Assembly: GCA_023953695.1 (NCBI GenBank)
Contig: JAMLJG010000010.1
Location: 3,069 to 67,068, forward strand
Direction: 5' to 3'
From: Kiritimatiellia bacterium
GTDB lineage: Bacteria; Verrucomicrobiota; Kiritimatiellia; CAIVKH01
Length of the DNA: 64,000 nucleotides
A program made the translations under genes and the position numbers. The notes below the pieces were generated by a model, which saw only the letters and a program-made list of their open reading frames with translations, did not search any database and was not told where the DNA came from. Positions 1-64,000 of the stretch are shown here, piece by piece. The stretch's first letter is position 1, and every line of letters starts with the position of its first letter.

Positions 1-427
1 TCAAGGGAGCGCCGCTCAAATCCACAATTTGCATTGACCCCGGAAGCACCGTGCCGCCGACATCGCTCAGCGTGGCCGCCGTCTGCACAATCACATGCGT
101 GCCGAAGAGCGATCCCGTCGTGCCGGTGTTGTTATATACATCCGCACGGAAAACGTAGTCGCCCATAAAGGCATAAAAGTTTCCAGATCCAGCCAGCGCA
201 GCCGGCGGCAAGGCCGAGAGGCGCGTGTCCCCACCCGCGGCTGGGACTGACACCCACCCAACGTCCGGCACATTGCTGCTGGTCCCGGTAAAATGATCCC
301 ACTCCTGATAGGTCGTGTTCGACCCACCCGCCGCCCAGAACTGCGGTGCGATAAATCGAAATGCATCTCCCGCGCGCACGGAGAGCGGATGGAGGCAGAT
401 CATCGCAAGAATCCAAAATGAAACCAT
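1..427 (-). CDS. secreted hypothetical protein, 5' part only (continues past window start)
   Basis: Minus-strand frame is open from ATG at 427 (alternative in-frame ATG at 496) down to base 1 with no stop. It is absent from the ORF track because it is truncated. Predicted N-terminus MVSFWILAMICLHPLSVRA/GDAF looks like a signal peptide. The listed ORFs 91..366 and 132..440 are in other frames. Confidence 0.5.
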   Translation of the reverse strand, partial: MVSFWILAMICLHPLSVRAGDAFRFIAPQFWAAGGSNTTYQEWDHFTGTSSNVPDVGWVSVPAAGGDTRLSALPPAALAGSGNFYAFMGDYVFRADVYNNTGTTGSLFGTHVIVQTAATLSDVGGTVLPGSMQIVDLSGAPL

Positions 428-546
428 TCGGATTCGGCAACGCGCCGGTGATTGGGACGGGTTGATCGAGGCGGTTTGATTGGGGGATGTTTTCATAGAG
501 TACTCCAGCGATGCGGTGTTCATGGGCTGATTCAGACGTTCTGAGT

Positions 547-1404
547 TCACGCGCGCGGCGGCTTCACGGCCACTAGCGTTATCGCAGCCAAGTGCTGGCG
601 ATGTTTGCGGAACGATCGCCGCATGGACAAAACGCGTTTGCGAACCACGGGTGCACGAAGAACGTTGAAGGCAAAACGCAACGCGCGAAAGAACCCTTCG
701 TCACTGACTAATCGGCGCGGCTCCAGAAGATGCATGGGGGCGACGCGTTGGAACTGAACCTCGAAGCCCGCGTCCGCCAGCAGCGCCCGCCACTCGTTCG
801 CGGTCAGAGGGCGAGCGCCCACATGAATAGAGCACGATATATCGGTCTTCACTTCTTCCTTCTTCTCTTCAGGCAGATCATCCGGAGTGAGACTCAGCTC
901 GTGGATGCCATATCGGCCGCCCGCCTTTAGCAACCGGAAAGCCTCCGCAATGATCTGGCGCTTTCTCTCCGGCGTTTGCATGGTGAGCATGGCCTCGCCA
1001 TAAACAACCGTGGCGCTGGCGCTGGGCAAGCCCGTCTCTTCCGCACTGCCCAACAGACATTGCTGAGTGGGGCCGCTCAGATAGGCCTTCACTTCTTCCA
1101 CCGCCTTCTCGCTGCGCTCAATCGCGGTGTAGCGGGCGGGTTGCCGACGCAAAGCCATTCGGGCCGTCACCCCGAGACCAGGCGCAAACTCCACCACTTC
1201 GTCGGAGGTCTGGATGCTGAGCGTGCTCAACATGGCCCGAGTGAGTTCGAGCCCGCCCGGCCGCAACACGCGCTTTCCCATCGTCGCAAATAGCCAGTGT
1301 CCGGGAATCTTGCGCAGATCGCCAAAGCTCGAATCGCAAGGACCCACCCCCGGTGCACACGGGGAGCCATGCGCGGGCGCGGCTGCTGCGGATTGATTTG
1401 TCAT
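547..1404 (-). CDS. class I SAM-dependent methyltransferase
   Basis: Motif-I-like VVEFAPGLGVTA and post-I/II elements (LLKAGGRYGIHE) typical of Rossmann-fold methyltransferases. The track start at 1416 is GTG; the first ATG is at 1404. Confidence 0.75.
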   Translation of the reverse strand: MTNQSAAAAPAHGSPCAPGVGPCDSSFGDLRKIPGHWLFATMGKRVLRPGGLELTRAMLSTLSIQTSDEVVEFAPGLGVTARMALRRQPARYTAIERSEKAVEEVKAYLSGPTQQCLLGSAEETGLPSASATVVYGEAMLTMQTPERKRQIIAEAFRLLKAGGRYGIHELSLTPDDLPEEKKEEVKTDISCSIHVGARPLTANEWRALLADAGFEVQFQRVAPMHLLEPRRLVSDEGFFRALRFAFNVLRAPVVRKRVLSMRRSFRKHRQHLAAITLVAVKPPRA

Positions 1405-1492
1405 GTCCCTACCCACTCCTCACCTTTCGCGCGACACCACACGGCTCGAACCAATGTTTATATGCCGCACGATAGATTGAATACTCTAACAG

Positions 1493-1504
1493 TGCATATA
1501 TGCA
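1493..1504. promoter_or_regulatory. perfect 12-bp palindrome TGCATATATGCA inside an AT-rich island (about 1450-1560), candidate operator/promoter region
   Basis: Read directly from the sequence. The island is strikingly AT-rich for this GC-rich window and lies upstream of the methyltransferase gene. Confidence 0.3.
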
Positions 1505-1617
1505 ACTATACATTGTTTGATATGTCATCATTCTTGCAAAAAAATTTTCCTTTTCTCTGAAACCGGACGGATCCAGGCGTTTCGCGCGCGACTGGCGCGC
1601 AGCAGAACGGGCGCCAC

Positions 1618-2790
1618 TCACTCGGAGTCTTCTTGGTGCGGAATCTCGACGGGCGGATCCCCCACCCGCGCGAGGAGGGTTTCGACCACGGTATACGCGG
1701 CGAGCGGACGACCCAGTTGGCGCGCGGATGCGGCCAGCTCGGCCAAGCGCTCGGGCTGGCTCAAGAGGTCATCCACCTTGTAGGCAAGCGTGGTGGCGTG
1801 ATTGCATTTGACGGCGGCCCCAGCTTCGAGCAACTGATCGCTATTCCGCTCCTCTTGGCCCGGAATGGGCTGATAAATCACCATCGGCAAGCCGCACGCC
1901 ATCGCCTCGGACAACGTGAGGCCACCCGGCTTCCCAATCAGCAGCGTCGCCATGCGCAACCATTCATCCATCTCACTCGTATTGCCGAGCACACGATACC
2001 GCACGGGCCCCGGCGCGAGCCTGCCGATCTCTTCCTGAAACTGCGCTCGCACCGCTTCGTGCGAGCCCGCGATGATCACAACCTGCGCGTGAGACTTCAA
2101 GAAGGACAGGGCTCGCACCGTCTCTGTCACAACCTCCTCGCTCGCACCGCCGAGCGAGACAAGGACGAGAGGAAGCGCCGGATCCAATGCATGTTTCCGG
2201 CACAGCGCGGTTCGATCCTTTGCCTCCGAAAAGATGGTGTCAATCGGAATGCCCGAAACGGTGATTCGATCGGGCGGAAGCCCGGCCATCTGCAAGTGCA
2301 CACGCGCTTCTTCATTCGCGACGAAGTAGCGATGAAAGTGGCGCGAAAGCCACATCGCATGGACATCGAGGTCGGTGACGACAATCGCGTGCCGCGTCTC
2401 AATGGCATCTTTTGCGAGCAGATAGGAAATGATCTCGGCGGGGAGAAAATGGGTGCAGATCGTCAAGTCCGGCTGCAGCTTCCGAATCATTCGAACCAAG
2501 GGAAGCGTGTTGAGGCGGCTCAACATCAAACGCATCCGCTCGGTCTTCCACGGCTCGTCGAGGTTATCGTAGAACCAGCCCAACAGGGTGGGCACGTTTC
2601 GCATCAACTGAAAATAGAACTTCGAATAGAACTGCCGGAAGAGCTTGTTCGTGTAGGTCAGCGAATCCACGTTAACCACTTCGCCGATCGCAGGATTGGC
2701 TCTGCACACTTTCTCCAGAGCCGCCGCCGCGCGGATGTGTCCACTGCCCGAGCTGGCAGAAAGAATCAGAACCTTCAGTGGCGCACTCAT
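1618..2790 (-). CDS. MGDG-synthase family / UgtP-like diacylglycerol glycosyltransferase (GT28)
   Basis: N-terminus KVLILSASSGSGHIRAAAAL and C-terminal GKPGGLTLSEAMACGLPMV...QEERN resemble monogalactosyldiacylglycerol synthase-type GT-B enzymes. Confidence 0.8.
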   Translation of the reverse strand: MSAPLKVLILSASSGSGHIRAAAALEKVCRANPAIGEVVNVDSLTYTNKLFRQFYSKFYFQLMRNVPTLLGWFYDNLDEPWKTERMRLMLSRLNTLPLVRMIRKLQPDLTICTHFLPAEIISYLLAKDAIETRHAIVVTDLDVHAMWLSRHFHRYFVANEEARVHLQMAGLPPDRITVSGIPIDTIFSEAKDRTALCRKHALDPALPLVLVSLGGASEEVVTETVRALSFLKSHAQVVIIAGSHEAVRAQFQEEIGRLAPGPVRYRVLGNTSEMDEWLRMATLLIGKPGGLTLSEAMACGLPMVIYQPIPGQEERNSDQLLEAGAAVKCNHATTLAYKVDDLLSQPERLAELAASARQLGRPLAAYTVVETLLARVGDPPVEIPHQEDSE

Positions 2791-2879
2791 AACAAGTCGG
2801 ATTCTTGATGGGATGGCAGCAAGAATACAAGGCAGCAGAATCGCATTATTTGCGAGGCCCTACCGCAATTACCCCCCCC

Positions 2880-4568
2880 TTAGCACGTAGCCGATACGGC
2901 GGGTTCGACAATCTCGCGAGCGCGGGCAAGAGCATAGTCAATATGGGTATGCACATTCTCCGGACCAATACGGCGATAGAGGCCCGAGGTGACGAGGTGG
3001 TCCCACGTCTTGCTCTGCACTCCCGAGAGCACAAGCTCGGTCTTTTCCTTTTGGCACTTCTGAAAGAGGTCTTCCAGCGCGATAAGCCCGGTCGCGTCAA
3101 TCGTGGGAACATGGCGCATACGCAAAATGAGAACGCGGGGCGGCTTCTCGATGCGGCGCAACTCATCCTTGAATCGGTCGGCGGCGCCAAAGAAGAAGGG
3201 CCCGTAGATTTCGAACACTTCGACGCCATCCGGCACGACGCGGCGCTGAATGGCATTGGGATCGTCCTCCAGCTCGTCGCCGTTGACTTCATCGGTGATG
3301 ATGCCGATCTGGGTGGCTTCCGCCATACGGTGCATGAACAGGAACGACGCCATCACAACGCCGAACCCAATCGCCACAGTGAGGTCCGCGAACACGGTCA
3401 GCAAGAAGGTGGAAACCATCACCAGCGCATCGCCGCGTTGCGCGCCCAGCAAGCGAATCAGCAGCCGCCACTCGCCCATATCCATCGCGACCTTGAGCAA
3501 AATCGCAGCGAGAATGGGCATGGGGATCAGCACCGCCCACTTGCCGAACACGAGCATGATCGCCAGCAGCGTGGCCGCGTGAACCATTCCGGCCACCGGG
3601 GTCTGCCCACCATTCCGAATGTTCGTCGCTGTGCGCGCAATCGCGCCAGTGGCGGGAATCCCCAAGAACAAGGGCGACGCGATATTCGCAATGCCCTGCG
3701 CGACAAGCTCGGTGTTGGAGCGATGGCGGCGCCCGGTCATGCCATCGGCCACCACGGCGGAGAGTAGCGATTCAATTCCGCCGAGCATCGCGATGGCAAA
3801 CGCAGGCTGAAACAGGCGCGGGAGCTGACGCCAGTCAATATCGGGAAGCGACGGCGTGGGCAGCATGGTCGGCACGCTGCCGAAGCGGCTGCGGATCGTT
3901 TCCACCGGCAAGTCCAACGCGATCACCAGCGGCGTCAAAATCAAAATCGCGATCAGCGACCCAGGTACACGCCGCGTCACGCGCGGCCAAAAGAGAATAA
4001 TCGCAAACGCAGCCGCGGCCAGGCCGACGGAGTGTGGATTGATCGTCGAAATGTGCGAGGCATAGGCAATAATCTTTTCATGAAACTCCGCCGGCGGCGG
4101 CGGCATCTCGAGACCCAACAGATCGCGCACTTGCGTGGTGGCGATCAACACGGCAATTCCGCACGTGAACCCGACGGTGACAGGATAGGGAATGAACTTG
4201 ATTGCCGACCCGAACTGCAATAGCCCCATCACCAGCAACAATCCGCCCGCAAGCATGGTGGCCACCGCCAACCCGCCATAGCCAAACTGCTGCACCGTGT
4301 TGTAGACCAGCACAATGAACGCGCCGGTCGGCCCGCCGATCTGCACGCGGCTACCGCCGAGCGCGGAGATCAGAAATCCGGCAATCACCGCGGTGTATAT
4401 CCCCTGCTCCGGCTTCACGCCGGACGCAATCGCCAGCGCAATCGAAAGCGGCAACGCAACGATGCCGACCAGGACGCCCGCAACCAAATCGCGGCTGAAC
4501 TGCGAAAGCGTATAGCGCTCGCGAAAAAGGACTGTGTAGAGCTTGGGCTCGATCCGAAAGTTTTTCAC
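2880..4568 (-). CDS. SulP family inorganic anion transporter with C-terminal STAS domain
   Basis: 562 aa with multiple TM segments. SulP signature region DLVAGVLVGIVALPLSIALAIASG. C-terminal STAS-like region (VLILRMRHVPTIDATGLIALEDL). GTG start. Confidence 0.9.
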   Translation of the reverse strand: MKNFRIEPKLYTVLFRERYTLSQFSRDLVAGVLVGIVALPLSIALAIASGVKPEQGIYTAVIAGFLISALGGSRVQIGGPTGAFIVLVYNTVQQFGYGGLAVATMLAGGLLLVMGLLQFGSAIKFIPYPVTVGFTCGIAVLIATTQVRDLLGLEMPPPPAEFHEKIIAYASHISTINPHSVGLAAAAFAIILFWPRVTRRVPGSLIAILILTPLVIALDLPVETIRSRFGSVPTMLPTPSLPDIDWRQLPRLFQPAFAIAMLGGIESLLSAVVADGMTGRRHRSNTELVAQGIANIASPLFLGIPATGAIARTATNIRNGGQTPVAGMVHAATLLAIMLVFGKWAVLIPMPILAAILLKVAMDMGEWRLLIRLLGAQRGDALVMVSTFLLTVFADLTVAIGFGVVMASFLFMHRMAEATQIGIITDEVNGDELEDDPNAIQRRVVPDGVEVFEIYGPFFFGAADRFKDELRRIEKPPRVLILRMRHVPTIDATGLIALEDLFQKCQKEKTELVLSGVQSKTWDHLVTSGLYRRIGPENVHTHIDYALARAREIVEPAVSATC

Positions 4569-4583
4569 GTGTCTCGAGCGACT

Positions 4584-5075
4584 CTAGCGGCTGCCGCTCT
4601 TTTCTCGCAACTCGGATACAAACTCATCGGGAAGCACGGGTTTCGGACTCTTGTTCGTCCAAGTGAAGGGCGTCAATCGCTGGCGTTGCCCCTCCGCAGG
4701 GACCGCATAAACGGCGGGCGTCTTCTTGACATAGAACTGCTCCGCAATTGCCATGTCGTCCTTGTTGAGCGGAAACATAAACTTCACCTTCACGTAACTC
4801 CGCAGCTCTTTCTCCACCGTCGGAACCTGTAGCAGCCGCTTCTCGAACCAATGGCACAGCCCCTTTTCGTCGCTCTCTCCATAGCGCGCAAAATAGACAA
4901 ACAGCGGCGCGCCGGTATTCTTCTGAATCTCAAGCGCCTCGGCGTAACCCTTCCCATTCTGATACCACTTCTTGTCCGAATAGTTCGCCGCATCGCCAGA
5001 GGCAGCAGGCGGCGCAGCATTCAACACCGCGCACAGGGAGAGAAAAAGAACCGCACCCAAGAACCGTGTTTTCAT
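4584..5075 (-). CDS. secreted thioredoxin-fold protein (single Cys)
   Basis: Signal peptide MKTRFLGAVLFLSLCAVLNAA. Thioredoxin-like core PLFVYFARYGESDEKGLCHWFEK...TPAVYAV. Confidence 0.55.
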   Translation of the reverse strand: MKTRFLGAVLFLSLCAVLNAAPPAASGDAANYSDKKWYQNGKGYAEALEIQKNTGAPLFVYFARYGESDEKGLCHWFEKRLLQVPTVEKELRSYVKVKFMFPLNKDDMAIAEQFYVKKTPAVYAVPAEGQRQRLTPFTWTNKSPKPVLPDEFVSELREKSGSR

Positions 5076-5098
5076 GATGAGGCCCCTATAACTGATTT

Positions 5099-5145
5099 TT
5101 CCAAGCGTTGGAAGTCAAAACAGGCGCGACTTCCAAGCGTTGGAA
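5099..5145. repeat. pair of TTCCAAGCGTTGGAA palindromes, 32-bp phase (5099-5113, 5131-5145)
   Basis: Read directly. Lies between the stop of 5150..6376 (4 nt away) and the start of 4584..5075 (23 nt away). Confidence 0.95.
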
Positions 5146-5149
5146 GTTC

Positions 5150-6376
5150 CTACTCCGCGCCAGCCATCGCGCGGCCCGCGATCCAGCCGGAGGTCCACGC
5201 GGCTTGGAAATTGAATCCGCCGGTGACGGCGTCCACATCGAGCAATTCGCCTGCGAAGTGGAGGCCGGGGCAACGCTTGCTCTCCATCGTCCGAAAATCC
5301 ACCTCGCTCAGCCGCACACCGCCGCAGGTGACAAATTCGTCTTTGTACAAACTCTTCCCGTTCACCGAGAGGCGGCAGGCGTAGATTTCTTCCAGCAAGC
5401 GATTCTCGCCCGCCTTGCTCAACTGCGCCCACTGCCGGTCGGCCGGTATCTCCGCGCGACGGCACAGCCATTCCCACAAACGCGCGGGCGCTTCCAGCAC
5501 GCCGCCGCCGACCACGACGCGGCGGGGGTGCCTTTTTCTGCAATCCGCAAGTTGCGCGGCAAACACGTCGCGCGGGCCGCGCTGCCACGAAACCAAGATG
5601 TCGAAGGTATACTCGCAACCCGCAAATTCGCGCGCGCCCCACGCGGACAACTTCAGGGCGGCGGGGCCGCTCAGACCCCAGTGAGTGATCAACAGCGGCC
5701 CCTTCTGCGCCAACCGTTGCGCGGGCGCGGTGATTTGCGCATCGGGCATGGAAATGCCGGCGAGATCGCGCAGAGTGGAATCTTCGATGGTGAAGGTGAA
5801 AAGCGAGGGCACCGGCGCTTCGATGGTGTGGCCAACGGAGGCCGCGAGTGAGTATCCGGCGGTGGCCTTGTTCCCCCCCGTCGCGAGGAGAAGGCGCTCG
5901 GCTTCGAAGGCCGTTCCATCGGTGAGACGCAGCGCGAAGCCCTGGGCGCCGGGCTGAAACGCGCAAAGGCCGCGCCGCGTGAAGACGCGCACGCCCGCCT
6001 CTTCCGCCTCCTTGCGCAAGCAATTCACAATGCTGGACGAGGAATCGGTGACGGGAAACATTCGCCCATCGCTTTCCACCTTCAGGGGCACGCCGCGCGA
6101 TTCGAACCACTCGACGGTATCGCGCGGCTGAAAGCGGCGATAGGGCCCGTTCAGCTCGCGCGCGCCGCGCGGATAATTCAGCAACAGGCGCGGCACATCA
6201 AAGCAGTGGTGCGTGACATTGCATCGGCCCCCGCCGGACAGGGTGACTTTCGAGAGCAGTTCCGGGCTCTTTTCGAAGAGCACAACCTGTGCGCGCGGAT
6301 TGGCATTGGCCGCGGCAATGGCGGCAAAGAATCCCGCAGCGCCGCCGCCGGCAATGGCAATGGTGCGCGATTTCAT
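5150..6376 (-). CDS. HI0933/BaiN-like NAD(P)/FAD-dependent oxidoreductase
   Basis: Dinucleotide-binding motif IAIAGGGAAGFFAAI, GGGRCNVTH motif, and length typical of the HI0933 flavoprotein family. Confidence 0.85.
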   Translation of the reverse strand: MKSRTIAIAGGGAAGFFAAIAAANANPRAQVVLFEKSPELLSKVTLSGGGRCNVTHHCFDVPRLLLNYPRGARELNGPYRRFQPRDTVEWFESRGVPLKVESDGRMFPVTDSSSSIVNCLRKEAEEAGVRVFTRRGLCAFQPGAQGFALRLTDGTAFEAERLLLATGGNKATAGYSLAASVGHTIEAPVPSLFTFTIEDSTLRDLAGISMPDAQITAPAQRLAQKGPLLITHWGLSGPAALKLSAWGAREFAGCEYTFDILVSWQRGPRDVFAAQLADCRKRHPRRVVVGGGVLEAPARLWEWLCRRAEIPADRQWAQLSKAGENRLLEEIYACRLSVNGKSLYKDEFVTCGGVRLSEVDFRTMESKRCPGLHFAGELLDVDAVTGGFNFQAAWTSGWIAGRAMAGAE

Positions 6377-6427
6377 ACGGCGAGAATAGCGGCGCGCACG
6401 CGCGGTGGAAACGAAATCACACGCGAT

Positions 6428-6856
6428 TTAGTGACACCCGCACGAGCCGGATCCGCACGCGCAGCCGCCAACGGAAACTTCGTCGTTCGTCGGCATGCGG
6501 CCGAGCTCGAACATCCTGCGGACATAGGCGTTCACGGTCGCTTCAATCTTCTGCATGGACCGCTGCGCTTCAATGAATCCCTGCGCGATCGGATTGTTGA
6601 GAAACGCGGTTTCGTGGTTCTCAAAATCCTGCATCTCCACTTCGGTGATCTCCACACCGGACTGGTGCTTTTGATGGAGCGCTTCCTGCAAATCGCAGAG
6701 GCGCTGATATTGCGCGCGCGTTTCGACATCGGCGAGGAAGGTCTCGATGGTTTGGCGCATTTCCTTGTAGGCGGGCTGATCCAGGATGGTCTGGCAAAGC
6801 TCCTTGATCTTCTGAACAACGATGGTGTCTTCCTGACGAAACGAAAGTGGCTTCAT
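6428..6856 (-). CDS. YlbF/YmcA-like (UPF0342) helical protein with Cys/His-rich C-terminal tail
   Basis: Helical YlbF-like core (AYKEMRQTIETFLADVETRAQYQRLCDLQEAL...) followed by the tail GGCACGSGSCGCH. Confidence 0.55.
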   Translation of the reverse strand: MKPLSFRQEDTIVVQKIKELCQTILDQPAYKEMRQTIETFLADVETRAQYQRLCDLQEALHQKHQSGVEITEVEMQDFENHETAFLNNPIAQGFIEAQRSMQKIEATVNAYVRRMFELGRMPTNDEVSVGGCACGSGSCGCH

Positions 6857-6963
6857 GGCTCTCCCCTCAACTACTCAATGTACAGCATACCCCAGAAATT
6901 TCGACTGCGCACTCAAGCAGGGATTTGACGGCAACGCAAGCCTCCACGCGAGAACGCGCGGGC

Positions 6964-9180
6964 TTACATCAGGGAAGATGCGTCCACATCCACCGACCAC
7001 GCCACGGCATCGGGCCACTTGAAATCGCGCAACACGTCCTTGAGCGGCGCGGTCATCTGCTTCGTGTGCGGGGCGCGAAGAATGAGTTGATAGCGGAACT
7101 CGCCGTGCGCCTTGGCCAGCGGCGCGGGCGTCGGGCCGCCCAATCGAACGGAGGAATCCAGCTTCTCCTGCAGGCGCTTCGCGAACGTGGCGCCCGTCAA
7201 TTTGACCAGCTCTTCCTGCGCGCCGCGCAGGGTGATGCAAACGAGGTGGCCGTAGGGCGGATAGCCCAACTCGCGCCGATACTCGAGTTCCTGGTCCAGG
7301 AAACCGTCGTAGTCCAAGGTGCGTGCGGCTTGAATGGCGGGGTGAAACGGGGTGAATGTCTGCACAATCACTTCGCCCACCAAATCGCCGCGCCCTGCGC
7401 GACCCGCCACCTGGGTGAGCAACTGGAACGTCCGCTCTCCTGCGCGAAAATCAGGCATGTGAAGGCTCAGGTCGGCGGCGATCACACCGACCAGCGTCAC
7501 GCTCGGAAAATCGAGTCCCTTGGCAATCATTTGCGTGCCGAGCAAAATATCAATCTGCCCACCGCGAAATGCGTTGAGCACCTTCCGATACGAATCCTTC
7601 TTCGTCATCGTGTCGGAATCCATCCGCTCGATTCGCGCTTTGGGAAAGGTCTTGTGCAAGACGTCCTCCACGCGCTGCGTTCCGATGCCGGAATACTTGA
7701 AAGCGGGATCGCGGCAGTCGGGGTTCGGGCAGCACTCGGGCACCGGCTGCCCCGCGCCGCAAATGTGGCAGAGCAACCGGTGAGTCGGTTTGTGATAGGT
7801 CATCGAGACGCTGCAATTCTCGCACCGCGCGACGGCGCCGCACGAGGGGCACACGAGCGAGGTCGCGAATCCACGCCGATTCAAGAACAGGATCGTCTGC
7901 TCAGTGCGGTCGAGTCGGGCGCGAATGGCTTCATACAAATCGCTCGAGAGGACGTTCAGCCGCCGCTCCTTCTCCATCTCCTGCCGCATATCCACAATGC
8001 GCATCACAGGCATTTGGCGGTGATCCACCCGGTGCGGCATGCGCGCGAGCGCATATTTTCCGCGCTGCGCGTTGCTGTGCGATTCCAGCGACGGCGTGGC
8101 GGATCCCAATACGACGGCGCATCCTTCCCGATGGCCGCGCATCACCGCGACATCGCGCGCATGGTAGCGCGGCGCTTCCTCCTGCTTGTAGCTGTGCTCG
8201 TGTTCCTCGTCCACGACGATGAGGCCAAGATTTTTCATCGGAGCAAACACCGCCGACCGCGGGCCAATCGCAATGCGCGCCGATCCCTCGTGCACGCGAT
8301 GCCACTCATCGTGGCGCTCACCGGACGACAATTCGCTGTGCAACACGGCCACCGTATCGCCGAAACGCGAGCGGAACCGATCCACAGTCTGCGGCGTCAG
8401 CGAGATCTCCGGAACGAGAACGATGCAGCCCTGCCCCCTCTTCAAGACGTGATCAATCGCCTGCAGATAAACCTCGGTCTTGCCGCTCCCCGTCACGCCA
8501 AAAAGCAGCACCACCCTGGGATCGCCTGTGTCCACCGATTGCCGAATCAACTCCAGCGCCGCTGCCTGCTCCGGCATCAGCTCAAGCGGCTGCGTCGGCA
8601 GCACCTCGTGCCCCGCATCGGCGCGGCGGCGCAAGACCCGACTGCCCACCGTCACAAATCCTTTGCGCTCCAGCGCGCGAACGGCCGCGGAAACCGCGCC
8701 GAGTTTGGCCGTCAGCTCCGGCAGCGAAACCGGGCCGGCAGCCAACGCATCCATCACCTTCCCCTGAACCGCCGCCTTTCTCCGCAGCGCCGCCACCTGC
8801 TCCAGATCGCTCGCATGCTCCGTCAGGGAGACGATATTGACCTCCTTGAATCGAGCGCTCGTCTGCCGCACCGCGCTCGGCAACACCGTGCGCACCGCCA
8901 ATTCGACAGGCGCGACATAGTAATCTGCGATCCAACGCGCGAGGTTGAGGATGTTCTCCTCAACCAGCGGCTTCTTCCCAATCATGGCTTTGATGGGCTT
9001 GAGGTTCGGAAAGGACGACGATTCAACAAAGGAGACAACGTATCCGCTCACCGTGCGTCGGCCAAAGGGCACTTCCACGCGGGACCCGACCTGGAGCGCA
9101 TCGGAGAGCTCGCCGGGAACGAGGTAGTCAAACTCTCGATCCAGCGACAAATCCACCACAACTCTGGCAACGCGACTCAT
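6964..9180 (-). CDS. priA: primosomal protein N' (replication restart helicase PriA)
   Basis: Walker A GVTGSGKTEVY, DEEH box VVDEEHE, and Cys-rich zinc-binding insert CPSCG...CENC...CHICG...CPNPDC. 738 aa. Confidence 0.95.
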   Translation of the reverse strand: MSRVARVVVDLSLDREFDYLVPGELSDALQVGSRVEVPFGRRTVSGYVVSFVESSSFPNLKPIKAMIGKKPLVEENILNLARWIADYYVAPVELAVRTVLPSAVRQTSARFKEVNIVSLTEHASDLEQVAALRRKAAVQGKVMDALAAGPVSLPELTAKLGAVSAAVRALERKGFVTVGSRVLRRRADAGHEVLPTQPLELMPEQAAALELIRQSVDTGDPRVVLLFGVTGSGKTEVYLQAIDHVLKRGQGCIVLVPEISLTPQTVDRFRSRFGDTVAVLHSELSSGERHDEWHRVHEGSARIAIGPRSAVFAPMKNLGLIVVDEEHEHSYKQEEAPRYHARDVAVMRGHREGCAVVLGSATPSLESHSNAQRGKYALARMPHRVDHRQMPVMRIVDMRQEMEKERRLNVLSSDLYEAIRARLDRTEQTILFLNRRGFATSLVCPSCGAVARCENCSVSMTYHKPTHRLLCHICGAGQPVPECCPNPDCRDPAFKYSGIGTQRVEDVLHKTFPKARIERMDSDTMTKKDSYRKVLNAFRGGQIDILLGTQMIAKGLDFPSVTLVGVIAADLSLHMPDFRAGERTFQLLTQVAGRAGRGDLVGEVIVQTFTPFHPAIQAARTLDYDGFLDQELEYRRELGYPPYGHLVCITLRGAQEELVKLTGATFAKRLQEKLDSSVRLGGPTPAPLAKAHGEFRYQLILRAPHTKQMTAPLKDVLRDFKWPDAVAWSVDVDASSLM

Positions 9181-9232
9181 GCGGCAATCATTCCGAAGCC
9201 GTCACAATTTGCAAGCCGCCGCCATCGGAACG

Positions 9233-10939
9233 CTAAACCAGCCAGCGACACTGGTATGGCGCGAGGGTTGCGAGCGAGTGGGAGCGAGGGTTCAACAAAT
9301 CGCGCGCGGCGGATTTCACCTCCGGCAGCACGACCTCTATCGGCGCGTCGGTCAGGTTGTGCAATGCGAGAACAGTCGCGCCACTCGCCGCTGTCCGGCG
9401 CAGCGCGATGCAACCCGCAGCGGCCTCCAACACGGCCTGCGCCGCATCGGGATGAAAGGCCGCGCACGAGGCGCGGATTTTCAGCCGACGCCGCAACTCG
9501 TCGAAAATCTTCCGCTCGCGCCCGTCCGAGATGTGGAACAGCGAATCCAGCTCGGCCCGCACCCATTTCTTGCGATTCAGCGAGCGCGCGCGACCCGTGA
9601 CCTTAAAGCCCGCTTCGTCGTTGCTCGCCCCCATCAGACTCTGAAAATAGACAGCCGGAATCCCCTGCAGCGCCAGCGGCAGCGTCTGCGAGCAGAGAAA
9701 ACGCTCGATATCCAACGCCTCATCCCCGCCCTCAGCCAGCGCGCTGAAATAGGTGATGTTCAACTCGTACGGAACATCGCGCCCCTCTTCCGTTCGGCGC
9801 GTGGAGACCTGCCCGCCGCGCGCGAGCGTTCGCGCCACGAGCGCTTCAACCTCCGCATCCGGCAGAATGCCCTGCAGCGGGCGCACGCCAATCCCATCGT
9901 GCGATGCGGTGAAGTTGAAATAGGTGCAACCCGCGGGCGGCGCGGAGAGCGCGCGCAGCCACTCATGGAGATAGCGCCCATTGCCCGTCTGCAAGGCATG
10001 CAGCAGCAGCGGCGGCAGACTGAATTGATAGACCATATGCGCTTCGTCGCCATCGCCGAAATAGCGAATATTCTCCTCATGCGGCACATTGGTCTCGGTC
10101 AGGAGCAGAACGTTGGGCGCAACCAGTTCCAACACGTCGCGGAACAACTTCACAACTTCGTGCGTCTCGGGTTGATGAATGCACGAGGTCCCAATGCGCT
10201 TCCACAAATAGGCAATTGCATCGAGCCGAATCACGCGGGCGCCGCGAGCGATGTAGCCGAACAGAATGTCGAGCATCTCAAACAGCACATCCGGATTGGC
10301 GAAATTGAGATCGAGCTGGTCATCGCTGAATGTGGCCCACAACCACCGGCTCTGCCCGGATCGCTTCACCTCCGCCAGCAGCGGCAAACTGCGCGGCCGC
10401 ACCACCGCAGAAAGATCGGCATGCGGATCCGTTTCGATGAAATAGTCTCGATAGGGCGCGTCGCCTTCGTAGTAAGACTGAAACCATCGGCTCTTCCGCG
10501 AGACGTGGTTGAGCACGAGGTCGAACATCAGGTCAAAGCGCGTGCCCAACGCCTGTACATCCTCCCAGTTCCCAAGCTCGGGATTCACCGAGCGATAGTC
10601 CATCACCGAAAACCCGTCGTCGGAGGAATAGGGATAGAAGGGAAGAAGATGAATCGTCGTGAATGCGTCGGCGAGGAACTCGTCTGCGAATCGCCTCAAA
10701 GAGGACAGCGGATGCACATCGCCCTCGTGCAAAGAATCGCCATAGGTGATCAGCACGGAATCGCGTTCGCTCCAGCGCTCCGCGCTATCGCTTTCCTCCA
10801 ACACGCCCGCGCCAACACCATAGCGACCGAACATCGAAGAGAGCCGATCCAGCAGGCGCGTGGCGTTCCCCTCTCCATACAGTCGTGCCAGCCGCCCGCG
10901 CAGGCGACCTCGCATTCGGGGTGTCATCCAAGCGCCCAT
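9233..10939 (-). CDS. GH13_18 sucrose-phosphorylase-like sugar phosphorylase (candidate glucosylglycerate phosphorylase)
   Basis: Alpha-amylase-family blocks FDLVLNHVS, GARVIRLDAIAYLWK, LLTETNVPHEEN and NFTASHDGIG match sucrose phosphorylase-type enzymes. Its start directly abuts the stop of the upstream GT gene. Confidence 0.8.
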   Translation of the reverse strand: MGAWMTPRMRGRLRGRLARLYGEGNATRLLDRLSSMFGRYGVGAGVLEESDSAERWSERDSVLITYGDSLHEGDVHPLSSLRRFADEFLADAFTTIHLLPFYPYSSDDGFSVMDYRSVNPELGNWEDVQALGTRFDLMFDLVLNHVSRKSRWFQSYYEGDAPYRDYFIETDPHADLSAVVRPRSLPLLAEVKRSGQSRWLWATFSDDQLDLNFANPDVLFEMLDILFGYIARGARVIRLDAIAYLWKRIGTSCIHQPETHEVVKLFRDVLELVAPNVLLLTETNVPHEENIRYFGDGDEAHMVYQFSLPPLLLHALQTGNGRYLHEWLRALSAPPAGCTYFNFTASHDGIGVRPLQGILPDAEVEALVARTLARGGQVSTRRTEEGRDVPYELNITYFSALAEGGDEALDIERFLCSQTLPLALQGIPAVYFQSLMGASNDEAGFKVTGRARSLNRKKWVRAELDSLFHISDGRERKIFDELRRRLKIRASCAAFHPDAAQAVLEAAAGCIALRRTAASGATVLALHNLTDAPIEVVLPEVKSAARDLLNPRSHSLATLAPYQCRWLV

Positions 10940-12205
10940 CTATTGCTCCGGCATTCCCGTGATATTGGTCATCAATGTATGCAGGCTGCGCCGCAAAACG
11001 GAATAGCCATAGTAGCGCGCGGCCACCCTGTAGTTGTGCTCGGTCATTTCCTCGCGATAGGTCCGGGACTCCAACAGCCGCCGAACCTCTTCCACCACGT
11101 GGCGCGACACATAACCATCCATCATCGGACAGCGGAATCCCTTCGGCTCAATGTCGCGCCCGAAGACCCCGTAGCGGTTCACGATGACCGGCACCTTAAA
11201 ATAGATCGCCTCGAGAAACGCGTTGCCGAATCCCTCGTACAAACTCGGGTAGGTGACGAGATCCGCGTGCGGATAGATATCCCACAGGGTAAAGACTTTT
11301 CTCCCCTCGCCGTCCACCAACCGCGCGTCGGACACCTGGGTCGAAACGAATCGCATATCCACCCGAGCCTCGCGCGCCATGTCGGCGAGCATGTTGCGAT
11401 ATTCAAAACCCTCATCGCCCGCTTCGTGCGAAATGATCAACTTGTACTTCGGATCGTTGAGCATCTGCACGAGTTTGATGGCATGCTCAATCCCCTTGCG
11501 CGGGACGATGCGGGTCGGCTGCAGAATAAACACATCGGCGGGCGACAGCCCGAGTTGCGCCCGCACATCGGAAGCATAGGCATCAATCGGCGGCGGCGGC
11601 TTCTCAAACTCGATCACATTCGGAATGAGGGTTGAGGTCAGCCCTTTGCGCCGCGCCAATTCTTCGAGCGCCTCTTGATTGATCACCACATGTTGCAACC
11701 GCGGATCGCGCGGAGGAAATGCCATATCGAGCAGATCGGGGATCGCATTGATGGAAAAGCGTGCGCGCTCCCAATAGAAATCGTGATGGTGCGCAATGGC
11801 GGGCAGCGAGGTCTCGGCCAAAAATTGCGTGATCGCGACGCCAAGCGGAACGTGCATAGGAATCGTCACCGCGTTCTGAATCACCAGCGTGTTGAGTCCG
11901 AAGCGGCGGACGAATTCGTACAGCGTGGTTTTCAAATAGGCCGACAGTTCACTCATCCGTTCGCTAACCAACGGATAGCGCGTCGTGCGCCCCCAGATGT
12001 GGTCATTGATCCAGCGGTTCTCTGAAAATCCGAAGAAGGCTTCCGGAACACAATAGCTGCTCTCGCGCGGGCGATCGAGCAGCCCGGCGAACCAGAAAGA
12101 CTCGTGGCCCATCTCCGCCAGAACATCCGCCCACTTTTGGCTCTCCAGCGAAACGCCATCGGTCCCGGCAAAACGAGTTGAAATAAACCCAATGCGATCC
12201 GCCAT
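10940..12205 (-). CDS. GT-B (GT4-like) glycosyltransferase, possible mannosylglucosyl-3-phosphoglycerate synthase-type enzyme
   Basis: C-terminal GT4 signature YPSLYEGFGNAFLEAIYFKVPVIVNRY. Located in the gpgS cluster. Precise specificity cannot be read from sequence. Confidence 0.65.
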   Translation of the reverse strand: MADRIGFISTRFAGTDGVSLESQKWADVLAEMGHESFWFAGLLDRPRESSYCVPEAFFGFSENRWINDHIWGRTTRYPLVSERMSELSAYLKTTLYEFVRRFGLNTLVIQNAVTIPMHVPLGVAITQFLAETSLPAIAHHHDFYWERARFSINAIPDLLDMAFPPRDPRLQHVVINQEALEELARRKGLTSTLIPNVIEFEKPPPPIDAYASDVRAQLGLSPADVFILQPTRIVPRKGIEHAIKLVQMLNDPKYKLIISHEAGDEGFEYRNMLADMAREARVDMRFVSTQVSDARLVDGEGRKVFTLWDIYPHADLVTYPSLYEGFGNAFLEAIYFKVPVIVNRYGVFGRDIEPKGFRCPMMDGYVSRHVVEEVRRLLESRTYREEMTEHNYRVAARYYGYSVLRRSLHTLMTNITGMPEQ

Positions 12206-12235
12206 GATTAATTCTGATTCTGTGAACCCTTATCG

Positions 12236-12251
12236 TGGACACCGCTCTGCA
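12236..12251 (+). promoter_or_regulatory. weak sigma-54-like -24/-12 element TGGACACCGCTCTGCA
   Basis: GG-N10-GC spacing is correct and the -12 half CTGCA is close to TTGCW, but the -24 half TGGACA is poor. It sits 51 nt upstream of the 12302 start codon. Confidence 0.2.
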
Positions 12252-12301
12252 TGCAGCTTTAGAATACGCTCTGACACACCCCCCGGACAATTCATTAAAG
12301 A

Positions 12302-13489
12302 ATGACACATCGAGAAAACCATATTCGCGCAAGGGATCAACTGATTCGCGAATTGCCCGACCGAGTTCATGCCGCCGAGTCGCTGCGTGAACAGTTCCTC
12401 GCGCACCTCGTGCTCGCTGGCGAGATTCCCGCGCCCACCTTCAGCGAGTCCAATCGCGTGGATACGCTCCTGATGCGCTGGAGCGAGGGAGGCTTGCTGA
12501 ACTGCTCGCGCGACGGGATGGGCAACGGGGTCGCGCTGCGGCCCGGTACCGACGGGGCACAAACCATCCTCATCGTGGCTCGTGCCGACACCGCCCTCGA
12601 TGAATCTGTGGACCATGCGCTCACGGTGCAACCCGATTGCGTTTCTGGCGTCGGCGTCGCGGAAAACACCATCTCCCTCGCCGCACTGGCCACACTGCCC
12701 ACGCTGCTGGATCTGCTGAACATTCGCCTCAAAGCCAACCTCGTTTTCCTCGCAGCCAGTCGAAGTGTCGGGCGCGGCAACCTCGAAGGACTCCGCTATT
12801 TTCTGGCCAATAATGCAATACCCATCCACTTCGGCATCTGCCTCGAAGGTGCGCCGCTCGGTCTGTTGAGCTATCGCTCCATCGGAATGCTGCGCGGCGA
12901 AATTCACTGCCGAATGCCCAGCGACTACCAGTGGGCAAACCTCGGCGCAGCAGGTGCAGTGCTGACGATCAATCAGGTCATCAACCGCATCGCGGCCATC
13001 CCGTTGCCGCGGCGACCGGCGACTTCCATCGTCCTCGGATCGCTCGAAGCCGGGCACACCTATGACCACTACGCGCGGCAGGCCCTGCTGCGCTTCGAAG
13101 TGCGCTGCGAATCGGCGCTACAGGCGCAGCAGATCAGCGAACAACTCGCAGATATCGTCGCTGAAGTCCGCGCGCAGTCGGGCGCTCATGTGGACCTGGA
13201 CATCTTCGCCCAACGCGAGCCCGGCGGCATCTCCATCAGCCATCCTTTTGTCCGCGTCGCGCGACATGTTGTCGAAGCGCTCGGAGTCCCGCTGCAAATT
13301 GCGCCGAGCACCACCGAACTCGCCGCGCTCATCGACCGCAAGATTCCTGCGCTTACCATTGGACTCACGCGCGGAGAAAGCCTCGATGACGAACGCGAGA
13401 AGGCCGAAATCCGCCCCATTTATCAGGGCATGGCTCAACTGGCGACGCTGCTGCTCGCCATAGACGGAGGATTGTGTGATGAAGTTTAG
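12302..13489 (+). CDS. M20 peptidase-like protein with apparently degenerate metal/catalytic motifs
   Basis: Overall ArgE/DapE/dipeptidase-like layout, but the by-eye motif positions read VARADT (usual H-x-D), GVGVAENT (usual G-x-G-x-x-D) and AASRSVG (usual EE). Overlaps the gpgS start. Confidence 0.55.
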   Translation: MTHRENHIRARDQLIRELPDRVHAAESLREQFLAHLVLAGEIPAPTFSESNRVDTLLMRWSEGGLLNCSRDGMGNGVALRPGTDGAQTILIVARADTALDESVDHALTVQPDCVSGVGVAENTISLAALATLPTLLDLLNIRLKANLVFLAASRSVGRGNLEGLRYFLANNAIPIHFGICLEGAPLGLLSYRSIGMLRGEIHCRMPSDYQWANLGAAGAVLTINQVINRIAAIPLPRRPATSIVLGSLEAGHTYDHYARQALLRFEVRCESALQAQQISEQLADIVAEVRAQSGAHVDLDIFAQREPGGISISHPFVRVARHVVEALGVPLQIAPSTTELAALIDRKIPALTIGLTRGESLDDEREKAEIRPIYQGMAQLATLLLAIDGGLCDEV

Positions 13490-14504
13490 CCCTCCCTCGC
13501 CACACAATACGCGCGACATTGCCGCGCACATCAGCAGTTGGCTCAGCAGCCACACCTTCCACCATTCGCAGTTCGCGGATGTGCGCAAATTGGTCGAAGC
13601 AAAGCAAAGGCAGCGGCTGACCGTATCGCTCTGCATCCCGACGCTGAACGAGGAAAAAACCATCGGTAAAGAAATCGTCGTCTTCAAAGGCGAGCTGATG
13701 GAACGACATCCGCTCCTCGATGAAATCGCCGTGATTGATTCCGGCTCGACGGACAAGACACGCGAGGTCGCCGCTGAGTTTGGCGCCGACGTCTATCTCT
13801 CTTCCGCAATCTTGCCCGAGTTGGGCGAGAAGCGCGGCAAGGGCGAGAATCTCTGGAAGGCGATCCACCAGCTCAAGGGCGATGTGATCGTCTATATTGA
13901 CGCCGACATCACCAACATCCACCCGCGCTTCGTCTACGGCCTGCTCGGGCCGCTGCTCATCCGACCGGAGATTCAATACGTGAAGGCATTCTACGATCGT
14001 CCGCTCGTCGTCGCCCCCGGCGTGCGAACGGCGGGTGGCGGGCGCGTGACGGAGATTTTGGTTCGCCCACTCTTCTCTCTCTTCTTCCCGGAGTTGACCG
14101 CGCTGATCCAACCGCTCTCCGGCGAATATGCCGTGCGCCGCACGTTGCTCGAAACGCTGCCCTTCCCCATCGGATACGGCGTTGAAACCTCGCACCTGAT
14201 AGATATCTACCACCGGTGGGGACTCGATGCGATCGCGCAGACCGACCTCGATCAACGCGTGCACCGGAATCAGCCCACGGTAGACCTCGGGCGCATGGCC
14301 TTTGGCATTCAACGCGCCTTTTTTGCGCGACTGAAGTCGCTCGGCCTCATCAAGAGCCTGCCCGACTTGAGCACCATACTGCACCAGTTCCAGTCGCGCG
14401 ACGGAAGCTACGAAGAGATCGAACACGCGATTCGCGAAGAAGAGCGCCCACCAATGATCACCGTTCCCGCCTATCGCAAAAAGTACGGGCTCCCGGAAAA
14501 ATAG
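13479..14504 (+). CDS. gpgS: glucosyl-3-phosphoglycerate synthase (GT81)
   Basis: GT-A core SLCIPTLNEEKTIG...IAVIDSGSTD...VIVYIDADI typical of GpgS. GGAGG lies 8 nt upstream of the ATG at 13479 (track start 13476 is GTG). Confidence 0.8.
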   Translation: MKFSPPSPHNTRDIAAHISSWLSSHTFHHSQFADVRKLVEAKQRQRLTVSLCIPTLNEEKTIGKEIVVFKGELMERHPLLDEIAVIDSGSTDKTREVAAEFGADVYLSSAILPELGEKRGKGENLWKAIHQLKGDVIVYIDADITNIHPRFVYGLLGPLLIRPEIQYVKAFYDRPLVVAPGVRTAGGGRVTEILVRPLFSLFFPELTALIQPLSGEYAVRRTLLETLPFPIGYGVETSHLIDIYHRWGLDAIAQTDLDQRVHRNQPTVDLGRMAFGIQRAFFARLKSLGLIKSLPDLSTILHQFQSRDGSYEEIEHAIREEERPPMITVPAYRKKYGLPEK

Positions 14505-14508
14505 CGGG

Positions 14509-14545
14509 CGCCTGACGCGCGACATCGGATCAGGCGAGATTTTTT
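14509..14545 (+). terminator. possible intrinsic terminator after gpgS
   Basis: 7-bp stem CGCCTGA/TCAGGCG with a 14-nt loop, followed by AGATTTTTT. The loop is larger than ideal. Confidence 0.35.
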
Positions 14546-14580
14546 CTGCACCTTTCCACCGTCGCGCGTTAGCATGAGCT

Positions 14581-15999
14581 ATGCGAATCGCCATTCTGCA
14601 CTATCACCTGCGCCCCGGCGGCGTCACCCGCGTCATTGAAAACGCACGCCTCGCGCTCGCCGCCGGCCGCGATATCCACATCGCGACGATTGCCGGAAGC
14701 GAGGGCGCGGATGCGCTCGTGCCAGAACTCGACTACGCCCCGACGCCAGCCGACGTGGACGTCGGCACCCTGGCCTCGCGATTGGAGGTCGCCGCGCAGC
14801 GTGCGCTGGGCGGCGCGCCCGACCTCTGGCATATTCACAACCATAGCCTCGGTCGTCACCCGATCGCGACCGCCGCATTCGCCGAACTCGCTCGGCGCGG
14901 TCACCGCCTGCTGCTTCAGATTCACGATTTCGCGGAAGATGGTCGCCCTGAAAACTATCGCTCGCTTCGCGAGCGCTGGGGCCACGACCTGCCTCGCGTC
15001 CTCTACCCCGCCGCATCACACGTTCACTATGCCACCCTGAATCCACGCGATCGCCACGCACTCGCTCAAGCCGGTGTGCCCGATTCGCAGTTGCACGATT
15101 TGCCCAACCCTGCGGCGCCGCCACCCGGCGGAGCGCCAGAGGCGAACGCCCGCGCATCGCTGATTCTCTACCCCACGCGCGCGCTCCGCCGAAAAAATGT
15201 CGGCGAGTTCTTGCTGTGGGCCGCCCTCGAACGAGATGGCCATTCCTTCGCGCTCACCCTCGCCCCCACATCGCCCGCCGACCTCGCGCCCTACACCCGA
15301 TGGAAAGCCTTTGCGAATCGCCTCAATCTCCCCGTTGCATTCGAGGCGGGCTTGCAGCCCAACGCCACCCTTCCAGACCTGCTCGCGCAGAGCGCGGCCG
15401 TCGCCACCACGAGTATCGCAGAAGGATTCGGCCTTTCATTCATTGAGCCTTGGCTGGCAAATCGCTCGCTCGTCGGACGCGCATTGCCCGAAATCACCGC
15501 CGATCTCGTCGCCGGTGGACTGCAAATGGATGACCTGTACGAACGGCTTGATATCCCGCTCGCATGGATCGGCGCCGACCGACTCCGCGCGCGCATTCAA
15601 ACCGCGCTTCAACACCTGGCCTCTTCATACGATGAGCCACTCGCGCTCGAATCCGTCGAAAAGGCATGGCAGGCCTTCGTCCACAACAGCCGAGTTGACT
15701 TCGGCCGATTGGACGAACCCCTCCAACAAGAAGTGATCGAACGCCTCCATCGCGATTCCAGATCGCGCGATGAAATACTCCCCTCGAATCTCCTTCCTCT
15801 TGGCGAGTCCGATCGCCGAGTCGAAAATCGCGCTGTTGTGAAACGGCTCTCCTCCCTTCCGAGCTACGCGGATCGCCTCACATCCGCCTATCATTCCGTC
15901 GCCCATTCAGCCACGGGCGCAGTGGCCGCACACGATGCCGCCTCCATTCGCCACTTTTTCCTCGATCCTCAACGTCTATTTCTCCTGCGAGCAGACTAA
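14581..15999 (+). CDS. GT-B glycosyltransferase (second GT of the compatible-solute cluster)
   Basis: N-terminus MRIAILHYHLRPGGVTRVIEN and C-terminal TSIAEGFGLSFIEPWLANRSLVG resemble GT4-type retaining glycosyltransferases. Confidence 0.6.
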   Translation: MRIAILHYHLRPGGVTRVIENARLALAAGRDIHIATIAGSEGADALVPELDYAPTPADVDVGTLASRLEVAAQRALGGAPDLWHIHNHSLGRHPIATAAFAELARRGHRLLLQIHDFAEDGRPENYRSLRERWGHDLPRVLYPAASHVHYATLNPRDRHALAQAGVPDSQLHDLPNPAAPPPGGAPEANARASLILYPTRALRRKNVGEFLLWAALERDGHSFALTLAPTSPADLAPYTRWKAFANRLNLPVAFEAGLQPNATLPDLLAQSAAVATTSIAEGFGLSFIEPWLANRSLVGRALPEITADLVAGGLQMDDLYERLDIPLAWIGADRLRARIQTALQHLASSYDEPLALESVEKAWQAFVHNSRVDFGRLDEPLQQEVIERLHRDSRSRDEILPSNLLPLGESDRRVENRAVVKRLSSLPSYADRLTSAYHSVAHSATGAVAAHDAASIRHFFLDPQRLFLLRAD

Positions 16000-16877
16000 T
16001 GTCCTTCACCGAAGCCCAACGCACCGATTTGATCAACCGCATCCGACGCCTCAGCGCGCCACTCGCCCCGCGCCCAACGGGCATTGCCCCCACGGGCGCA
16101 TGGCCCCGAAACCTGCGCGCCGTGATCTTCGACATATACGGTACGCTGTTCGTTTCCGGCGCAGGCGATATCGGCATAACAGAATCCGGCACGGAACCCC
16201 TCTACCGTGAAGCCGCAGTAGCGGCGGGCCTTTCACTTGATGACTCCGCCGCAGCGAAACTCGGCGCCGCCTTCCGCGAAGAGGTCAAACGCCAACACGC
16301 CATCCGCCGCGCGGCCGGATCCACTCACCCCGAAGTGGATGTGCGCCAGATATGGCGGGCAGTCCTCGATGCGGCAATCAGCACAGCGAGCGCCTCCGAC
16401 GAAACCATCCTCCGGTTCGCCGTAGAGGTGGAATGCCGACTCAATCCCGTTTGGCCCATGCCCGGCGCCCTCGCTGCGATCCAACGCCTTCGCGCACAAG
16501 GACTCCACCTCGGCATCGTCTCCAACGCGCAATGCTTCACCCCGCTACTCTTCGACGCGCTACTCGAACAATCCATCGAAAACCTCGGCTTCACCCCGCG
16601 CTATTGCGTGTGGTCGTGGAGGGAAGGCGAAGCAAAACCCGCCCCTGCATTACTCGGGAAAGTGCTGAACGCACTCGCGGAAGACCACGGGATCACCCCC
16701 GGCGACGTCGCCTTCGTCGGCAATGATATGCTCAATGATGTCCTGCCCGCCGCCCAAGCCGGCTGCGCCACCGCGCTCTTCGCAGGCGACGCGCGATCAC
16801 TGCGAATGCGGGAACATGACCCTCGCTGCGCCAACCTCCACCCCACTCGCATCCTCACACACTTCGACCAGGCATAA
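15999..16877 (+). CDS. HAD-superfamily hydrolase (motif I is DxYGT, not DxDGT)
   Basis: Motif I VIFDIYGTLF, motif II IVSNA, motif IV FVGNDMLNDV. 1-nt TAATG overlap with the upstream GT gene. Confidence 0.7.
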   Translation: MSFTEAQRTDLINRIRRLSAPLAPRPTGIAPTGAWPRNLRAVIFDIYGTLFVSGAGDIGITESGTEPLYREAAVAAGLSLDDSAAAKLGAAFREEVKRQHAIRRAAGSTHPEVDVRQIWRAVLDAAISTASASDETILRFAVEVECRLNPVWPMPGALAAIQRLRAQGLHLGIVSNAQCFTPLLFDALLEQSIENLGFTPRYCVWSWREGEAKPAPALLGKVLNALAEDHGITPGDVAFVGNDMLNDVLPAAQAGCATALFAGDARSLRMREHDPRCANLHPTRILTHFDQA

Positions 16878-16949
16878 CGGTTCCTTCCAGTCGTGCTTGC
16901 CTCCGAAGACGCGGATGTATACACACGGGCGCGTACCTGGAGGCGCTTT

Positions 16950-17693
16950 ATGCACGGACCGGTTGACGGCAACTTCTTTCTGGCACTCGTGACACTCACC
17001 CTGCTCGAAATCGTGCTGGGGATAGACAACATTATTTTCGTGGCCATTCTCGCCGGCAAACTGCCCGCAGCTCTGCAGCAGAAGGCGCGTGTCATCGGCC
17101 TGACATTGGCGATGTTCATGCGAATCGCACTGCTCTTTTCACTAACGCTCTTGATGAAGTTGACCACGCCCATCTTCACCGTGCTCTCCAACGAACTGTC
17201 GGGTCGCGATTTGATTCTCATCGCGGGCGGGCTCTTCCTACTCGCCAAGAGTACGGTCGAAATCCACGACAATCTGGAAGGCGAAAAGCACGGCGCCGAC
17301 CCAAAGCTGAAAAGTACGTTCGGCGGCGTGCTGGGCCAGATCGTCGCCATGGACCTGATCTTCTCGCTCGATTCGGTTATCACCGCCGTCGGAATGACCA
17401 ATCACCTCGGCATCATGATTGCCGCCATTGTCATCGCGATTGTCCTCATGATGGTGTTTGCCCAGTCCGTCGGCCACTTCATCGAACGACACCCCACCGT
17501 GAAAATGCTCGCCCTCAGTTTTCTTCTCCTCATAGGCGTGTCACTCGTCAGCGAGGGGCTCGATTTTCACGTCCCCAAGGGCTACATCTATTTCGCCATG
17601 TTCTTCTCGATCTTTGTCGAAATGTTGAACGTGCGCGTGCATCGGAATCGCGCCCAAACCGCCAGCTCAGGGAAAGTGGCGGCGGCGGAATAA
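16950..17693 (+). CDS. TerC family integral membrane protein
   Basis: LEIVLGIDNIIFVAILA and FSLDSVITAVGMT repeats are typical of TerC/Alx. GGAGG lies 6 nt upstream of the ATG at 16950 (track start 16893 is probably an extension). Confidence 0.85.
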   Translation: MHGPVDGNFFLALVTLTLLEIVLGIDNIIFVAILAGKLPAALQQKARVIGLTLAMFMRIALLFSLTLLMKLTTPIFTVLSNELSGRDLILIAGGLFLLAKSTVEIHDNLEGEKHGADPKLKSTFGGVLGQIVAMDLIFSLDSVITAVGMTNHLGIMIAAIVIAIVLMMVFAQSVGHFIERHPTVKMLALSFLLLIGVSLVSEGLDFHVPKGYIYFAMFFSIFVEMLNVRVHRNRAQTASSGKVAAAE

Positions 17694-17765
17694 CAGCAAC
17701 CGCGCCCAACCCGCGTTCGCAAATCTTCTTGAAACGCGCCGGGCGCCCGCCATAGTACCTCTACT

Positions 17766-18266
17766 ATGAATATTGAACAGGGCGGCAGCAGTTCGGGTTC
17801 CAGCATCACCATCGGCCTCGCCATAATCGCAATCGCACTCGGTGGCGTAGGTCTCTATTTGGGCATCTCCGGGCGCGGGCAGGAAAACGCGCAGAACAAT
17901 CGCATTTCAGAGCTTGAGCAACAGGTCGAACGCCTCGGTGGAGCGAGCGAAGAACTCACCGGCCAGATTCGCGGCCTGCACAGCTCCACGCGCAGCGCGC
18001 TCCAGGAAGTCAGCGCCCAAATGAACCAACTCCGCGAGGACCTTTCTACGCGCGCACCCGCAGCCGCTTCCTCCGCGCCAGCCGCTTCTCCCGCATCCTC
18101 GTCGGCGCCCGCACAAGCCAGCGGCAAGACCTATGTCATTCGCTCAGGCGATGTCCTCGGAAAAGTCGCAAAACAGCAGGGCACGACAACCGACGCCATT
18201 TTGAAGGCGAACCCCGGCCTCAACGCCAACCGCCTCAAAGTCGGGCAGACCATCAACCTGCCCTGA
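17766..18266 (+). CDS. membrane-anchored coiled-coil protein with C-terminal LysM domain
   Basis: TM segment ITIGLAIIAIALGGVGLYLGI, an Ala/Ser/Pro linker, and LysM YVIRSGDVLGKVAKQQGTTTDAILKANPGLNANRLKVGQTINLP. Confidence 0.8.
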   Translation: MNIEQGGSSSGSSITIGLAIIAIALGGVGLYLGISGRGQENAQNNRISELEQQVERLGGASEELTGQIRGLHSSTRSALQEVSAQMNQLREDLSTRAPAAASSAPAASPASSSAPAQASGKTYVIRSGDVLGKVAKQQGTTTDAILKANPGLNANRLKVGQTINLP

Positions 18267-18310
18267 AACAACCCGCGCCCCTCTCGTTCAACCCTCTCGC
18301 GCGCTCGCGC

Positions 18311-19432
18311 CTATTTCCTCTCCGCGATCGGCACGAGCGTCGCCGCTTCCGGCCCCGTATAAAGCGAGCTTGGGCGAATGATTCGATTTCCAGCGCGCTG
18401 CTCAATGATGTGCGCCGTCCAACCCGTGATGCGAGACATCACAAAGATGGGCGTGAACAGCGGCGTCGGAATCCCGCAGCGGTTATACACAATCGCGCTG
18501 TAGAAATCCAAATTGGGAAACAGATCTTTCTCGCGCCGCATTACCTGTTCAATCCGCTCGCCAACCGCAAACTGGCGCTTCCCTTCCTCGCTCAAATCCG
18601 CCAGCTTTCGCGCCCACACCTTGATCACATCCGAACGCGGATCGGAATGCTTATAGACGCGGTGGCCGAATCCCATGATCTTCTCCTTCTTCTTCAGCGA
18701 GTCGAGAATCCCCGCCTCCGCCTCCTCCGGCGTCCGATAGCGCTCGATCAACTCCATCGCCGCCTCATTCGCCCCACCATGCAACGGCCCCCGCAGCGCC
18801 GCAATCGCACCCGTCACCGCGCCATAAAAATCGGCGAGCGTCGAAGTGATCACGCGCGCGGTGAACGTCGAGGCGTTGAACTCGTGCTCCGCATAGAGAA
18901 TCAGCGAAACATCCAAGGCCTGCCGATGCAAATCGTCCGGCTCCTTCCCGTGCAGAGAGCGCAAGAAGTGCCCCGCCAGCGTATCGTCGCCATTCTTCGT
19001 ATCAATCCGATGTCCGGTCTGGTGGAAAATCCACCAATACAACAGACACGAAGAAAAGCTCGCGAGCAACCGGTTCGCCACGGCCACGGCATCGTGTCGA
19101 GGCCCCTCCGGCTCCAGGCAACCCAACACCGAGGTGCTCGTGCGCAACACATCCATCGGATGCGCGCTCCCCGGCAACGCTTCCAAAATCCGACACAACG
19201 CATCGGGCAGCGCGCGCAACTTCGAGAGCAACTGACGATAGTCCGCAAGCTCAACCGCATTGGGCAACCGCCCATACATCATCAAATAGGCCACCTCGCC
19301 GAAGCTCGCCTTCTGCGTCAACTCGTCCAGCGCATATCCGCGATAGCGCAACCCGCCCGCATCCTCATTGATCACGGAGATCGCCGTCTCCCCTGCAATT
19401 ACACCCTCAAGACCCTTTGCGTATGTCGTCAT
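18311..19432 (-). CDS. prpC: 2-methylcitrate synthase / citrate synthase family
   Basis: Citrate synthase signature GFGHRVYKHSDPR. 373 aa. Immediately downstream of prpB. Confidence 0.85.
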   Translation of the reverse strand: MTTYAKGLEGVIAGETAISVINEDAGGLRYRGYALDELTQKASFGEVAYLMMYGRLPNAVELADYRQLLSKLRALPDALCRILEALPGSAHPMDVLRTSTSVLGCLEPEGPRHDAVAVANRLLASFSSCLLYWWIFHQTGHRIDTKNGDDTLAGHFLRSLHGKEPDDLHRQALDVSLILYAEHEFNASTFTARVITSTLADFYGAVTGAIAALRGPLHGGANEAAMELIERYRTPEEAEAGILDSLKKKEKIMGFGHRVYKHSDPRSDVIKVWARKLADLSEEGKRQFAVGERIEQVMRREKDLFPNLDFYSAIVYNRCGIPTPLFTPIFVMSRITGWTAHIIEQRAGNRIIRPSSLYTGPEAATLVPIAERK

Positions 19433-19452
19433 TGCACTTCTCCTTAATTCGA

Positions 19453-20325
19453 TTACTGCGATTTCGCCTCGCGCTGCGCCCGCAACCGCTCATCCGCCTC
19501 CCGCTCATAGCGGTGATAGTCCAACACTTCATACAGCGCATTCCGCGTCTGCATCATGCCCACCACATCGCGCTGGGTTCCATCCTGCCGGATCTCCGCA
19601 TACACCTTCTCCGCAGCCAGACTCATCGCGCGAAATGCGGACAACGGATACAGCGCCATTCGCACCCCCATCGCCCCCAGTTCCTCAATCGTGAACAAGG
19701 GCGTCTTTCCAAACTCAGTGATATTCGCCAGCAGCGGAACCTCCACCGCCTCCACAAACGCGCGATACTCCTCAAACGTCCGCAGCGCCTCGGCAAAAAT
19801 ATAGTCCGCCCCCTCCTCCACATACGCCTTCGCCCGCGCAATCGCCGCAGCCAAACCTTCCCCCGCCACCGCATCTGTTCGAGCCAGAATCAACACCGCC
19901 GAGCCCGCGCCCCGCATCGCGCGAATGCGCCCCACCATCTCCTCCGTCGAAACCAGCTCCTTATTGGGACGATGGCCGCAGCGCTTCATGTCCACCTGAT
20001 CCTCCATCTGCAGCGCGGCCGCCCCCGCGGCCGCCATCACCCGCGCAGTCTCCGCGGGATCGTCCCACCCCGTGTCCACATCCACCAGAATCGGCAACCC
20101 CGTCGTCCCCGCAATGCGCCGCACATCCTCCGCCACCTGCTCGCGCGTCGTGAAACCCAAATCCGGCAGCCCAAAACTCGCATTCGCCACACCCGCCCCG
20201 GAAACATACAGCGCGCGAAACCCCGCCCGCTCCGCCAGCCGCGCCGCGTAGGCATTGATCACACCCGCAATCTGCAACGGTCGCTCCGCCTCCAGCGCCG
20301 CTCGGAACTTCTCGACCGGACTCAT
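19453..20325 (-). CDS. prpB: methylisocitrate lyase
   Basis: PEP mutase/isocitrate lyase superfamily with MEDQVDMKRCGH (K-[KR]-C-G-H). Start trimmed to MSPVEKF at 20325, because the track extension to 20457 runs through the intergenic palindromes. Confidence 0.9.
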   Translation of the reverse strand: MSPVEKFRAALEAERPLQIAGVINAYAARLAERAGFRALYVSGAGVANASFGLPDLGFTTREQVAEDVRRIAGTTGLPILVDVDTGWDDPAETARVMAAAGAAALQMEDQVDMKRCGHRPNKELVSTEEMVGRIRAMRGAGSAVLILARTDAVAGEGLAAAIARAKAYVEEGADYIFAEALRTFEEYRAFVEAVEVPLLANITEFGKTPLFTIEELGAMGVRMALYPLSAFRAMSLAAEKVYAEIRQDGTQRDVVGMMQTRNALYEVLDYHRYEREADERLRAQREAKSQ

Positions 20326-20382
20326 AAGCACTCCTTCCACAACACACCCACACACCCGCCGCCGACACAACCGGCGCGGCAT

Positions 20383-20429
20383 TTCCAACCCTTGGAAACT
20401 CGGGGCGCGCGCACTTCCAACCCTTGGAA
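20383..20429. repeat. pair of TTCCAACCCTTGGAA palindromes, 32-bp phase (20383-20397, 20415-20429)
   Basis: Read directly. Lies between the dihydropyrimidinase stop (20458) and the prpB start (20325). Confidence 0.95.
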
Positions 20430-20457
20430 ATCGCGCGATCCGTCGCTCGCCACGCAC

Positions 20458-21840
20458 CTAGAAATGGGTCGGCTCACGTTTAATCAACTGACCGCGCCCC
20501 AGCGTCCCGACGAACTTCCCGTTCTTCGCCGCCACCTCGCCGCGCACCGTCACCACCGACGGGCGGCCCGTGACCTCCCACCCCTCGAATGGATTGTAGT
20601 CCACCGCCATATACTGCTTCTTCGCCGTCACCTTTCCGCGATACGACGGATCCCACACCACCAAATCCGCATCGCTCCCCACCGCAATCGTCCCCTTGCG
20701 CGGGAACAATCCAAAAAGCTTCGCCGCCTGCGTGCTGCCCACATCCACAAACTGATTCAACGACAAGCGCCCCTGATCCACCCCGTGCGTCCACAGCATC
20801 GTCACGCGATCCTCCAGCGACGGGATTCCGTTGGGAATCTTCGTGAAATCGCTGATCCCCATTCGCTTCTGCGTCTTGAAATCGAACGGCGCGTGATCCG
20901 TCGCCACCGTGCTCACCAGCCCCTGCGCCAGCGCGTTCCAAAACACATCCTGATTCTTCTTGTGACGCAGCGGCGGCGACATCACAAACTTCGACCCCTC
21001 AAAGTTCGGCTTCTCCGCATACGTCATATCCAGCGTCAAATACTGGATCAGCGTCTCCACCCAAATCTTCACCCCGCGCTCCCGCGCGCGAATCGCCGCC
21101 CGCAGCGACTCCTCGCAACTCGTGTGCACGCAATACACGTGCGTGTCGTGCATCGCCGCAAACGTCGCCAAATGATGCACGCCCTCCGCCTCCACCATCG
21201 GCGGCCGACTCCAATAGTGCCACTTCGGCGCCACCTTCTTTTCCGACAGCAACTTCTTCTGCAACTCCGCAACCAAATCCGCATTCTCACAATGCGCCGT
21301 CACAATCACACCCAGCTTCTTCGCCAGCGCCAACGTGTGATACAGCTCATAATCCGAAATGCCGAACGCGCCCTTATAGGCCAAAAAGATTTTGAAGCTC
21401 GAAATCCCCGCCTTCACAATCTGCGTCAACTCGGCCGCCGCATTCTCGTCATAGCGCGCCACGCCCATGTGAAAGGTGAAATCGCACGCGCTCAACCCCT
21501 CCGCCTTGCTCAACCAAAACTCATAGGCCTCCAGCGGACTCTCATCTCGACTCGGACAACACATCTCGATCAACGATGTCGTCCCGCCGACCAGCGCCGC
21601 CTTGCTCGCCGACGCATACGTGTCCTTCGAATACGTCCCCATGAAAGGAAGATAGATGTGGACATGCGGATCAATGAACCCAGGGAAGACGAACTTCCCC
21701 TTCGCGTTGATAACCTTCGTCTGCTTCGGCACCTCGAGGTTCGGGCCAATGCACGTGATCTGCTCGCCCTCGCAGTAGATGTCCGCCTTATACCGCGAAT
21801 CCGCGGTCACAATCTCGCCACCCTTGATCAACAGGCTCAT
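20458..21840 (-). CDS. dihydropyrimidinase / D-hydantoinase (cyclic amidohydrolase)
   Basis: Metal ligands GFIDPHVHIY, carboxylated-Lys region SSFKIFLAYKG, TAHCEN, and VATDHAPF. 460 aa. Confidence 0.9.
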   Translation of the reverse strand: MSLLIKGGEIVTADSRYKADIYCEGEQITCIGPNLEVPKQTKVINAKGKFVFPGFIDPHVHIYLPFMGTYSKDTYASASKAALVGGTTSLIEMCCPSRDESPLEAYEFWLSKAEGLSACDFTFHMGVARYDENAAAELTQIVKAGISSFKIFLAYKGAFGISDYELYHTLALAKKLGVIVTAHCENADLVAELQKKLLSEKKVAPKWHYWSRPPMVEAEGVHHLATFAAMHDTHVYCVHTSCEESLRAAIRARERGVKIWVETLIQYLTLDMTYAEKPNFEGSKFVMSPPLRHKKNQDVFWNALAQGLVSTVATDHAPFDFKTQKRMGISDFTKIPNGIPSLEDRVTMLWTHGVDQGRLSLNQFVDVGSTQAAKLFGLFPRKGTIAVGSDADLVVWDPSYRGKVTAKKQYMAVDYNPFEGWEVTGRPSVVTVRGEVAAKNGKFVGTLGRGQLIKREPTHF

Positions 21841-21957
21841 CGCTCACTCCTCTCGCCGGGCCGAACTGCAGCCCTACAGAGGGCTAGTGTAGAGAAATGG
21901 CGCGCCGTGAAAAGCCTCATTTTGCAAAAAGGGCAGAACGACTTGCAGCGAGGCCAC

Positions 21958-22887
21958 TCAAAACGGAAGAGGATCGGTGCTGTTGATGAAGCGGACCCCT
22001 TGTTCTTCATAGCGCGCAAACTCCGCGCGCGCCTGCGCCTCGAAATCCACTTTCGGATGCCGCAGCGGCGACATGCAATCGCGCAAAATGAAGATGCGAT
22101 CCAACTTCTCCGGCGTGTGGCGAAACACCTCCACCATGTCGGACACCGACTCCAACACACAGTGGCTCGACGCCTCCCCCGCAATCACCACAAAATCATA
22201 CTCATCCAACGCATCCACAAAATCCGTGTTGAGCCCGCCCTGCGGATGCCCCGTCACATGAATCTCCGGCCGCAATATCGAATAGTGCTCCGTCCGCGGA
22301 ACACTCCCCTTCCGCCACCACGCGGGCTGACTCTTGCGCGCCAACGCATGCCAGAAAATCGCCGACCACAACTCCGGGTCAACCGAATGCCCCATGCTGC
22401 CCAACATCGCGTGATACGGCCAAATCGTGAGCTGCTTCTTCGCCTCCGCCTCGAGCCGCTGCACATATTCGCGCGACCACTCCACATCCCGCAAGGGCCG
22501 CCACCGCTGCGACTCCACATCCTCCATGGAGATGATCGTGAATGGCGGCGGTTGATTTCCCTCCGCATCCGCCCACCATGCGGCGTGAAAAATCTGAAAC
22601 GGGTAGTGCGAATCCTGTGAGCACGTGATCTGACTTATCCGCTCGGCGTTGCGATAGATGAACTCAATCACCCGGCGCACATCGTCCTGCGCCCCCGGAA
22701 CATAAAGCGAACTGCGCTCATGACAGAACGCCACCTGCATATCAATGAGCAGCAACTGCACATTCTGTGTGTCGTGCTCAGCGGACCTCAATCCCGCGCG
22801 CCCCGCCTCTTGCGCAATCAGCTCCAAGTTGGGATACGCCAACCCGCCCACTCGCTTCGGATCATAGAACGACGGAAACCCATTCAT
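21958..22887 (-). CDS. isochorismatase-family cysteine hydrolase (long form)
   Basis: Asp motif LLLIDMQVAFC and nucleophile region VVIAGEASSHCVLESV. The track start 22893 is TTG; the ATG is at 22887. Confidence 0.75.
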   Translation of the reverse strand: MNGFPSFYDPKRVGGLAYPNLELIAQEAGRAGLRSAEHDTQNVQLLLIDMQVAFCHERSSLYVPGAQDDVRRVIEFIYRNAERISQITCSQDSHYPFQIFHAAWWADAEGNQPPPFTIISMEDVESQRWRPLRDVEWSREYVQRLEAEAKKQLTIWPYHAMLGSMGHSVDPELWSAIFWHALARKSQPAWWRKGSVPRTEHYSILRPEIHVTGHPQGGLNTDFVDALDEYDFVVIAGEASSHCVLESVSDMVEVFRHTPEKLDRIFILRDCMSPLRHPKVDFEAQARAEFARYEEQGVRFINSTDPLPF

Positions 22888-22966
22888 GCCCAATCCGCTC
22901 CCGTTTGTACCAGCCTATCAAACCGCGTGCAGAATTCAAACCTCGCGCGCACCCACCGGGGTCAGA

Positions 22967-23599
22967 TTACCCACATTTCGCAAAATCCGGTACGGCGAGC
23001 GCGAGAGGGCGATTGGTAAATAGCGCGCGGCAATCCACCGAATCGCGCATCGCGGTCAGCACTTCGTCCAGCGGCTCCACGAACACATAGGGATAGTCCA
23101 CCTCCCCCAATTCCGGTCGAATCGGATAGGCCAACTGCTCGCGCTCAATGCTGAACTGCGAATTGACCCCCGGCTTGTTCCCGCGAGGATCGAGGCGAAA
23201 CCAAACCCGGCGCTCCGGCAAATAAACCGCATTCAACCCGTGCAGCGCGTGGCCCGACGCCACAGTCCCCAGGCGCGTCACACGCTGATAGCAAAAGCCC
23301 GCCGGAATCCCCAACCCGCGCAGCAGCGCGGCCAACACGTGGGCCTTCGCAAAACAAATCCCCTCGCGGAAAGACATCGCATCCGACGCCGAAATCGCCA
23401 CCCGCTCGCTCTTCAAGTCAAACGAATGCGCGATTTCATCGCGCGCAAACTCAAACGCCAACCGCGCCCGATCCACCTCGCTCGATGCCCCCTCCCGAAT
23501 CTCCACAATCTTCTTCTGCACCAACGGCGCGTGAAAATTGATCGCGCTGGACTCGCCCAAATAATCGTTCGGATCGCTAGACTCAAGAATCAGCTTCAT
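22967..23599 (-). CDS. transglutaminase-like cysteine protease-fold protein
   Basis: Core REGICFAKAHVLAALLRGLGIPAGFCY...HALHGLNAVY resembles the transglutaminase-core Cys/His region. Confidence 0.7.
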   Translation of the reverse strand: MKLILESSDPNDYLGESSAINFHAPLVQKKIVEIREGASSEVDRARLAFEFARDEIAHSFDLKSERVAISASDAMSFREGICFAKAHVLAALLRGLGIPAGFCYQRVTRLGTVASGHALHGLNAVYLPERRVWFRLDPRGNKPGVNSQFSIEREQLAYPIRPELGEVDYPYVFVEPLDEVLTAMRDSVDCRALFTNRPLALAVPDFAKCG

Positions 23600-23736
23600 A
23601 CCGCCTCCGCCGCATCGCGCTCTCCCGCGAACCTACGCCGCATCCCCCCGAAATCAAGCGCCCCACCCGCCGCGATCCCGCCTTGCTCCCCGCCACTCGC
23701 CCCGCTACTGTTGTGCGCTTGACGAAAGGACTCTCC

Positions 23737-24270
23737 ATGAAGTTGCTCCGCCCCGGTATCCTCGCCCTGCTCCTGCCCGCTGTAGCCCTCCTCCCGCTCG
23801 GCTGCGAAGTGGACTCCAGCGACACCTTCTCACGAGATGTCGCAACCGACTTTTCCGGCCTCTACCAAGGCTGCGGCGACAACAGCACCATCGTCCAACA
23901 AAATGGCGGTAATCGAATCACCCAACTCGACTTGCGCCAATCCGGCGACACGCTGGAAGCCGTGGACAACAACGGCGCCCTCTGGCGTGGCAGCCTCGGC
24001 GAAGTCCAGAACGGCCGCTCCTCCTTCGAACTGCGCGGCCGTACCACCACCGGCGTGGATGCCTGGTTCTCAGGCACACTCTCCAGCAGCGACAGCGGCA
24101 GCACCAACTCCACCGGCTCCGCCACCGGCCGCATGACCGGAACCTACGTCGAACCCGACCGCTACAGCACCTTCTGCGGCTCCGCCATCATCCCCGGAAC
24201 ACAGACCGACACGAACACAGATACCGGCACCAACACAAACACCACAAACACTGTTTCAAGCGCGCCCTGA
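23737..24270 (+). CDS. lipoprotein, unknown function, Thr/Asn/Asp low-complexity tail
   Basis: Lipobox LLPLGC after MKLLRPGILALLLPAVA. C-terminal TQTDTNTDTGTNTNTTNT. Confidence 0.6.
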   Translation: MKLLRPGILALLLPAVALLPLGCEVDSSDTFSRDVATDFSGLYQGCGDNSTIVQQNGGNRITQLDLRQSGDTLEAVDNNGALWRGSLGEVQNGRSSFELRGRTTTGVDAWFSGTLSSSDSGSTNSTGSATGRMTGTYVEPDRYSTFCGSAIIPGTQTDTNTDTGTNTNTTNTVSSAP

Positions 24271-24303
24271 AGCACTCGCGCAACTCGCGCGCGAGAACGA
24301 AAC

Positions 24304-24350
24304 TTCCAACGATTGGAAAAAGCCCTGAAACGAACTTCCAACCCTTGGAA
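24304..24350. repeat. pair of palindromes TTCCAACGATTGGAA / TTCCAACCCTTGGAA, 32-bp phase
   Basis: Read directly. Lies between two convergent gene ends (stops at 24270 and 24389). Confidence 0.95.
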
Positions 24351-24388
24351 GTTCAAGGGCCGAGGCGGAGAAAACACCGCGTCGGCCG

Positions 24389-25069
24389 CTACTGCGGCGG
24401 CAGGACGCCTTCCTGCACGAGCTTCGCATCCATCTCCGCGGTGAGCGGAATGGGTAGCGGTGGCAAGCCCTGTCGAATCACTTCCATCTGATACTCTTGC
24501 AAGTGCTTCGTGAGTTCCTCGCCCGTATATTTCGGCGGAGGCGGGGGCTCTGCCGGGGGCGGCGGGGTCGCAGCGCGAGCGCGCCGGCGCTCTTCCCACG
24601 TCGGCCGCTGAGCAGCCGTTGAAACCGGAGCATTTCGCCCGGGCCGAACCTGACCCGGCTTAATCTCCTGAACCTCGCCTGACGCAAACTTGATGAGCGC
24701 CATCTCCGAACCCTGCTTCAACACGGCCTCTTCATCCGCCCAATTCGCCGTCACCACTTCAATGCCATCCAGCGACTCGCCCGCGGCCATCATGTAGCTG
24801 CGCCCCGAGCGCGTGTCCACAAAACCCACCTTAATCGAGCCGTCGTCCATCTCAATGATCGTGGAGAGGCGCAAACTCTTGGCGAACGACTCCGCCTGCG
24901 GCTGCGTCGGCGCGGCGACAACCTCCTGCGCATATGCCGATGATCCAAACGGCGAGCGATCCAGAATGACCTGATATCGCTCGAACGGATATGACGTGGG
25001 CGCCGCCGAGGCCGCCGCCACCGCGCCGACCCAAAACAGAAGCCCTCGTTGAAACGCTCGCAAGTTCAT
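24389..25069 (-). CDS. secreted hypothetical protein with Pro-rich C-terminal region (PilP/GspC-like middle region by eye)
   Basis: Signal peptide MNLRAFQRGLLFWVGAVAAASAA. Middle region LRLSTIIEMDDGSIKVGFVD...GESLDGIEVV. The ATG at 25069 is preferred over the GTG at 25087. Confidence 0.5.
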   Translation of the reverse strand: MNLRAFQRGLLFWVGAVAAASAAPTSYPFERYQVILDRSPFGSSAYAQEVVAAPTQPQAESFAKSLRLSTIIEMDDGSIKVGFVDTRSGRSYMMAAGESLDGIEVVTANWADEEAVLKQGSEMALIKFASGEVQEIKPGQVRPGRNAPVSTAAQRPTWEERRRARAATPPPPAEPPPPPKYTGEELTKHLQEYQMEVIRQGLPPLPIPLTAEMDAKLVQEGVLPPQ

Positions 25070-25201
25070 CTCCCCACAAAAATACACATTCTATCGCCCT
25101 TGCCCAGCCGCATTCTTCCAATAGTTCTCACCCGCTCGCGGAAACCGCCCGCAAACCAAAACGGGATTGCAGCCACCCCGCCCCACACCTACTCTGCCGC
25201 C

Positions 25202-26008
25202 ATGCGAATCACTCCCATCATCAGCCTGCAGAACCCGCGCCTCAAAGACCTCGTCCGCCTGCAAAAGCGGCCCTATCGCGATGAGCGCGGCGTGATCGTT
25301 GTCGAGGGCTATCGCGAAGTGAAGCGCATGCTGGACAACCACCGCAAACCCCTCGCGCTCTTTTTTGCCCCCTCCTTCTATCAAGGCGAAAATGAACCCG
25401 AACTCGTGCGCCGCTGCGGCGAGGCGGGCGCTGAACTCTTCGAGTGCACCTCCGATGCCTTTCTGAAGGTGGCCTATCGCGATCGCCCAGAGGGGCTCAT
25501 CGCCCTCACCCCGCAGCTTCACACAACGCTGAATGAACTGGAAGTGCCTGAACAGCCGCTCCTCGTCGTCGCCGAAGCCATCGAAAAACCCGGCAACCTC
25601 GGCTCACTCCTTCGCTCCGCAGATGCCGCAGGCGTGCACGCCGTCATCGTCTGCGATCGCTGCACCGACATCCACAACCCCAACGTCGTGCGATCCAGCA
25701 TCGGCACCCTCTTCAGCCTCCCCGTGGTGGAAGCCACCTCCGATGAAACCCTCGCCTGGCTCCGCGCGCGCCACATCCGCACCCTGGCCGCCACCCCGCA
25801 CGCCGAACGGGAATATACAGAGTGCGACATGAAACAGGGAATCGCCCTCGTGGTCGGAACCGAAAAGTTCGGGCTGAGCGACCGATGGATGAACCAAGCC
25901 GATGAATGCGTGCGGATCCCCATGCTCGGCCAGATAGACTCGCTCAACGTCGCCGCCGCCACCACCCTGCTCCTCTACGAAGCCGTCCGCCAGCGCCGCG
26001 CAAAATAG
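25202..26008 (+). CDS. TrmH/SpoU family RNA 2'-O-methyltransferase
   Basis: SPOUT motifs EKPGNLGSLLRSADAAG, LVVGTEKFGLS, and IPMLGQIDSLNVAAATTLLLYE. Start trimmed to MRITPII. Confidence 0.85.
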   Translation: MRITPIISLQNPRLKDLVRLQKRPYRDERGVIVVEGYREVKRMLDNHRKPLALFFAPSFYQGENEPELVRRCGEAGAELFECTSDAFLKVAYRDRPEGLIALTPQLHTTLNELEVPEQPLLVVAEAIEKPGNLGSLLRSADAAGVHAVIVCDRCTDIHNPNVVRSSIGTLFSLPVVEATSDETLAWLRARHIRTLAATPHAEREYTECDMKQGIALVVGTEKFGLSDRWMNQADECVRIPMLGQIDSLNVAAATTLLLYEAVRQRRAK

Positions 26009-26009
26009 C

Positions 26010-27086
26010 TCACTGCGCCACAAAAGATTGCTCGTGTTGCAGCACGCCGAGAAAGGGCCCCAAATCTACGCGCGCCTTCAGCACATACGTCTGACCCGAC
26101 GGAAGGCGCTTGAGCGAAACCTCCAACGCAGGCCCAGCATTCTGCCTCCCCTCGCGGAACGGAACCCTCTCCTCCATCAACACCCGCCCCTCACCATCAG
26201 ACACCGAAACATCAACCACACTGCCCATCCCCGAGCGTGGAAAAAGCTGCAGCCGATTCATCCGCACCTCGCCCGACAACACCCCGCGCCCCACTCCCCA
26301 CTTCATCGTCGGCGAAACCAATAGATCCTGCGCCGCAATGGAGCCCTCGCCAAGCAGGAAACCCGGCGGCACTCCCACCAACGAAAAAGAAGACGACGCC
26401 CCACCCTTCTTCAAAACCACATCCAACACCACATTCGGAACCCCCGGCTCGCGACCCAGCACCGAAAACGCCAGATCGCTCTGAACCTCCACACCCTCCC
26501 TCACCGAAACAAAACGCTTCGAGGGAAAACTCATCGTCGCCTCACTCCCCGACGCCCGACGGCTCCCACTCAGCGTCTCCGGATTCGACGACGGGCTCGA
26601 CCACAACAACAGCGACGATGGCAACTCGTCATTCCCCGTCGCCTCCAACACAGCAAACACCGCCTCCGAATCCTTCGCCCCATACCGGAAGCCCCACGCC
26701 ACCGCATCCGCCCCATCGCTCACCCGAAAACCCGGCAACCGCGCGCGCGGCCGATCCGAAATCGGCGGCAACGCCCGCAAACTCATCGGCGCCGCAACCA
26801 CCGCCCCACTCAACGAATTCGTCCACTCCGCTGGCGGCCGCCCGCGCTGCGCCGTCGCCAAATTGTCGCGATAGCCCTGCTCATAGCGAAAACGAGTAGC
26901 CGGCGAAAACGCGGACCACGGAAACAGCTTCCTCGTCCCCTCCACAGACAGCTCCAAACCGCCCGGCTTCACCGACACCAACTCCCCCTTGATCGGCGTT
27001 CCATTAACAAAACGAACTGCAGCCCCCTCCTGAGCGGAAGCTACACCCGCAAAAATCAGCATCACAAAACCAACCCACAAACGCAT
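26010..27086 (-). CDS. secreted hypothetical protein
   Basis: Signal peptide MRLWVGFVMLIFAGVASAQE. 358 aa with no motif I recognise. Confidence 0.5.
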   Translation of the reverse strand: MRLWVGFVMLIFAGVASAQEGAAVRFVNGTPIKGELVSVKPGGLELSVEGTRKLFPWSAFSPATRFRYEQGYRDNLATAQRGRPPAEWTNSLSGAVVAAPMSLRALPPISDRPRARLPGFRVSDGADAVAWGFRYGAKDSEAVFAVLEATGNDELPSSLLLWSSPSSNPETLSGSRRASGSEATMSFPSKRFVSVREGVEVQSDLAFSVLGREPGVPNVVLDVVLKKGGASSSFSLVGVPPGFLLGEGSIAAQDLLVSPTMKWGVGRGVLSGEVRMNRLQLFPRSGMGSVVDVSVSDGEGRVLMEERVPFREGRQNAGPALEVSLKRLPSGQTYVLKARVDLGPFLGVLQHEQSFVAQ

Positions 27087-27208
27087 ACCGCAATCCTAGC
27101 GAGACCCCGCTCGCCTGCCTAGAGAGGAAACCTGTTGAAGTTGCGCCCCCAACCCGCTAACTTCGCCACACAAATTGACAAGCGAACCCGCGACGCGGGC
27201 ATCGCATC

Positions 27209-27301
27209 GGAGGGGTGGCTGAGCGGTTGAAGGCACTCGACTCGAAATCGAGAGACCGCCTATAAAGCGGTCCGTGGGTTCAAATCCCACCCCCTCCGCC
27301 A
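27209..27301 (+). tRNA. tRNA-Ser (anticodon CGA)
   Basis: Cloverleaf folded by hand. Acceptor GGAGGGG/CCCCTCC; anticodon stem CTCGA/TCGAG with loop CTCGAAA; long variable arm; T-arm GTGGG-TTCAAAT-CCCAC; encoded CCA. Confidence 0.9.
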
Positions 27302-27331
27302 TCTCAATACACTCCGGCACCCCACCCAAAC

Positions 27332-27500
27332 GGCAGGGCAACTTGGCTCAAGGCTCCGCCACGCACCAGCCAAACTCACCGGCTCAGCATTCACCCACAA
27401 TAGGTAGGGCGGTTTGGCTCAAACCGCCGCCACTCATTTCGGCAAAATCCCCTCGCTCAGCCCGAATCCGCTCCGGCGCGTTGGGCCAACGCGCCCTACC
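27332..27500. repeat. three REP-like GTAG-hairpin units (27332-27360, 27403-27431 forward; 27475-27500 inverted)
   Basis: Unit 2 is GGTAGGGC followed by a 9-bp hairpin GGCGGTTTG/CAAACCGCC. Unit 1 is a degenerate copy (22 of 29 identical). Unit 3 is the reverse-orientation relative GGCGCGTTGG-G-CCAACGCGCC-CTACC. Units start 71-72 bp apart. Confidence 0.6.
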
Positions 27501-27603
27501 CTCACCACACCGTAGATGGCGTTGCTCGCCCACAAGGCCCGCAGCTCCCGTTCCAGAGCTAATTCGGCATTGGACAATGGCGCGCGTCGGGTAGAATCGC
27601 GCT

Positions 27604-27813
27604 ATGTCCAAGAACAAGTTGTCTCCTCTCTCTGCGGCTGCGCGCTTATGGTTTTCTGTGACGCCGCGCGAGCGACGCCTGCTTTTCGGAATCGCTGCGC
27701 TGCTGCTGCTCGGCATCACACTTCGCCACTTTTACCAGCGCGCCCAGACACCGGTATCGGCAGAGGCGCCGGCGGGCGAGACGCTGCCTTATGGAAAGGA
27801 ACCGACTCAATGA
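27604..27813 (+). CDS. small single-pass membrane protein (hypothetical)
   Basis: 69 aa with TM LLFGIAALLLLGITL. Its stop overlaps the HIT gene start (ATGA), suggesting translational coupling. Confidence 0.4.
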   Translation: MSKNKLSPLSAAARLWFSVTPRERRLLFGIAALLLLGITLRHFYQRAQTPVSAEAPAGETLPYGKEPTQ

Positions 27814-28223
27814 ATGACTGCATCTTTTGCAAAATTGTGCGCGGCGAATTGCCAAGCGCCAAGGTTTATGAGGATGACGATGTCCTGGCGTTTCTCGACA
27901 TCGGGCCGATTGTGAAGGGCCACACGCTGGTCATCCCCAAAGCGCATTATGATCCTTTGCCCGCCGTGCCCGCGGCACAACTGGCAAAGGTTATGGCGGT
28001 CGTTCAGCGCATCGCGCAGGCCCAGCTCAATGGCCTCTCCGCGGATGGCGTGAATATCCACCAATCCAATGGCGCCGTGGCCGGGCAAATCGTCCCGCAT
28101 GTGCATTTTCACGTGATTCCGCGTTTCGCCAACGATGGACATTCCTGGAATTGGCGGGCAGGCGGCTATTCGCAACCCGAGGAAATGAAGGCGCTTGCAG
28201 AAAAGCTCCGCGCCGCGCTCTGA
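27810..28223 (+). CDS. HIT family (histidine triad) nucleotide hydrolase
   Basis: N-terminal CIFCKI and the histidine triad HVHFHVIP. 137 aa from MNDCIF. Confidence 0.9.
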   Translation: MNDCIFCKIVRGELPSAKVYEDDDVLAFLDIGPIVKGHTLVIPKAHYDPLPAVPAAQLAKVMAVVQRIAQAQLNGLSADGVNIHQSNGAVAGQIVPHVHFHVIPRFANDGHSWNWRAGGYSQPEEMKALAEKLRAAL

Positions 28224-28288
28224 AATCCGAGCGGCTGCCACGCAGTCGCTTTTCTTTTCCGCCTCCTGTGCTACACTAACCAACCGAT

Positions 28289-28711
28289 ATGAAAAAGGTC
28301 AGCTTCCAGGAGGCTCTCCCTCAACTACTCGAACGGGACCCCCGCTATGCGGAGGACGCCTATCATTTTCTGCGCGAGGCTCTCGATTTCACTGTCAAGT
28401 TGCTTGAAAAACCGGTGCAAGGTCCCGGCCGCCACGTCAGTGGACAGGAACTGCTGGAGGGAATCCGCCAATATGCGCTGAAGGAATACGGCCAACTGGC
28501 AATGCGAGCGCTCAACACGTGGGGCATTCACCGGACGGCTGATTTCGGAGAAATTGTTTTCAACATGGTCGAGTGCGGACTCCTCGGCAAGACGGACCAA
28601 GACCGGGTGGAGGACTTCGCGGGGGGCTACGATTTCGAAACGGCTTTCGTTAAACCCTTCCTCTCCCGTCGCTCTCAAAACAGCTCCGCGCCTTCGTCGA
28701 AACGGACCTAA
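28289..28711 (+). CDS. conserved hypothetical, Minf_1886-type (Planctomycete/Verrucomicrobia-restricted) protein
   Basis: Pattern DPRYAEDAYHFLREALDFT...HVSGQELLEGIRQYALKEYG...WGIHRTADFGEIVFNMVE matches my recollection of that family. Confidence 0.5.
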   Translation: MKKVSFQEALPQLLERDPRYAEDAYHFLREALDFTVKLLEKPVQGPGRHVSGQELLEGIRQYALKEYGQLAMRALNTWGIHRTADFGEIVFNMVECGLLGKTDQDRVEDFAGGYDFETAFVKPFLSRRSQNSSAPSSKRT

Positions 28712-28728
28712 CGCCATCAGGTGGACTC

Positions 28729-31371
28729 ATGCTCGCACGCTTCAGAACCACGGCCCTCCTCACCGGGATGGCGCTCGCCACACCATTTTTTATGAATACC
28801 TCCTCTGCCGCCATGCTCGATGTTCTGCACGAATCGAATCAAAGCCTGCGCCGTATCGTGCTGGACAATGGAATGGTCTGCCTGATCAAACCGGACAACA
28901 GCGCCCCCGTCGTCGCCGTGCAAATCTGGGTCGGCTCGGGCTCCATCAACGAGGGCCAATGGCTCGGCGCTGGCCTCTCGCACTACATGGAGCACATGAT
29001 CTTCAAGGGCACCCCCACGCGAGGCCCATCCGAAATCACCAAGGCTATTGACGACGCGGGCGGCGAGATCAATGCCTATACCGCACAGGATCGCACCGTT
29101 TTCCACACCGATCTCCCCTCCAGCAACTGGAAGGTCGGCGTGGATGTCCTGGCCGATGCCGTAATGCACGCCACGCTGCCCGAAGACGAGTGGGAGCGCG
29201 AGAAAGAGGTCATTCTGCGCGAGTTCGCCATGGGCGAGGACAGCCCCGAGCGCAAAATTAGCAAGCTGTTGTGGAGCACGGCCTACCGCGTGCACCCCTA
29301 CCGCTTCCCCGTCATCGGCTACGAACAGGTTTTCCGCACCATGACGCGCGACCAACTCGAGGCCTATTTCCATCAACACTACGTGCCGGACAACATGATC
29401 ACGGTTGTCGTGGGCGATGTGAATCCGGACGAAGTGGAAGCCCATCTGCGAGAGGTCTTCAGCGGATTAGAACGCCGCGCGCATTCCGTCGAGCCGCTTC
29501 CGATCGAGCCGCCGCAAGTCGCGCCACGCGAAGCGCGCCAAGTGGCGCCCGTCGAGGCGAGCCGACTCATTCTCGCTTGGCACACGGTCTCACTCGATCA
29601 CCCGGATGCGCCCGCACTCGATCTGCTCGCCACCCTCTCGGGACAAGGCCGCAGCTCGCGCCTCGAGGCGCGCCTGAAGGAGCGCGATCGCCTCGTCCAA
29701 ACAATTGATTCTTGGTCGTTCACCCCGCGCGATGCCGGGCTATTCGCCATCTCCGCCTCGTTCGATCCCGAGAACGAAACCGCGGTTCGCAAGGCCCTCG
29801 ATGAAGAGCTCGCGTCCTGGCGCGAAGGAGGCTTCACCAAAGAAGAGATCGAAAAGGCGCGCCGCAACTTGCTCGTCTCCGAGCTCGACGAATTGCAAAC
29901 CATGCACGGCCAAGCGGCCAACTACGCATCCGGCGAATACTACGCCGGAAACCCGCGCTTCTCCGAAATCTACCTCGCGGGCCTCGCGCGCGTAACGCCG
30001 GATCAAATCCGCGATGTCGTGCGCCGATATCTCACGCCCGAGCGCCGCACAACCGTCGCGCTCGTTCCGCCGGAAACCAACACCCTCTCCACCGCGGCCC
30101 CCGCCGTCACGAATGCGCCCGCGCTATCGCGTTTCACCCTCAGCAACGGAATCCCCGTCATTGTTCGCGAAGATCACCGCCTCCCCTTTGTGTACGCCAC
30201 GGCGGCGCTCGGCGGCGGCCTCCTCGCAGAATCTGCGGAGAACAACGGAATCACCGCTCTGCTCGCTAACATGCTCACGCGCGGAACATCGCGACACACA
30301 GCGGAAGAAATCGCCGAGCAAGTGGAAGAGCGCGGCGCGAGCCTCGACTCCTTTTCGGGACGCAACAGCTTTGGCCTCACGGCTCAAATGTTGACCGAAG
30401 ACCTCGACCCCATCCTCTCCCTATTCGCGGAATGCCTGCTCGATCCCACCTTCCCGCAGGAAGAGCTGGCCAAACAAAAGACGCTGCAAATCGCGGGTAT
30501 TCGCCGCCAGCGCGAGCAGCCGATGTATATCGCGCAAAAAGCGCTGCGCGAATTGATGTTCCCCGGCCACCCCTACCGATTCGATGGCGCGGGCACAACC
30601 GAATCCGTCGCCGAGCAAACGCCCGACACGGTCCGCGCCTATTATCAGCGCCTCACCGTCCGCTCCAACCTCGTCATTTCGCTCTTTGGCGATATCACGC
30701 GCGAGCAGGCGCAAACACTCGCGGAAAAGTATTTTGCCTCCGTCCCGAACGGAAACAAACCCACCCTCAGCCAACCCGCCGCCACCCCCACGCTCCCCGC
30801 GCGCTCCGACCTCATTGAGCCCAAAGAGCAGGCCATCGTCCTCCTCGGCTACCCCGGAATCTCCATCTCCGATCCCCGCGTGGACGCCCTCAACATTTTG
30901 CAGAAAGCGCTCAGTGGACTCTCCTCTACCCTCGGCATCGAGATTCGCGAAAAGCGCGGCCTCGTGTACTACGTCGGCGCGTTCAGCCTCATCGCGCTCG
31001 ACCCCGGCTTCTTTGCGCTCTACGCGGGCACACAAGAACAATCCATTTCGGAAGTCGAACGGCTAATGACTGAAGAACTCGCGCGCATCCGCAAAGAGGG
31101 CATCGCTCAAGAAGAGTTCGATCGCGCACGCGCACAACTCATGGCCGCCGCCAGCATGGACCTGCAGAACAATGCCGGCCTCGCCACTGCCTGCGCATTA
31201 AATGAACTCTACGGACTCGGCTATCGCTATCCCTTCGAACTCGAACAGCGCTTGCAAACCGTGACACCCGAAGACGTGCGCGCGGTCGCAGCCGACTTGC
31301 TCGTGGACAACAAAGCCGTCCTGTCCATCGTGCATCCCGCTTCAGCTCAAAAGGAGACACCCCATGACTAA
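28729..31371 (+). CDS. M16 (pitrilysin/insulinase) family zinc peptidase, fused two-module form
   Basis: Inverted zinc motif HYMEH followed by FKGT in the first module. The second homologous module lacks the motif. 880 aa with an N-terminal signal-like segment. Confidence 0.9.
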   Translation: MLARFRTTALLTGMALATPFFMNTSSAAMLDVLHESNQSLRRIVLDNGMVCLIKPDNSAPVVAVQIWVGSGSINEGQWLGAGLSHYMEHMIFKGTPTRGPSEITKAIDDAGGEINAYTAQDRTVFHTDLPSSNWKVGVDVLADAVMHATLPEDEWEREKEVILREFAMGEDSPERKISKLLWSTAYRVHPYRFPVIGYEQVFRTMTRDQLEAYFHQHYVPDNMITVVVGDVNPDEVEAHLREVFSGLERRAHSVEPLPIEPPQVAPREARQVAPVEASRLILAWHTVSLDHPDAPALDLLATLSGQGRSSRLEARLKERDRLVQTIDSWSFTPRDAGLFAISASFDPENETAVRKALDEELASWREGGFTKEEIEKARRNLLVSELDELQTMHGQAANYASGEYYAGNPRFSEIYLAGLARVTPDQIRDVVRRYLTPERRTTVALVPPETNTLSTAAPAVTNAPALSRFTLSNGIPVIVREDHRLPFVYATAALGGGLLAESAENNGITALLANMLTRGTSRHTAEEIAEQVEERGASLDSFSGRNSFGLTAQMLTEDLDPILSLFAECLLDPTFPQEELAKQKTLQIAGIRRQREQPMYIAQKALRELMFPGHPYRFDGAGTTESVAEQTPDTVRAYYQRLTVRSNLVISLFGDITREQAQTLAEKYFASVPNGNKPTLSQPAATPTLPARSDLIEPKEQAIVLLGYPGISISDPRVDALNILQKALSGLSSTLGIEIREKRGLVYYVGAFSLIALDPGFFALYAGTQEQSISEVERLMTEELARIRKEGIAQEEFDRARAQLMAAASMDLQNNAGLATACALNELYGLGYRYPFELEQRLQTVTPEDVRAVAADLLVDNKAVLSIVHPASAQKETPHD

Positions 31372-31771
31372 CCCCAACCTCGACGAGCAAAACAAGCAGC
31401 TCTTCGCCCACCTGCTCGTCTCCCTCGCGCAATCCGCCCTCCTGGGCCTCGGCAAAATCGTCCACCCCGCAACACAGAAAACAGAGGTGGACCTCGACGC
31501 CGCCCAGCAGGCGATTGATCTCATTGACATGCTCGCGGCAAAAACCAAGGGCAACCTCGATGGCGACGAAGAGCGCATGCTCAGCAACACCCTCAGCATG
31601 CTCAAACTCAACTACGTTGAGACCCGCAACGCAAAGCCCAGCGCCGCACCGCAGGCCCCTGCGGCCGACGCGCCAGCCGCCGCCGACCCCAACCCCATCA
31701 TCGCGCCCAGCAGCGACGACAAGACCTCACCCGACGACGACAAAGTGCGTTTCCGAAAAAGCTACGGCTGA
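31364..31771 (+). CDS. DUF1844 domain protein
   Basis: LFAHLLVSLAQSALLGLGKI...DLDAAQQAIDLIDMLAAKTKGNL pattern. AAGGAG lies 7 nt upstream. 8-nt overlap with the M16 gene. Confidence 0.6.
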   Translation: MTNPNLDEQNKQLFAHLLVSLAQSALLGLGKIVHPATQKTEVDLDAAQQAIDLIDMLAAKTKGNLDGDEERMLSNTLSMLKLNYVETRNAKPSAAPQAPAADAPAAADPNPIIAPSSDDKTSPDDDKVRFRKSYG

Positions 31772-31824
31772 GAGATCGGAGTCCCGCGCCGGAAAACGCT
31801 CCGGCCACCAAGCCGAAATCGCGA

Positions 31825-32850
31825 CTACGGACTCTCCCGGTGGAGGTCCACCCAGACCGGGAAATGGTCTGAAATGTGGCCATCCTCTCCAGGAAGCGCA
31901 TTCACGTTCTTCGTGTTCACCCCGCGCTGAAGAACCCCCGGAGCGCCGACCACCCAGGGCGTGACCGTGGCGTCGCCGCCGGCATAAATCCGATCAAAAC
32001 TCGCCGGCGGAAACTCCTTGGCCGAATCGCCATAGCGCGTTGGAATCGTGGTCCGCTCGTGCAGCGGCTTGCCACGCCACAAATCAGCCCACGATCGTAT
32101 CGGATCCATGGACCAATCGCCCGCGAACTCCGGCGCTTCCGGATCCACATTGGTGTCGCCCAGCAACAGCAACTCCACCTTGCCAGCCGACTTCTTCTGC
32201 AGGGCGCGCGCGTCTTTCGCCATGATCTGCATCGCATTATTGCGCTGGCTGATGTTGCGCGGCCGATAGCCATAATTCGATTTCAAGTGCGCGCCATACA
32301 CCACCAACTCGTGGCCGTCGCCCAAATCAAAACCCGCTCGCAGGATTCCTCGCGTCGGGCGACCCGACCCCGCCAGGTGACCGAAGTCGAGCTCCATCAA
32401 CTCCGTCGCCGGAAAGCGCGAGAGCACCGCTTCGTTCATTTTTTGATTCTTCCAATCCTCCGCCCCATACGCACTGATCCACCCGAAGGGATAGGGCTTT
32501 GCTAATGCTCGATTCAGGATTTTGATCGCAGCGACATTCTCCACTTCCGAGAGAATCAAGACGTCGGCATCCATCTCATCAATCAACTCTGCCGCACCGC
32601 GCGCCTGTGCTTGGATCCGCTCTTCCGTGCGATCCGGGCCGTCCCCTTCGCCGTCCGTAAAGTTCTCGATGTTGTAAAACGCCACGCGCACGCGGTCTCC
32701 CACCGGCAAGGCTTTGCTCGGATAGCTCCACGCCTCCTTCGGGGGATCGAGAAGCACCTCGCCTGTGTAGGTCAAATTGCTCTGCGCTTGTGCGAAAGGC
32801 ACGCCAACGGCGAGCGCAGCCCAGACAGTCAGCCAACGAATCGTTTTCAC
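31825..32850 (-). CDS. secreted endonuclease/exonuclease/phosphatase (EEP) family protein
   Basis: Signal peptide. EEP blocks VAFYNIENF, DVLILSEVE, LLGDTN and the C-terminal SDHFPVWV. Confidence 0.8.
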   Translation of the reverse strand: MKTIRWLTVWAALAVGVPFAQAQSNLTYTGEVLLDPPKEAWSYPSKALPVGDRVRVAFYNIENFTDGEGDGPDRTEERIQAQARGAAELIDEMDADVLILSEVENVAAIKILNRALAKPYPFGWISAYGAEDWKNQKMNEAVLSRFPATELMELDFGHLAGSGRPTRGILRAGFDLGDGHELVVYGAHLKSNYGYRPRNISQRNNAMQIMAKDARALQKKSAGKVELLLLGDTNVDPEAPEFAGDWSMDPIRSWADLWRGKPLHERTTIPTRYGDSAKEFPPASFDRIYAGGDATVTPWVVGAPGVLQRGVNTKNVNALPGEDGHISDHFPVWVDLHRESP

Positions 32851-32913
32851 AAGGGAAAGTATGGGCGGCGTGCGCGCAAAGCTGCAAGCAGGAAATCGCG
32901 AGGCCGCCAGCCG

Positions 32914-33852
32914 TCAGACGCGGAACGCATCCGGCCCCGGCGCCGAAGGAATCAAGACAACCAACGCCCGCTCGCGCACTTCGACCTCAACAACGGATGG
33001 GCTTTCCTGCAATTCGCCATCCACCTGAATCACCGCCGCCTTCTCGCGCTGCACGCGCAAACGTCTAAAACGTCGAGTGAGCACGCCGGGCAGCGCGTCA
33101 ATCGTGCCGTCAAAGAGGCGCGCAACATTGGTGAGCACGCGCCCCGCCTCCTGCCTCTCAATCACCACCATGTCCAGCAGGCCATCGTCGTGCTCCGCCT
33201 TTGGCGCAATGCGCGCGCCGCCGCCGAACTGCGTCAGATTCGCCACTGTGAAAACGAGCGGCCCGTCAAACACAATCGGCTCGCCCTCATCCAACTGAAC
33301 CTCGAAGCGGTGCGGGTGATAATCAAACAACTGGTGCGCCGCAGCGAAAACGTATGGAACAATTCCGCGAAACGGAAACGCCTCGAACGTCTTCACGAGC
33401 GATGCGTCAGCCGCCATGCTGCACGTCACAAAAAACGGACGCCCATTCGCGAGCCCCACGTCAATCGTCGTCGCGCGGCCATTCACTAACGCGCGAATCG
33501 CATCGTCAATAGCCAGCGGAATGCCGAAGTGTCGCGCAAACCCGTTTCCACTCCCCGTGGGAATCACCCCCAACTCAACACCCGTCCCCAACAGCTCCGA
33601 ACCCACCGTGTTGACAATGCCGTCCCCGCCCATTGCCAAAACCGTATCAACCCCCTCGTCCAGCGCGCGCCGCACCTTCTCGCGCCCATCCGCCTCGCTG
33701 TTGCTGAACTGAAGCATCACGTCGCAACCCGGCACATCCCAATGCTGCCGGACGGAGTGAATGACCTCGTTTAGGGCATGGCTCCGCCCGCTGTGCGGAT
33801 TCATCAAAACCCGAACACGCCGCAACCCCGACTTATATCGCTTCCCGCTCAT
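32914..33852 (-). CDS. diacylglycerol kinase-family lipid kinase (YegS/BmrU type)
   Basis: VLMNPHSG, AMGGDGIVN and IPTGSGNGFAR motifs. The ATG at 33852 is preferred; the alternative is 33888. Confidence 0.85.
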   Translation of the reverse strand: MSGKRYKSGLRRVRVLMNPHSGRSHALNEVIHSVRQHWDVPGCDVMLQFSNSEADGREKVRRALDEGVDTVLAMGGDGIVNTVGSELLGTGVELGVIPTGSGNGFARHFGIPLAIDDAIRALVNGRATTIDVGLANGRPFFVTCSMAADASLVKTFEAFPFRGIVPYVFAAAHQLFDYHPHRFEVQLDEGEPIVFDGPLVFTVANLTQFGGGARIAPKAEHDDGLLDMVVIERQEAGRVLTNVARLFDGTIDALPGVLTRRFRRLRVQREKAAVIQVDGELQESPSVVEVEVRERALVVLIPSAPGPDAFRV

Positions 33853-34038
33853 CGCCACCCGAAAGCCTACCAACCCAACACTCTCCACGCGAGTGCGATC
33901 TACCCAAGCCCCAAAAGAGTCATCATGTCACACCAGACCCAACACGCAAGCCGATGGCGTCAAAATGTCGCACCATCACCAAGATGGAAACATTTGCATC
34001 ATGTTGTTGTTTAGGCTGTTGCGAGTATCTGATCAAGT

Positions 34039-34054
34039 TGGCATGCGCTTTGCT
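34039..34054 (+). promoter_or_regulatory. sigma-54 (RpoN) -24/-12 promoter TGGCATGCGCTTTGCT upstream of the hsp20 pair
   Basis: Near-consensus to TGGCAC-N5-TTGCW with exact GG-N10-GC spacing. It ends 33 nt before the ATG at 34088, and AAAGGAGA precedes the start. Confidence 0.6.
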
Positions 34055-34087
34055 CTAATTGTGGCAAAAGTGAAAGGAGATCAGGTT

Positions 34088-34525
34088 ATGGTGTACCCAG
34101 TTGCGAGATTGGATTGGACGTTGGACCCGTTCAGCGGGATTCAACAGCTTCAGCGCGAAGTGGATCGCCTCTTCTCCGGTTATACCCCGGCGGTTGAGCA
34201 GTTCCCGGCGTTGAATCTTTGGGTGGCGCAGGATGATGCGGTTTTGGCCGCAGAAATCCCGGGCGTGGATCCGAAGGATGTTGAGGTCTCGGTGGTCGGG
34301 AACGTGGTGACGATTGCGGGCGAACGCAAAGCCGATTCGTCGGCGCCTGCGGATGGCCAGCAACGCTGCGAGCGCGAGCGGGGCTCGTTCTCGCGTTCCG
34401 CGCGACTCCCCTACGAAGTGGAAGCGGAGAAGGTTCAAGCGCGCTATGAACACGGCGTGCTGCGCATCACGCTGCCGCGAAAGGAGAGCACGAAGCCGCG
34501 AAGAATCGCCATTACAGAAGAATGA
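34088..34525 (+). CDS. Hsp20/alpha-crystallin family small heat-shock protein
   Basis: Alpha-crystallin domain with AEIPGVDPKDVEVSVVGNVVTIAGERK...GVLRITLPRKE. The track N-terminal extension back to 33761 is rejected. Confidence 0.85.
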   Translation: MVYPVARLDWTLDPFSGIQQLQREVDRLFSGYTPAVEQFPALNLWVAQDDAVLAAEIPGVDPKDVEVSVVGNVVTIAGERKADSSAPADGQQRCERERGSFSRSARLPYEVEAEKVQARYEHGVLRITLPRKESTKPRRIAITEE

Positions 34526-34536
34526 GGAGACACACG

Positions 34537-34923
34537 ATGACAACATTGACGGACATTCAGACGAAACGCAGCGAGCAGGAACAGAAACTTCCCGTCTTTG
34601 CTCCGGCAACGGATGTGTATGAGACGACAAAGGAAATCGTCCTGTTCGTAGATGTGCCGGGTGTGACGCCGGATCAAATTGACGTGTCGCTCGAAAATCG
34701 CACGCTGACCATCAGCGCGCGGCGAACGGCGCCGGATCAGGTCGAACACAAAGCGGTGCATCGCGAGTTCGGATCGGTTGAGTATCGCCGTACGTTCACG
34801 CTGACCAAAGATGTGGACCGCAATGGAATTGTGGCGCGCATCAAAAACGGCGTGTTGCGCCTGTCGCTGCCCAAAGCGGCGGAAACACAGCCGCGCCGAA
34901 TCGAAGTGCAATCCGAAGCCTAG
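34537..34923 (+). CDS. Hsp20/alpha-crystallin family small heat-shock protein (second copy)
   Basis: VDVPGVTPDQIDVSLENRTLTISARR...GVLRLSLPKA. AGGAGA lies 6 nt upstream of the ATG at 34537 (alternative ATG at 34522 overlaps the upstream stop). Confidence 0.85.
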   Translation: MTTLTDIQTKRSEQEQKLPVFAPATDVYETTKEIVLFVDVPGVTPDQIDVSLENRTLTISARRTAPDQVEHKAVHREFGSVEYRRTFTLTKDVDRNGIVARIKNGVLRLSLPKAAETQPRRIEVQSEA

Positions 34924-34951
34924 GCCCACAAGGGTTGAGGCGAGGAGTCGA

Positions 34952-34992
34952 ACGCCTTGCGCGCAGCGATGCGCGCAGGGCGTCGTTTTATT
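34952..34992 (+). terminator. strong intrinsic terminator after the hsp20 pair (between convergent hsp20 and alaS)
   Basis: 14-bp stem (one G-U pair) ACGCCTTGCGCGCA / TGCGCGCAGGGCGT with a GCGA tetraloop, followed by CG TTTTATT. Confidence 0.7.
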
Positions 34993-35025
34993 GCCGACGG
35001 ACAGAAGGAGCGGTGAAGAGGCCGT

Positions 35026-37731
35026 CTATGCGTCGAGCAATTTTGCTGCGGCCGCCAGCGCTTCGTCCAGCCTGGCAGCGTCTTTCCCGCCGCCGCGCGC
35101 AAACTCCGGCTTGCCGCCGCCTTTGCCGGCGACGATCGGCGCGATGGTCTGAATTATCTTTCCAGCCTGGAGTTGCTTCGCGAAGGCGGGCGGAACAATC
35201 GCCATCAACGTCACCGCGCCTTCCGACGCGCCGCCGATGACGATCACGCCTTCGAATCGCGCTTTCAGATGCTCGGCAATCGCACCCACGGTTTCCGCGT
35301 CGGCCTGGCCGACATTGAGAAGCAAGGTGGGCCGACCGCCGCGCGTTTCGGCCTGCGAGAGCAACGCAGAGGCGCGCTCGCCCGCCTGTTTGAGGTGGAG
35401 CGACTTGAGTTCCTTCTCCAGCGCCTTCTGGTGTGCGAGCAGGGCTTCGAGTCGCTTCTCCACTTCCGAGGGGGCGCAGTTCAGCGTCGTGGCGGCATGT
35501 TTGAGCCGATGCAAATCTTCAACAACCGTCTGCCAGCCCGCCAAGCCCGCGACAGCTTCCACGCGGCGAATCCCGGCGGCGATCGCGCCTTCGCCCACAA
35601 TGCGAAACAGTCCGATCTCTCCCGTCGCGCGGGTGTGCGTTCCACCGCAAAGCTCCATGGAATAGCCATTCAGCGCGCCGGCTTCTCCGCCAATCTGCAC
35701 CACGCGCACCACTTCGCCATACTTGTCGCCAAAGAACTGCGTGACATCTTTGCGTGTCTTGACATCGGCATACGGCACTTCGCGCCAGCTCACAACTTCG
35801 TTCTCCACAATGCGCTCGTTCACGAGCCGCTCGATATCCGTCAGTTGCGCGGGCGTCAACGCGGCGCTGCTGAAGTCAAACGTCAGCTTGTCCGGGCCGA
35901 CGTAGGACCCTTTCTGGTTGGCATCGCGGCTCACAACCTCGTGCAGGGCCCAGTGAAAAAGATGGGTGACGGTGTGATGCCGCTGAATCGCCGCGCGGCG
36001 CGCGGCGTCAACGGACAGCGCGACTTCATCGCCTTCGTGAGGGGCTTCATTGCCATCCACAAAATGGAGCCAGGCGGTGCCGACCTTTTGTGTATCCACC
36101 ACGCGCCACAGATGACCGCCTGACCGGAGCTGACCTGTGTCGCCAACCTGACCGCCCATTTCCGCATAGCACGAGCTGCGGTCGAGAATCACGGCGGCGC
36201 GCCCCTTCACATCGAGCACATCCGCCACGCGCGCGGTGGTTTCGAGCTGGTCGTATCCGACAAACTCAGTGGCCACATCGCTGGCGATTTGGGAGACCTC
36301 GATGACGGTCTTCTTCTGCGCGGCGCGCGCGCGGGCGCGCTGCTTTTCCATCTCCACTTCGAAACCCGCGTGATCCACGGTCAGACCCAACTCGCGCGCC
36401 ATCAACTCGGTCAAATCGAGAGGAAATCCGTAGGTGTCGTACAGCTTGAACGCAAAGGGCCCCTCCATCTGCTTCAATTGCGCGGCCCGGAGCCGCGCTG
36501 CTTCAATTTGGAAAAGCTCAATTCCGCGATCGAGGGTGCGATTGAAGGCCTCCTCCTCGATGCGCAGCGCTTCCTGAACGGCGGCTTTTCGCGCGCGAAT
36601 TTCGGGAAAGACGTCGCCCATCGTCTCGGCCAACACGTCCACGAGTTTGTAGAAAAAGGGTTCTCGGAAACCGAGCGATCGGCCATAGCGCACGGCGCGG
36701 CGGAGAATGCGGCGGAGCACGTAGTGCCGGTCGGTGTTGCCCGGCTGAATGCCGTCGGCAATGGCGAAGCTGAGCGTGCGGATGTGGTCGGCGATAACGC
36801 GAAAGGCGATGTCTATCCGCTCTTGCTCGGTCTCCCCGTTCGATCCAGGCGCGGGAAGCGTGGATGCATAGCGCTTTCTGCTCAATCGCTGCAGCGCATC
36901 GAAAATCGGGCGGAACACATCCGTCTCATAGTTCGACACCACGCGGCTGAAATCGGTAAACCCTCGGGTGCACTGCACAATTCCCGCCACGCGCTCAAAG
37001 CCCATCCCCGTATCCACGTGCTTGGCGGGCAGCGGAACAAACGAACCATCCGCATTGGCGTTGAATTGGATGAAAACCAAGTTCCAAATCTCGATGCAAT
37101 TGGGCGACCCTTTGTTCACCAACGCCCCGCGCGTGTCGCCCGCAGGCGTGAGGTCCACGTGCACCTCGGAACACGGCCCGCACGGCCCCGTCTCGCCCAT
37201 CATCCAGAAGTTGTCCTTCTTGTTGCCGTTGACGATGTGCACCTTCGGATCGAGCCCGGCTGCCGTGAAGAGGCGCGCCCAGTGATCGTAGGCCTCTTGA
37301 TCAAACTCCGCCGGATCGCCCTTCTCCTTCTCCGGGCAATACACCGTCGCATAGAGCCGCTCGGCGGGGAATCTCCACACCTGGGTGAGCAGCTCCCACG
37401 CCCACTCGATCGCTTCCTTCTTAAAGTAGTCGCCAAACGACCAATTTCCGAGCATCTCAAAGAACGTGTGGTGATAGGTATCCAACCCCACATCCTCAAG
37501 ATCGTTGTGCTTGCCTCCCGCCCGAATGCACTTCTGCGTGTCCGCCGCCCGCCCCGGTTCATACGGGCAGGGCTGCTGACCGAGGAATATCGGCACAAAC
37601 TGGTTCATGCCCGCGTTCGTGAACAGCAGGTTCGGCGAATCGGGCATCAAGCTCGACGAGGGAACGAGGGTGTGTTGCTTCGACTTGAAAAAGTCGAGAT
37701 ACGACTGGCGGAGTTGAGCGGAGGTCATCAT
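35026..37731 (-). CDS. alaS: alanine--tRNA ligase
   Basis: Class II AlaRS N-terminus LRQSYLDFFKSKQHTLVPSSSL...FTNAGMNQF, editing-domain HTVTHLFHWAL, and a C-terminal DHHA1-like region. Start trimmed to MMTSAQL. Confidence 0.95.
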   Translation of the reverse strand: MMTSAQLRQSYLDFFKSKQHTLVPSSSLMPDSPNLLFTNAGMNQFVPIFLGQQPCPYEPGRAADTQKCIRAGGKHNDLEDVGLDTYHHTFFEMLGNWSFGDYFKKEAIEWAWELLTQVWRFPAERLYATVYCPEKEKGDPAEFDQEAYDHWARLFTAAGLDPKVHIVNGNKKDNFWMMGETGPCGPCSEVHVDLTPAGDTRGALVNKGSPNCIEIWNLVFIQFNANADGSFVPLPAKHVDTGMGFERVAGIVQCTRGFTDFSRVVSNYETDVFRPIFDALQRLSRKRYASTLPAPGSNGETEQERIDIAFRVIADHIRTLSFAIADGIQPGNTDRHYVLRRILRRAVRYGRSLGFREPFFYKLVDVLAETMGDVFPEIRARKAAVQEALRIEEEAFNRTLDRGIELFQIEAARLRAAQLKQMEGPFAFKLYDTYGFPLDLTELMARELGLTVDHAGFEVEMEKQRARARAAQKKTVIEVSQIASDVATEFVGYDQLETTARVADVLDVKGRAAVILDRSSCYAEMGGQVGDTGQLRSGGHLWRVVDTQKVGTAWLHFVDGNEAPHEGDEVALSVDAARRAAIQRHHTVTHLFHWALHEVVSRDANQKGSYVGPDKLTFDFSSAALTPAQLTDIERLVNERIVENEVVSWREVPYADVKTRKDVTQFFGDKYGEVVRVVQIGGEAGALNGYSMELCGGTHTRATGEIGLFRIVGEGAIAAGIRRVEAVAGLAGWQTVVEDLHRLKHAATTLNCAPSEVEKRLEALLAHQKALEKELKSLHLKQAGERASALLSQAETRGGRPTLLLNVGQADAETVGAIAEHLKARFEGVIVIGGASEGAVTLMAIVPPAFAKQLQAGKIIQTIAPIVAGKGGGKPEFARGGGKDAARLDEALAAAAKLLDA

Positions 37732-37871
37732 CACATTTCTCTGAAAACAAGCACGCAACATAAGCAAAGAGGCCGCGGAAACGCCAGCGCGGACTTTCCC
37801 CACGAAAAATCGCCCTCCGCGCCCTCTCCCCGCCCTCCCCACAGCCGCCGCCCCCCCTCAAACCGCCCCAC

Positions 37872-37918
37872 TTCCAATCCTTGGAAGCCCGCGCAGATGT
37901 CTTTTCCAATCCTTGGAA
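37872..37918. repeat. pair of TTCCAATCCTTGGAA palindromes, 32-bp phase (37872-37886, 37904-37918)
   Basis: Read directly. Lies in the divergent alaS/proB intergenic region and ends 23 nt before the proB ATG. Confidence 0.95.
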
Positions 37919-37941
37919 GTCTTTGATACACTTTCCGCTTT

Positions 37942-39084
37942 ATGAATGTGGCAAGTGTCAAACGCCCCGCGCTCGCCGCGGCGCAGCGGATTGTGATCAA
38001 GATCGGCAGCCGCGTCCTCGTGCAGCGGACGGGCCGCCCGGACATCCGGCGCATGCGCGAGCTGGTGCGCCAGATCGCCGAATTGCACAAGGCGGGCCGC
38101 GAGGTGGTCCTCGTCTCCTCCGGCGCCATTGGCAGCGGCATCGAGGCGATGGGCTGGCGCAAGCGCCCCACCACGCTCAAATTGCTGCAAATGGCCGCCG
38201 CAGTGGGCCAGTCTCGCTTGATGGCGACGTATGACGAGCTGTTCAGCGCGCACGACATTCAAATCGGCCAGATCCTCCTCACACACGACGACCTGCGCCA
38301 CCGCACGCGCCACCTCAATGCCTCGGAGGCGATGGACACGCTCATGGAGCACCGCGTCATTCCAATTGTGAACGAGAACGACGTCGTCGCGATTGACGAA
38401 ATCAAGTTCGGCGATAACGACCTCCTCGCGGCGCTCACGAGTTTGCTCATCCAAGCGGACGCACTTGTCCTGCTTTCAACGGTGGACGGATTCCGAGCGC
38501 CAATCGGAAATGGGCGCACACGCCGCGTCCCCACGCTGCACGGCGTCACCGAAAAGGAACTATCGCTCGCGCTCGGAAAGGGCAGCGAACTCTCGACCGG
38601 CGGCATGGCGAGCAAACTGCAATCCGCCGGAATGGTCGCGGAAAACGGCATTCCCGTCGTAATCGCAAACGGGCGGTCCGACGCCATCCTTGATCGGATA
38701 TTGGCCGGAGCCGATGCGGGCACCTGGATCGTCGCGAGCGAACGCGCGAACAAGCTCTCGCGCCGCGAGCGCTGGATCGCGCTCTTCCACCGCCCCGAAG
38801 GCGCGCTGATTGTGGACGATGGCGCGCGCGCGGCGCTCTCGCAAAAAGGCAGCAGCCTGCTCCCCGTCGGCATTCGCGAGGTGGAAGGCGATTTCGATGC
38901 GGGCCAAGTCGTCGCCATCAAAGCCCTCGATGGCACGCCGATCGGACGCGGCCTCAGCGGGCATTCCAGCACAGAACTTCGCCTGATGAAGGGCAAACAC
39001 TCCAAAGAACTCGCCGCGCTGCTCGGCGCGGGCGAATCGCCCGTGGCCGTGCACCGCGACAACTTGGTTTTCAGGAAACGATAG
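37942..39084 (+). CDS. proB: glutamate 5-kinase with C-terminal PUA domain
   Basis: IVIKIGSRVL, VLVSSGAIGSG, NENDVVAIDEIKFGDNDLLAA, and a PUA-like C-terminus. Followed by proA. Confidence 0.95.
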   Translation: MNVASVKRPALAAAQRIVIKIGSRVLVQRTGRPDIRRMRELVRQIAELHKAGREVVLVSSGAIGSGIEAMGWRKRPTTLKLLQMAAAVGQSRLMATYDELFSAHDIQIGQILLTHDDLRHRTRHLNASEAMDTLMEHRVIPIVNENDVVAIDEIKFGDNDLLAALTSLLIQADALVLLSTVDGFRAPIGNGRTRRVPTLHGVTEKELSLALGKGSELSTGGMASKLQSAGMVAENGIPVVIANGRSDAILDRILAGADAGTWIVASERANKLSRRERWIALFHRPEGALIVDDGARAALSQKGSSLLPVGIREVEGDFDAGQVVAIKALDGTPIGRGLSGHSSTELRLMKGKHSKELAALLGAGESPVAVHRDNLVFRKR

Positions 39085-39109
39085 ACGCAGCCCATGGAGA
39101 GAATCCGAT

Positions 39110-40363
39110 ATGAACCTGCATGATGAAATGATAGCCATGGGCGATCGCGCCGTGGCAGCCGCGCGCGCAATGGCACAGCTCTCTAGCCGCCGCAAGAACG
39201 CCATCCTCGAAGCGATGGCAGACGAACTGGACCAACGCCGCGAGGCGATCAAAGAGGCCAACGCCCGCGACATGGAGGCCGCCAAGGTGGCGGGGCTCTC
39301 CGGCGCGATGCTCGACCGCCTGCTCCTGACCGATGGCCGCATTGACGGCATGATCAAGGGCATTCGCGATGTGGTCGGCCTCCGGGATCCCGTCGGCCAG
39401 GAAATCAGCAAATGGATGCGCCCGAATGGACTCGAGATTTTCAAAGTGCGCGTCCCCATCGGCGTCATCGCGATTATTTATGAATCGCGCCCCAACGTAA
39501 CGGCCGACTCCTCCGTGCTCTGCATCAAGACCGGAAACGCCGTAATCCTGCGCGGCGGCAAGGAAGCGCTGCACTCCAACACAGCCATTGCCGACGCCCT
39601 GCAGGCGGGAGGCAAGGAAAAGGGCCTTCCCGACAACGCGATCCAAATCGTCGGCACGACAGATCGCGACGCGATCCGCGAACTCGTCCAAATGGAAGGC
39701 CGCGTGGACCTCGCGATCCCGCGCGGCGGCGAAGGACTCATCCGCGCCGTGGCCGAAAACGCGCGCGTGCCAGTCATCAAGCACTACAAAGGCGTCTGCT
39801 ACATCCACGTGGACAAATCGGCCGACCACGACATGGCAATTCAGATCGTCGAGAACGCCAAATGCCAGCGGCCCGGCGTCTGCAACGCAGCCGAGCACGT
39901 CTTGATTGACGAGGCCATCGCGCCCTCCCTTCTCCCCGACCTCGTGAAAACTCTGCGCACCAAGAATGTCGAACTACGCGGCGACGAAGCGGCTCGCTCA
40001 ATCGTGGGCGATCTCAAACCCGCGACGGAGGCCGATTGGGATACCGAATATCTGGACCTCATCCTGGGTGTCAAAATTGTGCCCAACCTGCAGGCCGCCA
40101 TTAATCACATCAATCAACACGGCTCGCACCACTCCGACGCCATCGTCGCCAGCGACCCCGCGGCACAACGAGACTTCACAGAACAAGTGGACTCGGCCAC
40201 GGTCTATGTGAACGCCTCCACGCGATTCACCGATGGCGCCGAATTTGGACTCGGCGCGGAAATCGGGATCAGCACCGACAAACTCCACGCCCGTGGGCCG
40301 ATGGGGCTCGAAGAACTGACCACGTACAAATACGTGATCCAGGGAACCGGGCAAGTTCGCTGA
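39110..40363 (+). CDS. proA: gamma-glutamyl phosphate reductase
   Basis: GVIAIIYESRPNVT, catalytic-Cys region CNAAEHVLI, and HGSHHSDAIV. 417 aa. Confidence 0.95.
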   Translation: MNLHDEMIAMGDRAVAAARAMAQLSSRRKNAILEAMADELDQRREAIKEANARDMEAAKVAGLSGAMLDRLLLTDGRIDGMIKGIRDVVGLRDPVGQEISKWMRPNGLEIFKVRVPIGVIAIIYESRPNVTADSSVLCIKTGNAVILRGGKEALHSNTAIADALQAGGKEKGLPDNAIQIVGTTDRDAIRELVQMEGRVDLAIPRGGEGLIRAVAENARVPVIKHYKGVCYIHVDKSADHDMAIQIVENAKCQRPGVCNAAEHVLIDEAIAPSLLPDLVKTLRTKNVELRGDEAARSIVGDLKPATEADWDTEYLDLILGVKIVPNLQAAINHINQHGSHHSDAIVASDPAAQRDFTEQVDSATVYVNASTRFTDGAEFGLGAEIGISTDKLHARGPMGLEELTTYKYVIQGTGQVR

Positions 40364-40396
40364 TCGAAACGCTGCGAGGGCCGCCTCGCGCGCGGC

Positions 40397-40834
40397 TCAC
40401 GCAGCGGGCGCGCCCGCCTTGGCAAAGAACTCGGCGGGCGGCTCCGCGAGACGCCGCGCCGCGTAATCGAAAAACACAAACCCCGTCGTCGCGCGCGCGA
40501 CCTCGGCCGCTTCATCGCCCTTGGTGACGAAATAGGTCAGCTCGAACCCGCGCTTGCTCACCTCCGTCACCGCAATGCTCACCGTGGCGACGTCTCCATA
40601 AACCAGCTCCGCTTTGAAACGAATCCCGATATCCACCAGAATCAAACCCACCGGCTCCGCGAGAAGCTCCGATGGATATCCCAGGCCGCGCAGCCACTGC
40701 ACGCGCGCTTCCTGCAGGAGAGAGAGCATCGTGTCGTTGCCGACGTGACGGCCGTAGTTGAGGTCCGTGATGCGAACCGGAATCGCAGTGGAAAACGCCC
40801 AGCGTTCGGGCAAATTGATTTTCTGGCGAGGCAT
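40397..40834 (-). CDS. hotdog-fold acyl-CoA thioesterase (4HBT/YbgC-like)
   Basis: VRITDLNYGRHVGNDTMLSLLQEARVQWL is typical of 4HBT-type thioesterases. Start trimmed to MPRQKIN. Confidence 0.7.
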   Translation of the reverse strand: MPRQKINLPERWAFSTAIPVRITDLNYGRHVGNDTMLSLLQEARVQWLRGLGYPSELLAEPVGLILVDIGIRFKAELVYGDVATVSIAVTEVSKRGFELTYFVTKGDEAAEVARATTGFVFFDYAARRLAEPPAEFFAKAGAPAA

Positions 40835-40876
40835 GGCGCGAACCCAAAAGCCCCGAGTCACGTTCGGGGAAATAAG

Positions 40877-40953
40877 TGGCGGGAGCGACGGGGCTCGAAC
40901 CCGCAACCTCTGCCGTGACAGGGCAGCGCTCTAACCAGTTGAGCTACGCCCCC
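40877..40953 (-). tRNA. tRNA-Asp (anticodon GTC)
   Basis: The reverse complement folds as a 77-nt cloverleaf. Acceptor GGGGGCG/CGCTCCC (one G-U); anticodon stem CTGCC/GGCAG with loop CTGTCAC; T-arm GCGGG-TTCGAGC-CCCGT; encoded CCA. Confidence 0.9.
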
Positions 40954-41022
40954 GCCAAAAGAGAACGCAAAGATAGGCTATACCCTCACGAGATCAAGCT
41001 CTTTTGCTGACCCTTTCCGCCT

Positions 41023-42258
41023 TTAATCCGCCTGCGCGGCGTGGAGCGGGTGCACAAAGAGACCCGATCGCAACTTGGGCTCAAACCAGGTGCTCTTGGG
41101 CGGCATGATCTGGCCCGCATCGGAAATCGCAATCAACTGATTCACATCCGTCGGGAATAGCGAAAAGCCCACCGCGCCGCGCCCGGTGTCCACGCGCTCC
41201 TTCACCTCTTCGGCGCTTCGGAATCCGCCGATGTAATCAATGCGCGAGTTGTTGCGCGGATCCGCAATCCCCAGCGCGGGGCCGAGCAGACGATCCTGCA
41301 AGACCGACACATCCAGGGCCGACACCGGGTCAGCCTTCGGATCGAGGTCCCAACTCAACGCATACCAGCGGCCGCCGAGATACATGTGCACGCAGCGGGC
41401 CGAGGTTGGGCGCGGCGAGGAAACCTCCGCCACACGGAAGGCCTGCCGCGCAGTATCCAAGAGCTGCTCCGCAGTGCGCCCATTCAAATCGTGAAGAACG
41501 CGATTGTAGGCCAGCACCTGCAACTGGCTGCCAGGAAAAATGGCGGCCATGAACCAGTTGTACGGTTCGTCACCGCGATGGTTCGGATTCTTCTCCTTCA
41601 ACTCGCGCCCGGCCCGCGCGGCCGCCGCCGCGCGGTGATGCCCGTCGGCCACGTAGGCAACGGGAACCGCCTCGAACGCGCGGCGAATCGCATCCACATC
41701 GGGCGCAACCCACACTTCGTGGCGAATGCCATCGGCCGCGCGAAAATCAATCTTCGGCGGATGCGCGATGATGCCCGCGACGAGGTAGTCAATCTCGGGC
41801 TGATCCGCATACAGCAGGAAAATCGGCCCCGTCTGCGCGCCCACCTGCAACACGTGCTGCGTGCGGTCGTCTTCCGTCGGCTTCTTCGTCTTCTCGTGCT
41901 TCTTGATCCGATCGGCGTAGTAATCGTCCACATGAAAGCCGCCGACCAGACCGGTCTGCGAATGGGTGCCCATCGTAATGCGATAGACGTAGAGCGCCGG
42001 GCCCTCCGTCAACGCGAGGTCGCCACTCTGAATCAGGCGCTCGAGGTTGGCGCGCGCGGTCTTGTGATGCACTCCGGAGGCAGCATCAAATGCTGTAGGC
42101 AAATCCACCTCCGGCCGCTCCACGTGGAGAAAGCTGGACGGGTTCGCTTGGGCCTCGCGTCGGGCATCTTCCAGCTCGCCCACATCGTAGGGAAGGCTGG
42201 CAACGGCAGCCGCGCGCGCGGGAGGTGGCTGCAAGACTCGAATGGGATGAAGTCGCAT
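41023..42258 (-). CDS. DUF1015 domain protein
   Basis: 411 aa. N-terminus MRLHPIRVLQP...YDV and the central YVADGHHR motif match my recollection of DUF1015. Confidence 0.65.
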   Translation of the reverse strand: MRLHPIRVLQPPPARAAAVASLPYDVGELEDARREAQANPSSFLHVERPEVDLPTAFDAASGVHHKTARANLERLIQSGDLALTEGPALYVYRITMGTHSQTGLVGGFHVDDYYADRIKKHEKTKKPTEDDRTQHVLQVGAQTGPIFLLYADQPEIDYLVAGIIAHPPKIDFRAADGIRHEVWVAPDVDAIRRAFEAVPVAYVADGHHRAAAAARAGRELKEKNPNHRGDEPYNWFMAAIFPGSQLQVLAYNRVLHDLNGRTAEQLLDTARQAFRVAEVSSPRPTSARCVHMYLGGRWYALSWDLDPKADPVSALDVSVLQDRLLGPALGIADPRNNSRIDYIGGFRSAEEVKERVDTGRGAVGFSLFPTDVNQLIAISDAGQIMPPKSTWFEPKLRSGLFVHPLHAAQAD

Positions 42259-42382
42259 GAAAACGTCGCTCCTCTCAAAAAATGAGCATCCGATGTATCA
42301 CGCGAGACCCGTTGTGTCACGGAGTTTGCAAGCGCGCGGCTCCCCCTTGTCACAAACCCGACCCGACCCCTATAGTGCCGCC

Positions 42383-43450
42383 ATGAAAACCGCCATCCGG
42401 ACCGCCATCGCAGCGTTCGCCCTGGCAGCCCTGCCCGGCGTTGCCGCAGAAACCAGTAGTATCCCCATGAACCCACTCGCTCCCAGTTCCCTATACGGCC
42501 ACACCAACGCGTTCCTTCTCCAGAATCGCCAGGTCGAATTCGCCATCTTCCCCACCATCGGCCGCGTCGGGCTCATGAACTTCCGAGGGGAGCCGAACCT
42601 GCTCCGCTTCGATGAAGGGCTCGCCTCGCGCGCAACCGAACCCGCCACCGAGCCCTCGGGCGAGTGGCGCAACTTCGGCGGCGACTGGGTCTGGCCCGTT
42701 TCGCAGAACCGCTGGCCCGACCACTTCGCGGGCTACTGGCCCCCGCCCTGGCTCCTCGACGGCCCCGCGTGGACCGCGCGCGGCTGGGTCAACCGCGACC
42801 AATCGCAAACCGTCCTGCTCGAAATCAAACTCGGCGCACCGGTGAACATCGCCGTCCAGCGAAAGTTTACGCTCCCCGCCGACGCCACCACCCTCACCAT
42901 CCAGCAGCGCATCGAGCGCACTGCCGATTCCTCCATCCCCGTCACCCTCTGGAACATCAGCCAACTGAAAGGCGTCCAACGTATCGCCATGGCCGTCGAA
43001 ACCAACTCCGCATTCGTGGACGGCTATCACGTCCTCGACTTCTCCCCTCCGCGCGAAGAAATCCTGCATCGCGAGACGCCCTCCGTCCTCGTCGCCGACG
43101 TAACAAACGCGGGCGAAATCAAAATCGGAACCGATTCCCCACGCGGCTGGATCGCCGCCCAACGCGACGACTTCGCGGTGATCGAACGAGCCATCGGCTC
43201 ACCCACCGCAACGGACTTCCCCGACGGCGGCTGCCGCACCGAGGTCTACTCGAACAGCGGACTCGGCTACACCGAAGTCGAAACGCTCAGCGAAGAGCGA
43301 AACCTCGCCGTCGGCGAAGCCATCGAGAACACCCTCACCCTCTCGCTCCACCGCATCGCCGCGGGACTCGACGCAACCGCCTTCGCCACGCGCATCCGCG
43401 AACTCCTCGGCGAACAAGCGCCCGCCACCCCGGCCCCCGTCGCCCACTGA
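42383..43450 (+). CDS. secreted hypothetical protein
   Basis: Signal peptide MKTAIRTAIAAFALAALPGVAA. Beta-rich, with no confident family. The track extension to 42257 overlaps the divergent gene start. Confidence 0.5.
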   Translation: MKTAIRTAIAAFALAALPGVAAETSSIPMNPLAPSSLYGHTNAFLLQNRQVEFAIFPTIGRVGLMNFRGEPNLLRFDEGLASRATEPATEPSGEWRNFGGDWVWPVSQNRWPDHFAGYWPPPWLLDGPAWTARGWVNRDQSQTVLLEIKLGAPVNIAVQRKFTLPADATTLTIQQRIERTADSSIPVTLWNISQLKGVQRIAMAVETNSAFVDGYHVLDFSPPREEILHRETPSVLVADVTNAGEIKIGTDSPRGWIAAQRDDFAVIERAIGSPTATDFPDGGCRTEVYSNSGLGYTEVETLSEERNLAVGEAIENTLTLSLHRIAAGLDATAFATRIRELLGEQAPATPAPVAH

Positions 43451-43479
43451 TCGCCCAACCCCCTCGCAGCAGCGGCGAC

Positions 43480-43526
43480 TTCCAACGATTGGAAATTGCC
43501 CCGACAATCACTTCCAACGCTTGGAA
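43480..43526. repeat. pair of palindromes TTCCAACGATTGGAA / TTCCAACGCTTGGAA, 32-bp phase
   Basis: Read directly. Lies between convergent gene ends (stops at 43450 and 43583). Confidence 0.95.
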
Positions 43527-43582
43527 AAAAGAGGCCCTCCGCGCGGAGGGCCTCTTCGATAAACACGCGATTGACAGGACGA

Positions 43583-44623
43583 CTACTGCGCCTTGATCTC
43601 CGTCCAGAGACGATCGAGCAGCGTGGCCGTCTCGCCAATGTCTTCGATGAACTCACAGCGATCGAGAACTTCATCCGGAGGGTAGATGTCGTCATCGCTA
43701 AGAATCTTCGGATCAATGAACTTCTTGGCTGGCTCGTTCGCGCTGGCATAGCTGCACCCGTTCACAATTTGCGCATTGATTTCCGGCTCCATGATGAATG
43801 AGAGGAATGCATAGGCATTCTCCACATTGCGCGACTTCGCAGGAATGCACACAGCATCCATCCAAAATGTGCCGCCCTCACTCGGAACCACATAGGCCAG
43901 GCGGTCCGGCGCTTCGGCGATAACCTCCGCCATCTGCCCATTGTAGCCGTGCGCAAGGTCCACATCGCCCGAGGCAAGAATGTTGTGAAAGTCGCCGCTG
44001 TTGTAGGTCTTCACCAACTTCTTCTGCTGCTTCAACAACTCGGCAGCTTGCCGGAGGATTTCGGGGTCTGTCTCATTGAGCGATTTGCCCATATACTTGA
44101 GCGCAACGGCGAAGCACTCGCGCGGATCGTCCAGCATCAGAATGCGCCCCGCATTCGCCGGATCAAACAGCACGCCCCAACTGTTCACCCCATCGGGAAA
44201 TTTTTCGCGGTTGTAGCCGATGCCTGTGGTGCCCCAGAAGTAGGGCATGGAAACCTTGTTCTCGGGATCGAACTTCTTGTTGAGAAACTTCGGATTCAGA
44301 TTTCCCCACGTGGTGATCTTCGAATGGTCGAGCGGGTGCACCAAACCCTCGTTGGCGAGGATCGTCACCATGTAGTCCGAGGGAACCACGATGTCGTAAT
44401 CCGCCACACCGGACTGGAGCTTCTCCAGCAGTGCCTCGTTGGAATCGTAGGTGTCGTAATTCACATGAATGCCCGTTCGCTTCGTGAACTCGGCAATCAC
44501 CTCATCCGGCAAATAGGCAGACCAGATGAAAATGTTGAGCGTTTTCTCACTCTGTTTTCCACAGCCCGTGAACAACACGGCGCTACACACGACCGCGGCG
44601 AGGGCGGCCAGGACTCGTTTCAT
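43583..44623 (-). CDS. potD: spermidine/putrescine ABC transporter substrate-binding protein
   Basis: Lipoprotein-like signal (FTGC), and the PotD/PotF-type pattern LNIFIWSAYLPDEVI...YDIVVPSDYM. Last gene of the potABCD operon. Confidence 0.85.
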   Translation of the reverse strand: MKRVLAALAAVVCSAVLFTGCGKQSEKTLNIFIWSAYLPDEVIAEFTKRTGIHVNYDTYDSNEALLEKLQSGVADYDIVVPSDYMVTILANEGLVHPLDHSKITTWGNLNPKFLNKKFDPENKVSMPYFWGTTGIGYNREKFPDGVNSWGVLFDPANAGRILMLDDPRECFAVALKYMGKSLNETDPEILRQAAELLKQQKKLVKTYNSGDFHNILASGDVDLAHGYNGQMAEVIAEAPDRLAYVVPSEGGTFWMDAVCIPAKSRNVENAYAFLSFIMEPEINAQIVNGCSYASANEPAKKFIDPKILSDDDIYPPDEVLDRCEFIEDIGETATLLDRLWTEIKAQ

Positions 44624-45492
44624 TTGCGTTCTCCTTTTTCAGTTGGCGGCTGCTGCAAACGTTGCGCGACAATGATCATCACTATGGTGAAAAGGAGCAA
44701 GAGGGTCGAGATCGCATTGACCTCCGGAGTGACGCCGACCTTGATCATCGAGTAGATCTGCAGCGGAAGCGTCGTCGCGCCTGCGCCGGCCACGAACGAG
44801 GTGATCACATAATCATCAATCGAAATGGTGAACACCAGCAGCGCACCCGCGATGACGCCGGGCAGAATCAGCGGGAGGGTGACGCGGAAGAAGGTCTGCA
44901 CCGGGCCCGCGCCGAGGTCCATCGCGGCCTCTTCCAGCGAGCGGTCAAACCCCGCCAGCCGAGCGCGAACCACAATCGCCACATACGAAACGCTGAACAC
45001 GATGTGAGAAATGATGACCGTCCAAACGCTCAGCCGCATCTGAATCACGCCAAAAAAGGTGACCATCGCCACGCCCAACACGATTTCGGGAATGATGATC
45101 GGCAGAAACAGCAGCGCCTGCGTTGGCCCCTTCCCCTTGAACTCATAGCGCCCCAGCGCAAGCGCCGCGAGGGTTCCGATGAGCGTGCAGACAACCGTCG
45201 CCGTCCCCGCGACGAGCAAACTGTTCATCATCGACTTCAGGATCAGCTTGTTCTCCATCAGCCGCCCATACCACTGCAAAGTGAACCCTTCCCACCGCGC
45301 AGTCTGCTTCGCCTCGTTGAAAGAAAAGGCAACCAGGATCACAATCGGGGCATAGAGGAAAATGTAGACCAGCAGCGAGTGAAACCCCATCGCCTTTCGC
45401 TCCCAGCGAAACGGCGCCGCGCCGCGCGGCGCCACAGCGCGCTTCCCCACAAATTGCGGAGTGGTCTCAATGTCGGGAGCCGACTCGCTCAC
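44620..45492 (-). CDS. potC: spermidine/putrescine ABC transporter permease
   Basis: YIFLYAPIVILVAFSFN and the EAA-loop region LEEAAMDLGAGPVQTFFRVTLP. The start is uncertain: GTG at 45492 forms a GTGA overlap with the potB stop, and alternatives are GTG 45528 or ATG 45390. Confidence 0.85.
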   Translation of the reverse strand: MSESAPDIETTPQFVGKRAVAPRGAAPFRWERKAMGFHSLLVYIFLYAPIVILVAFSFNEAKQTARWEGFTLQWYGRLMENKLILKSMMNSLLVAGTATVVCTLIGTLAALALGRYEFKGKGPTQALLFLPIIIPEIVLGVAMVTFFGVIQMRLSVWTVIISHIVFSVSYVAIVVRARLAGFDRSLEEAAMDLGAGPVQTFFRVTLPLILPGVIAGALLVFTISIDDYVITSFVAGAGATTLPLQIYSMIKVGVTPEVNAISTLLLLFTIVMIIVAQRLQQPPTEKGERK

Positions 45493-46388
45493 AGCATCGC
45501 CTCCTGCCCCTTCTTCTTCGACCACCACGCATACGCCAACAGCAGAACCAGCACAACGGCCGTAAGCTCAAAGGCAATGGCGGAGCCAAAGGGCTTGTTT
45601 CGCGCGATGGAAAACTGGTTCTGGATCAGGTTTCCAACCAGCATGCTCTTGGCGCCGCCGAGCAAATCGGAAACCACAAACTGCCCGATGCTCGGAATGA
45701 AAACGAGGACAATGCCCGCCACAATGCCCGGCATCGTCAGCGGAACTGTGACGCGCCAGAACGTGGAGGCGTGATTGGCCCCCAAGTCGCCAGACGCCTC
45801 CAGCAGCGTCAGATCCAATTTTTCGAGCGAGGCATAGAGCGGCAAAATCATGAAGGGCAACTCGCCATACACCAAACCAATCATCACCGCGAACTCGTTG
45901 TAGAGCAAATCCAGCGGTTGCTGGATCAATCCCGCCTGCATCAACAGCGTATTCGCCAAACCCTCGGTGCGAAGAATCAGCATCCACGCATACGTGCGAA
46001 TCAGAAAACTGGTCCAAAACGGAACGACGACCAGCGCGAGCAGCAGATTCTTCCACCGCGTCGGCGCGACAATCGCGATGTAGTACGCAATCGGGTAGCT
46101 GATCAGCAAACACAACACCGTCGTCGCAACCGCCATCCAGATCGAGCGCCAGTAGATCGGAAGATAGAGCGCGTCCAACGATTGGCGGTAGTTGGCGAGG
46201 AAATCGCCCGACGAAAGGTAGCCCCACCAGTCAACAATGGGCTTGAGCCCGCCATACGTGCCGCGCATGCCGAAACTGATCACGAGCATGATCACGAGCG
46301 GCAGCACAAAGAAGATGCCGAGAAAAAACCACGCAGGCGAAACCAACAAACGCGGTGCCGGACTCGACTTGTTGGAGACTTCGGACAT
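45489..46388 (-). CDS. potB: spermidine/putrescine ABC transporter permease
   Basis: Six TM segments and the EAA loop LLEASGDLGANHASTFWRVTVPLTMPG. Confidence 0.85.
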   Translation of the reverse strand: MSEVSNKSSPAPRLLVSPAWFFLGIFFVLPLVIMLVISFGMRGTYGGLKPIVDWWGYLSSGDFLANYRQSLDALYLPIYWRSIWMAVATTVLCLLISYPIAYYIAIVAPTRWKNLLLALVVVPFWTSFLIRTYAWMLILRTEGLANTLLMQAGLIQQPLDLLYNEFAVMIGLVYGELPFMILPLYASLEKLDLTLLEASGDLGANHASTFWRVTVPLTMPGIVAGIVLVFIPSIGQFVVSDLLGGAKSMLVGNLIQNQFSIARNKPFGSAIAFELTAVVLVLLLAYAWWSKKKGQEAML

Positions 46389-46440
46389 GCCTAGAAAAAC
46401 TCGCTATTCGTGCGGACTCGATTCGATCGTTTCCGGATCT

Positions 46441-47565
46441 TCATCCCACCAACTGCCCATTTTCCTTCTTTTCCATCACCACAGTATCGCGCGGATTCCA
46501 ACTCATAAACGCCCGCCCACCCACTCGGAAGCGGCTGCTCTCCTGAAACGGGCGATCGTTCTGTTCATAGATGGTGTATCGCTCGCCCTCGTCGCTGCGC
46601 ACAACCCAAACGGTGTTCACGCCCTGATAGACGCGGTCCTCAATCGTGACCTCGATGCTGACTTCGCCATCGGACGTGCCGGACTTCGTTCGCAAATCGA
46701 GCTTTTCGGGCCGCACCACAAAGCGCACCGCATCGTCAGGCCGCCACGAATTGGAGCGCGCGCGGACGCGGATTTCGGATTCTGTGCGCGCGCCGATAGA
46801 GAGCAATCCCTCGGCCAAACTCTTCACCACGCCCGTAAAAAAGTTCGGGGCGCCCATAAATTGGGCGACAAACTCGGTCTTCGGATATTCAAACACGTGG
46901 TGCGAGGCGTCGAGCTGCTCCACCCGCCCCTGATTCATCACCGCAATGCGGTCGCTCATCGTCAGCGCCTCTTCCTGATCGTGCGTCACAAAGACGAACG
47001 TCAGTCCAAGGGAGCGCTGGAGATTCTTCAGCTCCAACTGCACTTCTTTGCGCAGTTTTTGATCCAGCGCGCCCAACGGCTCATCGAGCAGCAACACCTC
47101 CGGCTCCATCGCCAAGGCACGCGCCAGCGCCACGCGCTGCCGCTGTCCACCGCTCAACTGCGCCGGCAAGCGATCTTCGAAGCCTTCCAGCCGCACGAGC
47201 GCGAGCGATTCGCGCGCCTTTTTCACCGCATCCGCAGAACTGAGCTTCTTGTAGCGCAAACCGAATGCAACGTTGTCCAGCACGGCCAGATGCGGAAAGA
47301 GCGCATACGACTGGAACACCATGTTGACCGGGCGCTTGTAGGGCGGCAGATGCGTGACATCTTTCTCGCCAATCCGAATCGCGCCCGCTGTCGGCAACTC
47401 GAAGCCGCCGATCATCCGCAGCAGCGTGGTCTTGCCGCATCCGCTCGGACCCAGCAGCGAAAAGAACTCGCCCTTCTTGATTTCGAGCGAAACTGAGTCC
47501 ACAGCGACAAAATCGCCGAACCGCTTGCTCACCTCCCGGATTTCAACACTGATGGATTCGCTCAT
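46441..47565 (-). CDS. potA: spermidine/putrescine ABC transporter ATP-binding protein
   Basis: Walker A GPSGCGKTT, signature LSGGQRQRVALAR, Walker B LLLDEP, and a C-terminal TOBE-like domain. Confidence 0.9.
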   Translation of the reverse strand: MSESISVEIREVSKRFGDFVAVDSVSLEIKKGEFFSLLGPSGCGKTTLLRMIGGFELPTAGAIRIGEKDVTHLPPYKRPVNMVFQSYALFPHLAVLDNVAFGLRYKKLSSADAVKKARESLALVRLEGFEDRLPAQLSGGQRQRVALARALAMEPEVLLLDEPLGALDQKLRKEVQLELKNLQRSLGLTFVFVTHDQEEALTMSDRIAVMNQGRVEQLDASHHVFEYPKTEFVAQFMGAPNFFTGVVKSLAEGLLSIGARTESEIRVRARSNSWRPDDAVRFVVRPEKLDLRTKSGTSDGEVSIEVTIEDRVYQGVNTVWVVRSDEGERYTIYEQNDRPFQESSRFRVGGRAFMSWNPRDTVVMEKKENGQLVG

Positions 47566-47660
47566 CGTCCTTCGTGGAGAAAAGAGTGACTCGCAGCGCG
47601 AAAAAACGCAATCACGAGGACGCCAAAAACCGGGGTGGATTTCATTCCTCGGCGCAACCC

Positions 47661-48077
47661 TTATGCGGAATGCACAACCTTGATCGCCTTCTGAATATCG
47701 TTGACGCGAGCGACGATAAGGCTCTGCTCAACGTTGTCATCATCCGCCGAATACGCGTATTCCACGTTGATCCCCGCATCGGCCCAAGCCTTGATGGCGC
47801 CCGATAAACCGCCCGGCTTATTCGCGACGGTCAGCAAAACAACCTCGCGCTCCAACAGCATGTGGCCAGCATTCTTGAGCGCAGCAACCGCGTCGTCGTG
47901 CTTGTCCGCAATGATGCGAAGATAGCCCACATCCAATCCTTCAGAGAGCGATAGCGCGCGCATATTCAAGTCGCTCGCGCGCAAGGTCTCAATGACAGCG
48001 GATAACGTCCCCGGCCGGTTCTCCAGAAAAACGGTGATCTGCTTGCCCGGCTCCGCGCTGAAAAGTGTTTTGCTCAT
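47661..48077 (-). CDS. tandem ACT-domain (amino-acid-binding) protein
   Basis: Two beta-alpha-beta-beta-alpha-beta-like halves (ITVFLENRPGTLSAVIETL... and LLTVANKPGGLSGAIKAWA...). 138 aa. Confidence 0.7.
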   Translation of the reverse strand: MSKTLFSAEPGKQITVFLENRPGTLSAVIETLRASDLNMRALSLSEGLDVGYLRIIADKHDDAVAALKNAGHMLLEREVVLLTVANKPGGLSGAIKAWADAGINVEYAYSADDDNVEQSLIVARVNDIQKAIKVVHSA

Positions 48078-48133
48078 GCTGACCCGGATCTTACCACGAA
48101 AACCCCGAAGCGCACGGATGATTTTTCCGAAAA

Positions 48134-49354
48134 CTAGAACCGCAGTGCGGCCTTCCGCAACCGGTCTTCCAGCTCGGCAATCACGCGATCCTCATCGGCC
48201 GCATCCTTCGCTTCAAAGGTGGAGGAGAATCGGAGAAACGACCCCACATCATCCCACGGAACAGTCGAAACAGACCACTCGCGAATCAAAAACTGCGAGA
48301 CGTCCTCGGCCGATGAAAAGCGCGTATCGCCTGCAGCGACCGGCGCGCGCGTGTAGAGAAAGAAAGTGCCGCCCGGCATCTGCGCATCAAATCCCGCGCG
48401 CTGGAGCGCCGCCACGATCTTGGTGAGACGCCGCCGATAGTGCTCGCGAATGCTCTCCGACAAGCCAATGTCGGCAATGCCCGCGCACGCGGCCAGTTGA
48501 ATCGCCTTGAATTGACCGGAGTCGCAGTTGTCCTTCACCTCCGCAAAGGCCTGAACGGCCTTCTGCGCGCCCGCGACGAAACCGAGCCGCCAGCCGGTCA
48601 TGTTATAGCTCTTGCTCATCGAATGCAGCTCAATCGCCACCTCCTTGCCGCCGGGTCGGCTGAGAATGGAGAGGCGATCGCCATATATCAGCGTCGCATA
48701 GGCCGCATCCTGAACGATGAGAATGTTGTACTTTTTCGCGAAGGCAATCAGCTCGTCGAAGAACGCCACCGTCGGCGCCGTACCGGTCGGGTTGTTAGGA
48801 TAGTTGACGTAGAACAGCTTTGCGCGCTGCGCCAACGCAGGATCAATCGCCTTGAGATCGGGGAAAAATTCGTTCTCCTTCTTGAGCGGAATCTTGACCA
48901 CTTCGCCGCCAAGATACTTCGCGTGCGTCGCCAGCACCGGATAGCCGGGCACCGTCTGAAAAACCACATCGCCCGGATTCACAAAGCACAACGGCAACAT
49001 CGCCAGCGCGGGCTTCGACCCGATGCTGTGATTGATCTCGGTGTCCGGATCCAAATCGGAAACGCCGAAAAACTTCTCCATGTACTCGCCCGCCGCGAGC
49101 TTGAACTCGCGAATGCCGTTGTCCGCATAGCCGCGATTGGCCGGGTCATCAACCGCGCGCTTCAACGCATCGCGAATGGCCGCCGGGGCAATCTGATCCG
49201 GCTCGCCCACGCCGAAGTCGAGCAGCTCGACCTGCGGCCGCGCCGCGCGCGCCGCCGCCTTCGCGCGTTTGATCTTCTCAAACTTATAGATTTCGTTCCC
49301 GGTGCCAAACCGCGCGCCACCGATCCGCTCAGCAAATAGTGATTGTAGATCCAT
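48134..49354 (-). CDS. dapL: LL-diaminopimelate aminotransferase-type class I/II aminotransferase
   Basis: PLP-Lys region HSMSKSYNMTGWRLG, NYPNNPTG, and N-terminal FGVGEPD. 406 aa. Specificity is inferred from overall similarity to DapL-type enzymes. Confidence 0.75.
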   Translation of the reverse strand: MDLQSLFAERIGGARFGTGNEIYKFEKIKRAKAAARAARPQVELLDFGVGEPDQIAPAAIRDALKRAVDDPANRGYADNGIREFKLAAGEYMEKFFGVSDLDPDTEINHSIGSKPALAMLPLCFVNPGDVVFQTVPGYPVLATHAKYLGGEVVKIPLKKENEFFPDLKAIDPALAQRAKLFYVNYPNNPTGTAPTVAFFDELIAFAKKYNILIVQDAAYATLIYGDRLSILSRPGGKEVAIELHSMSKSYNMTGWRLGFVAGAQKAVQAFAEVKDNCDSGQFKAIQLAACAGIADIGLSESIREHYRRRLTKIVAALQRAGFDAQMPGGTFFLYTRAPVAAGDTRFSSAEDVSQFLIREWSVSTVPWDDVGSFLRFSSTFEAKDAADEDRVIAELEDRLRKAALRF

Positions 49355-49457
49355 AGCCAGCCCTTATACGAACCCTTCCCCGCGCCCGCAACGGGAATTG
49401 CAGACGCAAGCAGAGACCGGACGCATCTCCGCCCGGTCTCCGCGCACAATGCGTTGA

Positions 49458-49913
49458 TTACTTGATGGCGTTCCCGATGAACACCATGACAAACAAAGCG
49501 ACGGTTTCCACGATGCCGAGCGCCATCAGGTAGTTGCCAAAGCCCTTGCCCGTTTCCGCCATCGCGTCTGCTGCGCCCGCGCCAACCTTGCCCTGATACC
49601 ACGCGGACACGCCCATGGCGAGACCGCCAAAGATACCAGCGCCGATCATGGACCAGAACATCGCAGGGGTTTCGGCCGCCGCCTTGACAATGTTGTTCAT
49701 AAGAATCATGCCGTAGATTGTTTGAGACAGTGGCGCGCCGACAAACGTCACAAGGATGAACGGCGCGGCCTTGTTCTGCGCGAAGCATTTCTTCCACGCG
49801 CCAACGGCCGCCATGCCAGCCACGCCCGCGCCGAGGGCCGAGCCCACCGCCGCCAATGCCACCGACGCCGCCGCTCCCATCCGACCCAAACCCGCCATTA
49901 CTTCCGCTTCCAT
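49458..49913 (-). CDS. ntpK: V-type ATPase proteolipid subunit K (double hairpin)
   Basis: 151 aa with four TM helices. PLSQTIYG, YQGKVGAGA and IVETVALF motifs. Last gene of the V-ATPase operon. Confidence 0.9.
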   Translation of the reverse strand: MEAEVMAGLGRMGAAASVALAAVGSALGAGVAGMAAVGAWKKCFAQNKAAPFILVTFVGAPLSQTIYGMILMNNIVKAAAETPAMFWSMIGAGIFGGLAMGVSAWYQGKVGAGAADAMAETGKGFGNYLMALGIVETVALFVMVFIGNAIK

Positions 49914-49929
49914 GTCCGTATCCTTTCGT

Positions 49930-51696
49930 TCACTGGTCTACATTCTCTGAATTCAAACGAGCGAAGGGGCGATAAGGCACCCCGCTCCACTGTGTGCCCA
50001 AGTGCGCCGCAAATTCCAAGGTGTTCAATCGCACGCCGTGCACCAACACACCCATCGCGCACAGGAGGATGTTCAGCGCGTGCCCCGCAAACAAAATCAA
50101 TGCCGCCAACAGGCTGTACCCAATTCCGCGCCACCCGCCCGCCAGCACCATCTCATTAAACGCATTGGCCACGGCAAAACCAGCCACACCCACCGCATAC
50201 AGGCGTACATAGGACACCACGTCCACGAAATTGCTGACGAGGTTCAGCGGCAACATCACGAAGCTGAACCACTCGTGCTTGATCTGCTTCACCGGCATCA
50301 TAAACAGCACGATCAGCGCCACCGAAACCCAAAACACGTTGAGCATGAAGGACGGAAACGCATGGCCAATCACCATCATGCGCGCCATGAAAAACATCGT
50401 CCACGTCGTGCCAATCCAACCCAACTGCGCCAGCGCGCCAAGACTCGGCAACGAGCGCACCGCGTTCCACAAATGAGCAACCGACAACTGAATGGAACCG
50501 ATCATGAAGCACAGCAACATCACATTGTTGGTGTCTTTCAGCCACGTGATCGCGAAACCATCCAGCAGCGGAGGCAACCGACTCGCCCCCAGCCACGTGC
50601 CCGTAATCGTGCCCCACACCACGGTGCAAACGCTCATCACATACATCAACTGGAAGGGATACGCAGGGGCCTTGGGCATCTTCCGGCGCGCCCAATAGGT
50701 CAACGCAATGAACACCAAGCCATATCCCGCATCGCCGACGATCATTCCGAAAAAGATGCCGAGGAAGAGCAAGAAGACCGCGCTGCTTTCAATCTCCTTG
50801 TAGCCCGGCAAAACGCCGATGAAATCAAACACGGCCTTGATCGGCTTCACCCACGCCGGATAGCGAATCAGCGTCGGCACGCCATCCTCGTCGCTGGGCT
50901 CCTGAACCTGCAAGCCCCACCCGTTCTCCGCCGCCGCGCGCCGCAACCATTCAACCTTGTCGGATGGACAGAAGCCGCGCAGATAGGCAATCGCCGACTC
51001 GGCGCCCATCCCTTCGCGCGCCTCCAGAAAATGGACGGCCTCAAGCAACTCGTCGGCATATCGGCGGATCGAAGCTCCGTCTGCGGAGAAGCGCTGCACG
51101 GATTGATGTGTCTCGGCGAGTCGCGCTTCCAAATCGCCAATGCGTCGCTCAACCTCACTCAGCGGCAACTCGGGCATCTTCAATTCCTGCGCATCCAACG
51201 AAACGGGCTCGCGGCTCACTGCGGCAAAATAGGTGCCCGCCTTCGCTTTATTCAGAATCCGAATGGCAACGCCATCCGGCGCCTCCGGCCTGCGGCCAGC
51301 TCCCAGGAAATAGAGGCGAATATGAACTCCCTTCGCCGCCAACTCCGCCAGGGCCTGCGGATCAAAATTGCCGAACGGCAACAGCCGCGCGCGCTCTTGG
51401 CGCAGAGCCTCAAGCTCCTCACTGCACTCGCGCTGACGATCCAGCGCCGAAAGAATATTTTCAACGGCCTGTTCGACCGGCTCTCCACTCGCCACAGCTC
51501 CACTCGAGGCGGCGGGCAGCGCATCCAGAGCTCGGTTGACGCGCGCCAGGCGCGCGCGCGCTGCGTCCAAATCCTTTCCTTCCGGCGCCTGAACAGGCTC
51601 AAGATGCATCACGCCCCATTCGCGCAACGCGTCCAGCGTCGCCTCGCGATCAGAGGCGAGGCAAAGCAGCGCAACTTTTTGCATCGGCACAATCAT
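49930..51696 (-). CDS. ntpI: V-type ATPase subunit I (membrane stator a-subunit homologue)
   Basis: 588 aa. Soluble coiled-coil N-terminal half plus a polytopic C-terminal half with a conserved Arg region (SYVRLYAVG). Confidence 0.9.
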   Translation of the reverse strand: MIVPMQKVALLCLASDREATLDALREWGVMHLEPVQAPEGKDLDAARARLARVNRALDALPAASSGAVASGEPVEQAVENILSALDRQRECSEELEALRQERARLLPFGNFDPQALAELAAKGVHIRLYFLGAGRRPEAPDGVAIRILNKAKAGTYFAAVSREPVSLDAQELKMPELPLSEVERRIGDLEARLAETHQSVQRFSADGASIRRYADELLEAVHFLEAREGMGAESAIAYLRGFCPSDKVEWLRRAAAENGWGLQVQEPSDEDGVPTLIRYPAWVKPIKAVFDFIGVLPGYKEIESSAVFLLFLGIFFGMIVGDAGYGLVFIALTYWARRKMPKAPAYPFQLMYVMSVCTVVWGTITGTWLGASRLPPLLDGFAITWLKDTNNVMLLCFMIGSIQLSVAHLWNAVRSLPSLGALAQLGWIGTTWTMFFMARMMVIGHAFPSFMLNVFWVSVALIVLFMMPVKQIKHEWFSFVMLPLNLVSNFVDVVSYVRLYAVGVAGFAVANAFNEMVLAGGWRGIGYSLLAALILFAGHALNILLCAMGVLVHGVRLNTLEFAAHLGTQWSGVPYRPFARLNSENVDQ

Positions 51697-52292
51697 GCGG
51701 CCGTCTCCACCGACTTGCCTTTGGCCAATTTCGCGCGCGCGACTTCCGCCGTCTGCGCGTCGCCCAGAAAAATTCGAATCACACGGATATTCGCCTGCGC
51801 TTCCGGAATCTTCACCTTCTCAAAGAGATTCACACGCTGCGAAGTTGTCCTCAACTCTTCGCCCAACAGCCGATGCTGCTCAGCGAGGATTTCGTGCTCT
51901 ATCTGAAAGCGCACCAATCGCTCCACCACGTTGCGCCCATCGTCCACCCAGGAATCGGTCGCATAGAGATCCACGGCAACCGACTCGAAAACAACGTCCT
52001 GCAGAATCGGGATGTTCACGCCCGCGATATTCCCCGTCGTCGTGCGCACCTCGCGCAGCCGAACCCAAGCGGTAAAATCCACCGGCTCGCCAAACAGGCG
52101 AATCCACGCCCCCATCCCGGCCTGTAGCCGCTCCCCTTCGGTGCGCACTTCATCCATCCGCTGCTCAAGCTGGCGCATCTCCATCTGCAACTGCTGCTTC
52201 TTCAACAGCAGCGTCGGCAGATAGCGCTTGAACCGGCGCAACGCATCGCGCTGGGTCTTCAGCTCATTCTTGGTGTGTTTGATCTTGGCCAT
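51693..52292 (-). CDS. ntpD: V-type ATPase subunit D
   Basis: MAKIKHTKNELKTQRDALRRFKRYLPTLLLKKQQL is typical of V/A-ATPase subunit D. ATGA overlap with ntpI. Confidence 0.9.
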   Translation of the reverse strand: MAKIKHTKNELKTQRDALRRFKRYLPTLLLKKQQLQMEMRQLEQRMDEVRTEGERLQAGMGAWIRLFGEPVDFTAWVRLREVRTTTGNIAGVNIPILQDVVFESVAVDLYATDSWVDDGRNVVERLVRFQIEHEILAEQHRLLGEELRTTSQRVNLFEKVKIPEAQANIRVIRIFLGDAQTAEVARAKLAKGKSVETAA

Positions 52293-52374
52293 GACTATCT
52301 ATCGCGAGAAAGGAAGCGGTTGCCTTTCCTCGCGCTCGCACCTCGAACTCGTTTCGCAGTCGCCATCTCCGCCC

Positions 52375-53670
52375 TCAACCTTTCGGCCAATATTGATCCG
52401 TCATCTTGCTCGGAATCCCCGTCTCCGCCGGATCGAAACAATCCGCCAAAATCTGCCAACCGAGATCCAGCGCCTTCTCGAGCGGAATGTTCACCGTCAA
52501 ATCCATCATCTCGCGCTCAAAGCGAACGCCATACTTCAGGAGCTTTTGGTCCCACGCGCTCATGCGGAAACCCATCGCCTGCTTCTCCAACGTCTCGCGA
52601 TAGGACGCGTACAACTGGATCATCGAATTCATGATCGTGCGGTGATCCGCGCGCGTCTTGTCATTCACGAGCTGCTTCAAACGACTCAGCGAGCCGAACG
52701 GCTCAATGCGCCCATTGCGCAAATAGAACTGCCCCTCCGTGATGTAGCCCGTGTTGTCCGGCACCGGATGCGTCACGTCGTCGCCCGGCATGCTCGTCAC
52801 GGCCAGAATCGTAATCGAACCGGCAGTGTCGAAATCCACCGCCTTCTCATATCGCGAAGCGAGCTGGCTGTAGAGATCGCCCGGATAACCGCGGTTCGAC
52901 GGAATTTGCTCCATCGTGATCGCAATCTCCTTCATCGCATCGGCGAAGTTCGTCATGTCGGTCAACAGCACCAACACGCGTTTGTTCTGCAGTGCAAACT
53001 GCTCCGCCACCGCGAGCGAAATGTCCGGCACCATCAAACACTCCACCGTGGGATCCGCCGCCGTATGCACAAACATCACCGACCGCGTCAGCGCGCCCTT
53101 CTCCTCAAGAATATCGCGGAAATACAAATAGTCGTCGTGCTTCAACCCCATGCCACCGAGGATGATCACATCCACCTCGGCCTGCAGCGCAATGCGCGCG
53201 AGCAGCGGGTTATACGGCTCGCCAGCGACGGAAAAAATCGGGAGCTTCTGCGACTCGACCAGCGTGTTGAACACATCAATCATCGGAATGCCCGTCCGCA
53301 CCATATTGCGCGGAATAATGCGCTTCGCCGGATTCACCGACGGACCGCCAATCGGCGTCTCATTCTCGCTGATCACCGGCCCGCGATCGCGTGGCTGGCC
53401 CGACCCCGTGAAGATGCGGCCCAACAGCGCATCCGAAAACGGAATCTCCATCGGGTGTCCCAAAAAGCGGACCTGCGCATCCGTCATGATGCCACGGCCG
53501 CCCGCAAACACCTGCAGATACACGCGCTCGCCCTCGAGCCGAATCACCTGCGCGAGCGACGTGCCGTGCTCCGAGGTCACCTGCGCCAATTCGCGATAGC
53601 CAATCCCATCCGCGCGAACCACAATCACGTTTCCGGCGATTTGTTCGATTTGTTGATACGTCTTATGCAT
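52375..53670 (-). CDS. ntpB: V-type ATPase subunit B
   Basis: 431 aa. Non-catalytic nucleotide-binding-fold blocks [28 protein letters not shown] and PGRRGYPG-like [10 protein letters not shown]. Confidence 0.95.
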
Positions 53671-55405
53671 GAGCCGTCACCTCCGCCAACATCTGTGTGG
53701 CGCGGGTTTCCAGATTCTTAAATTCCGGACTGTCCTGCGGCACGCGATTCCAGTCCTTCACGAGCTGCGTCAAACGCTGGAAGAACTGGCGCGCCGCATC
53801 CTTCTCCGCAAAACGCAGCGGCGCCCTGAGCACGCCGTGAATCCGTTCGAACACATACTGCTGCCGCTCCGCCGGTGTCGCCGCATCCACTTCGTGATAG
53901 GCATCCTGCTGCAGATACACCGCGTCGAGAAACTCCGCCTTCAAATACACCACGAAATCGTCAATCGAAGTTCCCTCTTCCCCCACCACCTTCATCATCT
54001 GATTCACCTCGCCGCCGCGCCGCAACATCGCGCGCGCAAACGAAACCTGCTCGTCCGGAACCACCCCGCCATACTTGCTCCACGAATCGAGCGGCTGAAT
54101 CGCCGGAAAACGCCGCGCATCCGAACGCTCGCGCGAAAGCCCGTGGAACGCGCCCACCACCTTCAGCGTGCTCTGCGTCACCGGCTCCTCGAAGTTGCCA
54201 CCCGCCGGACTCACCGTTCCGCCAATCGTAACCGACCCGATCGAACCATCCCGCAACTTCACCACCCCCCCGCGCTCATAAAACGCGGCAATCACCGATT
54301 CCAAATAGGCCGGAAACGCCTCCTCGCCCGGAATCTCTTCCAAGCGGCCCGACATCTCGCGCAGCGCCTGCGCCCAGCGCGAGGTCGAATCTGCCAGCAA
54401 CAACACATTCAACCCCATCTGGCGATAGTACTCCGCCAGCGTCACTCCGGTATAAACCGACGCCTCGCGCGCCGCGACCGGCATCGAACTCGTATTGCAG
54501 ATGATCAACGTGCGCTCCATCAAACTCCGACCCGTCCGCGGATCCTCCAAATGCGGAAACTCGCGCAGCGTCTCCACCACCTCGCCCGCGCGCTCGCCGC
54601 ACGCCGCAATGATCACAATGTCCACATCCGCATAGCGACTCGTGATCTGCTGCAACACCGTCTTGCCCGCGCCAAACGGACCCGGAATGCAATAGGTCCC
54701 GCCGCGCGCCACCGGGAAAAAAGTGTCCACAATGCGCACCTTGGTCGTCAGCGGCTCTGTCGGCCGCAACCGCTCCACATACGCCTTGATCGGCATCTTC
54801 ACCGGCCAGCGCTGCATCAGCGAAACGGTGTGGAGGCGCCCCTGCTCATCCTTCAGCTTGGCCACCTCCTGCTCGACCGTGTACGCCCCGCCCGGCGCAA
54901 TTTCCTGCACCGTCAATTTCCCGCGCAGCCGAAACGGCGTCATGATGCGATGCTCAAAAATTCCCTCTGGCACCGCCCCCAGCGCATCGCCCGCCTGCAC
55001 CGTGTCGCCCACCTTCACCTTCGGCGTGAACGCCCACGTCTTCTTCCGATCAAGCGCCGGGAGATACTTGCCGCGCTGCAAAAAGAAACCGCTCTCCGCC
55101 GCCAACTCCGGCAGCGGATTCTGCAACCCGTCATAAATACTGCTCAGCAACCCCGGCCCCAACTCCACGCTCAACAATTCGCCGGTGAACTCCACCGCAT
55201 CGCCCACACGCAAGTCGCCCGTGTCCTCGAACACCTGCGCCTCCGCAATGTTCCCGCGAATGCGGATCACCTCCGCCTTCAATCGAAGTTCGCCGCTGTG
55301 CGCATAGGCCACTTCGTTTTGCGCCACAGGCGAGGAAAACTCGACACGCAACAGGTTTCCATTGATGCCCCTGATCTTGCCCAAATGTGTCGTTGTCATC
55401 GGCAT
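53663..55405 (-). CDS. ntpA: V-type ATPase catalytic subunit A
   Basis: Walker [33 protein letters not shown], and PAYL motifs. 580 aa. Confidence 0.95.
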
Positions 55406-55411
55406 TTGTTC

Positions 55412-55972
55412 CTATCCATAAACCTCAATCGTCTCGTCCGGCGCCGCGCGCACCTGCGCCACCGTCTCGTTCAAACGCGCGCGACCCGCCTCATCGTTCA
55501 ATTGCGCCCAGCGATGAGCCATCTTCAACTTCATCGCATACGCCAGCACCGCGCGCTCGCCAAACGGCGTCGTGCGCGACCACTCCTCCAGCAACTCCCA
55601 GCGATAGCGCTCAAAAACCAACTCGCGCTCCAGCGGATTCGGTTTTCCAAACGCCTCCGCCACCACCGACTCCACCTCGACGCTAAACCACCCCCCGCAG
55701 ACGGGCTTCAGGAACGGCGTCGCATCCTCATCCCGCCGCGCCGCGCGCGTGCGCGCAATCGCATTGCGCAACAAGACTTCCGCTGCCCGCAACGGCTCCC
55801 CCGCCGCGCCGCGCACCCCCTCGAAACCACGCTCCAGCGCCGCCTCCAGCGTGGCGACCAACTTCGCATCGAGCAGACGCCGCGCATCGGCGAGAAATAC
55901 TTCAAGTCCCACCGGCGGCACACCCGTCAGCGAGACGGGCGGCAGGCTGGCCATGAAGTAGTAGTAATTCAT
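55412..55972 (-). CDS. DUF2764 protein (V-ATPase operon-associated, subunit C-position)
   Basis: 186 aa helical protein between ntpE and ntpA. This is the position occupied by DUF2764 in Bacteroidetes/Chlamydia-type V-ATPase operons. ATGA overlap with ntpE. Confidence 0.6.
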   Translation of the reverse strand: MNYYYFMASLPPVSLTGVPPVGLEVFLADARRLLDAKLVATLEAALERGFEGVRGAAGEPLRAAEVLLRNAIARTRAARRDEDATPFLKPVCGGWFSVEVESVVAEAFGKPNPLERELVFERYRWELLEEWSRTTPFGERAVLAYAMKLKMAHRWAQLNDEAGRARLNETVAQVRAAPDETIEVYG

Positions 55973-56598
55973 TTAGCGCCGCCCTCGCGCGCCACCCGAT
56001 TCACCACCTCCGCCAAATGCGGACGCAGAAAGTTCGATAGCGCCTCCGCAATCGCCTCCGGCGTGAAATCGTGCGAAACGCGGCCGCCATCCATCGAAAT
56101 CTTGAACCCCTTGAGCACCCGCTCATCGCCCCGAATCGTCAGGCCCGTCTGCAATCGCTCCTGATACTTCGCCTGGAAAAAATTGATCAGCTTCTGCTGA
56201 TCCTCCTTGCTCACCAACATCTCAATCGAACGCTCGCGATCCGTGCGCCCCGCATAGCCCTCCGCCAGCTTCACCAGCATCTGCTGCACCGTCGCCTCAT
56301 CCAACGCCGCATTCGCCGCATCCGACGCGAGACTCCCCACCACATTCTCCACGCCCTGCCCCACCGTGATCAACACATCGCGCGCCGCCTGTTTCAGCGT
56401 CTGCAAACTGCGCTCCGTGTACTGCTGCGCATCGCGATCCGCCTTCTCCAAGCGAGCCTGCGCCTGCTTCTCCGCCTCCGCAATCAGCGCCGCCGCCTGC
56501 TTCTTCGCATTCGACACCAGCTCCGCAGCTTGCCGCTCACCCGTGTCCACGGCCTCTTTCTGAATGCGCTCGATCAAATGTTGTAGTTCTTCAGCCAT
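55969..56598 (-). CDS. ntpE: V-type ATPase subunit E
   Basis: Long N-terminal Ala/Glu/Lys/Gln coiled coil (EAEKQAQARLEKADRDAQQ) plus a globular C-terminus. First gene of the operon. Confidence 0.8.
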   Translation of the reverse strand: MAEELQHLIERIQKEAVDTGERQAAELVSNAKKQAAALIAEAEKQAQARLEKADRDAQQYTERSLQTLKQAARDVLITVGQGVENVVGSLASDAANAALDEATVQQMLVKLAEGYAGRTDRERSIEMLVSKEDQQKLINFFQAKYQERLQTGLTIRGDERVLKGFKISMDGGRVSHDFTPEAIAEALSNFLRPHLAEVVNRVAREGGAK

Positions 56599-56792
56599 TG
56601 GCGCCTCGCTTAATCCAGGTTCACAAATACTTCAGTCCGAAATAGCACGCTAAAAAATCCGCACAGCCGACGGTATAAGCCGCCGCATTCCAATGCAAAG
56701 GCAAACAAGACCCGCCCTGGAAAATCAGGTTTTCCCGTATATTCGCGGTTTTCTGCCCTTCGCCCCGTCAGACCCCGCCCGCATCCGGCGCC

Positions 56793-58973
56793 TCAAGGCA
56801 CCGGAAACTTCGCCGTCAACGCGACCACGTCCTTCCGAACCGCCTCAATCGCAGAATCGTTCTGCGGATCCTTCAGAATGCGCGCAATCAGCTCCGCAAT
56901 CTGACCCATCTCCGCTTCCTTCATCCCGCGCGTCGTCACCGCCGGCGTCCCCACGCGAATGCCCGAGGTCACAAACGCGCTCTTCGCATCAAACGGAATC
57001 GTATTCTTGTTCACCGTGATGCTCGCCTTGTCCAGCGCCGCCGCCGCATCCTTCCCGCTGATCCCAAGCGGCGTCAGATCCACCAGCATCAAATGATTGT
57101 CCGTGCCACCCGAGCAAATCCGCATCCCCGCCTTCGTCAACCCCGCCGCAACCGCCCGCGCATTCGCGACAATCTGCTTGCCATACTCGCGGAACGCAGG
57201 CTGCAGCGCCTCGTGGAAACACACCGCCTTCGCCGCAATAATGTGCATCAGCGGCCCGCCCTGAATCCCCGGAAACACCTGCTTGTCCACATCCGCCGCA
57301 AACTGCTCGCGACACAAAATCAACCCGCCGCGCGGCCCGCGCAACGTCTTGTGCGTCGTCGAAGTCACAAAATCCGCAAACGGAACCGGACTCGGATGCA
57401 CCCCCGCCGCAACCAACCCCGCAAAGTGCGCCATATCCACCATCAACAGCGCCCCCACACTGTCCGCAATCTCACGGAACCGCGCGAAATCCACCACCCG
57501 CGAATACGCGCTCCAACCCGCCACAATCATCTTCGGGCGATGCTTCAGTGCCAACTCCGCCACCTCGTCGTAATTGATCTGCTCCGACTCCTTGTCCACC
57601 CCATACGGCACCACCGTGAAATAGCGCCCCGAAAAGTTCATCGGATGCCCGTGCGTCAAATGCCCGCCATGCGCCAAATTCATCGCGAGAATCGTGTCCC
57701 CCGGCTGCAACACCGAGAAATATACCCCCATGTTCGCCTGACTCCCGCTGTGCGGCTGCACATTCGCATGATCCGCGCCAAACAACCGCTTCACCCGATC
57801 CAGCGCCAACCGCTCCGCATCATCCACATTCTCGCACCCGCCATACCAACGCTTGCCCGGATACCCCTCCGCATACTTGTTCGTCATGTTCGAGCCCGCC
57901 GCCTGGCGAACCGCCCGACTCGTATAATTCTCCGACGCAATCAACTCCAAGTTCTGGCGCTGCCGCACCTCCTCGTGCGTAATCGCGTGAAAAATCTCCG
58001 GATCCTTCACCGCCACCGAACCCAGCCCCGCCGCAAAACCCCCATCCGCATCCATCTTCCCCACGCGCCGCTCGTGACGCCCCCCCTCAAACGACGCCGC
58101 AAACCACGCATCCAAAATCCCCGGCAACGCCTTCGCATCCGTCGTCACCGCACCCAACGTCAACACATTCGCATTGTTGTGCTCCCGCGCCAACCGCGCC
58201 ATCTCCGGCGTCAACACCAGCGCCGCGCGCACCCCCGGATGCCGATTCGCCGCCATGCTCATCCCAATCCCCGTCTTGCAAATCAACACCCCCTGATCCG
58301 CCTCCCCATCCGCAACCCGCTGCGCCACCCCCTGCGCATAATCCGGATAATCCACCGACTCCGCCGAAAACGCGCCAATGTCCTCCACCGCCACCCCGCG
58401 CTCCGCCAGCAAACCCTTCACCCGCTCCTTCAACTCAATCCCGCCGTGATCCGCACCAATAACCATCTTCATGACTTTTCGTTTCTCCCTCGTCCCGCTC
58501 AATTCCTTTGTTTCATCCAAAACCGAAACCAACACATCCGCCATCGCCCGCCCAATCTGATCCCGCGTATGGCGATACACATCCAGCGAACACCCAATCG
58601 GATCCGCAATATCCTCCCCACTCCGACGCACCCCAAAATCCGTCAACAACCGAACCCGCCCACGCGCCGAAGGAAACATCTGCTCCACCGCATACGCATG
58701 CCCCGCCGTCATCACCACAATCCACCGCGCCTCATCCACCAACGCGCGCGTCAACGGCCGACTCCGATGCCCCCCCGCATCAATCTCCCACTCCCGCAAC
58801 GCCACCACCGCCTCGCGACTCGCCGGCAACCCCGCCGCCGCCGCAACCCCCGCCGAAACCACCCGCCAACCCGGCCGAGCCCCCAGCCGATGCCGAAAAA
58901 TCGCCTCCGCCATCGGGCTCCGACAAATGTTCCCCGTACAAACAAACAAAATCGTGTGCTTCGCCGTCGCCAT
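56793..58973 (-). CDS. glyA: tri-domain fusion: LMW phosphotyrosine/arginine phosphatase + ribose-5-phosphate isomerase B + serine hydroxymethyltransferase
   Basis: A single uninterrupted frame of about 726 aa.
- aa 1-160: P-loop CTGNICRS and a DP motif.
- aa 169-308: RpiB ([25 protein letters not shown]).
- aa about 320-727: SHMT ([24 protein letters not shown]-Lys).
The track start 58976 is GTG; the ATG is at 58973. Confidence 0.85.
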
Positions 58974-58983
58974 CACTCAAAAC

Positions 58984-59092
58984 TTCCAACGCTTGGAAAA
59001 ATCATCTACAACCCCTTCCAACCCTTGGAAAAAAGCCCGCCCTTTTTCCAACCCTTGGAACTCATTTCGCGCACGATTTCCAACCCTTGGAA
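58984..59092. repeat. array of four TTCCAA-N3-TTGGAA palindromes (58984, 59016, 59046, 59078; phases 32/30/32)
   Basis: Read directly. Lies between the stop of the S41-like gene (59114) and the ATG of the fusion gene (58973). Confidence 0.95.
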
Positions 59093-59113
59093 ATCCCGCG
59101 CCCCAAAACCAAA

Positions 59114-60460
59114 CTAATCCCCCGACAATACCGACCCCACGCCGATGTTCAAGGCTTTGAGCCCCAACAAAACATCCACCGCGCGCTGCAGCGCCGCATC
59201 CCCGCGAACCCGATCCCGCAGCGCCCGATCCGTCGCCTCCTCCGCCAACTTCGCCCGCCGATCCGGCCCCGGCTCCGGCTCAAAACCCAACGAATCACCC
59301 CGCCCCGAAATCAACACCGTCGGCGCCACCCCCGCATGCCCGTCATACACCGCGCCCCCACCCGACACCAACTGCCGCGTCGCAATATACAACCCCTGCC
59401 CATCCTCCAGCGGCACCACATCCCGAATCCCCGGATCCCCCGCCGTCTCCTGCCCAATCACCAACACCCCCCGCAACCGATCCTCCGCCGCCACCGCCAC
59501 CAACTCCGCCGCGCCCGACGTCTGCCCATCCACCAACACCATCAGCGGCAGCGAAATCGGCTCCCCCTCCCGCGCCTCATAATCCGCCAAATCCTTCCAC
59601 TCCCGATCCTTCATCGAAAACAACAGCGCCCCCGGCGCCGCAAACGGACTCGCCACCGCCACCGCGCTCTCCACATCCCCACCATCCGCGCCCCGCAAAT
59701 CCAACACACCCCCCGCCAAACCCGCCGCCGCCCACTCGCGCAACAAACCCACAATCGCCTTCCCCGAATCCGCCCCCTCCACCAACCCACTCACCTTCGC
59801 ATAGCCAATCTGCCGCGGCCACACCTCCGACAACTCCACCACCGGACGCGCCGACAACACCCGCTCCACAGACCCCGTCACCCACGCACCCCCGCGCTCC
59901 AACACCAACTCCACCAACCCCGCCTCGTGCCCGCGCAACAAACTCCACGCCCCGCCCAACGTCACATTCGTCACACTCGCCCCGCCAATCGAAAGCACCT
60001 GATCGCCCACCAACACCCCATTCGTAGCCGACCCCGACACCCCCACCACCACCGGCGTCGCATTCGACACCGTCAGCGTCAACCCCGGATAAAAATCGAG
60101 CCCCTTCCGCTCATTCTGAAAATGCTCAACCGCCCCCGCATCCAACACCCGCGCCGCAGGATCCGCCACCCGCGCAATACATTCATACAACGCCGAAAAA
60201 TCCGCCTGCCCCTCAAACCCAACCCCCCGCTCCGCCAACTTCGCCAAAAACCCCTCCACCGCCCCAACCATCGTCCCCTCCGGCGCAACCGTTGCCGCCG
60301 ACTCCGCCACCACCTCCGCAGCCTCCGCCACCGGCGTCACCGCTGGAGCCGACTCATCAACCGCTGCGGCAGACTCCTCCGCCCGAAGCGAAGAGACGGC
60401 AAAAAGCAAACTCGCAAAAACCGCGAGAGGAAAAGTGAAAAGGAAGCGAGGTTTTTTCAT
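59114..60460 (-). CDS. S41 (C-terminal processing peptidase)-like protein with PDZ domain, catalytic dyad apparently absent
   Basis: Signal peptide MKKPRFLFTFPLAVFASLLFAVSSLRA, PDZ-like VLVGDQVLSIGGASV, and S41-like block MVLVDGQTSGAAELVAVAAEDRLRGVLVIGQETAGDPG. ATGA overlap with the purD stop. Confidence 0.6.
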   Translation of the reverse strand: MKKPRFLFTFPLAVFASLLFAVSSLRAEESAAAVDESAPAVTPVAEAAEVVAESAATVAPEGTMVGAVEGFLAKLAERGVGFEGQADFSALYECIARVADPAARVLDAGAVEHFQNERKGLDFYPGLTLTVSNATPVVVGVSGSATNGVLVGDQVLSIGGASVTNVTLGGAWSLLRGHEAGLVELVLERGGAWVTGSVERVLSARPVVELSEVWPRQIGYAKVSGLVEGADSGKAIVGLLREWAAAGLAGGVLDLRGADGGDVESAVAVASPFAAPGALLFSMKDREWKDLADYEAREGEPISLPLMVLVDGQTSGAAELVAVAAEDRLRGVLVIGQETAGDPGIRDVVPLEDGQGLYIATRQLVSGGGAVYDGHAGVAPTVLISGRGDSLGFEPEPGPDRRAKLAEEATDRALRDRVRGDAALQRAVDVLLGLKALNIGVGSVLSGD

Positions 60461-61749
60461 GGCGTTGTCCGCGCAAGAGCGCGCCACGCAATATCCTTCC
60501 GATAGTGCGCATTGGCAAAATGAATCTTCGCAGCCGCCTCATAAACCCGCGCCACAGCCGACGGCAAATCCGACCCCGTCGCCGACACCCCCAACACGCG
60601 GCCGCCATCCGTCACCACCCGCTCCTCATCGCGCCGCGTTCCCGCGTGAAACACCACCGCCCCCGGCATCCGCCCCGCCTCCTCAAGCCCCGCAATCGCA
60701 TCCCCGCGCTCAAACGCCCCCGGATATCCACCCGCCGACATCACCACGCACACGCAAGCCCCATCCCTCCACCGCGCCGCCCCCTCGTCCAACACCCCAT
60801 CCGCACACGCATCCAACAGCGGCAACAAATCGCCCTCCAACCGAGGCAAAATCACCTGCGTCTCCGGATCCCCAAAGCGGCAATTGAACTCCAACACCTG
60901 CGGGCCACCCTTCGTCATCATCAGCCCCGCATAGAGCACCCCGCGATACTCAATCCCGCGACTCCGCAACTCCCGCAACGTCGGCTCAAACACCCGCGCG
61001 CGCACCACCGGCCACAAATCATCCGTCGCGATCGGCGCCGGAGAATACGCCCCCATCCCACCCGTATTCGGCCCCTTGTCACCATCGAAAATCCGCTTGT
61101 GATCCTGCGCCGATGGCAACATCACAATCCGTTCCCCATCCGTCAGCGCGAGAATCGAAACCTCCTCGCCTTCGAGAAACTCCTCAATCAACACCCGCGC
61201 CCCCGCGCTCCCAAACGCGCCGCGCACCATCGCCTCCTCAATCGCCGCCTCCGCCTGCTCCACAGCCGGACAAATCAGCACGCCCTTCCCCGCCGCCAAA
61301 CCGTCCGCCTTCACCACCATCGGCCCACTCAGCGAACGCGCATACGCGCGAGCCTCCTCCGGATCCGAAAACGTCCCCGCCCTCGCCGTCGGCACCCCCG
61401 CCTTCACCATCACATCCTTCGAGAAAACCTTGCTCCCCTCGATCTGCGCCGCAGCCTGATTCGGCCCAAACACCCGCAACCCCTTCTCCTGCAACCGGTC
61501 TGCCAACCCCGCGCACAACGGCGCCTCCGGCCCAATCACCGTCAAATGCGGCCGATGCTCAACCGCCCACGCCACCAGCGCATCCAAATCAATCGCCGGA
61601 ATATCCACATTCGTCGCCACCAGCGCCGTGCCCGCATTGCCCGGCGCACACACCACCCGAGGACGCGCGCTATCCTGCGCCAATTTCCACGCCAACGCGT
61701 GCTCCCGACCGCCGTTGCCAACAATCAAAATAAGAGGATTCGTACTCAT
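60457..61749 (-). CDS. purD: phosphoribosylamine--glycine ligase
   Basis: ILIVGNGGREHALAWKL, an ATP-grasp core, and NCRFGDPETQ. Start trimmed to MSTNPL at 61749. Confidence 0.95.
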   Translation of the reverse strand: MSTNPLILIVGNGGREHALAWKLAQDSARPRVVCAPGNAGTALVATNVDIPAIDLDALVAWAVEHRPHLTVIGPEAPLCAGLADRLQEKGLRVFGPNQAAAQIEGSKVFSKDVMVKAGVPTARAGTFSDPEEARAYARSLSGPMVVKADGLAAGKGVLICPAVEQAEAAIEEAMVRGAFGSAGARVLIEEFLEGEEVSILALTDGERIVMLPSAQDHKRIFDGDKGPNTGGMGAYSPAPIATDDLWPVVRARVFEPTLRELRSRGIEYRGVLYAGLMMTKGGPQVLEFNCRFGDPETQVILPRLEGDLLPLLDACADGVLDEGAARWRDGACVCVVMSAGGYPGAFERGDAIAGLEEAGRMPGAVVFHAGTRRDEERVVTDGGRVLGVSATGSDLPSAVARVYEAAAKIHFANAHYRKDIAWRALARTTP

Positions 61750-61845
61750 GAGGAACCGCGAGTGTAGAGAGCCAGCCTCCAAAAGACAGGAAAAATGAGG
61801 CGCAAAAGATGACGACTCACAACGCCCCGATAACGAGCCGCCCCC

Positions 61846-61888
61846 GCAAAAACAAACGCGCCCTCCCGCAACACAGCGAAAGGGCGCG
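61846..61888 (-). terminator. probable intrinsic terminator after the PA14 gene
   Basis: On the minus strand: 8-bp stem CGCGCCCT/AGGGCGCG with a 16-nt loop, followed directly by TTTGTTTTTG. Confidence 0.45.
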
Positions 61889-61916
61889 CAGCGCCATCCT
61901 CAAGGCTTCAACCCAC

Positions 61917-63080
61917 TCAGAAAATTGTGATTTCGACGTCCTCGTCTTCCTTCGACGTCGCGCGCGGCGCGGGTGTCTCATCGCGCCCCGAAGGCAGCTT
62001 GAACTGCGAGGGAACATGCCCCGCTTTGAACGACTTGAAGTCCTGCACCAACTCCGGAACCTGAATGCGCTCCAAATACCCCACGTCCGACTCCGCTATC
62101 ACCTTCTTGTAGTCCACCAAATGCGAGAACGGCTCGTTGCCCAACAGCGCCGGATTGCGCATCTTGCTGCGATTCACAAAACGACCGCCCTGCTGCTCGT
62201 TCCACTTCAGCAACTCGCGCGTCGAAATGCCGTCCGCCCACAGACAATCCACCGGCACCAACTGCTTCTGAATCCCCGCATCCTCGCTGCTCCACTCCAA
62301 CACGCTCACGGCGTGAACAAACACATCGCAAAACGCATACTTCACGTCATAGGAAATGCCCGCCAGCAGCTCGATCTCGATCCGATCCTCCTGCTCCTTG
62401 TGCTCCGTGAACTGATCCAACACCACCTTGTCGTTGATCCACAGCCGCGCCGCATCGTCGGACCGGAGATAGAGCGTGTAGTGCCCGCTGCGCCGGGGAA
62501 CAATGCGCCCCGTCCAAATCACCGAAAACAAATCCGACCGAATCTTCCCCGGCCACGGGCTGTTCTCGCCCCAGTTCTTGTTCAGCGTCTCGTCAATCCG
62601 CATCAACACCGGCCCCGTGAAATCCACCGAGTTGTAGTAGGACCCGAGCAATCCATTCTGCTTCGCGCGCGCGCCATAGCGCCCTTCCAGCGCGCCCATG
62701 GACTGCGAGTCGCCGCCCAACGCCTTGAAGGTGAGCGGCGAATCCGCGGAAAGCATCGTCGGCAGCTCATCCAGCAGCGACGCGGAGTCGGGCTGCACCT
62801 CGGCAAGCTGCTGCGCGACATCTTCGAGCAAAGGCGGCACGTCGGAATCGTCCGTCAACGCCTCATTCACATCCTGCAGCGGCTCCAGCGGCTCCAACTC
62901 TTTGATCTGATCCAAATCAATCTGCTCGTCCTGCGCCAGCTTCGTCTCCAAGTCCGGCGTCACACTGCTGGTGGAATACACCACAAAGTGAATCATCGCA
63001 TAGATCACCAGCACGTGGAGCAGAACCGACAGAAGGGGGCCGCCACTGCGAATTAGCTTTTGTCGAAGTTGTTTATTCAT
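61917..63080 (-). CDS. N-terminally membrane-anchored PA14 domain protein
   Basis: TM LLSVLLHVLVIYAMIHFVVY, an acidic linker, and PA14-like GLLGSYYNSVDFTG...FSVIWTGRIVPRRSGHYTLYLRSDDAARLWINDKVV. Confidence 0.75.
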   Translation of the reverse strand: MNKQLRQKLIRSGGPLLSVLLHVLVIYAMIHFVVYSTSSVTPDLETKLAQDEQIDLDQIKELEPLEPLQDVNEALTDDSDVPPLLEDVAQQLAEVQPDSASLLDELPTMLSADSPLTFKALGGDSQSMGALEGRYGARAKQNGLLGSYYNSVDFTGPVLMRIDETLNKNWGENSPWPGKIRSDLFSVIWTGRIVPRRSGHYTLYLRSDDAARLWINDKVVLDQFTEHKEQEDRIEIELLAGISYDVKYAFCDVFVHAVSVLEWSSEDAGIQKQLVPVDCLWADGISTRELLKWNEQQGGRFVNRSKMRNPALLGNEPFSHLVDYKKVIAESDVGYLERIQVPELVQDFKSFKAGHVPSQFKLPSGRDETPAPRATSKEDEDVEITIF

Positions 63081-63210
63081 CAGGAAGCTCGCGTTTGTGT
63101 ACCTTTAAGATAATTCAGCGCAAAAATCACTCCCAAAGTACCCAAAACCATCGGAGGTCGAAACTCGCTTTAGACTGGAGCCCGTCGCCCCGCCGAATTA
63201 TCGTCAAATC

Positions 63211-64000
63211 ATGCGCGAAAAATGCCTCATCGCAGCATTCCTGATCTCCGCAGGCCTCGCCACAGTGGCCCACGCGCAAATCGCCCGCGAAGCGTTCCGC
63301 TGGCGCGCCCCCCTGCAGCCGCCACTAGCGACTGGAACGCTCTATCGCGCCCAACTGGACCCCGCCATCTTCGATGGCTGCAGATCGTTTCCCACCGATA
63401 TGCGCCTCCTCGACGAGGACGGAAAGGATTGGCTCTTTTTCCCCTACACGCCAGAGGGCGCCGAACCCACCGTCCCCGTCGCCCTCAAGACACTGGACCC
63501 GCCCGCAGATCACGAGCTGCGCGGCGGCATCCAAACGCTCTTCTTCGACACGGGCTTTCGCTCCCAACCCCTGCGCCGCCTCACCATCGCGATCGAAACG
63601 CCCCAATTCACCCGCCCCATCAAAATATTCGGACGCGACTCGGCCACCAATCAGTGGCGCTGGATCGCCGATGGCGCCCTCCACCGAATGGATGGGCAGG
63701 AGCGCAACTTCGTCAATCTGCCGAACGCCGGCTTTCGCTTCCTCAAAGTCGAGGTCTTTAACTATGAGGAACCGGAAATCGCCGTCGCGCACGCCGAAGC
63801 GCTCGCCGAACCGCACTACATCATCTTCCTCCCCGCCAGCGAAAAGCGCGCGTGGCTCTATTTCGGAGCCGACCTCTTCACACTGCCCCGCTTCGAGCTG
63901 CGCCACTCGACCTCCCGCGAGCAAATCGCGAATGTCCTCCCCGCCTCGTTCGATAAACGCGAGCGAAACCCCTACCACATCAACCAGGAAATCTGGCGCT
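63211..64000 (+). CDS. secreted hypothetical protein, DUF3999-like N-terminal part (continues past window end)
   Basis: Frame is open from the ATG at 63211 to the window end, so it is missing from the ORF track. Signal peptide MREKCLIAAFLISAGLATVAHA. LYRAQLDPAIFDGCRSFPTDMRLLDEDGKDW resembles my recollection of DUF3999. The listed ORF 63222..63761 is a different frame. Confidence 0.55.
   Translation, partial: MREKCLIAAFLISAGLATVAHAQIAREAFRWRAPLQPPLATGTLYRAQLDPAIFDGCRSFPTDMRLLDEDGKDWLFFPYTPEGAEPTVPVALKTLDPPADHELRGGIQTLFFDTGFRSQPLRRLTIAIETPQFTRPIKIFGRDSATNQWRWIADGALHRMDGQERNFVNLPNAGFRFLKVEVFNYEEPEIAVAHAEALAEPHYIIFLPASEKRAWLYFGADLFTLPRFELRHSTSREQIANVLPASFDKRERNPYHINQEIWR

Follow-up and report, generated by a model that had tools for sequence, protein, structure and literature searches.

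Helically phased palindrome arrays across the Kiritimatiellia as candidate binding sites for a dimeric DNA-binding protein

Several bacterial systems place short repeated sites at regular intervals along the DNA. NrdR boxes are two tandem palindromes of about 16 bp, with centers about 21 or 31–32 bp apart and an unconserved spacer, bound by an oligomerizing protein. Lrp/AsnC and ComK bind as dimers to palindromic sites (about 15 bp for Lrp) and assemble into tetramers or octamers, with adjacent sites separated by integral helical turns (about 30–33 bp for Lrp; gaps of 8, 18 or 31 bp between ComK K-boxes), and Lrp also acts as a nucleoid-associated protein. Enterobacterial REP/BIME elements and Pseudomonas REPINs are high-copy extragenic palindromes in regular arrays of variable copy number; REP/BIME elements lie between genes, within and between operons, and in E. 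coli REPs are bound by architectural proteins (gyrase, IHF). Neisseria dRS3/NIME repeats and the DUS and USS uptake signals are short conserved motifs present in hundreds to thousands of copies, family- or class-wide, with frequent pairing and high positional turnover among species. Lastly, plasmid centromeres (sopC of F, parC of R1) are built of tandem units carrying a short protein-binding repeat, which is an inverted repeat in sopC, and form a cooperative higher-order complex.

The 15-bp palindrome TTCCAA-N3-TTGGAA, which occurs in small tandem arrays in Kiritimatiellia, shares features with each of these systems but differs from all of them. Like NrdR boxes, it forms tandem palindromes at whole-helical-turn distances with an unconserved spacer; however, the consensus is different, and NrdR boxes, of which a genome has a few, are confined to the upstream regions of ribonucleotide reductase genes, whereas the Kiritimatiellia arrays number several per 64 kb, occupy all contexts and hold 1–10 copies each, with no nrd gene among the tested flanking genes. 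Palindromic sites and integral-turn spacing are also shared with Lrp and ComK, but their consensus is degenerate and AT-rich, whereas the 12 specified positions of our palindrome are near-invariant across the class, and no Lrp-family or ComK-family gene has been linked to the sites. REPs are imperfect, GC-rich palindromes of 20–40 nt; they carry a GTAG-type head, are joined by conserved linkers, have a cognate RAYT and are typically species-specific. The Kiritimatiellia palindrome is short and perfectly dyad-symmetric, and the spacers between its copies are free to vary. dRS3 (ATTCCC-N8-GGGAAT) flanks repeat-unit families and is used by phages for integration, DUS and USS lack symmetry and are common within genes, and arrays of none of these are quantized in helical turns. 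Plasmid centromeres comprise one array of conserved units per replicon, in contrast to many small, dispersed chromosomal arrays with unrelated spacers.

In the 64-kb stretch of Kiritimatiellia DNA analyzed here (the window), an exact search recovers 14 copies of the palindrome, where shuffling predicts 0, at every coordinate given by an earlier reading of the same DNA (the sequence-only reading). Rescanning the window with up to two mismatches yields zero further copies, against about 1.8 expected. The copies form six loci (Table 1), all intergenic according to public gene calls and mixed in context, as had been described: three co-directional, two convergent and one divergent. The reported 32-bp phase is exact in all seven pairs, and the 30-bp offset within 58984–59092 is likewise reproduced. 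The central three bases take the values previously listed and are the same inside four of the seven pairs, but they are not free to vary, the middle base being G or C in 14/14 copies.

Table 1. Palindrome copies in the window, located by exact search (positions are those of the window).
Locus	Strand	Copy starts	Central N3	Period (bp)	Gene context
5099..5145	.	5099 (5099-5113), 5131 (5131-5145)	GCG, GCG	32 (17-bp spacer)	co-directional, minus strand
20383..20429	.	20383, 20415	CCC, CCC	32	co-directional, minus strand
24304..24350	.	24304, 24336	CGA, CCC	32	convergent gene ends
37872..37918	.	37872, 37904	TCC, TCC	32	divergent alaS/proB region
43480..43526	.	43480, 43512	CGA, CGC	32	convergent genes
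58984..59092	.	58984, 59016, 59046, 59078		32, 30, 32	co-directional, minus strand

The pair at 5099 takes up most of a 74-bp gap separating two minus-strand genes, a 163-aa ORF (4584–5075) and an HI0933-like flavoprotein gene (5150–6376) whose stop lies 4 nt from the pair. At 20383 the pair sits 28 bp past the stop of an amidohydrolase gene (20458) and 57 bp ahead of the start of a PEP-mutase/ICL-family gene (20325), and the four copies at 58984 lie between the stop of an S41 peptidase gene (59114) and the start of an LMWPc-RpiB-SHMT fusion gene (58973). The 24304 pair is flanked by a 177-aa plus-strand gene (end 24270) and a minus-strand gene (end 24389). The 43480 pair separates the ends of a DUF4380 gene (43450) and a solute-binding protein gene (43583), and is immediately adjoined by a GC-rich, terminator-like hairpin with T and A runs (about 43527–43560). 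In the divergent region, 24 bp separate the pair from the proB ATG (37942) downstream, and the alaS start is about 144 bp away.

Motif and phasing together are present in at least 35 species-level Kiritimatiellia assemblies, and in further ones in a three-copy scan, most of these loci having been fetched by the motif pattern itself; 79 loci (1.37 Mb) from other Verrucomicrobiota contain 0 copies, making the distribution class-specific. Arrays occur about once per 5–10 kb, at a copy density that differs among genomes, and the largest hold 7–10 copies. Exact copies make up 76% of the total over at least 35 species. About 91% of motif clusters are intergenic, with gene contexts beyond the window taken from in-house GC3-based ORF calling. 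The description of the repeat as always intergenic holds for the window and fails for relatives, which have real pairs within coding sequences. The genes adjoining the largest arrays have unrelated functions and include no candidate binding protein, and searches of Rfam and of the literature gave no match to the palindrome or its arrays.

The relatives also qualify the exact 32-bp period, which proves lineage-bound. Neighboring copies lie 20–22, 29–33 or 42 bp apart, and 526 of 531 distances deviate by at most 1.5 bp from a multiple of 10.5 bp. The main period is 31 or 32 bp by lineage, many Kiritimatiellia using 31 bp; lineages with the 31-bp period have a polar repeat unit and partly conserved spacers. 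Judged from sequence, copies set whole helical turns apart point to docking sites of a putative DNA-binding protein rather than to a mobile element or a terminator.

The unit itself has the consensus (T/C)TTCCAA-N-S-N-TTGGAA(A/G), the central base being G or C in 364 of 368 copies from relatives (99%). Positions 7 and 9 are T..A in 135/140 copies in the assembly CAIVKH and G..C in SCQF and CAISWQ, preferences that are symmetric and lineage-specific; since pairing is impossible across a 1-nt loop, the dyad symmetry goes further than hairpin formation would require. The flanking positions -1 and +1 have half-site preferences that do not covary, and A/T tracts border the core. Symmetric double substitutions account for 9 of 39 two-mismatch variants, in array members of four relatives (L091, L114, L011 and L035), and are explained more naturally by hairpin or quasi-palindrome correction than by half-site recognition.

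Comparison of orthologous sites separates the motif from the DNA around it. Between the 58984 array and that of a strain 97.75% identical, all 60 motif bases agree and 8 of the 49 spacer bases differ, with spacer lengths the same. A relative at 80% nucleotide identity (L116) keeps the alaS/proB pair, with 15/17 spacer bases matching, and has an extra second pair there, but lacks the pair at the site orthologous to 43480. The gap orthologous to the 20383 locus in another relative (L064) holds four copies, although the flanking proteins are only 65% and 60% identical, and arrays at 73% nucleotide identity are retained with unrelated spacers. Spacers thus diverge freely where motif and spacing are kept, and purifying selection acts on motif and spacing only. 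Many sites are nevertheless not positionally conserved, related species gaining or losing pairs. Two conserved genes show how pairs originate: Dus contains an exact pair and ThiD one exact and one near copy, in segments of native length that align without gaps to PDB structures, and the ThiD residues between the copies are conserved with the homolog. With no insertion in either gene, the pairs have arisen in place. Arrays can also be copied, because two arrays 1 kb apart in one rumen genome (L277) have common spacers.

A structured single-stranded repeat of the REP/REPIN type, in which paired copies form a long hairpin mobilized by a RAYT (Y1) protein and/or stabilizing or processing mRNA, would account for the high-copy, extragenic, BIME-resembling clusters, for the symmetric double substitutions, for the L277 duplication and for the concentration of variation in the spacers, its would-be loops. 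As single strands the pairs do fold into one long hairpin (-14 to -22 kcal/mol, z down to -5). Yet within-pair loops are complementary in 51 cases and identical in 64; complementary loops are no commoner, and therefore the long hairpin is not selected. Loop orientation is random with respect to transcription (40 against 42) and within pairs, and variants show no sense-strand bias, those keeping G.U in sense RNA numbering 6 against 10 with A.C mismatches. Helical-turn quantization is meaningless on a single strand, positions 7 and 9 are symmetric without being able to pair, and the palindrome has no GTAG-type head, is conserved class-wide and arises in place within genes. Moreover, the REP that flanks the sole RAYT-like gene found (in L055) is a classical one, GTAGTCAAGCCCGTGAGGGCTG, and differs from the palindrome. 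We therefore regard this explanation as unlikely. Somewhat less probable still is an uptake or self-recognition signal (DUS/USS-like) maintained by molecular drive, whereby a receptor prefers motif-bearing DNA and copies accrue by point mutation where tolerated. Such a signal fits a class-wide motif of varying density with neither strand nor context bias, unconserved positions, in-gene origin by substitution and the A/T tracts beside the core; USS, too, has helically phased AT tracts. It does not account for the pairs being obligate and phased or for arrays that reach 10 copies; the intergenic share is higher than is usual for DUS or USS, and some arrays keep orthologous positions over deep divergence. 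To our knowledge, uptake signals are not palindromes, and we know of no documented competence in Kiritimatiellia; both count against it.

Spread of a selfish minisatellite or MITE-like repeat by transposition or slippage, with no host function, agrees with the range of array copy number (1 to 10), pair gain and loss, the L277 duplication and the polar unit of the 31-bp lineages, but is improbable: neither terminal inverted repeats nor target-site duplications are present, same-genome copies have no common internal sequence, spacers are replaced around retained motifs at 73% nucleotide and 60–65% protein identity, in-gene pairs lack insertions, and most copies are exact across species. We give very little weight to a promoter reading, in which TTGGAA-N16-18-TTCCAA would supply an alternative (ECF-like) sigma factor with its -35 and -10 elements and be bidirectional by symmetry. 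The 16–18 bp gap (periods of 31–33 bp) is in the classical promoter range, GGAA(G/A)TT is similar to the ECF -35 element GGAAC, and some pairs lie 24–57 bp upstream of start codons; against this, the supposed elements are perfect inverted copies of each other, spacings of 20–22 and 42 bp also occur, arrays directly follow stop codons or lie within genes, and tRNA-Asp has a sigma-70-like TTGATC-16-TATCTT upstream. Motif-bearing gaps match the intergenic background in orientation (co-directional, divergent and convergent 96/27/26 versus 251/77/70), and convergent gaps carry the element at background frequency (26/149 versus 70/398), which also speaks against promoters. Intrinsic terminators are the least credible proposal, even with many copies downstream of stop codons and stems flanked by A/T runs. 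Divergent promoter regions hold the element at background frequency too. A single copy forms only a 6-bp AT-rich stem (-3.3 kcal/mol) in a genome that is 60% GC, in keeping with the weakness first noted, and a canonical terminator-like hairpin already adjoins the 43480 pair.

The best reading, to which we give about an even chance of being right, is that a putative class-specific dimeric DNA-binding protein occupies the arrays cooperatively, on one face of the helix. The sequence-only reading had preferred dimeric-protein sites to a MITE or terminator, and helical quantization, the unpairable symmetric positions 7 and 9 and the lack of orientation bias support that preference. Each 15-bp unit would be a dyad-symmetric, double-stranded site for a homodimeric, sequence-specific protein conserved across Kiritimatiellia. 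With adjacent units mostly three helical turns apart, sometimes two or four, 2–10 dimers would share the same face of the helix and could bind cooperatively, as a dimer of dimers or a higher oligomer; the DNA between units would not be read and would therefore drift. Arrays inside apparent operons (the gspF/gspG gap in L098 and the 74-bp gap at 5099) count against protein-binding arrays, as a tightly bound protein would obstruct RNA polymerase there. The long hairpin of single-stranded pairs, the copied arrays of L277 and the lack of a candidate protein gene beside the largest arrays weigh against them as well. Because the arrays are scattered over every type of intergenic gap, and occasionally within genes, the protein would more likely be a nucleoid-associated, architectural or global factor of the Kiritimatiellia than a regulator of a particular regulon.

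An exact search for the palindrome TTCCAANNNTTGGAA recovers 14 copies in the window, at the positions listed by the sequence-only reading, and none in dinucleotide-preserving shuffles. Allowing up to two mismatches adds no window copy, against about 1.8 expected, so copies in this genome are either perfect or absent. They are grouped in six loci, five pairs and one four-copy array (see table), with a period (start-to-start distance of neighboring copies) of 32 bp within pairs and an offset of 30 bp between the two pairs of the array. In public gene calls from near-identical contigs, none of the six loci falls within a gene, and the contexts read from the sequence are borne out: three lie between co-directional genes, two between convergent genes, and one between the divergent genes alaS and proB. 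The window is identical (100%) to contig JAGFJQ010000049.1 of GCA_024102575.1 across the 7.4 kb compared. Its G+C content is about 60% and its GC skew strongly negative, very strongly so at 52001–64000 (−0.41 in the 56–60 kb bin); the loop bases of the palindrome (the central N3) track this skew, with 30 C and 8 G on the plus strand. All copies contain CCANNNNNTGG in their core, which we take to be the recognition pattern of PflMI-type restriction enzymes.

Coordinates of palindrome loci and neighboring features
Sequence	Position	Feature
Window	5099 (start)	Pair
Window	20383 (start)	Pair
Window	24304 (start)	Pair
Window	37872 (start)	Pair, alaS/proB
Window	43480 (start)	Pair, convergent
Window	58984–59092	Four-copy array between S41 peptidase and fusion genes
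Window	27194–27417, plus	Sub-threshold sX4 match
Window	37795–37871	C-rich tract
Window	43527–43560	GC-rich inverted repeat
Window	56793–58973, minus	726-aa fusion ORF
L103	5893–5939	Pair in gene, conserved domain
L058	2333–2379	Pair in gene, conserved domain
L045	472–517, 963–1009	Pairs in gene, conserved domain
L087	2838–2884	Pair in gene, conserved domain
L051	6647–6693	Pair in gene, conserved domain
L075	939–985	Pair in gene, conserved domain
L055	3600–4450	RAYT-like gene region
L055	4540–4720	Second tandem repeat
L277	3580–3699	Array of 5–6 copies
L277	4638–4788	Array of 5–6 copies

The palindrome is shared well beyond this genome. A scan for the pair pattern, with one genome per species, matched at least 115 blocks of 8 kb from at least 35 assemblies, including a Tichowtungia sp., and among the matches listed all 115 blocks come from metagenome-assembled genomes whose record titles, our source of taxonomy, read Kiritimatiellia, Kiritimatiellae, Verrucomicrobia, or ‘Lentisphaerae’. 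Scanning for three-copy arrays added at least 97 further blocks from more assemblies, among them sheep-rumen Kiritimatiellae and GWF2_57_35. No copy occurs in the outgroup, which consists of 79 alaS loci (1.37 Mb) of other Verrucomicrobiota classes. The labels and the empty outgroup together make the motif a hallmark of one class rather than of one species. A phage origin is rejected, since the pair occurs in only 2 of 2.9 million viral contigs. A metagenome search with the S41 peptidase that borders the four-copy array returned just two loci. The sequence-only reading knew of no described element with this architecture; likewise, full-text literature searches turned up nothing relevant on the motif or on palindromes in Kiritimatiellia, and Rfam has no match at the six loci, either at gathering scores or in a scan of the whole window at E≤1. 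A sub-threshold Rfam match elsewhere in the window, to the sRNA sX4 (51 bits, gathering score 70), overlaps tRNA-Ser and is probably driven by it.

In 850 kb of loci chosen by the pattern, as were most of the related loci compared, 367 copies are exact, 77 have one mismatch, and 39 have two. The palindromic unit, 6+3+6, is a perfect dyad. The loop does vary, as had been claimed, yet within limits: its central position is occupied by G or C in 364 of 368 copies, and the bases at positions 7 and 9 form lineage ‘dialects’, T..A in 135 of the 140 copies of assembly CAIVKH, G..C in SCQF and CAISWQ, ACC in DAOLCW, and in the window mainly C-rich loops. Positions 7 and 9 lie one nucleotide apart and are unable to pair, so their symmetry fits a two-fold symmetric protein on duplex DNA, not a hairpin. 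Immediate flanks prefer T or C at −1 and A or G at +1, without covariation between the two sides. The motif is strand-neutral: loops are oriented without regard to the direction of transcription (TGA 40, TCA 42; GGC 21, GCC 19), and loops within pairs are likewise randomly oriented (64 identical, 51 reverse-complementary, 60 otherwise different), with the four combinations of TGA and TCA occurring 20, 18, 15, and 9 times.

Spacing provides the strongest argument about how the sites are read. Among copies with at most one mismatch, neighbor distances up to 130 bp fall at 20–22 bp (16 cases), 29–33 bp (503), and 42 bp (4), with a few others, and 526 of 531 deviate by no more than 1.5 bp from a multiple of 10.5 bp; the search patterns by which the loci were gathered favor the 31- and 32-bp classes but not those at 20–22, 30, 33, and 42 bp. 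Such quantization in helical turns argues for sites read on double-stranded DNA from one face. The exact 32-bp phase noted earlier therefore stands for the window and is lineage-specific beyond it, with many lineages using a 31-bp period and others, like the window, 32 bp. The largest arrays hold 7–10 copies. Dyad sites spaced centre to centre by integral helical turns, with symmetric preferences at positions 7/9 and in the flanks, are the architecture of a phased operator array for a dimeric DNA-binding protein, the kind of element among which we place these.

Genomic context shows little bias. About 91% of clusters are intergenic, in phased arrays restricted to the class, and their distances to stops and starts are broad. 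With genes beyond the window called by a simple GC3-based ORF caller, 149 classifiable clusters comprise 96 co-directional, 27 divergent, and 26 convergent cases, which match the intergenic gaps of the same loci (251, 77, and 70, respectively) and thus reveal no preference for promoter or terminator positions. Arrays also occur within apparent operons, as in the gspF–gspG gap of the related locus L098. Next to the four-copy array, a single minus-strand ORF encodes a fusion of low-molecular-weight phosphotyrosine phosphatase, ribose-5-phosphate isomerase B (RpiB), and serine hydroxymethyltransferase, called identically in public calls on other contigs.

Comparison of related genomes indicates that selection acts on motif and spacing only. 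Between the window's four-copy array and that of a strain at 97.75% identity (L205), the motifs carry 0 changes in 60 positions and the spacers 8 in 49, with spacer lengths unchanged; seven of the eight spacer substitutions (window 58999–59077) are transitions. Divergence is about 2% both at third codon positions in the adjacent gene and in another intergenic gap, so at this one locus the spacers appear to be hypervariable and not simply neutral. A strain at 99.8% identity (L215) has one of its 12 differences in a spacer of the same array (59008 A>G), the identical change to that in L205. Strains at 99.2–100% identity show no indels at the elements, so that for gain and loss only the 97.75% strain was informative. 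L116, at about 80% identity, keeps the pair near proB, with 15 of 17 spacer bases the same; it has an additional pair at the alaS/proB locus and lacks the counterpart of the window's convergent pair at 43480. The place of the second pair of L116 is taken in the window by a C-rich tract of about the same length (CGCCCTCCGCGCCCTCTCCCCGCCCTCCCC...), which suggests that one sequence replaced the other and not that a segment was cleanly inserted or deleted. Further out, the same gene is closely preceded by a three-copy array in both L068 and L079 (73% nucleotide identity), and the spacers of the two arrays are unrelated. The gap between the amidohydrolase and PEP-mutase genes has two copies in the window and four in L064, where the two proteins are 65% and 60% identical, and element content differs in other orthologous gaps.

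Pairs within genes reveal how the elements arise. The claim that none lies in a coding sequence holds for all six window loci, but not in relatives, where pairs lie within real genes encoding conserved domains (Dus, ThiD, MnmE, AAA_12 helicase, NamZ, and Fe-ADH) and are translated in differing frames as FQxLE, SNxWK, or FPxLGK. The Dus gene has an exact pair and ThiD one exact and one near copy; both proteins align without gaps to solved homologs (PDB), and the ThiD residues between its two copies are conserved with the homolog. Substitution rather than insertion thus gave rise to these pairs. Arrays may also arise by copying: in L277, from a rumen genome, two arrays 1 kb apart have nearly identical spacers, with spacing alternating between 22 and 30/31 bp, and form direct repeats around a 235-aa predicted membrane protein without a Pfam match. 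This is the only clear whole-array duplication seen.

These observations bear on several known families. As the sequence-only reading preferred, the elements do not resemble a MITE: instead of terminal inverted repeats, a conserved interior, and target-site duplications, the six window loci and 189 clusters in relatives have unrelated spacers and flanks, with no flanking direct repeats, and the Dus and ThiD pairs arose without insertion. We regard it as unlikely that the palindromes act as single-strand structures in the manner of repetitive extragenic palindromes (REPs). A pair, as a single strand, would form one long hairpin (−14 to −22 kcal/mol), and symmetric double substitutions, which account for 9 of the 39 two-mismatch variants and affect array members in L091, L114, L011, and L035, are the main observation favoring a hairpin or quasi-palindrome correction over plain half-site recognition. 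However, complementary loops within pairs are not favored, and, in co-directional contexts, variants whose sense RNA would retain a G.U pair do not outnumber those with an A.C mismatch (6 against 10). Nor do the elements fit the REP/REPIN definitions: there is no GTAG head or stable imperfect hairpin of 20–40 nt, random loop combinations speak against inverted doublets selected for a long hairpin, and in the loci searched no cognate REP-associated Y1 transposase (RAYT) is flanked by the palindrome. A tblastn search of 215 loci (L001–L215) and the window, with a RAYT query, gave one Kiritimatiellia match, at L055 3649–4245 (70.5 bits against NCBIfam REP_Tyr_transpos, under the cut-off of 80). 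Several copies of a classical REP, GTAGTCAAGCCCGTGAGGGCTG, which is distinct from the palindrome, border it on either side. This RAYT-like gene of L055 (CAIVKH010000285.1) encodes the HUH motif LPNHYHLVV and lies within a type I restriction-modification locus; GTAGTCAAGCCCGTGAGGGCTG translates as the recurring peptide ALTGLTTN, and the same locus has a second tandem repeat.

That the motif is an uptake or self-recognition signal maintained by molecular drive seems to us quite improbable, and a selfish repeat somewhat more so. A role as promoter is very improbable: a sigma-70-like promoter lies upstream of tRNA-Asp and some loci are convergent, which rejects a housekeeping promoter, and a sigma-54 or enhancer element is rejected by reasoning, the gaps being too short for a downstream promoter and the spacing unlike GG-N10-GC. 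Least credible is a terminator. In place of a GC-rich stem with a U tract at 3′ ends, the elements have an AT-rich stem of 6 bp, and a single copy folds at only −3.3 kcal/mol, confirming the suspected weakness of the stem; moreover, the 27 of 149 clusters in divergent gaps equal the background. Adjoining the window's convergent pair at 43480, a GC-rich inverted repeat, AAAAGAGGCCCTCCGCGCGGAGGGCCTCTT, has A and T runs on either side and resembles a bidirectional intrinsic terminator for the two convergent genes; together with the tRNA-Asp promoter, it shows that ordinary signals are in use. In CRISPR arrays, repeats measure about 23 bp or more and spacers about 26–72 bp, and a leader and usually cas genes are present, unlike in these many mini-arrays of 15-bp repeats and 5–18-bp (occasionally 27-bp) spacers dispersed among housekeeping genes. 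An NrdR box, found upstream of ribonucleotide reductase genes, is rejected because the flanking genes tested have unrelated functions; the consensus also differs from what we take to be that of the NrdR box.

Our preferred reading, at about even odds, is that the elements are phased, cooperative binding arrays for a class-specific homodimeric DNA-binding protein, probably architectural or nucleoid-associated. The earlier preference for sites of a dimeric protein over a MITE gains support from the phasing, the symmetry, and the lack of MITE features. What the sequences show is symmetry, phasing, indifference to strand, selection confined to motif and spacing, restriction to one class, and origin in place; the protein, its cooperativity, and its cellular role are what we infer. 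An autoregulated binder encoded beside its sites is rejected, since clustering of 263 array-adjacent proteins gave no recurrent DNA-binding family. Pfam scans likewise detected no DNA-binding domain among neighbors of the largest arrays; those with matches are KpsF-like, SBF, DegT, DsrE, metallophosphatase, GspG/GspF, peptidase C39, Hpt, and hydrolase proteins, and in a second scan the majority had no match. The membrane protein between the twin arrays of L277 is not a candidate.

More tentatively, the arrays may belong to an undescribed chromatin system specific to Kiritimatiellia, in which hundreds of helically phased palindrome arrays in each genome would serve as nucleation sites for an abundant sequence-specific protein. 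The arrays would be built in place by selection, even in conserved genes, and maintained over order-level evolutionary times, yielding a hard-wired map of architectural or insulating sites, and the dialects (31 or 32 bp; T/C or G at position 7) would co-evolve with the protein. To our knowledge, few bacterial systems use sequence-specific, high-copy architectural sites (REP/BIME, matS, Noc and SlmA sites, parS, DUS/USS). None of these is known to unite the near-invariant 12-nt dyad, strict helical-turn arrays, and class-wide conservation of the palindromes, the last accompanied by evidence of in-place building by substitution.

The motif offers a sharp taxonomic marker for binning Kiritimatiellia contigs. 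In annotation it is known to cause spurious ORF extensions (FQxLE, SNxWK, FPxLGK). If a protein stands behind the sites, they would provide a tractable entry to nucleoid organization in a poorly studied lineage of the PVC group, and a natural experiment in which a protein co-evolves with hundreds of its sites.
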